Source: a virus
Virus record (IMG/VR): IMGVR_UViG_3300045988_113302
Length of the DNA stretch: 15,851 nucleotides
Direction: 5' to 3' (one strand)
Made by a program: the position numbers and the translations under genes. Positions 1 to 15,851 of the stretch are shown in pieces (the stretch's first letter is position 1; every line of letters starts with the position of its first letter). The notes beneath the pieces are model-generated. The model was given only the letters and a program-made list of their open reading frames with translations, made no database searches and had not been told where the DNA came from.

Positions 1-300
1 AGTTACATAGTCCGTGTACCGCGGACACTGTTTTCCCCAAAAATACAAACACTTGTTCGATTTTCAGATATTAAATTCGCTACGGGAAACTTGATCAATC
101 ATAAGATGTCAATAGTAATATTGCACAAATATATGTAAAAACTTTATGCACTTTTACTATTGATTTTGTTGAAACCAGACAATAGAACAATTTATCATAA
201 TTGTATATACAATTAAAACAAAAAGTGTCCGTCCACCGCGGACACAACCTGTCTCTGGTGGGCGAACACTATCGAACACTTGTTTGCTGTGGATAACTTA
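1..300. repeat. Left inverted terminal repeat (ITR-L), 300 bp
   Basis: Bases 1-300 are the exact reverse complement of 15552-15851, compared block by block by eye with no mismatch seen. Identity ends at 301/15551. Internal motifs are GTCCGTnnACCGCGGACAC at 10-28 and 227-245, the palindrome TAATTGTATATACAATTA at 198-215, and tandem CGAACACT at 263-270 and 273-280. Confidence 0.95.
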
Positions 301-317
301 CAAAACGTTAGTTCGGG

Positions 318-346
318 TTGACAAAATTACATAATAGGTTTACAAT
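318..346 (+). promoter_or_regulatory. SigmaA-like promoter P1 (TTGACA, 17-nt spacer, TACAAT)
   Basis: TTGACA at 318-323 and TACAAT at 341-346, with a 17-nt spacer. It lies 45 nt upstream of the 391 ATG. The downstream leader TACAATAGACTATAGATAGGAACA resembles the leaders of P2 and P3. Confidence 0.7.
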
Positions 347-390
347 AGACTATAGATAGGAACAGACTATCAGAAAGAGAGGAAAATAAA

Positions 391-1110
391 ATGGTAATCA
401 ATGTACACGCGGGTCACAACCCGCACGGGAAAGTAGCTTGTGGTGCGGTAGGTCTTATCTCTGAATCACTCGAAAACAGACGTGTAAAAGATTTAGTGGT
501 GAGTGAATTACGCCGCATGGGTCATACGGTCTATGATTGTACTGTGGAAAATGGAGTTTCACAGTCTGATGTGCTTAATCGCATTATTAGAAAATGTAAC
601 AAACACGTAGTAGACTTAGACGTTTCAATTCACTTTAATGCGGCGTCTAACTCACAGGCAAATGGGGCAGAAGTTTATGTATATTCCGAAAGTTCACAAG
701 CGGTTAATACTGCAAGTGAAACTTTAAACGCTATATGTTCGCTTGGCTTCCGGAATCGTGGAGTTAAAACAGCTAACAAGCTTGCATTTTTACGTCGTAC
801 AAGTGCGCCCGCTATGTTAATTGAGTGTTGTTTTACTACATCCCCAAAAGACGTAGCGCTATATAATGCGGAGGAAATGGCAGCGGCTATAGTGTACGGT
901 ATTACAGGTAGACGCTGTATTGCAGCGGGATCAACCGGACAGTGCACACCAGATGACGAGATTGACATAGCCGAAAAGACAGATGACAGTAAGGTATATA
1001 GGGTGTCTGTACTCGATCAAAAAGGTGCTTTTCACAATATCGAAAATGCGCACAATTTATTGGCAGCGCTTGAAAGCGCCGGATTTAAGGCTATAATAAC
1101 GGAGGGATAA
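391..1110 (+). CDS. Endolysin: N-acetylmuramoyl-L-alanine amidase (Amidase_3 type) with a short C-terminal SPOR-like repeat
   Basis: Amidase_3 hallmarks are VHAGHN, SIHFNA, GAEVY and LRRTSAPAMLIECCF. The C-terminal 38 aa (YRVSVLDQKGAFHNIENAHNLLAALESAGFKAII) resemble one repeat of the B. subtilis CwlC SPOR domain. RBS GAGAGGA at 377-383. No signal peptide. Confidence 0.9.
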   Translation: MVINVHAGHNPHGKVACGAVGLISESLENRRVKDLVVSELRRMGHTVYDCTVENGVSQSDVLNRIIRKCNKHVVDLDVSIHFNAASNSQANGAEVYVYSESSQAVNTASETLNAICSLGFRNRGVKTANKLAFLRRTSAPAMLIECCFTTSPKDVALYNAEEMAAAIVYGITGRRCIAAGSTGQCTPDDEIDIAEKTDDSKVYRVSVLDQKGAFHNIENAHNLLAALESAGFKAIITEG

Positions 1111-1111
1111 A

Positions 1112-1372
1112 ATGAACGGGTTACAAGAGTATCGAAAAAATTATGTACTGCAAAAAGTACGCGAAACATGGAGTAATGTATTATTAGACAGTATCTGCCC
1201 TTATGATGACGGTGCAATAGTACTAGTGTTTGCAGTTTGTGTTAATTTTAATACAATTAAAATGGTAACATTAGTTATCGAGCGCAACGCGGATTTAGAT
1301 CAATCTGTCGGAATTATCAATGAGCGCATAGCGTGGGCGTTTGCATCCGAACATTTGCGTTATGTACAATAA
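1112..1372 (+). CDS. Hypothetical protein (86 aa)
   Basis: The ATG is 1 nt after the endolysin stop, with GGAGGGA just upstream, so coupling looks likely. No recognisable motif. Confidence 0.5.
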   Translation: MNGLQEYRKNYVLQKVRETWSNVLLDSICPYDDGAIVLVFAVCVNFNTIKMVTLVIERNADLDQSVGIINERIAWAFASEHLRYVQ

Positions 1373-1859
1373 GGACTACCTCTTAAGTTTGCGGGGAAAA
1401 CAGCGGCGCGAGATGTACAAACAGCTTGTGCCGCTTGCAAATAAGCAGAAAGCACGAATTGAAAAGCAAGGCTTGGAGAAAGAAAGTGTGCTAAATGTAC
1501 TACATAAGCGGACTAACTGGGATATAGATAAGTACAATTCACGCGCTTATCTTAAGTTGGTTCGATTTGTTACAGCGCGCTCTCATACTTTAACTGGGAT
1601 AAAGGAAATAAGGCAGGAACGTACGCAAGCATTACGCGATATGGGAATATCTGAAAATCTGTTAAATGAAGCAGATTTTTATACTTTTTTGCATAGTCAA
1701 GAATACAAAAGTTTAAAAATGCGTAACCCATCGGAGGATATTATCGAAATTTATGATTTACTTTTTTCGCAGGGTAAGTCACATACAGAAATACAACAAG
1801 AATTGCAAGAATATTCTAGCGCTACACATGTCTATGTAAAGGGGAGAGCTTTATGGTAA
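1362..1859 (+). CDS. Putative terminal protein (replication primer); start uncertain (ATG 1362 or TTG 1341)
   Basis: A basic 165-aa ORF immediately upstream of the protein-primed polymerase. Its stop overlaps the polymerase start (ATGGTAA at 1853-1859). The call rests on synteny with phi29 gene 3/gene 2 only; no sequence motif was recognised and the RBS is weak. Confidence 0.4.
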   Translation: MYNKDYLLSLRGKQRREMYKQLVPLANKQKARIEKQGLEKESVLNVLHKRTNWDIDKYNSRAYLKLVRFVTARSHTLTGIKEIRQERTQALRDMGISENLLNEADFYTFLHSQEYKSLKMRNPSEDIIEIYDLLFSQGKSHTEIQQELQEYSSATHVYVKGRALW

Positions 1860-4039
1860 TATCTGTACAGCAGACTAAAAATGGAAAAGAAACGATTGAA
1901 ACTAAAGAAACAGTGTATTCTGTAGCGTCATACCCATATGACGCTACAGTTTTAGATTGTACTACAGTACGGAAAAAAGGGCGAAATGGACTTACATATA
2001 TAGCGCGTCCGGCAACGTTTGACATAGAAAGTACAACTATAGACGGCGAAAAACCAGAAGCATTTATGTATCATTGGCAGTTTTGCTTGAATGGTAAAGT
2101 CTGTTTTGGGCGAACTTGGGAAGAATGGATAAATTTTATGCATAAGCTAGGAACTACTTTGGAATTGGACGCTAAAAAAGTGTTAGTAATATATGTCCAT
2201 AATTTAGCTTATGAATTTATGTTTATAAAGGATTTTTTGCATATAGAATCACTTTTTGCGAGAGAAGCGCACAAGGTTATTAAAGTTTTAGCTTGCTTGG
2301 GTAATGATTACGGGAAAAGTATAAATAAAGTTGGGAATGTTTCACGTGAAACATTTCTTCTTCCCTTTTTTGAATTTAGGTGTAGTTATTTTTTATCAAA
2401 TATGTCTTTATCTAAATTTTGCGAAAATAGCAAATTTTGCACACACTATAAATTAGTAGACACTTATGATTATAGAAAAATACGGACACCGTCGACGCCG
2501 ATGACGGAGGAAGAATTAGCGTATTGTTATAACGATGTAAAAGGTTTAGAAGAGTGCATTTTGTCGAAATTAGATGACGAGTGTGACACGTTAGCTACCA
2601 TACCTTTAACATCGACAGGATACGTGCGGCGAGAAATGCGTGCAGAGTGTCGAAAATATCCAGAATATCGCGAACTTTTTGAAATACTTATGCCTACTAC
2701 GCAAATTTATACGTTATTGCGTCAAGCGTTTCGTGGCGGCAATACTCATGCGTCAAGGTACTATGCAGATGCCGTCATAGAGGGAGTTTTCAGCAAAGAT
2801 AGAGTGTCTAGCTATCCGGCATGTATTGTATCTGATTTATACCCAATGACACCATTTATAGTGTACGAACCTAAGTCTTACGCACAACTTATAGCGGATT
2901 GTGGAAAAAAGAAAAATGCTATAATAATGCGTATAACTTTATTTGATTTAGATGTGCACGATGATGTGACCGTGCCATATATTGATTTTGCGCACTGTAT
3001 AGCCTACAGTAAAAATTATGTAAATGATAACGGACGAGTGTTATCAGCCGATTGGATAACATATGCTTGTACAGAGTTGGACTTTTTAATCATAAATAAT
3101 CAATATAGCTACGATACTATGCGCCTAGAATGGCTAGAGGGCTACAAGGCAGAGAAAGACTACTTGCCTAAACCCATAGTTGACACAGCTCTTTCTTATT
3201 ATGACAAGAAAACACAATTAAAAGATGTGAGTGGAAAAGAATATGAGTATGCAAAAAGCAAAAATAAGGCTAATTCCGTTTTTGGTGTTATGGTTACAGA
3301 TATATGTCAAGGCGAAATAGAATATATAGATGGCGTTTGGTCTAAGACTATGCCGGATAAGGAAAGTGCTATAGCGGCTTACGCCGCAAGCAAAAACTCT
3401 TTTTTGCTTTATCAATGGGGAGTTTACATTACAGCAAATGCGCGCTATGAACTGCAATGCATGATTGATGCTTGCGGCTATGATTTTGTGTACACAGACA
3501 CGGATAGTGTAAAATTTATTGGTGAAGAACATTTAAAATCTTTTGACGACAGAAATAATTATTTATTATCCAAAAAACAAAAGTACAGAAATTATAGTGA
3601 TCGTTTAAACGATGATGGCACAACAACGCGATACACGCTCGGTGTATGGGATGATGATGGTTTTTATAAAAAGTTTAAAACATTGGGTGCGAAAAAGTAT
3701 GCATATATTGCGGACGAGAAAAACAAAAAAACCGGAGAGATAGAAGAAGTTTTACATGTCACTGTTTCCGGCTTATCAAAAACAAAAGGCGCGGCAGAAC
3801 TTGCGCGTGGAAATGGCTTAGCTGATTTTAAAATTGGCAAAATATTTACTGACTCGGGGCGCACAGTGTCATACTTTAATGAGAGCGATGTACATACTAT
3901 AAAAGTAGTAGATTACAATGGAAAAGAAAGTGAGTTTACCACAGCGTCAAACATAGCAATAGTTGATACTACTTATACTTTAGGTGTATCTGACGAGTAC
4001 GCCGCCGTCTTAGGCTCTTGTATAAATTTTTTTGAATAA
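1853..4039 (+). CDS. Protein-primed family-B DNA polymerase (phi29 type)
   Basis: Exo I FDIES, Exo II HNLAYEF, Exo III YCYNDV, motif A DRVSSYP, motif B KxxxNSVFG, motif C YTDTDS and KxY LGAKKYAY occur in the canonical order. It is 728 aa, longer than the phi29 enzyme. Confidence 0.93.
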   Translation: MVISVQQTKNGKETIETKETVYSVASYPYDATVLDCTTVRKKGRNGLTYIARPATFDIESTTIDGEKPEAFMYHWQFCLNGKVCFGRTWEEWINFMHKLGTTLELDAKKVLVIYVHNLAYEFMFIKDFLHIESLFAREAHKVIKVLACLGNDYGKSINKVGNVSRETFLLPFFEFRCSYFLSNMSLSKFCENSKFCTHYKLVDTYDYRKIRTPSTPMTEEELAYCYNDVKGLEECILSKLDDECDTLATIPLTSTGYVRREMRAECRKYPEYRELFEILMPTTQIYTLLRQAFRGGNTHASRYYADAVIEGVFSKDRVSSYPACIVSDLYPMTPFIVYEPKSYAQLIADCGKKKNAIIMRITLFDLDVHDDVTVPYIDFAHCIAYSKNYVNDNGRVLSADWITYACTELDFLIINNQYSYDTMRLEWLEGYKAEKDYLPKPIVDTALSYYDKKTQLKDVSGKEYEYAKSKNKANSVFGVMVTDICQGEIEYIDGVWSKTMPDKESAIAAYAASKNSFLLYQWGVYITANARYELQCMIDACGYDFVYTDTDSVKFIGEEHLKSFDDRNNYLLSKKQKYRNYSDRLNDDGTTTRYTLGVWDDDGFYKKFKTLGAKKYAYIADEKNKKTGEIEEVLHVTVSGLSKTKGAAELARGNGLADFKIGKIFTDSGRTVSYFNESDVHTIKVVDYNGKESEFTTASNIAIVDTTYTLGVSDEYAAVLGSCINFFE
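2336..2355. repeat. Palindrome copy A (AATGTTTCACGTGAAACATT) inside the polymerase ORF
   Basis: A 20-bp perfect palindrome with the 18-bp core ATGTTTCACGTGAAACAT at 2337-2354. It is read in frame as NVSRETF between the Exo II and Exo III motifs. Confidence 0.9.
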
Positions 4040-4042
4040 TAG

Positions 4043-4069
4043 TTGACAAAATAGAAAAGGGCTTATAAT
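4043..4069 (+). promoter_or_regulatory. SigmaA-like promoter P2
   Basis: TTGACA at 4043-4048 and TATAAT at 4064-4069, with a 15-nt spacer. The overlapping ATAATA and TAATAA give 16-17 nt instead. Followed by the ATAATGTAAG leader shared with P3. Confidence 0.6.
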
Positions 4070-4120
4070 AAATAATGTAAGAGAACAAATAAACAAGCAT
4101 AAGAAAGAGAGGAAATAAAC

Positions 4121-4294
4121 ATGAGAAGAACATTTTATGAGAAAGTAAAGAAGTATGGCTCGGTTGACACCAGAAAGTATAGATATGTGTTAGAGGACTA
4201 CGGGAACGTAGCGCGCTTGCCACTTGAATATCTGGACACTACAAGAGCGGAAGATGGATGGAAAATTATCAAAATTCCGGTGGAGTGGAAATAA
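4121..4294 (+). CDS. Small basic hypothetical protein (57 aa), below the ORF-track cutoff
   Basis: ATG 4121 follows the strong RBS AGAAAGAGAGGAAA found on other first genes. It translates as MRRTFYEKVKKYGSVDTRKYRYVLEDYGNVARLPLEYLDTTRAEDGWKIIKIPVEWK. The stop TAA at 4292-4294 overlaps the next ATG (TAATG). Confidence 0.6.
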   Translation: MRRTFYEKVKKYGSVDTRKYRYVLEDYGNVARLPLEYLDTTRAEDGWKIIKIPVEWK

Positions 4295-4479
4295 TGACAA
4301 TAAAGTTAATAACTGATTGGCTAATATCTTGTTATGAGACAGGCTACCTGTCTTATAACGAGATACGAAATGACAGAATTTTCTTTAAAATTCACAGATA
4401 CTTTCCGCGCGCAAATCCAAAAGAAGCGGAAGAAGCAAGAAAACGCGCAATTATGTATATAGAGAGGACAACAGTATGA
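4294..4479 (+). CDS. Hypothetical early protein (61 aa)
   Basis: The track ORF 4258-4479 is trimmed to the ATG at 4294, which overlaps the upstream stop. Its 3' end overlaps the next gene by ATGA. Confidence 0.5.
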   Translation: MTIKLITDWLISCYETGYLSYNEIRNDRIFFKIHRYFPRANPKEAEEARKRAIMYIERTTV

Positions 4480-4679
4480 AAATAAGCAAAGATGAGGCAG
4501 TGTATGCAGTGCTGAAAATGGTGCTTAATGAACAAGTTAGCTTACGTATGGTTTACGATGATTTATGGTTATATTACTTGTTAGTAGGCTTGGATTTATC
4601 GAAACAAGAAGTGATAGACGCTGAATACGAGATAAAAGAAGCAATCCTAAATTGTCTGAAAGAAAATTTAAAAATTTAG
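4476..4679 (+). CDS. Hypothetical early protein (67 aa)
   Basis: ATGA overlap with the upstream gene and GAGAGGA upstream. No recognisable motif. Confidence 0.5.
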   Translation: MKISKDEAVYAVLKMVLNEQVSLRMVYDDLWLYYLLVGLDLSKQEVIDAEYEIKEAILNCLKENLKI

Positions 4680-4689
4680 AAAAAATTTC

Positions 4690-4717
4690 TTGACATTTCC
4701 GGCAATGAGCGTATAAT
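4690..4717 (+). promoter_or_regulatory. SigmaA-like promoter P3 (TTGACA, 16-nt spacer, TATAAT)
   Basis: TTGACA at 4690-4695 and TATAAT at 4712-4717. The leader TATAATAGATAATGTAAGGAACA is homologous to those of P1 and P2. Confidence 0.7.
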
Positions 4718-4776
4718 AGATAATGTAAGGAACATACAAAACAATAAACAACAAAACAGAAAGTGAGGAAAACAAA

Positions 4777-4959
4777 ATGAAATTACATGATTTAGTACTT
4801 AGTAATTTAGAGTATATGTCGGATACAAAATTAGAAATATATGACTATGAAGTGCCGCGCATGATTGCATTTGGCACATCAGCAAAACTAATAGAAGATG
4901 GTTATGGTAATTATCCTGTTAAATTTTTTAATGGTATGCGAATTTACGTTTTGACATAA
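4777..4959 (+). CDS. Hypothetical early protein (60 aa)
   Basis: RBS AGTGAGGAAA 8 nt upstream. It is the only gene in the P3 unit. Confidence 0.5.
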   Translation: MKLHDLVLSNLEYMSDTKLEIYDYEVPRMIAFGTSAKLIEDGYGNYPVKFFNGMRIYVLT

Positions 4960-4968
4960 TAAGCCGAA

Positions 4969-5007
4969 ACGCCCTAAGGGGCGTCACGTACAAGGGTTGC
5001 AACCTTG
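4969..5007 (+). terminator. Two tandem hairpins after the early genes (terminator or RNA-stability candidates, no T-run)
   Basis: ACGCCC-TAAG-GGGCGT at 4969-4984 and CAAGG-GTTGCAA-CCTTG at 4991-5007. Neither is followed by a U-tract, so the function is uncertain. Confidence 0.35.
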
Positions 5008-5085
5008 CGTCTGATGATGGTAAGCAACACACAAACAAGCCTACAGAAATCTAGCAAAACAAAAAAGAAAGAGAGGAACAACACA

Positions 5086-5382
5086 ATGAAAGCACCGTTC
5101 ACAAGAACAGTAACCACATCGGTTGATTATGATGTGGTAACAGTATCTACCAAGGGAATTGAAGTTCTCGACCATCTGCATTTACCGGACGAACTCGATA
5201 CGGCTGCTAAAAAGGCAATCGAGAAGAAGCACTCTGGCAAAAAGATTCAGTTTATCGAATCTGGCAGAACAGAGGAAAAGCGCTTCATTTCCTATGAGGA
5301 TTTCATGGCGCACTCTATGACGGAAAAGGACTGGAACGATCACAAGGCGGCAACAGTAGAGTCTGCACCGACTTCCAAGTAA
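5086..5382 (+). CDS. Hypothetical protein (98 aa)
   Basis: The track ORF 5005-5382 is trimmed to ATG 5086, which follows AAGAAAGAGAGGAA. Codon usage is richer in GC than the flanking genes. Confidence 0.55.
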   Translation: MKAPFTRTVTTSVDYDVVTVSTKGIEVLDHLHLPDELDTAAKKAIEKKHSGKKIQFIESGRTEEKRFISYEDFMAHSMTEKDWNDHKAATVESAPTSK

Positions 5383-5386
5383 GTAA

Positions 5387-5404
5387 ATGTTTCACGTGAA
5401 ACAT
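5387..5404. repeat. Palindrome copy B (ATGTTTCACGTGAAACAT)
   Basis: An 18-bp perfect palindrome 4 nt after the stop at 5382 and 38 nt before ATG 5442. No T-run follows it. Confidence 0.9.
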
Positions 5405-5441
5405 AACTAACACAATTTAAATAAGAAAGGAAAATTAAACA

Positions 5442-5870
5442 ATGTCAAGCAGAAAAATCAGAGGAATCGTAAGAAACATTTTTGTCAAAGATGACAACGA
5501 AGTATCAATTTTAATCGAGATCGACGAGAAAACAGCGGCAGAGCTCCGCGGCGTGTATGATGCAAAGATCGAAAACCCGCTCAAGGATGGAGAGGGCGAA
5601 CTTGAGGGTAAGGTGCTGTACAAGGCGCATACGAAATATCCGGTAAACCTCTACATGCAGGGCGACCCTGTGGAAACAGATGATGATGACGAAACCATTG
5701 AGGAAATTCGTAAGATCGGCAATGGTTCGGCTGTTACAATTCGTGTACGCGAACAGTTAGACGGGCGGTACAAGTCCAAGAAATTCCAGTCTGCTTATCT
5801 CAAGGCGATCAATGTACGCGAGCTTGTAGAAGCAGAGCCCTACATGGATTTTGACGAAGATGACAATTAA
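5442..5870 (+). CDS. Putative ssDNA-binding protein (acidic C-terminal tail)
   Basis: 142 aa with an internal DDDDE stretch and the extreme C-terminus DFDEDDN, a tail typical of phage and bacterial SSBs. It sits in the replication/early block. This is inference only. Confidence 0.35.
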   Translation: MSSRKIRGIVRNIFVKDDNEVSILIEIDEKTAAELRGVYDAKIENPLKDGEGELEGKVLYKAHTKYPVNLYMQGDPVETDDDDETIEEIRKIGNGSAVTIRVREQLDGRYKSKKFQSAYLKAINVRELVEAEPYMDFDEDDN

Positions 5871-5880
5871 ATAACGATCA

Positions 5881-6192
5881 GCCGCAGAACTGCCATCCAA
5901 CCGCATGAAACAACATACATGCAGTAGAATGTCATTAAATGGCAATAAACGGCATTGCACAGCACTGAATGTTGTGTGATGCCGATGGATGGCAGATAGG
6001 CGGGTGTATTGCATTACGGGTATTGGATAGTTATTTTGTTTCTCGTTTTCCTCCGACTTGCCTTAGTCGAAAATGTCCAGTTTTTATGTCAACCAGTACC
6101 CGTAATGGAGTATTACCCGCTATCCCGTTAAAGCCCCGTACACCATGCGGAAAAACGCAGGGGTGCAGAGTGGTGTCTGCAAGGATAGCGGC
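5881..6192 (+). ncRNA. Unclassified structured RNA candidate with three closed helical domains; possible pRNA analogue or structured holin leader
   Basis: It lies in a 356-nt gap with no credible ORF. Domain 1: 5882-5885/6000-6003, 5890-5899/5986-5995 (10 bp) and hairpin 5950-5984 (14 bp, 3 G-U). Domain 2: 6012-6026/6093-6107 (15 bp, 1 G-U) and hairpin 6054-6058/6065-6069. Domain 3: 6117-6125/6183-6191 (9 bp), 6134-6137/6160-6163, 6146-6149/6156-6159 and hairpin 6165-6169/6176-6180. The bulge CACCA at 6141-6145 is complementary to the loop TGGTG at 6171-6175. The G-U pairs would be A-C mismatches on the minus strand, which argues for a + strand RNA. Confidence 0.55.
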
Positions 6193-6226
6193 GAACCTCT
6201 AAAATTAAATAAGGGAGAGTAAAAAG

Positions 6227-6550
6227 ATGATTTATTTAATTACTTTTTTGTTTATGGTTCTGGATTTTATAAGCGGAATCGTAATGGCAGTGAAGAACAA
6301 GAATTTCAATTCTTCCATTATGCGGGAAGGGCTTTTCAACAAGTTCGGTTCTGTTTGCGTGATTGCTTGCGCGGTGCTGATTGACTGGGGGCAGATTTAT
6401 CTTGATATTGGTTTTACCGTTCCGGTAGCGTCTGCAATGTGCAGTTATATTATTCTCATGGAAATCGGTTCGATTTTGGAAAACGTAGGAAGAATAAATA
6501 AGAACTTAGTACCCGAGAAAATCCGGTCGATATTAGAAAAGGTTTCATAA
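6227..6550 (+). CDS. Holin (Phage_holin_4_1 / LL-H-TcdE-like, 3 TM)
   Basis: 107 aa with three hydrophobic segments. Motifs are DFISGIVMAV, SS..REG...K and EIGSILENV, typical of that holin family. RBS GGGAGAG. Confidence 0.8.
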   Translation: MIYLITFLFMVLDFISGIVMAVKNKNFNSSIMREGLFNKFGSVCVIACAVLIDWGQIYLDIGFTVPVASAMCSYIILMEIGSILENVGRINKNLVPEKIRSILEKVS

Positions 6551-6570
6551 TGTTTCACGTGAAACATTAT
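6547..6570. repeat. Palindrome copy C (ATAATGTTTCACGTGAAACATTAT, 24 bp)
   Basis: This is the longest copy. It overlaps the holin stop codon (6548-6550) and abuts tRNA position +1 at 6571. Confidence 0.9.
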
Positions 6571-6641
6571 TGGCGCGTAGTTCAGAGGGAGAACAGTAGA
6601 TTTTGACTCTATAGTCGCGGGTTCGATTCCCGCCGCGCTAG
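6571..6641 (+). tRNA. tRNA-Gln (anticodon UUG)
   Basis: Manual cloverleaf. Acceptor TGGCGCG/CGCGCTA with U1-A72 and one G-U. D arm GTTC-AGAGGGA-GAAC. Anticodon arm GTAGA-TTTTGAC-TCTAT, with U33, TTG and A37. Variable loop AGTC. T arm GCGGG-TTCGATT-CCCGC. Discriminator G. No encoded CCA, and a T7 run follows. Confidence 0.85.
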
Positions 6642-6662
6642 TTTTTTTGGAGGAAAAGAGAA

Positions 6663-7730
6663 ATGAAGTTTACAAGACCTTATTACAATTTAGATGAAAT
6701 TAAAAGTGTAAAAGATTTAGATGGTTGCGAACCGATCTTGAGAATGATTATTGGAAACCGTAGCGCCGGAAAAACCACGGCTTTATTGATTGAAAGCTTG
6801 AATAAACATAAAGAGGATAGATCGCAAGTTGTATTTTTATACAGAACACAAGACGAGATAGCAAGCAGTGGCAAAATGTATGAAGATGTTTTTGACAATT
6901 ACCCAGAAATGGGTAAAATGGTTACAAATAAAAGTGTAGTTAAAGGGCTTATTAGCGCTATGATTTTACATGACGCAGAGGAAAATCAAAGCGTTTTAGG
7001 CTATGCGGTTTATTTTAACAATCCCGATAAAATCAAAAAATATAGCCCTATGTTTAAAGATGTAAATTTGATTGTTTTTGATGAATTTGTACTTGAAAAC
7101 AATGGTTATTTAAAAAATGAGATAACTAAGTTTGAAAGCGTTTTGCGTAGTATATGCCGTGGCAAAGGTAAGCAAGTGCGTGATGTTCCAGTTTACATGC
7201 TTGCGAACTATGTAGTTTTGCTAAACCCATATTATATATTTTTTGGTATGCACAAACGATTGCGTGATAATACAAGGTTTTTACGCGGTCATGGTTGGGT
7301 AGCACAATTTACTATCAATAAAAGTGCTCAGAAAGCGCTTAATGAAAGCGGCTTAAGTAAAGTTTTTAGTAATAGTGCGTATACGCTATCATCCGCTGAT
7401 GGAATTTATCTATGTGATGCCACGGCTTTTGTTGAAAAAATCAGTGGAAACAGTAACTATATTTTTACTCTTGTATGTGGGAAAGATCGTTTTGCTGTAA
7501 GAGAGTATCCGGAAAAAGGAATAGTTTATATTGACTACACAGCAGACCCAAACGCAAGACATATTTTTACATTTGACCCATCAAGCCACAATGCAGATAC
7601 GCTTATGTTATCGAGTAAGTCTTTTATTTATGATTATTTAAAGAGGGCTTATGATATGGGGCTATTGCGTTTTAAAGATTTGAAGTGTAAGAATATTGTG
7701 TTGGATATTTTGAGTGTGAGGTTGATGTAA
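6663..7730 (+). CDS. DNA encapsidation (packaging) ATPase, phi29 gp16-like
   Basis: Walker A GNRSAGKT and Walker B LIVFDEF. NPYYIFFG, VYIDYTADP and GLLRFKD match remembered gp16 motifs (IVFDEF, NPYFLFF, YIDTAHDP, GYLRFDN). RBS GGAGGA. Confidence 0.88.
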   Translation: MKFTRPYYNLDEIKSVKDLDGCEPILRMIIGNRSAGKTTALLIESLNKHKEDRSQVVFLYRTQDEIASSGKMYEDVFDNYPEMGKMVTNKSVVKGLISAMILHDAEENQSVLGYAVYFNNPDKIKKYSPMFKDVNLIVFDEFVLENNGYLKNEITKFESVLRSICRGKGKQVRDVPVYMLANYVVLLNPYYIFFGMHKRLRDNTRFLRGHGWVAQFTINKSAQKALNESGLSKVFSNSAYTLSSADGIYLCDATAFVEKISGNSNYIFTLVCGKDRFAVREYPEKGIVYIDYTADPNARHIFTFDPSSHNADTLMLSSKSFIYDYLKRAYDMGLLRFKDLKCKNIVLDILSVRLM

Positions 7731-8852
7731 ATGGCGGCTATAAAAGATTACGGATATATTAAAGCAACATGGGATGCACTTGCGGGATTGATACCTAACG
7801 AGATAGGGCGTGCCGGACTGTTGGGAAATTGGTACGCAGAGAGTAAAGTCATACCATATATTAAACAAGGCAATACACGACCACCGTGGTCGCCTAGTAC
7901 AACTTACACTAATAATGTTGATAACGGTATTATTAGCAAAAGTTCATTTATTAACGATTCTGTTGGTTACGGATTCGCACAATGGACGTATTGGAGCAGA
8001 AAAGAGTTAATGTATACTATCGCGGAAAATTTAGGCATGAGTATAGGCGCTTTTGATGTTGGTATAGCAATGGTAACTAACGAGATGACGCAAGGCGCAC
8101 AAGAATATAAAGATACTTTAACAGTGTTGTTAAATGCTACAGATATAAGAACGGCTAGTGATCGAGTACTACATCATTATGAAAAACCACAAGACCAGAG
8201 TATAAATGCGGAGATAGAGCGAGCTGATTATGGCGATCAAATCTACAATTTGTTGCATGGTTCTGCACCAATCGAAAGAAAAAGCTTGACAATTACACCG
8301 ACTAGTGCTAGTATTATAGACGGGGGAACTGTTACAATTAGTGTTGAAGCGACCGGAGAATGGGCGTATAGCTTAGGGCAGTATCTCTCACTTGTAGAAA
8401 AAACTGACGGCGCGCTTGTAATTAGCGGAAATGCACAGACAGCGCAGATTACAACCGCCGTAGCCTTTTGGCTTGTGGATGATGCCAGTGTGCAGGCACA
8501 GTGTCAAATTGGTATCAACCGATCAGCACCACCTGCACCAACTATCAGCGTTACGCCATATAGTCAGACCGCAAATGTAAACACGATTGTTAGATTTATG
8601 GTAAGCGCTAACAGAGCATGGAGCGTTAAAGTACCTAGCGGTGCTAGTTTGTATCGTAAAGACGGTAACTCGGTTTATATTTTAATAGGTAATACCGCTT
8701 TAACCAGAATTGTCTTAAGATTTTATATCAATGATGATGTGAATATCTATCAAGATGTACCAGTAAATATATTGGGCGTGTCGCCAATTCCGAGCAGCAG
8801 AAAAACGCCTTTAATATATTATTTAAAACCATTTTTTAGAAAAGGGAGGTAA
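7731..8852 (+). CDS. Tail-associated peptidoglycan hydrolase (Phage_lysozyme2-type N-domain plus two beta-sandwich-like repeats)
   Basis: GLLGNWYAES, GYGFAQWTYWSR and HHYEKP resemble the phage tail lysozyme family. The C-terminal half holds two roughly 85-aa segments of similar pattern (LTITPTSASI... and ISVTPYSQTA...). Confidence 0.7.
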   Translation: MAAIKDYGYIKATWDALAGLIPNEIGRAGLLGNWYAESKVIPYIKQGNTRPPWSPSTTYTNNVDNGIISKSSFINDSVGYGFAQWTYWSRKELMYTIAENLGMSIGAFDVGIAMVTNEMTQGAQEYKDTLTVLLNATDIRTASDRVLHHYEKPQDQSINAEIERADYGDQIYNLLHGSAPIERKSLTITPTSASIIDGGTVTISVEATGEWAYSLGQYLSLVEKTDGALVISGNAQTAQITTAVAFWLVDDASVQAQCQIGINRSAPPAPTISVTPYSQTANVNTIVRFMVSANRAWSVKVPSGASLYRKDGNSVYILIGNTALTRIVLRFYINDDVNIYQDVPVNILGVSPIPSSRKTPLIYYLKPFFRKGR

Positions 8853-8855
8853 AAG

Positions 8856-9146
8856 ATGACAGTAGACGAAGCTTTGAAAGCGATCTTAGGAAAGATCGAA
8901 GCGCCGGAGGAATTAGACGAAGAAATCAACGTAATCACGGAGTCAATCAGAAGTGGCGCAAACGTAACCGACGACGGCTACAAGGAACGCTATGAGGGCT
9001 TGCGCGAAAAGTACATTGCGCGTTTTGGCGAGATGTTAGCCGGACAGGAAAATCCGAGAACGGACATTGAAGAACCAAAAGCAGATGTTGAAGTGATCGA
9101 GGACGTAACGCCGGATATGCTCGATTTTGACGGCAGTACAGAGTAG
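8856..9146 (+). CDS. Putative scaffolding protein (phi29 gp7 position)
   Basis: 96 aa, very acidic and with helix-prone composition. It lies directly upstream of the capsid gene. RBS GGGAGG. Confidence 0.6.
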   Translation: MTVDEALKAILGKIEAPEELDEEINVITESIRSGANVTDDGYKERYEGLREKYIARFGEMLAGQENPRTDIEEPKADVEVIEDVTPDMLDFDGSTE

Positions 9147-9166
9147 AGAAAGTGAGGTAGAAGAAA

Positions 9167-10444
9167 TTGGCTAATAAAGTAGCGGCAACAAACGTTGCCA
9201 TATTAAACGCAGTGAGATCTATGCAAAGTCTGGAGTATCGGGACAGGATTCCCGAAGCGACGGCGGAAAATATCTCAAGTATCTATGAAAGTTTGCTCAA
9301 CATAGTTCCGTTAAGAAATGCGTTTGCTAACGCTTTGGTTGAGCAAATTATGGAGCAGAGAATCGAAACCGTCTTTTTTGAGAATCCTCTGGGAGTGCTT
9401 AAGAGAGATCCGATGCGATACGGCGGCACAGAAGAAGAAATTTTTATCAATATGGCAAAAGGTAAGCAGTTTAACCAGTTCGCAACCGTTGCAGAACTGT
9501 ATGCCTACTATCAGTCAAGTGTCATGGCGGCGTATCACAAGATCACACCCGCTATCCAGTACGCGGTTACAGTCACTTTTGACAACTTGCGTACAGCGTT
9601 TAGATCAGAGTATGGTGTGCGCGATCTGATTAACGCAAAAGTACAGTCACTTTTTGCGGCGGCGAACTGGGATGAATACCTCTGTATGAAGCGTCTTATT
9701 GAGAGCGCAAGTGCAGCAGATCAGCTTTACGCGGTTAATGTTGCAGACCCTACAGCGAGCGCAGAAAACGCTAAAAAGCTGACAAAGCTTGTAAAAGCCT
9801 ACATCGGACAGATGAAATTTCCCCATCCAGAGTACAACATTGCCGGAGCAGACAGTTGCGCAAACGATCAGACTATCTTTTATATCACTACGCCGGAGAT
9901 CGACGCAGAGTTAGACGTTGAGGTACTTGCCACAGCGTTTAATATGGACAAGGTGGATATTAACGTCCGCAAGATCATCATTGACAAGTTTGATGACCCG
10001 AACATTAAGCTTGCGTTATTTGACATGAGATTTTTCAATGTGCGCGAGAATTTTCGGACACTGACGGATTCGAGAAATGGTGCGGCGCTGACGTGGAATT
10101 ATTTTTACACGATGTCTGAAATGTTTTCCTATTCTCCATTTTTCCCTTGTATCGTCTTTACCACAGACACCGTCGGGCTTACAGCCGTGAGTGTTACAGA
10201 CACCGCCGGAAACGTGGGAACTGATGTGGAGATCACGGCGTTAGTAAGCGGAGACAGCCAGTACACGCCGCAGATGCTTGACTATGACGTTGAAGGCGCT
10301 ACAAGTCAGTATACGTCCTTTATCCCCGGTTCAAATATTTTACATATTGCAAATGATGAAAAAACGGCAACACTTACGGTCAAAGCAACGTCAAGATATA
10401 ATAGCACGATCAGTGGGACAGGTACTGTCACAGTCAACCAGTAA
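9167..10444 (+). CDS. Major capsid protein with C-terminal Ig-like (BIG2-like) domain; TTG start
   Basis: 425 aa, following the scaffold as gene 8 does in phi29. The C-terminus (LTAVSVTDTAG...ATLTVKATS...GTGTVTV) looks like a bacterial Ig-like domain. RBS GTGAGGT is 8 nt before the TTG at 9167. Confidence 0.8.
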   Translation: MANKVAATNVAILNAVRSMQSLEYRDRIPEATAENISSIYESLLNIVPLRNAFANALVEQIMEQRIETVFFENPLGVLKRDPMRYGGTEEEIFINMAKGKQFNQFATVAELYAYYQSSVMAAYHKITPAIQYAVTVTFDNLRTAFRSEYGVRDLINAKVQSLFAAANWDEYLCMKRLIESASAADQLYAVNVADPTASAENAKKLTKLVKAYIGQMKFPHPEYNIAGADSCANDQTIFYITTPEIDAELDVEVLATAFNMDKVDINVRKIIIDKFDDPNIKLALFDMRFFNVRENFRTLTDSRNGAALTWNYFYTMSEMFSYSPFFPCIVFTTDTVGLTAVSVTDTAGNVGTDVEITALVSGDSQYTPQMLDYDVEGATSQYTSFIPGSNILHIANDEKTATLTVKATSRYNSTISGTGTVTVNQ

Positions 10445-10472
10445 AATGTTTCACGTGAAACATTGATTTTTT
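10445..10472 (+). terminator. Palindrome copy D plus T-run: likely intrinsic terminator after the capsid gene
   Basis: AATGTTTCACGTGAAACATT at 10445-10464 is followed by GATTTTTT. It is the only copy with a U-tract. A second hairpin, AGGGGAG-TGCAATG-CTCCCCT, follows at 10474-10494. Confidence 0.6.
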
Positions 10473-10509
10473 GAGGGGAGTGCAATGCTCCCCTAGAAAT
10501 GAGGGAAAC

Positions 10510-12195
10510 ATGGATAGCATGATACCTATGCCAACACAAAAAAACGTAGACGGGATAGCACCTGTTGCACAAGTAAGAATCTGCCGCGGGATTCCTTGGG
10601 ATTCGTCGTATAACCATGTAAGGCTTTTTAATAGTCGAGAAGAACTTTTTGCTTATGTTGATAGCAAAGCAATTTATAGTACTGATAATGCCGCGCCAGT
10701 TAAGAGAGGTTACGCGGATTTTGCCGCGCCCGTCAACGAGTTATACGCCGATAGCGCTAACTATATCGCATTTAAAAATGTTGGATATATGGATAATTGG
10801 ATGTACGGCTTTATTACGAGCGTAGAACCGTTATCCGTGAACTCTTGCCGCGTGCATTTTATCATGGACGTCTGGACGAATTGCCAATTCGATATGGTGC
10901 TAAATAAGTGCTATATCGAACGCCAGATTGTAAAAAAGAGTGAAGATGTGATAGGGCGGTATACTTTTCCAGAGGGATTGGAGACCGGAGATTATATCGT
11001 AAAACAAGAGACAGAACAAAATTATGATGCGCCGGAACTAAGTGATCGAAACATTATGAGCGTTGTCGTTCCGAGCGCATTTGACGAGAGCGGAAATTTT
11101 AACGGCGGCGAATTTAGAGATGGCGTGTATACTGCCATCACTTATAACGTTTTTGATAATGGAGACGGCGTAAACGAATTTTTAATTTCTGCTAACGCAA
11201 ATGGTACTATTGACGGAATTTTAAACGCGTTTATGATGCCAAGCAGCTTTATCGCAGAGGAAACACAATTCAAGCAACTTAATCTACCAAAAAAGTATGA
11301 CAGTATTGACGGCTATGTGCCGAAAAACAAAAAGCTGTTTTGTTATCCATATAACTTTTTATACGGAAACAACAACAACGGCACAGGAATAGAGTATAAA
11401 TATGAGTATTTTTCCAGTGACGCTTGTAGTTTTACTTATACAGTAGCTATGACACCTAACCCACTATTAGTGTCCTACCCCATCCAGTATAGAGGATACA
11501 CCGTAGATTATACCGATATGCTTACATTTTCGGACTATCCAAAATGCGCCATCATGACAGACGCATACAAGGCATATATTGCGCAAATGACAAGCACCGC
11601 GGGCGCGAGCGCTTTAATGAGCGCGGGAAACGCGGTTTCGCAAGGTGTTGACACTGCCACCGGAGTTTTTAGCGGCGTTGGAAAAGCGTTATCTGGTGCG
11701 GGTTTTGGTTTTTTGGGTGCGGCGGCGAGTGGAGCGGGAAACGCCATAGCAACAGGAAAGCAAGCCGCAAGTGACGCTTTTAAGTCTAGTCCATTAAGTA
11801 CTCTTGGTAGCACTGATTGGTCTGATGTTATCGGGAACGGTATAAAGGCGGTAGTTAATCATTTTTTACAGCCGAGTGGAAACGTCACAACTGCTAGCGG
11901 TAATGCTAGTAAGATCATCGGAAACGATCACATTAGCTATTATCCGATGCAAATTCGAGCAGAGTATGCGCGGAAGATTGATGACTATTTTACCATGTTT
12001 GGGTACAAGATTGGAGAGATCGGACAACCCGCAATCAACAATAGATCGGCATGGGATTTTGTCAAAACACGTAATTGCACGATCAGCGGTAACATTGACC
12101 TTGATTACCTTGTTGTTTTACGATCAATATTTGATCGCGGTGTGACAATATGGCACACTAATGACATCGGTAATTATGGGCTTACAAACAATTAA
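10510..12195 (+). CDS. Tail knob / distal tube protein, phi29 gp9-like
   Basis: The N-terminus VRICRGIPWDSSYNHVRLF...ANYIAFKN...NWMYGFITSVE...VHFIMDVWTN parallels the remembered gp9 N-terminus (VRILADVPFSNDY...FQNADYGNKWFYAFVTELE). A Gly/Ala-rich hydrophobic loop lies near nt 11581-11790. The start is set at ATG 10510, after GAGGGA. Confidence 0.82.
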   Translation: MDSMIPMPTQKNVDGIAPVAQVRICRGIPWDSSYNHVRLFNSREELFAYVDSKAIYSTDNAAPVKRGYADFAAPVNELYADSANYIAFKNVGYMDNWMYGFITSVEPLSVNSCRVHFIMDVWTNCQFDMVLNKCYIERQIVKKSEDVIGRYTFPEGLETGDYIVKQETEQNYDAPELSDRNIMSVVVPSAFDESGNFNGGEFRDGVYTAITYNVFDNGDGVNEFLISANANGTIDGILNAFMMPSSFIAEETQFKQLNLPKKYDSIDGYVPKNKKLFCYPYNFLYGNNNNGTGIEYKYEYFSSDACSFTYTVAMTPNPLLVSYPIQYRGYTVDYTDMLTFSDYPKCAIMTDAYKAYIAQMTSTAGASALMSAGNAVSQGVDTATGVFSGVGKALSGAGFGFLGAAASGAGNAIATGKQAASDAFKSSPLSTLGSTDWSDVIGNGIKAVVNHFLQPSGNVTTASGNASKIIGNDHISYYPMQIRAEYARKIDDYFTMFGYKIGEIGQPAINNRSAWDFVKTRNCTISGNIDLDYLVVLRSIFDRGVTIWHTNDIGNYGLTNN

Positions 12196-12210
12196 CGAAA
12201 AGAGGTAAAA

Positions 12211-13101
12211 ATGAAAAATCAATCTAAAGACGCTGAATATTTTAGCGTACCACAGTATCGCAATTATTATGTGCGTTACTTTAATATGTTGCATGAAATG
12301 ATCGTGAACCGATTTGAATGGTTGGGATTGCCGGATGAAATTCCACCGAGAGTATTGGAAGATTATCTTTTCTGGTGGGGACAGGCTGTCTTTTTTAAAG
12401 ATGATGTACTAGAAAAATACGCCGCTATGAAAACCAACCTTGGCGGTACTGTAGATATTTATGGCGTACCTAGCATGCGTTTCGCCTATGCACAACAGTA
12501 TTTTAAAACGCTTGGAAAAAATAACAGTGTCATCATCTGGGATAGTAGCGTAGGTTATCCTAGCATTGACTATGTGCAGATGTACGCGGAAAGTTTGGCA
12601 AATATGAGGATGACAAGAAATTTAAATATTTACGCGCAAAGAACGCCTGTTGTTATTGCGGGTAGCGAAAATCAGCGCTTAAGTACAAAAAACCTTTTTA
12701 AACAGTATAATGATTTTGTACCATTTATCAGCGTTAAAGACGGAATTAGTAACGTTGAGAACATGAAAGTACTAAATCTAAACCCACCTAACGTGTTCGG
12801 TGACCTTACAACGGCTATGAGACAAGAAATTGCAGACTTTTGCGTGCAGTTCGGTATTAGTAATATTGACGGCACAAAAAAAGAGCGACTAATTACAAGC
12901 GAAGTAGAGCAAGATGCAGACCTTACGTTAATTAACCGCCAGTCTTTTTTAGGTGTACGAAAACGCGCTTGTGAACAGATTAACCGCCTGTTTGGACTTG
13001 AGGTTGATGTGCGCTACATCGGTAGCGGACTTGGCGTTGAGAGAAAAGAAAACCTTGAGAGAGGGGGCGGAGAAAATGGCGACATATACAACCAGAATTA
13101 G
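12211..13101 (+). CDS. Portal / upper collar (connector) protein, phi29 gp10-like
   Basis: FEWLGLPDEIP, NIYAQRTPVVIAGSENQRLS, KKERLITSEV and RKRACEQINRLFGLEVDVRY parallel gp10 motifs (FEWENLP, NQNAQKTPVLI, KKERMVTDEV, REEACEKINELYGLNV). Confidence 0.9.
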   Translation: MKNQSKDAEYFSVPQYRNYYVRYFNMLHEMIVNRFEWLGLPDEIPPRVLEDYLFWWGQAVFFKDDVLEKYAAMKTNLGGTVDIYGVPSMRFAYAQQYFKTLGKNNSVIIWDSSVGYPSIDYVQMYAESLANMRMTRNLNIYAQRTPVVIAGSENQRLSTKNLFKQYNDFVPFISVKDGISNVENMKVLNLNPPNVFGDLTTAMRQEIADFCVQFGISNIDGTKKERLITSEVEQDADLTLINRQSFLGVRKRACEQINRLFGLEVDVRYIGSGLGVERKENLERGGGENGDIYNQN

Positions 13102-13855
13102 AGACTACATTGAAAGCTTTACGGACTGGAAAGACATAAACGCTACTACTTACGACAAAATCGAAAAAGGTATGCCGAAGCTTTTCGACTTTACGTTTCC
13201 ATGGTACAATGACGATGACTCCAGTAAAACAGAGTTTGAACGTATGTTTATCATACACTTTTACATGTGTGAGATCGGTTTTGAAACCATCGGCTTATTT
13301 AAGCTTAAGTTAAACGACACGCTTACGCGAAATATGCCGAAATATAAGGCTATGTATGACAGTAATTTAACAGTGGCACAGATTTTGGAAAACGTCAACA
13401 TGACGTTTGACGATACTGACACAAGCGACGGAAACAACACAAGCGAAGCAGACCACACAATGAGTGACACAAATAACAGCAATTCCAATGATCAACGAAT
13501 CAATAGCGACAACCCGCAAGTCAATTTTTCCGGTGCAGATTACGCAAGCGGTATGACTAGAGGACAGAGCACCGAAGAGGATATCCGCACGGTTAGCGAA
13601 CAAAACACAGGCAAGAGTAATACATCCATTATAGATACTAGCCACCGGACGGAAAAAGGATGGCGCGGCAGTAAGATGAATGAACTTGTGATGTATCGTG
13701 AACACATTGTAAATGTCAACAACGCTATCATTGCGGATTGCGAAGAATTATTTATGTCAATATTTGACGATTTTTCCGAACATGGTAACGATTTTAATAT
13801 GATGGCGTACGGAAACCGCGGAAACTTAGGTTTATCTATTGATTGGATGCGGTAG
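13076..13855 (+). CDS. Lower collar protein (phi29 gp11 position)
   Basis: ATG 13076 follows GGGGGCGGAG and overlaps the portal 3' end by 26 nt. 259 aa. The call rests on gp10-gp11 synteny and the EIGFETIGLFK segment. It contains a low-complexity Asn/Ser/Asp/Thr-rich insert (DDTDTSDGNNTSEADHTMSDTNNSNSND). Confidence 0.6.
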   Translation: MATYTTRIRDYIESFTDWKDINATTYDKIEKGMPKLFDFTFPWYNDDDSSKTEFERMFIIHFYMCEIGFETIGLFKLKLNDTLTRNMPKYKAMYDSNLTVAQILENVNMTFDDTDTSDGNNTSEADHTMSDTNNSNSNDQRINSDNPQVNFSGADYASGMTRGQSTEEDIRTVSEQNTGKSNTSIIDTSHRTEKGWRGSKMNELVMYREHIVNVNNAIIADCEELFMSIFDDFSEHGNDFNMMAYGNRGNLGLSIDWMR

Positions 13856-13869
13856 AGAGGAGTAGAAAA

Positions 13870-14910
13870 ATGGCGAACAAAATCAACCCTTTTGACCCTA
13901 ATGTAAATTCTGGGCTGTATGAGATACACTTTCCAGACTTTGCGTTTTGGATGCAAAAGACGCAACCACTTGTTTATGATGATGCGTTATCATACTATGA
14001 GGTATTAGGCCGAATTGCTAGTATGCTTAATCAGCTTATTAAGCAAGTTAATGACCTCACTGATGCACAAAAAAAGTTTATCGAAGATGCGACAAAACTT
14101 TTGAACCAGATTATCAGCGAATGGAATAGTATGGTGGATGAATTTAACACCATGAAAAATGAATTCAGCAATTGGCGGAATACTTTTAACCAGTGGTCTC
14201 AACAAGTCGAAAATTGGAGAAACCTTTTTAATGAGTGGGAAACAACATTTAATAATTGGGGAAGTGAATTTAACAGTTGGAGAACAGAGTTTAACGACTA
14301 CATCAAAAAAATTGATGAATTTATACAAAAGATTGAAAACGAGTGGAACAACTATAAAACGGAAATTGACAATACTATTTCTAACATACATGGAGAAATA
14401 ACTAACGTTAATGTTAGCGTTGATGTAATGCCGATCAAAAAACACGGACACGTTAATATTCACGCCGCGGGGAGCGAGCATAGCGACACTAATTACGGCA
14501 GTATGGACTGGTATGACCTTGTCTACCCAGAAGTTACTATACGCTTTATTAGCGCTATTATCTCCGCAACATTTAATGCAGTGCCGGAAGGAGTTACCGG
14601 AGCTAAACGCTTAGGACGTTTTGTGACTGAAAATGTCGATATTGATGACCCTAATTTTACATATCTTTTAGACCTTTTAAGCAATCCGGCGTTCGGCGGC
14701 GCAAGCGTGTACAATAATACCAAAAATATTTATTACCCTGCTGTTATTAACTTCCCAAAAAAGCCGAGCGCAAGCACCGAGTATGAGATATTAGTACCAT
14801 CATGGGCTACTGTAGACAGTGGAGACACGTGTTTATTTTATATTTACGAGGGCGGTAAGACGCAGTTGGGAAATACCACGCCCGATTGGTATAAAAATAA
14901 TGTGCAGTGA
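13870..14910 (+). CDS. Tail fibre / appendage protein with aromatic heptad coiled coil
   Basis: ATG 13870 follows AGAGGAG. The N-terminal YDDALSYYEVLGRI motif is common at phage fibre N-termini. Fourteen heptads occupy 14119-14412. The C-terminal globular part is a putative receptor-binding domain. Confidence 0.6.
   Translation: MANKINPFDPNVNSGLYEIHFPDFAFWMQKTQPLVYDDALSYYEVLGRIASMLNQLIKQVNDLTDAQKKFIEDATKLLNQIISEWNSMVDEFNTMKNEFSNWRNTFNQWSQQVENWRNLFNEWETTFNNWGSEFNSWRTEFNDYIKKIDEFIQKIENEWNNYKTEIDNTISNIHGEITNVNVSVDVMPIKKHGHVNIHAAGSEHSDTNYGSMDWYDLVYPEVTIRFISAIISATFNAVPEGVTGAKRLGRFVTENVDIDDPNFTYLLDLLSNPAFGGASVYNNTKNIYYPAVINFPKKPSASTEYEILVPSWATVDSGDTCLFYIYEGGKTQLGNTTPDWYKNNVQ
14119..14412 (+). repeat. 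Degenerate 21-bp periodic repeat encoding xFNxWxx heptads
   Basis: EWNSMVD EFNTMKN EFSNWRN TFNQWSQ QVENWRN LFNEWET TFNNWGS EFNSWRT EFNDYIK KIDEFIQ KIENEWN NYKTEID NTISNIH GEITNVN. Confidence 0.85.
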
Positions 14911-14924
14911 GAGAGGAGTAAGAG

Positions 14925-15554
14925 ATGTATAAGAAAGACTATCATCCAGACGAAAATTTAATTTTTGAGACAGAACACTATCAGTTTCCGGTGTCCAAGA
15001 GTACCACGGAAGACCCCGATCTTGAAAGAACTGTAAAAATCGACGAAGCGCTATACGATGAAGCAAAAGTAAGGTTAAACGAAGATACAAAACTAAACAA
15101 AAAAATTGATGATGAAACCAAAAACAGAGAAAACGCTGACCAGTCGTTGGAATCAGAAATCTATAAAATAACGCCAAGTATCAAATTTTTGTATTTTGGT
15201 AAAGATGATTTTACCACGTTAAGCGGTTCTCCGGCAAATGTAGAAGTTTATATAACAATGCTAAAGATAAATGATATTATTATTATGTTTCATAGAGTTA
15301 TATTTACTGGGAATGCTCCAAGTAATTTTATTTCTTACACTGCACAACTAGATCTGACAAAAGTAATACAGAGCGGCTACAAGGTAAGCAATTTTACTAT
15401 ATGGCAATCTTTAATACACAAAGACGATAACATTTTAGCTACTCGTAGCAATAATATACAAATTATAAACAATAATAAATATCTGTACTACCAAACGCAA
15501 GAACCTACTGGATGCGTTTTTTGCGGTACTACAATTTGCATGTTATCGGAATAA
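14925..15554 (+). CDS. Second putative fibre / receptor-binding protein (209 aa)
   Basis: RBS GAGAGGAG. It is the terminal gene of the structural block, with a short charged helical segment followed by a very AT-rich C-terminal domain. Its stop codon TAA (15552-15554) forms the first three bases of ITR-R. No motif was recognised. Confidence 0.45.
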   Translation: MYKKDYHPDENLIFETEHYQFPVSKSTTEDPDLERTVKIDEALYDEAKVRLNEDTKLNKKIDDETKNRENADQSLESEIYKITPSIKFLYFGKDDFTTLSGSPANVEVYITMLKINDIIIMFHRVIFTGNAPSNFISYTAQLDLTKVIQSGYKVSNFTIWQSLIHKDDNILATRSNNIQIINNNKYLYYQTQEPTGCVFCGTTICMLSE

Positions 15555-15851
15555 GTTATCCACAGCAAACAAGTGTTCGATAGTGTTCGCCCACCAGAGA
15601 CAGGTTGTGTCCGCGGTGGACGGACACTTTTTGTTTTAATTGTATATACAATTATGATAAATTGTTCTATTGTCTGGTTTCAACAAAATCAATAGTAAAA
15701 GTGCATAAAGTTTTTACATATATTTGTGCAATATTACTATTGACATCTTATGATTGATCAAGTTTCCCGTAGCGAATTTAATATCTGAAAATCGAACAAG
15801 TGTTTGTATTTTTGGGGAAAACAGTGTCCGCGGTACACGGACTATGTAACT
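15552..15851. repeat. Right inverted terminal repeat (ITR-R), 300 bp
   Basis: Exact reverse complement of 1-300. Confidence 0.95.
15607..15637 (+). terminator. Rho-independent terminator of the rightward transcription unit, embedded in the ITR
   Basis: GTGTCCG-CGGTGGA-CGGACAC (7-bp GC-rich stem) is followed by TTTTTGTTTT. The mirror copy at 225-245 would stop only leftward (minus-strand) transcription. Confidence 0.75.

Follow-up and report, generated by a model that had tools for sequence, protein, structure and literature searches.

Does this 15,851-nucleotide stretch of viral DNA (the window) represent a linear genome with genuine inverted terminal repeats, and how would such a genome be copied and packaged? 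Our analysis makes it likely that the window derives from a phi29-like podophage with a unit-length linear dsDNA genome, repeats of about 302 bp, protein-primed replication and packaging by a gp16-type ATPase. In the following sections, we describe the repeats and genes, and weigh other readings of the lifestyle and of the ends.

Inverted terminal repeats and their relatives

As the initial annotation had reported, positions 1–300 and 15552–15851 are 100% reverse-complementary, and both arms reach the window edges. The second-longest inverted repeat in the window measures only 41 nt at 78% identity, so the 300-bp repeat is beyond chance. The following elements were located:

1..300, + strand: left inverted terminal repeat of type A, whose true end probably lies two A's further out
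10..26, + strand: outer GTCCG-N7-CGGAC inverted repeat, with its mirror at 15826–15842
225..245, − strand: inner GTGTCCG-N7-CGGACAC hairpin followed by a T-run, with its mirror at 15607–15627 (+)
273..296, + strand: conserved inner repeat edge, CGAACACTTGTTTG then TGTGGATAA
15552..15851, − strand: right inverted terminal repeat, exact reverse complement of the left arm

The stem of the outer element is invariant among relatives and its spacer is variable. The mirror hairpin at 15607–15627 (+) lies 53 nt past the last stop codon and is probably a terminator of rightward transcription. At the inner edge, CGAACACTTGTTTG corresponds to a LexA/Cheo box with one mismatch, and TGTGGATAA to the DnaA-box consensus. 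The conserved inverted repeats of the inner region appear to be of the protein-binding type. The first three bases of the right repeat, TAA at 15552–15554, form the stop codon of the last gene.

The lineage is common in human-gut metagenomes. We found 37 close relatives (capsid protein 95–98% identical) with genomes of 15.2–16.1 kb, many of which have end repeats of 288–325 bp, and the more than 150 contigs that carry a window-like gene all measure 16.2 kb or less. When the full window was searched by megablast against 50,697 phage records, nothing matched. Two repeat alleles, type A and type B, occur in the lineage together with recombinants between them, which clarifies the structure of the repeat proposed to contain the origin; the window carries type A.

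Gene content

All genes read left to right:

391..1110, + strand: Amidase_3 endolysin
1362..1859, + strand: terminal-protein candidate, 165 aa, all-helical, with an invariant Ser124, just upstream of the polymerase
1853..4039, + strand: protein-primed family B DNA polymerase, 728 aa (DNA_pol_B_2, PF03175; PHROG 1907)
5083..5382, + strand: weak match to dsDNA-binding proteins (PHROG 6370, E 8e-4)
5442..5870, + strand: 142-aa protein with an acidic tail
6227..6550, + strand: holin (Phage_holin_4_1)
6570..6642, + strand: tRNA-Gln (UUG), conserved in relatives
6663..7730, + strand: gp16-type packaging ATPase (Podovirus_Gp16)
7731..8852, + strand: tail lysozyme
9167..10444, + strand: phi29-type major capsid protein (Phi29_MCP)
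10471..12195, + strand: gp9-type tail knob (phi29_gp9_C)
12211..13101, + strand: gp10 connector, or portal (Phage_connector)
13076..13855, + strand: gp11-type lower collar (PHROG 5472/3225), start set at Met42 of the ORF
13843..15554, + strand: two distal genes, for a 355-aa coiled-coil protein and a protein of 209 aa

The phi29-type modules are all present: polymerase, gp16 ATPase, capsid, tail knob, connector and lower collar. The initial calls of a phi29-type polymerase, a gp16-like ATPase and gp9-, gp10- and gp11-like proteins are borne out by PF03175 and by Pfam and PHROG matches; the ATPase, capsid, gp10, gp11 and gp9 all score above the Pfam gathering score or match PHROGs strongly. By position only, the two distal products are probably tail or receptor-binding proteins. 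Minus-strand ORFs were all set aside as non-coding, as was the 77-aa ORF at 5969–6202; these ORFs lack homologues and overlap structured RNA or plus-strand genes. An AlphaFold model of the 142-aa protein (5442–5870) reached a pLDDT of 45 and was discarded.

The polymerase and a candidate terminal protein

The polymerase matches PF03175 (E 1.6e-9) and PHROG 1907 (E 9e-55), and its sequence identifies it as the protein-primed type. Among PDB sequences, phi29 polymerase is the sole match, with an alignment that extends across both TPR regions, TPR1 and TPR2. The translation shows every exonuclease and polymerase motif (FDIES, YCYND, DRVSSYP, KANSVFG, YTDTDS and KKYAY). Identity amounts to 43% with the polymerase of HM2, 40% with AD70P2, 25% with phiCPV4 and 24% with phi29.

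The best candidate for the terminal protein is the 165-aa product of 1362–1859. A full HMMER search collected 87 divergent relatives of this unannotated family, whose single invariant residue, Ser124, is the best candidate for the priming residue. In seven of seven cases tested (HM2, MT836155, Amedibacillus AD70P2, Salmonella astrithr and three metagenome contigs), the gene immediately before the polymerase gene, read in the same direction, encodes a member of the family. At 165 aa, the candidate is shorter than the two characterised phage terminal proteins used for size comparison, phi29 gp3 (266 aa) and that of Cp-1 (230 aa). Comparisons with Pfam, PHROGs and PDB sequences, and Foldseek searches of PDB and BFVD, gave no link to a known terminal protein; similarly, HHalign detected no resemblance to phi29 gp3, the terminal protein of Cp-1 or phiCPV4 gp06. 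The candidate also resembles no PDB entry detectably in sequence, profile or fold. The window had been described as a terminal-protein-linked, protein-primed replicon. The polymerase upholds the second part; since no known terminal-protein family was matched, the linkage itself is something that we infer. The candidate thus offers a testable terminal-protein family common to HM2-like, Amedibacillus, Astrithrvirus and gut phages.

RNA elements and a conserved palindrome

Several conserved RNA and DNA elements could explain regulation in the group:

4962..5022, + strand: hammerhead ribozyme of type II layout, with cleavage predicted after C4985
5871..6226, + strand: conserved structured non-coding RNA of about 350 nt (z = −7.3)
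2338..2353, no strand assigned: conserved 16-bp palindrome TGTTTCACGTGAAACA, with further copies at 5388, 6551 and 10447

The hammerhead has the core CUGANGA, the GAAA and the UH cleavage site, and covariation supports stems I and III: its 24 distinct sequences fall into two variants, in which these stems differ yet stay paired. The Rfam score is 27.8 bits, below the gathering score of 37. Stem II has just 3 bp, and an extra U follows A9. MAFFT with RNAalifold misaligned the two variants, and the stems were parsed separately.

Prohead RNA (pRNA) is known only in Bacillus members of the phi29-like podophages. The Rfam pRNA model gave no match to the candidate region even at E ≤ 10, and Rfam searches of 5850–6250 and of its equivalent in one relative (L017) returned no family, only spurious microRNA-hairpin matches. 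The ~350-nt RNA is unrelated to the pRNA model.

Promoters, LexA-like boxes and lifestyle

Two sigma-70-type promoters stand out:

318..346, + strand: leftmost sigma-70 promoter, TTGACA-17-TACAAT, lying immediately inside the unique region and conserved in relatives
4690..4717, + strand: perfect consensus promoter, TTGACA-16-TATAAT

In addition to the LexA-like box at the inner repeat edge, a second box with one mismatch lies at 46–59; one-mismatch boxes in the window are confined to the repeats (four matches, 0.40 expected). Type-B relatives carry an exact Gram-positive LexA box, CGAACACTTGTTCG, at the inner repeat edge, and a second core box, GAACAAAAGTTC, which abuts the −35 element of the leftmost promoter; these two sites are the sole matches in each type-B genome. 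Together with the identity of the relatives, the LexA-box type points to a host in the Bacillota.

These boxes allow a different view of the lifestyle, in which the same replicon would not be strictly virulent but would be maintained as a linear plasmid-prophage with protein-capped ends, controlled by host LexA. The tectivirus GIL01 is the model for this: it has a 15-kb linear protein-primed genome, ORFs that all read left to right, and LexA boxes at its first promoter, P1 (PMC4551915). Furthermore, one capsid cluster listed in PMC11476376 groups HM2 with a phi29-like 16.8-kb “plasmid” of C. beijerinckii. We nevertheless consider this lifestyle unlikely. A host and prophage search of 185,579 species genomes with the capsid protein found no relative, genes for a repressor, for partition or for a LexA cofactor cannot be recognised, the window's own boxes are degenerate (one to two mismatches from the exact box), and a motif of this kind could equally bind a phage protein. 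GIL01 also differs in being tailless and membrane-containing, with unrelated structural genes; the tectiviral structural module is absent from the window, in which the capsid and tail genes are phi29-type, and LexA control is here only hypothetical.

A bolder combination appears doubtful: a LexA-repressed plasmid-prophage, primed from Ser124 of a new 165-aa class of terminal protein, with the ~350-nt RNA perhaps as the missing counterpart of pRNA. If it were true, LexA would repress at the junction of repeat and leftmost promoter, as in GIL01, and the Ser124 protein would represent a previously unrecognised, very small class of terminal protein.

Authenticity of the repeats and position of the true ends

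Compared with a LexA-controlled lifestyle, the explanations that dispute the ends themselves fare far worse. De Bruijn assembly usually collapses both arms of an inverted terminal repeat into one, so the 100% identity of the arms arises partly by construction. The repeat could have come from a fold-back chimera, for example, or from an error of graph traversal, with different real ends: a collapsed node would yield identical arms, many relatives have symmetric, truncated repeats of 55–213 bp that resemble the effect of repeat collapse, one relative (L015) carries a 17-nt fold-back at one of its ends, and adapter sequence is present on the contigs of some others. This origin is very improbable, given that about 20 contigs, drawn from several studies, agree in the repeat, in its inner boundary TGTGGATAAC and in the outermost base. 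Moreover, the left and right repeats of L006 and L015 are only 72% and 70% identical, respectively, and because they differ, these arms were assembled independently. Repeats are also found in the cultured phages HM2 (170 bp), AD70P2 (55 bp), Cp-1 (236 bp) and P1 (350 bp). The repeat is therefore real.

The terminal sequences locate the ends more precisely. The window ends in AGTTACATAG, whereas AAAGTTACATAG, which is AGTTACATAG plus two A's, starts 15 contig ends in nine IMG/VR relatives and three further metagenome contigs (12 independent contigs). No contig reads through the AAAGTTACATAG end, and all phage-related occurrences of the terminal 17-mer are at contig position 1 or 2, with none internal; a search of IMG/VR for the exact 30-mer at the window terminus gave no match. 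Because the contig ends of relatives carry two extra A's, the window appears to be 2 nt short at each end, and the true terminus probably lies two A's outside each edge, giving a genome of about 15,855 bp with a 302-bp repeat. The terminus AAAG would then be common to phi29 (AAAGTA), Cp-1 (AAAGCA) and the window. As given, the window lacks the terminal AA and hence the 3′-TTT reiteration.

A circular genome, or a terminally redundant and permuted one linearised by the assembler, is extremely improbable: no specific observation favours it, the repeat is inverted rather than direct, no contig joins the two genome ends, and the ATPase is of the gp16 type, which in phi29 packages unit-length DNA and does not cut concatemers (PMC11476376). 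Covalently closed hairpins or another telomere system lacking a terminal protein, to which the fold-back of L015 might point, can be dismissed with similar assurance, as that fold-back joins at an internal microhomology rather than forming a clean palindrome, no protelomerase was found and the polymerase is of the protein-primed class.

The claim of a complete linear genome thus holds for linearity and for the repeats, which independent assemblies confirm, and fails for completeness by probably 2 nt at each end. The window is probably a nearly full-length genome of an uncultured phi29-like tailed phage, and would serve as a nearly complete reference, with nucleotide-defined ends, for an abundant uncultured gut lineage of these phages.

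Proposed replication and packaging

In the proposed mechanism, the genome would end in inverted terminal repeats of about 302 bp beginning 5′-AAAGTTACAT. DNA synthesis would be begun at both ends by a complex of the 728-aa polymerase and the terminal protein, with dAMP joined to a hydroxyl residue of the latter opposite an internal T of the 3′-TTT template end; the terminal base would then be regained by sliding back, as in phi29, Nf and Cp-1. The polymerase and the product of 1362–1859 would accordingly be predicted to form a protein–dAMP adduct on a 3′-TTTCAATG template. Copying would proceed by strand displacement. Within the repeat, the conserved outer 45 bp may constitute the minimal origin, and the inner repeat would provide inverted repeats of the protein-binding type, the terminator of the rightward operon and sites adjoining the leftmost promoter. 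Finally, protein-capped unit-length DNA would be packaged through the gp10 connector by the gp16-type ATPase.

Comparison with known phages

The window has an ordinary design for the phi29-like podophages, which comprise the Salasmaviridae, Guelinviridae, Rountreeviridae and allied unclassified groups, with long repeats within the known range; as the initial annotation had noted, their length is comparable to the 236 bp of Cp-1 and the 350 bp of Mycoplasma phage P1, according to the records. The genome had also been placed at the small end of the group. At 15.85 kb it is indeed small, but not extreme, since astrithr (11.6 kb), Mycoplasma P1 (11.7 kb) and AD70P2 (12.3 kb) are smaller. In the comparisons that bear on placement in the Guelinviridae or Salasmaviridae, structural proteins are at most 29% identical, short segments aside.

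Phi29 shares the module set and the terminus AAAGTA, and no cultured phage has closer structural proteins (capsid 27%, portal 29%, N-terminus of the lower collar 46%, C-terminus of the tail knob 39%). It differs in its 6-bp repeat, its divergent early and late transcription and its polymerase (24% identical), and neither its pRNA nor a gp3-type terminal protein was detected in the window. Cp-1 (Salasmaviridae, Cepunavirus) is likewise linear with long inverted repeats (236 bp annotated; 352 bp at 98% identity). Both of its ends read 5′-AAAG, the gene before its polymerase encodes its terminal protein, and one strand carries nearly all of the genes. In contrast, its terminal protein is unrelated to the candidate, its gene order differs, its genome measures 19.3 kb, its capsid, portal and ATPase are 23–27% identical, and its polymerase was undetected by tblastn. 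Mycoplasma phage P1 resembles the window in having a 350-bp repeat on a small linear genome, with no protein similarity detected by tblastn.

Among cultured phages, Clostridium phage HM2 is the closest in its genes for replication and packaging (polymerase 43%, ATPase 42%), whereas its structural proteins are 24–27% identical and its genome measures 17.5 kb. It has a candidate-family gene upstream of the polymerase, a repeat of ~170 bp and one copy of the window's 16-bp palindrome, which lies just after the HM2 capsid gene. The HM2 candidate protein, at 312 aa, is a tandem duplication of the domain.

Terminal repeats and genome ends

Positions 1-300 and 15552-15851 are perfect reverse complements, and both arms reach the edges of the window, as the initial annotation had stated. 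The second-best inverted repeat of the window spans only 41 nt at 78% identity, which places the 300-bp repeat far beyond chance. A capsid-protein scan of IMG/VR retrieved 37 loci at 95–98% identity, the full-length ones measuring 15.2–16.1 kb. Many of these loci carry terminal inverted repeats of 288–325 bp, and others have symmetric, shortened repeats of the kind typical of graph collapse. The left and right arms are only 72% and 70% identical in the relatives L006 and L015, respectively, and must therefore have been assembled independently.

An alignment of 24 ends revealed two repeat types, designated A (found in the window, in the relative L028, and at the left end of L006) and B. Common to both are the outermost 45 bp, a number of short blocks, a pair of GTCCG-N7-CGGAC inverted repeats whose spacers vary, and the same inner boundary, CGAACACTTGTTyGnTGTGGATAAC. 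In L006 and L015, a type-A repeat at one end is combined with a type-B repeat at the other; the two loci are either recombinants or strain chimeras. Repeat type, hammerhead variant, and RNA type (the latter two described below) assort as a mosaic among the relatives.

The sequence AAAGTTACATAG, which corresponds to the window end plus AA, forms the start of 15 ends in 9 IMG/VR contigs. Scanning IMG/VR and a metagenome contig collection with AAAGTTACATAGTCCGT yielded 19 phage-related occurrences, each of which starts at the first or second base of a contig (0/19 internal). Internal matches were rejected as unrelated chance matches, except for one in L015, which was attributed to a fold-back artefact at microhomology. 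For assembled contigs, this confinement corresponds to what sharp coverage ends would show in read data, and it speaks against a circular or permuted genome. There is also no sign of a larger replicon, because the longest of the more than 150 contigs encoding the 142-aa acidic-tail protein (ORF 5442-5870) is 16,166 bp and no relatives were found in 185,579 species genomes. Taken together, the additional AA in the relatives and the restriction of AAAGTTACATAGTCCGT to contig starts suggest that the true genome is probably ~15,855 bp long, with 302-bp repeats, and starts with 5'-AAAG. The proposal of a complete genome bounded by inverted repeats thus holds for the repeats themselves, whereas the exact edges probably lie AA outside those of the window.

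The proposed start resembles the termini of phi29 (AAAGTA) and Cp-1 (AAAGCA). Sliding-back initiation in phi29 and Nf uses a 3'-TTT template end (PMC3480470); in the genome proposed here, the template end for initiation would be 3'-TTTCAATG. Among the public IMG/VR contigs, the ends of L004, L016, and L027 carry Illumina or Nextera adapter sequence, and the left end of L015 carries a 17-nt fold-back.

Gene content and relationship to known phages

Every credible gene is located on the plus strand, and the polymerase, gp16-like ATPase, and gp9-, gp10-, and gp11-like genes recognized earlier were all confirmed.

Main features of the window, all on the plus strand
391-1110, Amidase_3 endolysin
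Between endolysin and polymerase, two small ORFs
1853-4039, DNA_pol_B_2 polymerase, 728 aa
From polymerase to holin, several small ORFs
6227-6550, holin
6570-6642, tRNA-Gln (UUG)
6663-7730, gp16-type ATPase
Between ATPase and capsid gene, tail lysozyme
9167-10444, phi29-type major capsid protein
3' of the capsid gene, gp9 tail knob, then gp10 connector, lower collar, and two distal genes

The sole PDB match of the polymerase is phi29 polymerase, with an alignment that spans the TPR1 and TPR2 regions. Its translation contains ExoI (FDIES), ExoIII (YCYND), motif A (DRVSSYP), motif B (KANSVFG), motif C (YTDTDS), and KKYAY. Clostridium perfringens podophages likewise have motif A in its Dx2SSYP form and a polymerase length of ~727 aa (PMC3362512). 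The endolysin is the first gene past the leftmost promoter, upstream of the replication genes and 5 kb from the holin. The tRNA gene is flanked by the holin and packaging-ATPase genes, and Rfam scans of nine relatives placed it at the same site in every one (9/9); phi29 itself carries no tRNA gene.

Megablast found no similar phage record. The closest polymerase and ATPase are those of the cultured Clostridium phage HM2 (43% and 42% identity, respectively), and the structural proteins are about equally close to phi29 and to HM2. Annotated repeats of 236 bp in Cp-1 and 350 bp in Mycoplasma phage P1 (genome 11,660 bp) place the 300-bp repeat within the known range, in line with the initial comparison; the annotated repeat of phiCPV4 is 28 bp, and HM2 and Amedibacillus phage AD70P2 have repeats of ~170 and 55 bp, respectively. 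The genome is indeed small at 15.85 kb, but not at the extreme for such phages, as Salmonella phage astrithr (11.6 kb), P1 (11.7 kb), and AD70P2 (12.3 kb) are smaller.

Candidate terminal protein

The 165-aa product of ORF 1362-1859, the gene immediately preceding that of the polymerase, appears somewhat more likely to be the terminal protein than not to be, an assignment based on its conserved position and an invariant serine. A word-indexed search with this protein returned close relatives only; when 1.84 billion representatives were searched in full with HMMER, 87 divergent relatives were recovered. In a 45-sequence alignment of the family (mean identity 20%), Ser124 is the sole invariant residue, and the AlphaFold model, which is confident (pLDDT 91) and all-helical, places it at a predicted helix N-terminus. 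In HM2, MT836155, AD70P2, and astrithr, the ORF hit by the family profile is precisely the one that precedes the polymerase gene. Three additional metagenome contigs carry a homologue whose downstream neighbor is a polymerase 38–45% identical to that of the window. No link to known terminal proteins emerged from Pfam, PHROGs, PDB sequences, or Foldseek against PDB, and HHalign comparisons with phi29 gp3, the Cp-1 terminal protein, and phiCPV4 gp06 were all negative. Matches in BFVD are unannotated Podoviridae or Tectiviridae proteins, and NCBI nr already contains one relative, filed under a Caudoviricetes MAG. The HM2 homologue (1150-2088, 312 aa) contains the domain twice in tandem.

Structured RNAs

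Positions 4962-5022 (+), between ORFs 4777-4959 and 5083-5382, hold a hammerhead ribozyme of type II layout. Its score of 27.8 bits is below the Rfam threshold of 37; the GCC-GAAA, GUH, and CUGAYGA-UGGC elements are kept in 24 distinct relatives, and cleavage is predicted after C4985. Two variants occur, which differ in the sequence of stems I and III while retaining the same pairing (fully compensatory changes). The ribozyme is kept in almost all relatives, with both variants present in L010. Phage hammerheads that process polycistronic transcripts are known (PMC3088659).

A structured non-coding region at 5871-6226 (+) separates the 142-aa ORF from the holin gene; this interval measures 333–374 nt in every relative. 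There are two types of the region, with 52% identity to each other. Compared with shuffled sequence, it folds much more stably (z −7.1 to −7.4), and compensatory changes are seen among type-B members. The distal half of its 26–27-bp central hairpin is entirely different between the types. The loop of this hairpin contains UUCCUCC, which resembles an anti-Shine-Dalgarno sequence, and the Shine-Dalgarno sequence of the holin gene is paired with an upstream CUCU. No Rfam family matched the region, which may be a leader of the holin gene or the counterpart of pRNA.

Palindromes and LexA- and DnaA-like sites

The 16-bp palindrome TGTTTCACGTGAAACA occurs four times in the window (2338, 5388, 6551, and 10447; 0.01 expected), with three copies directly 3' of stop codons and one inside the polymerase ORF. 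Its places are conserved in relatives, and the distant HM2 has one copy just after the capsid gene. The palindrome probably serves as an operator or forms an RNA hairpin.

Sites similar to the Gram-positive LexA box (CGAAC-N4-GTTCG) are present at 46-59, 273-296, and 302-323 of the window and at 266-310 of the relative L017, lying in the repeat and abutting the leftmost promoter. The window copies are degenerate, with one mismatch. In type-B relatives, an exact box marks the inner repeat edge and a second core box adjoins the first promoter; no other matches occur in any of these genomes. The tectivirus GIL01, a linear protein-primed prophage of 15 kb whose genes all run in one direction, is controlled through LexA boxes (PMC4551915), and we offer comparable LexA control here purely as a hypothesis by analogy. 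In addition, each repeat has a perfect DnaA-box 9-mer, TGTGGATAA, at its inner edge (two copies in total, 0.17 expected).

Follow-up and report, generated by a model that had tools for sequence, protein, structure and literature searches.

Dispersed chromosomal-type parS sites in phi29-like gut phages and the predicted borrowing of host ParB

A phi29-like genome with a repeated palindrome

We analysed a viral stretch of 15,851 nucleotides (IMG/VR record IMGVR_UViG_3300045988_113302), hereafter the window, which is a complete 15.85-kb genome of a phi29-like podophage with perfect 300-bp inverted terminal repeats and all its genes on the same strand. Pfam and PHROG matches recovered the phi29 hallmarks, namely the major capsid protein (Phi29_MCP), phi29_gp9_C, the connector, the Gp16 ATPase and DNA polymerase B (polB); judged by its sequence, the phage is phi29-like with a protein-primed linear genome. 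No ParB or ParA domain was detected in any ORF of this complete genome, and domain searches found no recombinase among the ORFs of the window. At the gathering threshold Rfam returned tRNA alone, with no match in the region 5800–6300 at E≤1. GenBank phages held no near-identical DNA, and a search of 185k bacterial genomes with the window's capsid, as a pointer to an episome or a host, gave no match.

Full-length homologues of the endolysin (49–54% identity) are found in Roseburia, Acetatifactor, Merdimonas and other Lachnospiraceae, and the predicted host is probably a bacterium of this family, many members of which sporulate. In phi29, Spo0A boxes form the second half of the spore strategy, namely lytic silencing at early and late promoters; in the window these boxes (TGTCGAA) are not enriched: two are found where 2.0 are expected, each of them within polB.

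The 18-bp palindrome ATGTTTCACGTGAAACAT is present in exactly four exact copies, here called A to D, where 0.01 would be expected, and no further match appears in the window at up to 3 mismatches. Because the expected count is so low and none of 200 dinucleotide shuffles reached four copies, a chance origin is excluded, as a sequence-only reading of this DNA had maintained. That reading's description of extended palindromes of 20, 18, 24 and 20 bp (A to D), with no shared similarity in the flanks, agrees with our own reading of all four copies.

The inner 16 bp, TGTTTCACGTGAAACA, corresponds perfectly to the consensus of chromosomal parS, to which ParB/Spo0J binds. We took the consensus from PMC7022226, PMC10197239 and the preprint of Jalal et al.; the form given for Bacillus subtilis, TGTTNCACGTGAAACA (PMC7022226), is matched at 16/16 positions by 4/4 copies. 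TGTTTCACGTGAAACA itself has been applied as parS to gut Firmicutes, among them Lachnospiraceae; ParABS is present in every one of these (PMC10197239). A/T flanks accompany the perfect consensus in each of the four copies, and the same flanks occur in the 22-bp parS substrate GGATGTTTCACGTGAAACATCC used in vitro (Jalal et al. preprint). Since the phage has no detectable ParB or ParA, the reader of these sites must be the host ParB (Spo0J), and we regard binding of the four palindromes by host ParB as very probable. The earlier suggestion of an operator for a dimeric regulator is thereby retained in one part, in that the motif would be the target of a dimeric DNA-binding protein from the host; its other part, an early/late switch, is disfavoured by the lack of promoter overlap and by the location of one copy in polB.

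Genomic context and conservation of the four sites

Copy A (2337–2354, with the core at 2338–2353) is intragenic rather than intergenic: it lies in frame in the 728-aa polB ORF (1853–4039), where the codons AAT GTT TCA CGT GAA ACA read N-V-S-R-E-T, and the ORF is continuous across the site, which the polymerase homology covers. The other three copies adjoin stop codons. Copy B (5387–5404) begins 4 nt past the TAA (5380–5382) of a p6-like dsDNA-binding protein gene (5005–5382, a weak PHROG match), and an SSB-like gene starts 38 nt downstream of it (5442). Copy C (6550–6567, extended to 6547–6570) fills the 19 nt that separate the holin stop codon (6548–6550), whose TAA it overlaps by 1 nt, from a tRNA-Gln (6570–6642). 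Copy D (10446–10463) begins 1 nt past the TAA of the major capsid gene (10442–10444) and is followed by TGATTTTTT and then by a GC-rich hairpin (10474–10494). A run of six T follows copy D only, copy A having a weak, intragenic T-rich tail. All four copies, which carry no strand assignment, had been listed in the sequence-only reading and were re-found at these positions; its remarks on the three stop codons and on a U-tract at D alone are likewise borne out.

Relatives with a genome-wide nucleotide identity of ~76–83% were aligned at the sites (35–36 per site). Copies A–C are 96–99% conserved in them against 46–75% identity in the flanks, figures that are inflated by shared ancestry. For copy A the values are 96% against 63–74% (35 relatives), and synonymous codon identity under the site is 0.96 against 0.64 gene-wide, placing it in the top 2% of 5-codon windows; as judged from these alignments, copy A is constraining the synonymous positions of polB. 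The 16-mer of copy B is 99.5% conserved (36 relatives) against ~46–51% in its flanks, and the surrounding 4.8–6.2 kb region is one in which most relatives have no nucleotide-level homology to the window. That of copy C is 99% conserved against 66–70%, and is retained even where relatives differ in the holin C-terminus and the downstream tRNA.

Copy D is the least constrained: only 3 relatives (L121, L133 and L155) have it in perfect form, ~20 have 1–3 mismatches or an indel in it, and ~13 have lost it by deletion. By this comparison the site is decaying, and the clade of the window is losing it. Behind it lies the GC-rich hairpin, which is present in all relatives but one; this hairpin persists where D is deleted and is likelier to be the terminator than D itself.

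parS sites across phi29-like phages

For a wider sample we used 72 phi29-like contigs picked by capsid homology and not by the motif, with 30–47% amino acid identity outside the window's clade. These contigs contain 97 perfect parS sites against 0.0003 expected, in addition to 29 one-mismatch and 10 two-mismatch sites. At least one parS occurs in 34 of the 72, with a maximum of 6 per genome, and A/T flanks are present at 82 of the 97 perfect sites. Fifty-eight of the 97 are intergenic, though only ~9% of the sequence is, and 37 lie inside genes; 25 are found within 5 nt past a stop codon. In the variant sites, mismatches gather at the outermost base, with a conserved centre, and only 2 of 14 double variants are compensated, a pattern that fits a protein-binding site and not a hairpin.

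A gene-content association in 61 contigs, directed at a phage partner protein, found no protein cluster that tracks the presence of parS across clades; the clusters that are associated with it are clade-specific only, and none has a Pfam ParB or other domain. Among cultured phages, C. symbiosum phage CS229P1 and Hungatella phage CH17P1 have one parS each. A strict link between parS and spore-forming hosts was expected but did not emerge: Enterococcus phage Athos has a perfect parS and a non-sporulating host, whereas C. perfringens phage susfortuna has no parS. About half of the sampled contigs are without parS, and the window's own clade is losing site D, so that carrying parS is a dispensable trait. 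The literature that we found on parS in gut or Salasmaviridae phages consists of the phi29/Nf work and general mentions only.

Alternative explanations for the palindromes

The alternative that shares most with our reading is that host ParB is recruited for a benefit other than partition of the phage. Many phage copies with four high-affinity sites each would act as a sink, stripping ParB from the host origin and derailing host segregation and replication control; or ParB would load SMC condensin to organise or localise the replicating DNA. The parS identity of the sites applies equally to such uses, and ParB–parS is a known SMC loading site (PMC10197239). The parS in Athos and the unenriched Spo0A boxes of the window also make a spore-independent role plausible. 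Against these uses, the sole cited experimental precedent in the phi29 family, as related in PMC2731898, indicates prespore segregation, and we take the two versions jointly to be unlikely, while giving them more weight than any of the explanations that dispense with ParB.

One of the latter holds that the palindromes are mainly RNA hairpins at transcript 3' ends, serving as weak terminators or stabilisers, with the parS match incidental or secondary. Their folds are indeed more stable than those of shuffles (z −2.3 to −3.5), copy D has its U-tract, and both the stop codons beside three copies and the intergenic excess in the wider sample would suit such a role. Adjacency to stop codons is, however, to be expected where a genome has hardly any non-coding sequence, and 37 of the 97 sites of the wider sample are intragenic, as is copy A. 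An intrinsic terminator calls for a G+C-rich stem with a U-tract, whereas the stems here are AT-rich, with 2–3 G-C pairs and −7.9 to −12.3 kcal/mol, and A–C have no such tract. Moreover, the would-be loop ACGT is conserved, double changes are rarely compensated (2/14), and a 16/16 match to parS recurring ~100 times across lineages cannot be incidental. The RNA role offered by the sequence-only reading is accordingly improbable.

We give still less credence to an operator for a phage-encoded dimeric regulator of p4 or p6 type that sets an early/late switch. A perfect palindrome in intergenic positions, with a weakly matched p6-like gene just upstream of copy B, is what such an operator might look like. 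Yet the same 16-mer recurs in lineages with 22–45% protein identity and differing early genes, without any co-occurring protein cluster, and the sites do not overlap promoter-like elements; one lies in polB, and in other phages some lie in connector genes.

Least probable of all is a role as recombination sites, whether at module boundaries or for deletion or inversion of the cassette between B and C, both of which had been raised from the sequence. The surroundings of B and C are highly variable between relatives, as this would lead one to expect. However, of 320 homology-block ends in 37 relatives, not one comes closer than 25 nt to a site, and the breakpoints cluster elsewhere (~1058/1362, 4113–4295, 4780, 6216–6250, 7728, 8274, 14140 and 14910), which goes against sites at module boundaries. 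In the 34 relatives with both sites, B and C are a steady 1137–1166 nt apart, and wherever a relative covers the holin end of the cassette, that end aligns in collinear order. The cassette is neither deleted nor inverted in these relatives; nor does the phage encode a recombinase.

Predicted function and its implications

We consider it probable that the palindromes are chromosomal-type parS sites by which the phage borrows the host ParB to segregate its own DNA. After injection, the four sites would serve as nucleation points for ParB dimers, which would close into CTP-dependent clamps and spread along the small genome. The host ParABS, together with the origin-capture machinery in sporulating cells, would then treat the phage DNA as an origin-proximal region. 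In this way, a non-integrating and nominally virulent phage could be partitioned to daughter cells, trapped in the forespore, or both, when lytic growth is impossible, an outcome already reported for phi29 with Spo0J. On the present analysis, the chances that the pay-off of the predicted ParB sites is segregation or spore entrapment, as opposed to another use of ParB, are about even.

More tentatively, and with somewhat less than an even chance of being right, the possession of multiple perfect host parS sites may be an adaptation that is common among the strictly lytic phi29-like phages infecting gut Firmicutes. These phages would persist as unintegrated linear episomes that ride ParABS into daughter cells and into Lachnospiraceae spores, the spores being a vehicle for their persistence and person-to-person transmission.

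An anonymous repeat thus becomes a specific candidate for host hijack: a virulent phage without partition genes that bears the host's centromere signal. The hijack of parS by a phage is already known from phi29, where it has so far been treated as a Bacillus curiosity; what is added is its apparent breadth, with a stronger version of the same device occurring across a large radiation of uncultured phi29-like phages of human and animal guts with predicted Lachnospiraceae hosts. Should it operate as it does in phi29, it would provide one way in which "virulent" gut phages could persist stably and be transmitted together with spores. For finding such phages, the 16-mer can serve as a simple sequence marker, as can the peptide NVSRET where the site is coding.

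Comparison with known partition systems

The closest known case is phi29 itself, for which five parS sites and an involvement of Spo0J in prespore segregation are stated (Meijer et al. 2005, as cited in PMC2731898); there, as in Nf, the sites are used with host Spo0J for entrapment in the spore. Our search re-found four TGTTTCACGTGGAACA sites in phi29, which match the consensus, and two sites in Nf; in phi29, one lies directly past the gp16 stop codon and one in the 3' end of the connector gene. The window's phage belongs to the same family by its capsid, gp9, connector, gp16 and polB, and its small linear genome, in which no ParB was detected, likewise has several dispersed host-type parS sites, part of them intergenic beside stop codons and part intragenic. 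It differs in that each of its four sites shows the symmetric consensus without deviation and has A/T flanks, the phi29 sites being TGTTTCACGTGGAACA, and in that their positions are not orthologous to those in phi29. It further differs in having its genes on one strand and no enrichment of Spo0A boxes, and in its predicted host, a gut Lachnospiraceae bacterium and not Bacillus.

With chromosomal ParABS the window shares the identical 16-bp sequence, and the 18–22-bp extension of it agrees with what has been used in vitro; here, in contrast, the sites are carried by a viral genome instead of the surroundings of oriC, and this replicon does not itself encode the cognate ParB. Plasmid-prophage partition loci of the P1 and N15 type, and the clustered parS arrays in IMG/VR (L010, L022, L052 and L109), are also centromere-like phage sites for extrachromosomal maintenance. 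Whereas those elements have their own ParA/ParB and element-specific sites in one tight cluster, the sites of the window are of host type, dispersed over 8 kb and unaccompanied by par genes.

Consensus parS sites in the window

The 18-mer palindrome ATGTTTCACGTGAAACAT occurs exactly four times in the window (sites A to D, starting at 2337, 5387, 6550 and 10446) against 0.01 expected, and none of 200 dinucleotide-preserving shuffles yields four copies; this bears out the sequence-only reading, which had dismissed chance. A search of the window allowing up to three mismatches found no further copies. The sequence around each copy likewise confirms that the palindromes extend to 20, 18, 24 and 20 bp, respectively, with no likeness between copies outside them. 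In a full-text literature search, the palindrome core matched only papers on ParB and parS, the chromosomal centromere site to which it binds. By sequence, the inner 16 bp, TGTTTCACGTGAAACA, are the consensus chromosomal parS: the Bacillus subtilis site is TGTTNCACGTGAAACA, with equivalents across many phyla (PMC7022226), and TGTTTCACGTGAAACA is the exact string used for mapping parS in gut bacteria that all possess ParABS, Lachnospiraceae among them (PMC10197239). The standard 22-bp in-vitro parS, GGATGTTTCACGTGAAACATCC, has the same A/T flanks as our 18-mer.

Three copies had been placed within 0–4 nt of stop codons, and this holds: B begins 4 nt past the TAA of ORF 5005-5382, C shares one base with the holin TAA and D begins 1 nt past the capsid TAA. 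Unlike these, site A is coding: it is part of the 728-aa DNA polymerase ORF (1853-4039), in whose frame it encodes N-V-S-R-E-T in the Exo II-Exo III interval. A tRNA-Gln (UUG) gene (6570-6642) begins 2 nt past site C; many close relatives (contigs L121-L157) have another tRNA gene in this slot, and site C stands unchanged in front of it whichever tRNA they carry.

The genome carrying these sites and its relatives

All genes of the window are on the + strand, and Pfam and PHROGs profiles recover a phi29-type set among them: an Amidase_3 endolysin (391-1110), the type-B DNA polymerase, the Gp16 encapsidation ATPase (6663-7730), the Phi29-type major capsid protein (9167-10444), the gp9 tail knob (10471-12195), the connector (12211-13101), a lower collar, a holin and a tail lysozyme. 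A perfect 300-bp inverted terminal repeat (1-300 is the exact reverse complement of 15552-15851) shows that the window is a whole linear genome, of the protein-primed type. The repeat is long for a phi29-like phage, that of phi29 being 6 bp; perfect repeats of 45-321 bp occur in many relatives, and those of Cp-1-like phages span a few hundred bp. No near-identical GenBank phage was found, and the nearest cultured relatives by capsid (~31% identity) are Hungatella phage CH17P1 and Clostridium symbiosum phages CS229P1-3. The predicted host group is the Lachnospiraceae, since full-length endolysin homologues (49-54% identity) are almost confined to their genomes (Roseburia, Acetatifactor, Merdimonas etc.).

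Two further elements were observed. Within 100 nt of its start, the long polB ORF contains a hairpin with a perfect 13-bp stem and a TTTT tail (1920-1949), and polymerase homology begins only at residue 54; hence the true polB start may be further downstream, and the hairpin may terminate the transcript of the preceding gene. A G+C-rich (~44%) stretch of 356 nt (5871-6226), which lies after the SSB-like gene and before the holin, has a single, implausible ORF of 77 aa. It is a candidate for a packaging RNA, but Rfam gave no match up to E<=1, and most relatives cannot be aligned to it.

Conservation among close relatives

We compared 37 IMG/VR contigs whose capsids are 95-99% identical to that of the window; they are ~76-83% nucleotide-identical to it over about three quarters of the genome, except for the much closer L121, L123, L131 and L157. 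Site A is 96% identical against 63-74% in its flanks, the 16-mer of B 99.5% against 46-51% and that of C 99% against 66-70%. Site B is retained inside a 4.8-6.2 kb region unalignable in most relatives, and C despite differing holin C-termini and downstream tRNAs. The polB codons under site A are 96% identical in same-residue comparisons versus 64% gene-wide (top 2% of 5-codon windows), so a DNA-level constraint is added to that on the protein. Three relatives alone (L121, L133, L155) hold site D in perfect form; it is degenerate in ~20 and deleted in ~13. Behind it, after the capsid gene, a GC-rich hairpin, GGGGAGTGCAATGCTCCCC (10474-10494), is missing from one relative only and is present even where site D has been lost; it is probably the true structural element between these two genes. 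The hypervariable early region (~4790-6216; p6-like gene, site B, SSB-like gene and non-coding stretch) is non-homologous at the nucleotide level in most close relatives, yet the B-C distance is 1137-1166 nt.

Breadth among phi29-like phages

An IMG/VR scan with the 18-mer matched at least 120 contigs, and ~45 of those listed are phi29-like, with 22-45% protein identity to the window and one to five perfect sites each. For a motif-independent sample we took the 80 nearest capsid relatives from a capsid alignment (A1), and counted sites in the 72 contigs (~1.0 Mb) that do not belong to the clade of the window itself. This search for exact and variant copies in related phages, which the earlier reading had proposed, returned 97 perfect 16-mers, where base composition predicts 0.0003; a further 29 sites have one mismatch and 10 have two. 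Of the 72 contigs, 34 carry one or more perfect sites, with a maximum of six per genome. A and T occupy the -1/+1 positions in 82 of the 97, and 58 are intergenic, though only ~9% of the sequence is, with 37 coding.

Site positions turn over between clades, and two contexts recur. In one, parS directly follows the gp16 ATPase stop in four distant IMG/VR lineages (L250 6015; L257 5912; L266 6136; L309 4803), CS229P1 (L312, 10528) and phi29 (L310, 17243); the phi29 site adjoins the bidirectional terminator TD1. In the other, parS lies at a homologous place at the connector 3' end, encoding ...NVSR(G/E)T... near the C-terminus, in phi29 (10445), Nf (L313, 10042) and three distant gut contigs (L289 11242; L288 11318; L286 9777). 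In certain non-phi29 IMG/VR contigs (L010, L022, L052, L109, L011, L030), 3-12 consensus parS are packed into ~1-5 kb; these clusters resemble centromere arrays of plasmid-prophages or origin-proximal regions and differ in architecture from the dispersed phage sites.

Among cultured phages, allowing up to one mismatch, phi29 and Nf of B. subtilis have four (TGTTTCACGTGGAACA) and two parS, MG-B1 of B. weihenstephanensis two (one mismatch each), and CH17P1 (Hungatella), CS229P1 (C. symbiosum) and CI55P1 (Clostridium_AQ) one each; Enterococcus phage Athos (L318) has one perfect and one single-mismatch site (4788 and 1252). None was found in susfortuna (C. perfringens), Cp-7 (S. pneumoniae), Reje (Curtobacterium) or BD811P2 (Bifidobacterium). 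As Enterococcus is non-sporulating, phage parS is not strictly tied to endospore formers.

Host ParB as the likely reader

The sequence-only reading had offered an RNA hairpin, recombination sites or a regulator's operator. It rightly noted that a U-tract only at D leaves a terminator role insufficient for the others: the six-T run follows D alone. The hairpin itself fares no better, with AT-rich stems (-7.9 to -12.3 kcal/mol), one site within polB and many within connector genes. Moreover, single mismatches cluster at the outermost base and so spare the 14-bp core described for streptococci and mycobacteria (PMC7022226), and double variants are compensatory in just 2 of 14 cases, a pattern that marks a protein-recognised duplex and not a hairpin. 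Against recombination at module boundaries, none of 320 homology-block ends in the 37 relatives falls within 25 nt of any site, and the window encodes no recombinase; its constant spacing in the 34 relatives with both sites, and its collinear holin end in the relatives that cover it, speak against deletion or inversion of the B-C cassette. The operator idea survives in part, as a probable site for a host protein, ParB; an early/late switch under a phage regulator does not, the same 16-mer persisting across lineages with unrelated early genes and overlapping no promoter-like sites.

No ParB or ParA domain was found in any window ORF, and none of the phage protein clusters co-occurs with parS from clade to clade; host ParB is therefore the only plausible reader. 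According to PMC2731898, phi29 has five parS sites, Spo0J (the B. subtilis ParB) takes part in the segregation of the infecting genome to the prespore, and Spo0A silences the lytic programme. From this precedent and the host reader we infer that host ParB would nucleate at the four sites and spread along the 15.8-kb genome, so that the phage DNA would be treated like an origin region and partitioned to daughter cells and/or forespores. Bound ParB might possibly have another use, in SMC loading or in a sink for ParB.

Comparison with phi29

Host-type parS on phi29 and Nf is already published; for gut or other Salasmaviridae-like phages, we found no such paper in the literature searched, which lay outside subscription journals. 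The window stands out for how many sites it has, how perfect they are and the embedding of one in a coding sequence, and the trait for how widely it occurs in uncultured gut phages. Several findings speak against a mere copy of the phi29 strategy: Spo0A-type TGTCGAA boxes are not enriched in the window (2 versus 2.0 expected), half of the sampled lineages are without parS and an Enterococcus phage has it. Unlike those of phi29 and Nf, the window's connector has no embedded parS; site A in polB uses the same reading frame (NVSRET) as their connector-embedded sites.

Follow-up and report, generated by a model that had tools for sequence, protein, structure and literature searches.

The window, a 15,851-nt stretch of viral DNA, encodes a phage with a DNA polymerase of the protein-primed type (PHROG) and carries 300-bp terminal inverted repeats. 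Upstream of the holin gene lies a gap in which an initial annotation had noticed a fold of roughly 310 nt, and the question is whether this gap gives rise to a packaging RNA (pRNA). To our knowledge, no RNA other than pRNA serves as a structural component of a viral DNA-packaging motor; pRNA is also widely used in RNA nanotechnology. Reviews restrict it to phi29 and its relatives among the Bacillus phages (PMC5066667, PMC11476376), and a 2025 Infernal survey added new members from Bacillus phages only (PMC12670572). The host of the window phage is not Bacillus.

The gap upstream of the holin gene

The gap is real. It extends from 5871 to 6226, between a 142-aa ORF (5442–5870) and the holin gene, with replication genes on one side and lysis, packaging and structural genes on the other. 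It had been described as free of any credible ORF; it does hold one of 77 aa (5969–6202), although this ORF is unconserved in relatives and has no Pfam match. No promoter-like or terminator-like sites were found inside the gap. The main features of the locus are the following.

4690–4717, plus strand: perfect sigma-70 consensus (TTGACA, 16 nt, TATAAT); no strong promoter-like site lies closer on the 5′ side of the RNA
5881–6192, plus strand: whole predicted structured RNA, within the limits given by the initial annotation; an outer helix encloses domain 1, domain 2 and the pRNA-like domain 3
5881–5885, plus strand: 5′ strand of the outer helix, GCCGC, paired with 6188–6192 (GCGGC) in the MFE prediction
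5890–5995, plus strand: domain 1, closed by a 10-bp helix, with three hairpins and with GGCA at 5941, 5951 and 5991; z −7.6
5999–6121, plus strand: domain 2, a long hairpin with an 8 + 4 + 15 bp stem and a variable tip; z −6.6 (5999–6120)
6117–6193, plus strand: domain 3, a pRNA-like three-way-junction core supported by covariation; 89 bits with model R2, z −3.6
6227–6550, plus strand: holin gene (PF05105, 74 bits), directly 3′ of the RNA
6570–6642, plus strand: tRNA-Gln (UUG), from the Rfam scan, in the same co-directional gene string as the RNA
6663–7730, plus strand: gp16-type DNA-encapsidation ATPase of 355 aa (PF05894, 95 bits; PHROG 2150), the presumed protein partner of the RNA
12211–13101, plus strand: gp10-type portal/upper collar connector (PF05352, 159 bits), the presumed docking site

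The Pfam matches to the ATPase and the connector agree with the initial annotation, which had named both proteins. The N-terminus of the connector lacks a phi29-like RKR cluster and is thus uninformative.

Folded as a plus-strand RNA, 5871–6226 has an MFE of −133.1 kcal/mol, as compared to −93.9 ± 5.4 for dinucleotide-shuffled controls (z −7.3, 0/100), which bears out the proposal of a structured RNA; the minus strand folded likewise gives z −5.7. The MFE structure contains helices of 10 bp (5890–5899/5986–5995), 15 bp (5950–5964/5970–5984), 15 bp (6012–6026/6093–6107) and 9 bp (6117–6125/6183–6191). These lie where helices of 10, 14, 15 and 9 bp had been placed, except that the one given as 14 bp has 15. 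The strand had been assigned from five G-U pairs. There are in fact 14 in the MFE structure of the gap RNA, and it is the G-U pairs together with covarying switches from G-U to G-C or A-U that attribute the RNA to the plus strand.

The three closed domains of the initial annotation do not stand equally well. Domain 2 is supported by covariation (clade A has about 10 compensatory pairs, clade B has 4), and the base of its helix, GGUAC.../...GUACCG, is kept in clades B to D. It adjoins the A helix of domain 3 without a spacer. On the other hand, the outer helix and the fold of domain 1 are unconserved beyond the closest clade. The outer helix shows no compensatory changes in clade A, and clade B has no equivalent 5-bp helix. 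In domain 1, compensatory change is nearly absent and the fold varies between clades, while the roughly 10-nt phasing of GGCA/TGGCA is kept in 4/4 clades (spacings of 9–10 or 19–21 nt). These motifs are perhaps a protein-binding array. Both domains 1 and 2 have been added in the window's group of clades only, domain 1 being lineage-specific. The conserved pRNA-like core is the 3′ ~75 nt only.

Covariation and kissing complementarity in domain 3

Domain 3 is built of the following elements, for which compensatory changes were counted in alignment A7 (13 sequences, ATPase identity 39–100%).

6117–6125, plus strand: 5′ strand of the A helix, CCGCTATCC, paired with 6183–6191 (GGATAGCGG); 9/9 pairs change on both sides
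6133–6137, plus strand: 5′ strand of the C helix, GCCCC, paired with 6160–6164 (GGGGT); 5/5 pairs compensatory
6138–6145, plus strand: 8-nt 5′ bulge, GTACACCA, equivalent to the CE/right-hand loop of pRNA, in which CACCA (6141–6145) is complementary to the D loop
6146–6159, plus strand: E hairpin (TGCG, GAAAAA, CGCA) with 4 bp and a 6-nt loop; 3/4 pairs compensatory
6165–6180, plus strand: D hairpin (GCAGA, GTGGTG, TCTGC), in which TGGTG (6171–6175) corresponds to pRNA's left-hand (D) loop; 4/5 stem pairs compensatory
6190–6200, plus strand: conserved 3′ tail, GCGAACCTCT, with GCGA(A/G)(A/C)C(C/U)C kept in four clades

Hence, the order from 5′ to 3′ is A5′, C5′, the bulge ending in CACCA, E, C3′, D (loop GUGGUG) and A3′. 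The CACCA bulge and the TGGTG loop are placed exactly as initially annotated. This three-way-junction fold is isoenergetic with the MFE of domain 3 (−33.5) and becomes the MFE once the ten kissing bases are held unpaired. The A helix of the window, 7–9 bp long, opens into a multi-branch loop, and its outer two to four pairs face competition from the closing helix of domain 2 and from the outer helix. The E loop, G(A/G)AAAA, is kept in clades A–D, L137 and L141.

All four helices covary in A7, where 22/28 pairs of domain 3 are compensatory, as the idea of a conserved structure in related genomes demands. In total, 98.0% of cells pair, as compared to 32–45% when partners are slid, and 0/500 shuffles reach the observed value on all five measures. 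The five pairs of the kissing columns CACCA/UGGUG (6141–6145/6171–6175) are formed in 100% of cells in both A6 and A7, with C-G replaced by A-U in one pair and A-U by G-U in another.

Across lineages, at least nine distinct complementary bulge/D-loop pairs occur. The window has CACCA/UGGUG; clades B, C, D and L141 have AACC(A/G)/UGGUU; L137, ACCA/UGGU; L136, AUCC/GGAU; L139, GACAA/UUGUC; Clostridium phage HM2 and L317, GUAGU/ACUAC; L143, AAGCA/UGCUU; and L142, UAGCA/UGCUA. In class-2 RNAs (n = 29, structure-blind MAFFT alignment), the kissing column pair 13–60 reads AU in 10, UG in 10, UA in 5 and CG in 1. Taken by itself, such complementarity would fit an intermolecular kiss and an intramolecular pseudoknot alike.

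A generic structural descriptor gave significant scores inside ATPase-adjacent gaps and was non-discriminating genome-wide. The motif exceeded all 200 dinucleotide shuffles in 11/17 gaps, which were ATPase-adjacent or, for the window's clades, syntenic. Across 80 loci (L316–L395), 22% reached a score of 28 or more, as compared to 12% of controls. For phi29 pRNA, the descriptor ranks a false parse above the true one, and its parses in the distant genomes L033, L035 and L140 are doubtful. Because it discriminates poorly, we place weight on the covariation counts.

Comparison with phi29 pRNA and distribution in relatives

The RF00044 consensus of phi29 pRNA reads A5′, C5′, a 9-nt 5′ bulge ending in AAACC, E (4 bp with a 6-nt loop), C3′, UUU, D (6 bp with the loop UGGUU) and A3′. 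Domain 3 is also a three-way junction and has the identical element order; the bulge-to-loop resemblance pointed out in the initial annotation extends to the whole junction, and its complementarity covaries. Both RNAs have an 8–9-nt bulge on the 5′ side, the 3′ end of which is complementary to the D loop, and in both the E hairpin (4 bp, 6-nt loop) runs on into the C helix without a break along the 3′ strand. The kissing pair of clades B–D, AACC/GGUU, is phi29's own. Moreover, phi29 and the window phage are both small protein-primed podophages that encode a gp16 ATPase together with a gp10 connector.

The differences are also clear. The C helix has 3–6 bp here and 9 in phi29, the junction linkers are 7–8/0/2 nt here and 1/3/0 nt in phi29, and the kissing pair has 5 bp rather than 4. 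The A helix of 7–9 bp in the window contrasts with the long (~25 bp), bulged, ATPase-docking A helix of pRNA. With its 310 nt, the window RNA has 235 nt of extra 5′ structure in place of the 3′ domain II of phi29. It lies mid-genome near the holin and ATPase genes, without a promoter or terminator of its own, whereas phi29 pRNA is at the left end.

At the level of sequence, the two RNAs are not recognized by each other's models. RF00044 finds no match anywhere in the window genome at its gathering threshold (100 bits), nor at E ≤ 10 in 5700–6400, in 6100–6210 or in the compact L141 RNA, although phi29, used as a positive control, scores 145 bits. Conversely, model R2 does not detect the pRNA of phi29. 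This agrees with the expectation that the RNA would be unlike phi29 pRNA in sequence and form a new class; it is pRNA-like in architecture and context and lies outside RF00044, and its homology with the Bacillus-phage pRNAs is putative. In keeping with the earlier observation that the genome ends hold nothing pRNA-like, no other pRNA candidate was found in the genome.

ROOL/GOLLD RNAs, riboswitches and group I/II introns are likewise long, highly structured, intergenic and near a phage tRNA gene, and all but the group II introns had been named as families to check. Their architecture is unlike that of the window RNA, whose conserved unit is ~75 nt. These identities are ruled out, as no match to them, nor to a ribozyme family of Rfam 15, was obtained at gathering thresholds or at E ≤ 10. 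The scan of the genome at gathering thresholds returned tRNA-Gln only, and the best chance-level match was Mahella-1 (E 0.63, 14 bits, threshold 70.7 bits).

All relatives whose ATPase identity is 55% or more have a syntenic gap of 328–399 nt on the 5′ side of the holin gene. Model R2 gives 68 and 64.5 bits in relatives with 56% identity and 40.7 and 23 bits in those with 39–42%. The nearest isolate is Clostridium phage HM2 (42% ATPase identity). In distant relatives, the motif stands alone as an RNA of ~115 nt with a long A helix, directly 3′ of the gp16 ATPase gene. Thus in L136, L137 and L141 it occupies a gap of 106–128 nt right after the ATPase stop codon. The A helix of L141, ~28 bp, is built from the 5′ and 3′ ends of the RNA, and a long A helix is also present in L137, L318 and L319. 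In this, L141 and L137 resemble phi29, their ~115-nt RNA being closed by a long, bulged A helix built from both ends.

The transcriptional setting varies. In HM2, L316, L317 and L139, the RNA is followed by a terminator and then by a new promoter before the next gene. L142, L143 and phage CS229P2 have a single plus-strand unit between two minus-strand blocks, consisting of the ATPase gene, the RNA and a terminator. Gut class-2 relatives have a terminator 3′ of the RNA and then no co-oriented gene. Class-2 and HM2-type relatives therefore differ from the window RNA in possessing a terminator.

The RNAs of HM2, three MT8358xx gut contigs, MT836152 and CS229P2 were located by eye and with the descriptor; model R2 found nothing below E 0.46 in these records. 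A blastn search of 50,697 phage records with the region as query gave the tRNA as its sole match. The pattern TGGAGTAKTACC...GRAAAAC retrieved from IMG/VR just further members of clades A and B, while CGTAAACCRNNNNGRAAAAC retrieved no new members there and mostly chance matches in metagenome contigs, where R2 confirmed 0/80 loci among the matches listed.

Proposed role and alternative explanations

The data establish the fold with its covariation, a bulge/loop complementarity that itself covaries, and linkage to gp16 genes. In line with the lead idea of the initial annotation, which all the in silico evidence on it supports, we consider it likely that 6117–6193 is the core of a divergent prohead/packaging RNA. 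The mechanism that we infer extends to processing, pairing in trans, binding to the prohead and the ATPase, a part in packaging, and roles for domains 1 and 2. The RNA would be cut from a long plus-strand transcript carrying the holin gene, tRNA-Gln and the gp16 ATPase gene; the presence of a tRNA in the gene string implies that the transcript is cut there by RNA-processing enzymes. The excised RNA would fold into the three-way junction, and its head, namely the C–E arm with the 8-nt bulge together with the D hairpin, would dock on the portal vertex of the prohead. CACCA of one molecule would pair with UGGUG of the next to form an RNA ring around the connector, as the counterpart of AACC/GGUU, which closes the ring in phi29. 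The A-helix side would face outward and hold the gp16 ATPase ring, which would pump the terminal-protein-linked DNA into the head. Either the outer helix or, if coaxially stacked, the 120-nt hairpin of domain 2 could extend the short A helix, an arrangement that would resemble a circularly permuted pRNA.

Could the region act simply as a 5′ leader, controlling translation of, or read-through into, the holin and late genes behind it? In the window, clades B–D, L137 and L141, a PF05105 holin gene follows the RNA directly, without an intervening terminator, and the gap has no internal promoter or terminator. The tail GCGAA(A/C)CYCU is conserved, and its CUCU may, according to the RNAalifold model, pair with GGGAG of the holin ribosome-binding site (6213–6219). 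It is possible that the CCUCU tail, or a UUCCUCC stretch of domain 2, hides this site. However, the pairs drawn between tail and ribosome-binding site show no variation and so carry no evidential value. The terminators 3′ of the RNA, followed by a new promoter in HM2, L316, L317 and L139 and by an oppositely oriented gene in L142, L143 and class-2 genomes, weaken the leader idea already raised in the initial annotation. The neighbour shared by all is the ATPase gene, not the holin gene, and a leader leaves unexplained a covarying bulge/loop pair in a pRNA-shaped junction. We find this reading quite unlikely as an account of the RNA. Since the RNA is always upstream of the holin gene in the window's class, it may nevertheless have a cis role there.

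An RNA acting in trans with another function (a decoy, an anti-defence RNA or a ribozyme), its kissing bases forming an intramolecular pseudoknot and its likeness to pRNA being convergent, is unlikely. Large structured RNAs of unknown function are frequent in phages, the RF00044 and R2 models each miss the other family, the junction linkers are unlike those of phi29, and the window version has its additional 235 nt of structure. Against this, the element sizes agree with pRNA, no Rfam ribozyme or other RNA family matches, and the RNA is repeatedly and tightly linked to gp16 genes, every genome concerned having a gp10-type connector as well. Moreover, the 0-nt linker between C and D suggests that the two helices probably stack, which would place the bulge at a distance of ~10 bp from the D loop along a single rod and thereby disfavour pairing in cis.

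Finally, the region, or at least its 5′ third, might act as DNA, in the form of an early/late regulatory region or an array of protein sites, with the folds as by-products of its inverted and phased repeats. The GGCA/TGGCA phasing is maintained in four clades while the domain 1 fold is not, domain 1 is nearly devoid of compensatory change, and the gap divides replication genes from lysis, packaging and structural genes. On the other hand, no promoter-like site was found in the gap, and the compensatory changes of domains 2 and 3, with their G-U intermediates, make sense only for a plus-strand RNA. For the region as a whole this explanation is highly improbable. It is applicable to domain 1 only, and for that domain taken alone, action at the DNA level is doubtful but would not surprise us.

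If the likely reading of domain 3 as a pRNA core is extended, pRNA would be ancestral and near-universal in the gp16/gp10 motors of phi29-like podophages (of Clostridia, gut Firmicutes and streptococci), with current models missing the divergent members. The window clade would then have a 310-nt, three-domain version, in which the domain 2 hairpin, as a natural circular permutation, replaces the ATPase-docking helix and the 10-nt-phased GGCA array recruits a further motor or genome-end protein. We regard this wider scheme as possible rather than probable.

Hundreds of uncultured phages of 15–18 kb, and isolates including Clostridium phage HM2, carry covarying, gp16-linked RNAs with pRNA architecture. 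As related RNAs adjoin the ATPase gene in many non-Bacillus relatives, a pRNA-type motor part may be far commoner than thought. If these RNAs are pRNA-like in function, the RNA component would be old and general in the gp16/gp10 type of motor, and the natural bulge/loop pairs and junction variants would make a test set for how much change ring assembly and ATPase docking can withstand. The 310-nt version would in that case indicate that the motor RNA tolerates large extra domains.

Streptococcus phage Cp-1, like the window phage, is phi29-like and does not infect Bacillus. A pRNA was proposed for it by Martin et al. (1996), as cited in PMC6266182, and this putative RNA is not reliably found by Bacillus-derived covariance models (PMC6266182). 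In the Cp-1 genome, the top match of the descriptor is a clean junction at 4704–4787 on the minus strand. It has no sequence similarity to the window RNA and lies on the strand opposite the surrounding genes, away from the ATPase gene. Its score was reached by 0/300 shuffles. The junction comprises an A helix of 6 bp, a C helix of 11 bp, the bulge AUGGUUA, E of 5 bp and D of 6 bp, and contains a 6-bp complementarity, UGGUUA/UAACCA.

Structured RNA between the 142-aa ORF and the holin gene

The perfect inverted repeats of 300 bp at its ends (1-300 and 15552-15851) mark the window as a complete linear genome. They are much longer than those of phi29 (6 bp) and nearer those of Streptococcus phage Cp-1 (236 bp). 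Within each repeat there are GC-rich hairpins at 10-26 and 225-245 and a promoter-like site at 169-198. All genes are on the + strand, including those for an amidase-type endolysin, a phi29-type major capsid protein and a gp9-type tail knob, and several small ORFs. The nearest isolated phage is Clostridium phage HM2 (42% ATPase identity), while the ATPases of GA-1 and phi29 relatives from Bacillus are about 24-28% identical.

Features of the window
1853-4039, + strand: protein-primed family-B DNA polymerase
5442-5870, + strand: 142-aa ORF
5881-5885/6188-6192, + strand: outer helix, 5 bp (MFE prediction)
6227-6550, + strand: holin (PF05105)
6570-6642, + strand: tRNA-Gln
6663-7730, + strand: gp16-type encapsidation ATPase (PF05894, 95 bits)
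12211-13101, + strand: gp10-type connector (PF05352, 159 bits)

The gap at 5871-6226 folds as + strand RNA at -133.1 kcal/mol, versus -93.9 +/- 5.4 in dinucleotide shuffles (z -7.3), and is thus more stable than its controls; the - strand gives z -5.7. The helices listed in the initial annotation recur in the minimum free energy (MFE) structure (10 bp, 5890-5899/5986-5995; 15 bp, 5950-5964/5970-5984; 15 bp, 6012-6026/6093-6107; 9 bp, 6117-6125/6183-6191), and CACCA (6141-6145) and TGGTG (6171-6175) indeed lie in a bulge and a hairpin loop. The junction fold of 6117-6193 is isoenergetic with the MFE (-33.5) and becomes the MFE when the ten kissing bases are forced unpaired. The gap contains a 77-aa ORF (5969-6202), but this ORF is not conserved and has no family match. 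No promoter-like or terminator-like site was found inside the gap, and Rfam models return only the tRNA from the window.

Covariation of the core and of the kissing pair

In 30/30 IMG/VR contigs (78-99% ATPase identity), a 132-157-aa ORF is likewise separated from the holin gene by a gap, roughly 335-360 nt long. Clade A (the window and L001-L005) is alignable over the whole gap, and RNAalifold finds 96 pairs there, 15 with compensatory changes; these 15 map to domain 3 and to the long domain 2 stem. blastn does not detect the gap of clade B (L006-L030); the 3' part of this gap has a conserved architecture in MAFFT alignments, and its domain 2 stem contributes further compensatory pairs. The core (domain 3, 6117-6193) was modelled, 5' to 3', as a 9-bp A helix followed after 7 unpaired nt by a 5-bp C helix; next come an 8-nt bulge on the 5' side, the E hairpin (4-bp stem, GAAAAA in the loop), the 3' strand of C, the D hairpin (5-bp stem, GUGGUG in the loop), AA, and the 3' strand of A.

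A covariance model built on clade A, R1, detects clade B at 31-36 bits. Once the kissing pairs (5' bulge and D loop) are included as a pseudoknot, the share of paired cells in the R1-derived alignment is 98.2%, versus 33-43% with slid partners, and 17/28 pairs change on both sides. A second model, R2, built on clades A and B, was used to search contigs reached through more distant ATPases (see table below). In the resulting 13-sequence core alignment (ATPase identity 39-100%), pairing extends to 98.0% of cells, and compensatory changes occur in 22 of the 28 core pairs. None of 500 shuffles attains the observed value on any of five measures, including two that count pairs or pair types and seldom give false positives. 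G-U pairs, and switches from G-U to G-C or A-U, fix the + strand, as had been proposed. The structure is real, and its core and kissing pair are under selection.

Bulge/D-loop pairs in the window and related loci
Clade A (window): CACCA / UGGUG
Clade B: AACCG / UGGUU or AACCA / UGGUU
L131 (ATPase identity 56%, R2 68 bits): AACCA / UGGUU
L132-L135 (56%, 64.5 bits): AACCA / UGGUU (L132)
L141 (39%, 40.7 bits): AACCA / UGGUU
L137 (42%, 23 bits): ACCA / UGGU
L136 (47%, 19 bits): AUCC / GGAU
L139 (48%): GACAA / UUGUC
HM2 and L317: GUAGU / ACUAC
L316: GACU / AGUC
L143: AAGCA / UGCUU
L142: UAGCA / UGCUA
L335: AUGCA / UGCAU

The pairs from L139 downwards were read, with the same order of elements, in the gap 3' of the ATPase gene. 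Other contigs add UUCC/GGAA, GGAA/UUCC, GCAA/UUGC and AAACA/UGUUU. In a descriptor search of 17 gaps next to the ATPase gene (in the clades of the window, gaps in syntenic position), 11 outscore all 200 dinucleotide shuffles and two more outscore all but 4. In class-2 RNAs, an abundant group from gut contigs, 88% of cells are paired versus 27-44% when slid (structure-blind MAFFT alignment, n=29); in the same alignment, kissing column pair 13-60 contains AU 10, UG 10, UA 5 and CG 1, and column pair 14-59 contains AU 21, UA 3 and CG 1. Since so many different pairs occur across lineages, complementarity is a selected feature rather than the coincidence of one sequence.

Gene context and the other parts of the gap

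The constant neighbour of the RNA is the packaging ATPase gene. The window and clades B to D share the arrangement RNA, holin, (tRNA), ATPase. In L136, L137 and L141, the RNA occupies a 106-128-nt gap straight after the ATPase stop codon; that of L141 is about 115 nt long and its two ends form a bulged A helix of ~28 bp. An intrinsic terminator lies 3' of the RNA in HM2, L316, L317 and L139, and class-2 RNAs have one as well. L142, L143 and Clostridium phage CS229P2 carry the ATPase gene and the RNA as their sole + strand unit, flanked by two - strand blocks.

Structured RNAs of 110-150 nt followed by an intrinsic terminator are found right 3' of the gp16 gene in HM2 (6113-6184), CS229P2 (~10430-10560), L142 (11069-11229) and L143 (10934-11074), which are cultured or abundant gut phi29-like phages; these RNAs are unannotated. 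The 300-nt gap 3' of the ATPase gene in L140 (39% identity; 6380-6679) opens with a perfect TTGACA-17-TATAAT promoter and at its end resembles the T arm of a tRNA (GGTTCGATTCCG), and its design is therefore unlike that of the other relatives. In clade B (for example L006 3513-3545), a further GC-rich hairpin of 9 bp (GCGGCGGTA...TACCGCCGC) separates the core from the holin ribosome-binding site; it is absent from clade A and is not a canonical terminator because no U-run follows.

Domain 2 (5999-6121) is a long hairpin with covariation, whose base (GGUAC.../...GUACCG in clades B-D) continues into the A helix without spacer. If the two stacked coaxially, one long helix would extend outward from the junction, as in a circularly permuted pRNA. 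At the outer end of the A helix, two to four pairs (6117-6120/6188-6191) compete with the closing helix of domain 2 (5999-6006/6114-6121) and with the outer helix (5881-5885/6188-6192), and clade B has an analogous CGG/CCG alternative with a bulged A; the competition may reflect a conformational switch or be coincidental. The outer helix finds no support beyond clade A.

Near-perfect sigma-70 consensus sequences on the + strand at 318-346, just inside the left repeat, and at 4690-4717 suggest two transcription units. The latter, a perfect consensus ahead of ORF 4777-4959, lies 1.17 kb upstream of the RNA and is the strong promoter-like site closest to it. The RNA may be cut out of a long transcript, which is plausible because a tRNA lies in the same gene string.

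Relation to phi29 pRNA and alternative readings

The Rfam pRNA model RF00044 scores 145 bits on phi29. Its phi29 consensus reads A5', C5' (9 bp), 9-nt 5' bulge GAUUAAACC, E (4 bp, 6-nt loop), C3', UUU, D (6 bp, loop UGGUU) and A3'. Domain 3 shares with it the order of elements, the strand of the bulge, the complementary bases at the bulge 3' end, and the sizes of the E stem and loop. In contrast, the junction linkers are 7-8, 0 and 2 nt in domain 3 versus 1, 3 and 0 nt in phi29, and the A helix of the window is short. At E <= 10, RF00044 matches neither the window core nor L141, and R2 does not find the phi29 pRNA. Given the matching architecture and context on the one hand, and the failed family membership, differing linkers and short A helix on the other, we call the RNA "pRNA-like", a new variant outside the Rfam family.

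Architecture and gene context make it probable that the gap RNA is a packaging RNA. The initial proposal, a phi29-type pRNA of a new sequence class, is likewise favoured, as the covarying core, the selected kissing pair and the linkage to the ATPase gene point that way. Another trans-acting RNA with an internal pseudoknot is an unlikely reading of the same core. A leader of the holin or late genes is slightly less likely still. The conserved tail GCGAACCUCU (6190-6200) and UUCCUCC in the domain 2 tip (6046-6052) are anti-Shine-Dalgarno-like and could mask the holin ribosome-binding site GGGAGAG (6213-6219); the predicted pairs are invariant and hence speak for neither side.

A purely DNA-level element is very improbable and would chiefly concern domain 1 (5890-5995), which folds strongly (z -7.6), shows hardly any covariation and differs in fold between clades. 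All four clades keep, within the 5' third of the gap, GGCA/TGGCA motifs at 9-10 or 19-21-nt steps (window 5941, 5951, 5991; L131 5233-5263; L006 3222-3300; L132 5623, 5643), and this phased series points to a putative protein-binding array, on RNA or DNA. That domain 1 alone acts at the DNA level is conceivable, if doubtful.

Known pRNAs keep their structure although their sequences are only about 12% similar; prohead binding maps to bases 22-84, and packaging requires the A helix (PMC5066667). According to reviews, phi29 and its relatives among the Bacillus phages are the only known sources of pRNA (PMC5066667, PMC11476376), and the 12 pRNAs added by a 2025 Infernal survey all go back to seeds from three Bacillus-phage families, phi29, GA1 and DLc1 (PMC12670572). 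Our literature search returned no published description of the RNAs reported here. One precedent outside Bacillus is a putative pRNA proposed in 1996 for Cp-1, which a Bacillus-based model could not find reliably (PMC6266182). In the Cp-1 genome, the top descriptor match is a clean three-way junction at 4704-4787 (- strand; 0/300 shuffles attain its score), with an 11-bp C helix, bulge AUGGUUA, D loop UUCUAACCAAC and 6-bp complementarity UGGUUA/UAACCA, and it may be the RNA proposed in 1996. It is flanked by the orf7 terminator and the late promoters, is encoded on the other strand from the genes, and is unannotated in the record.
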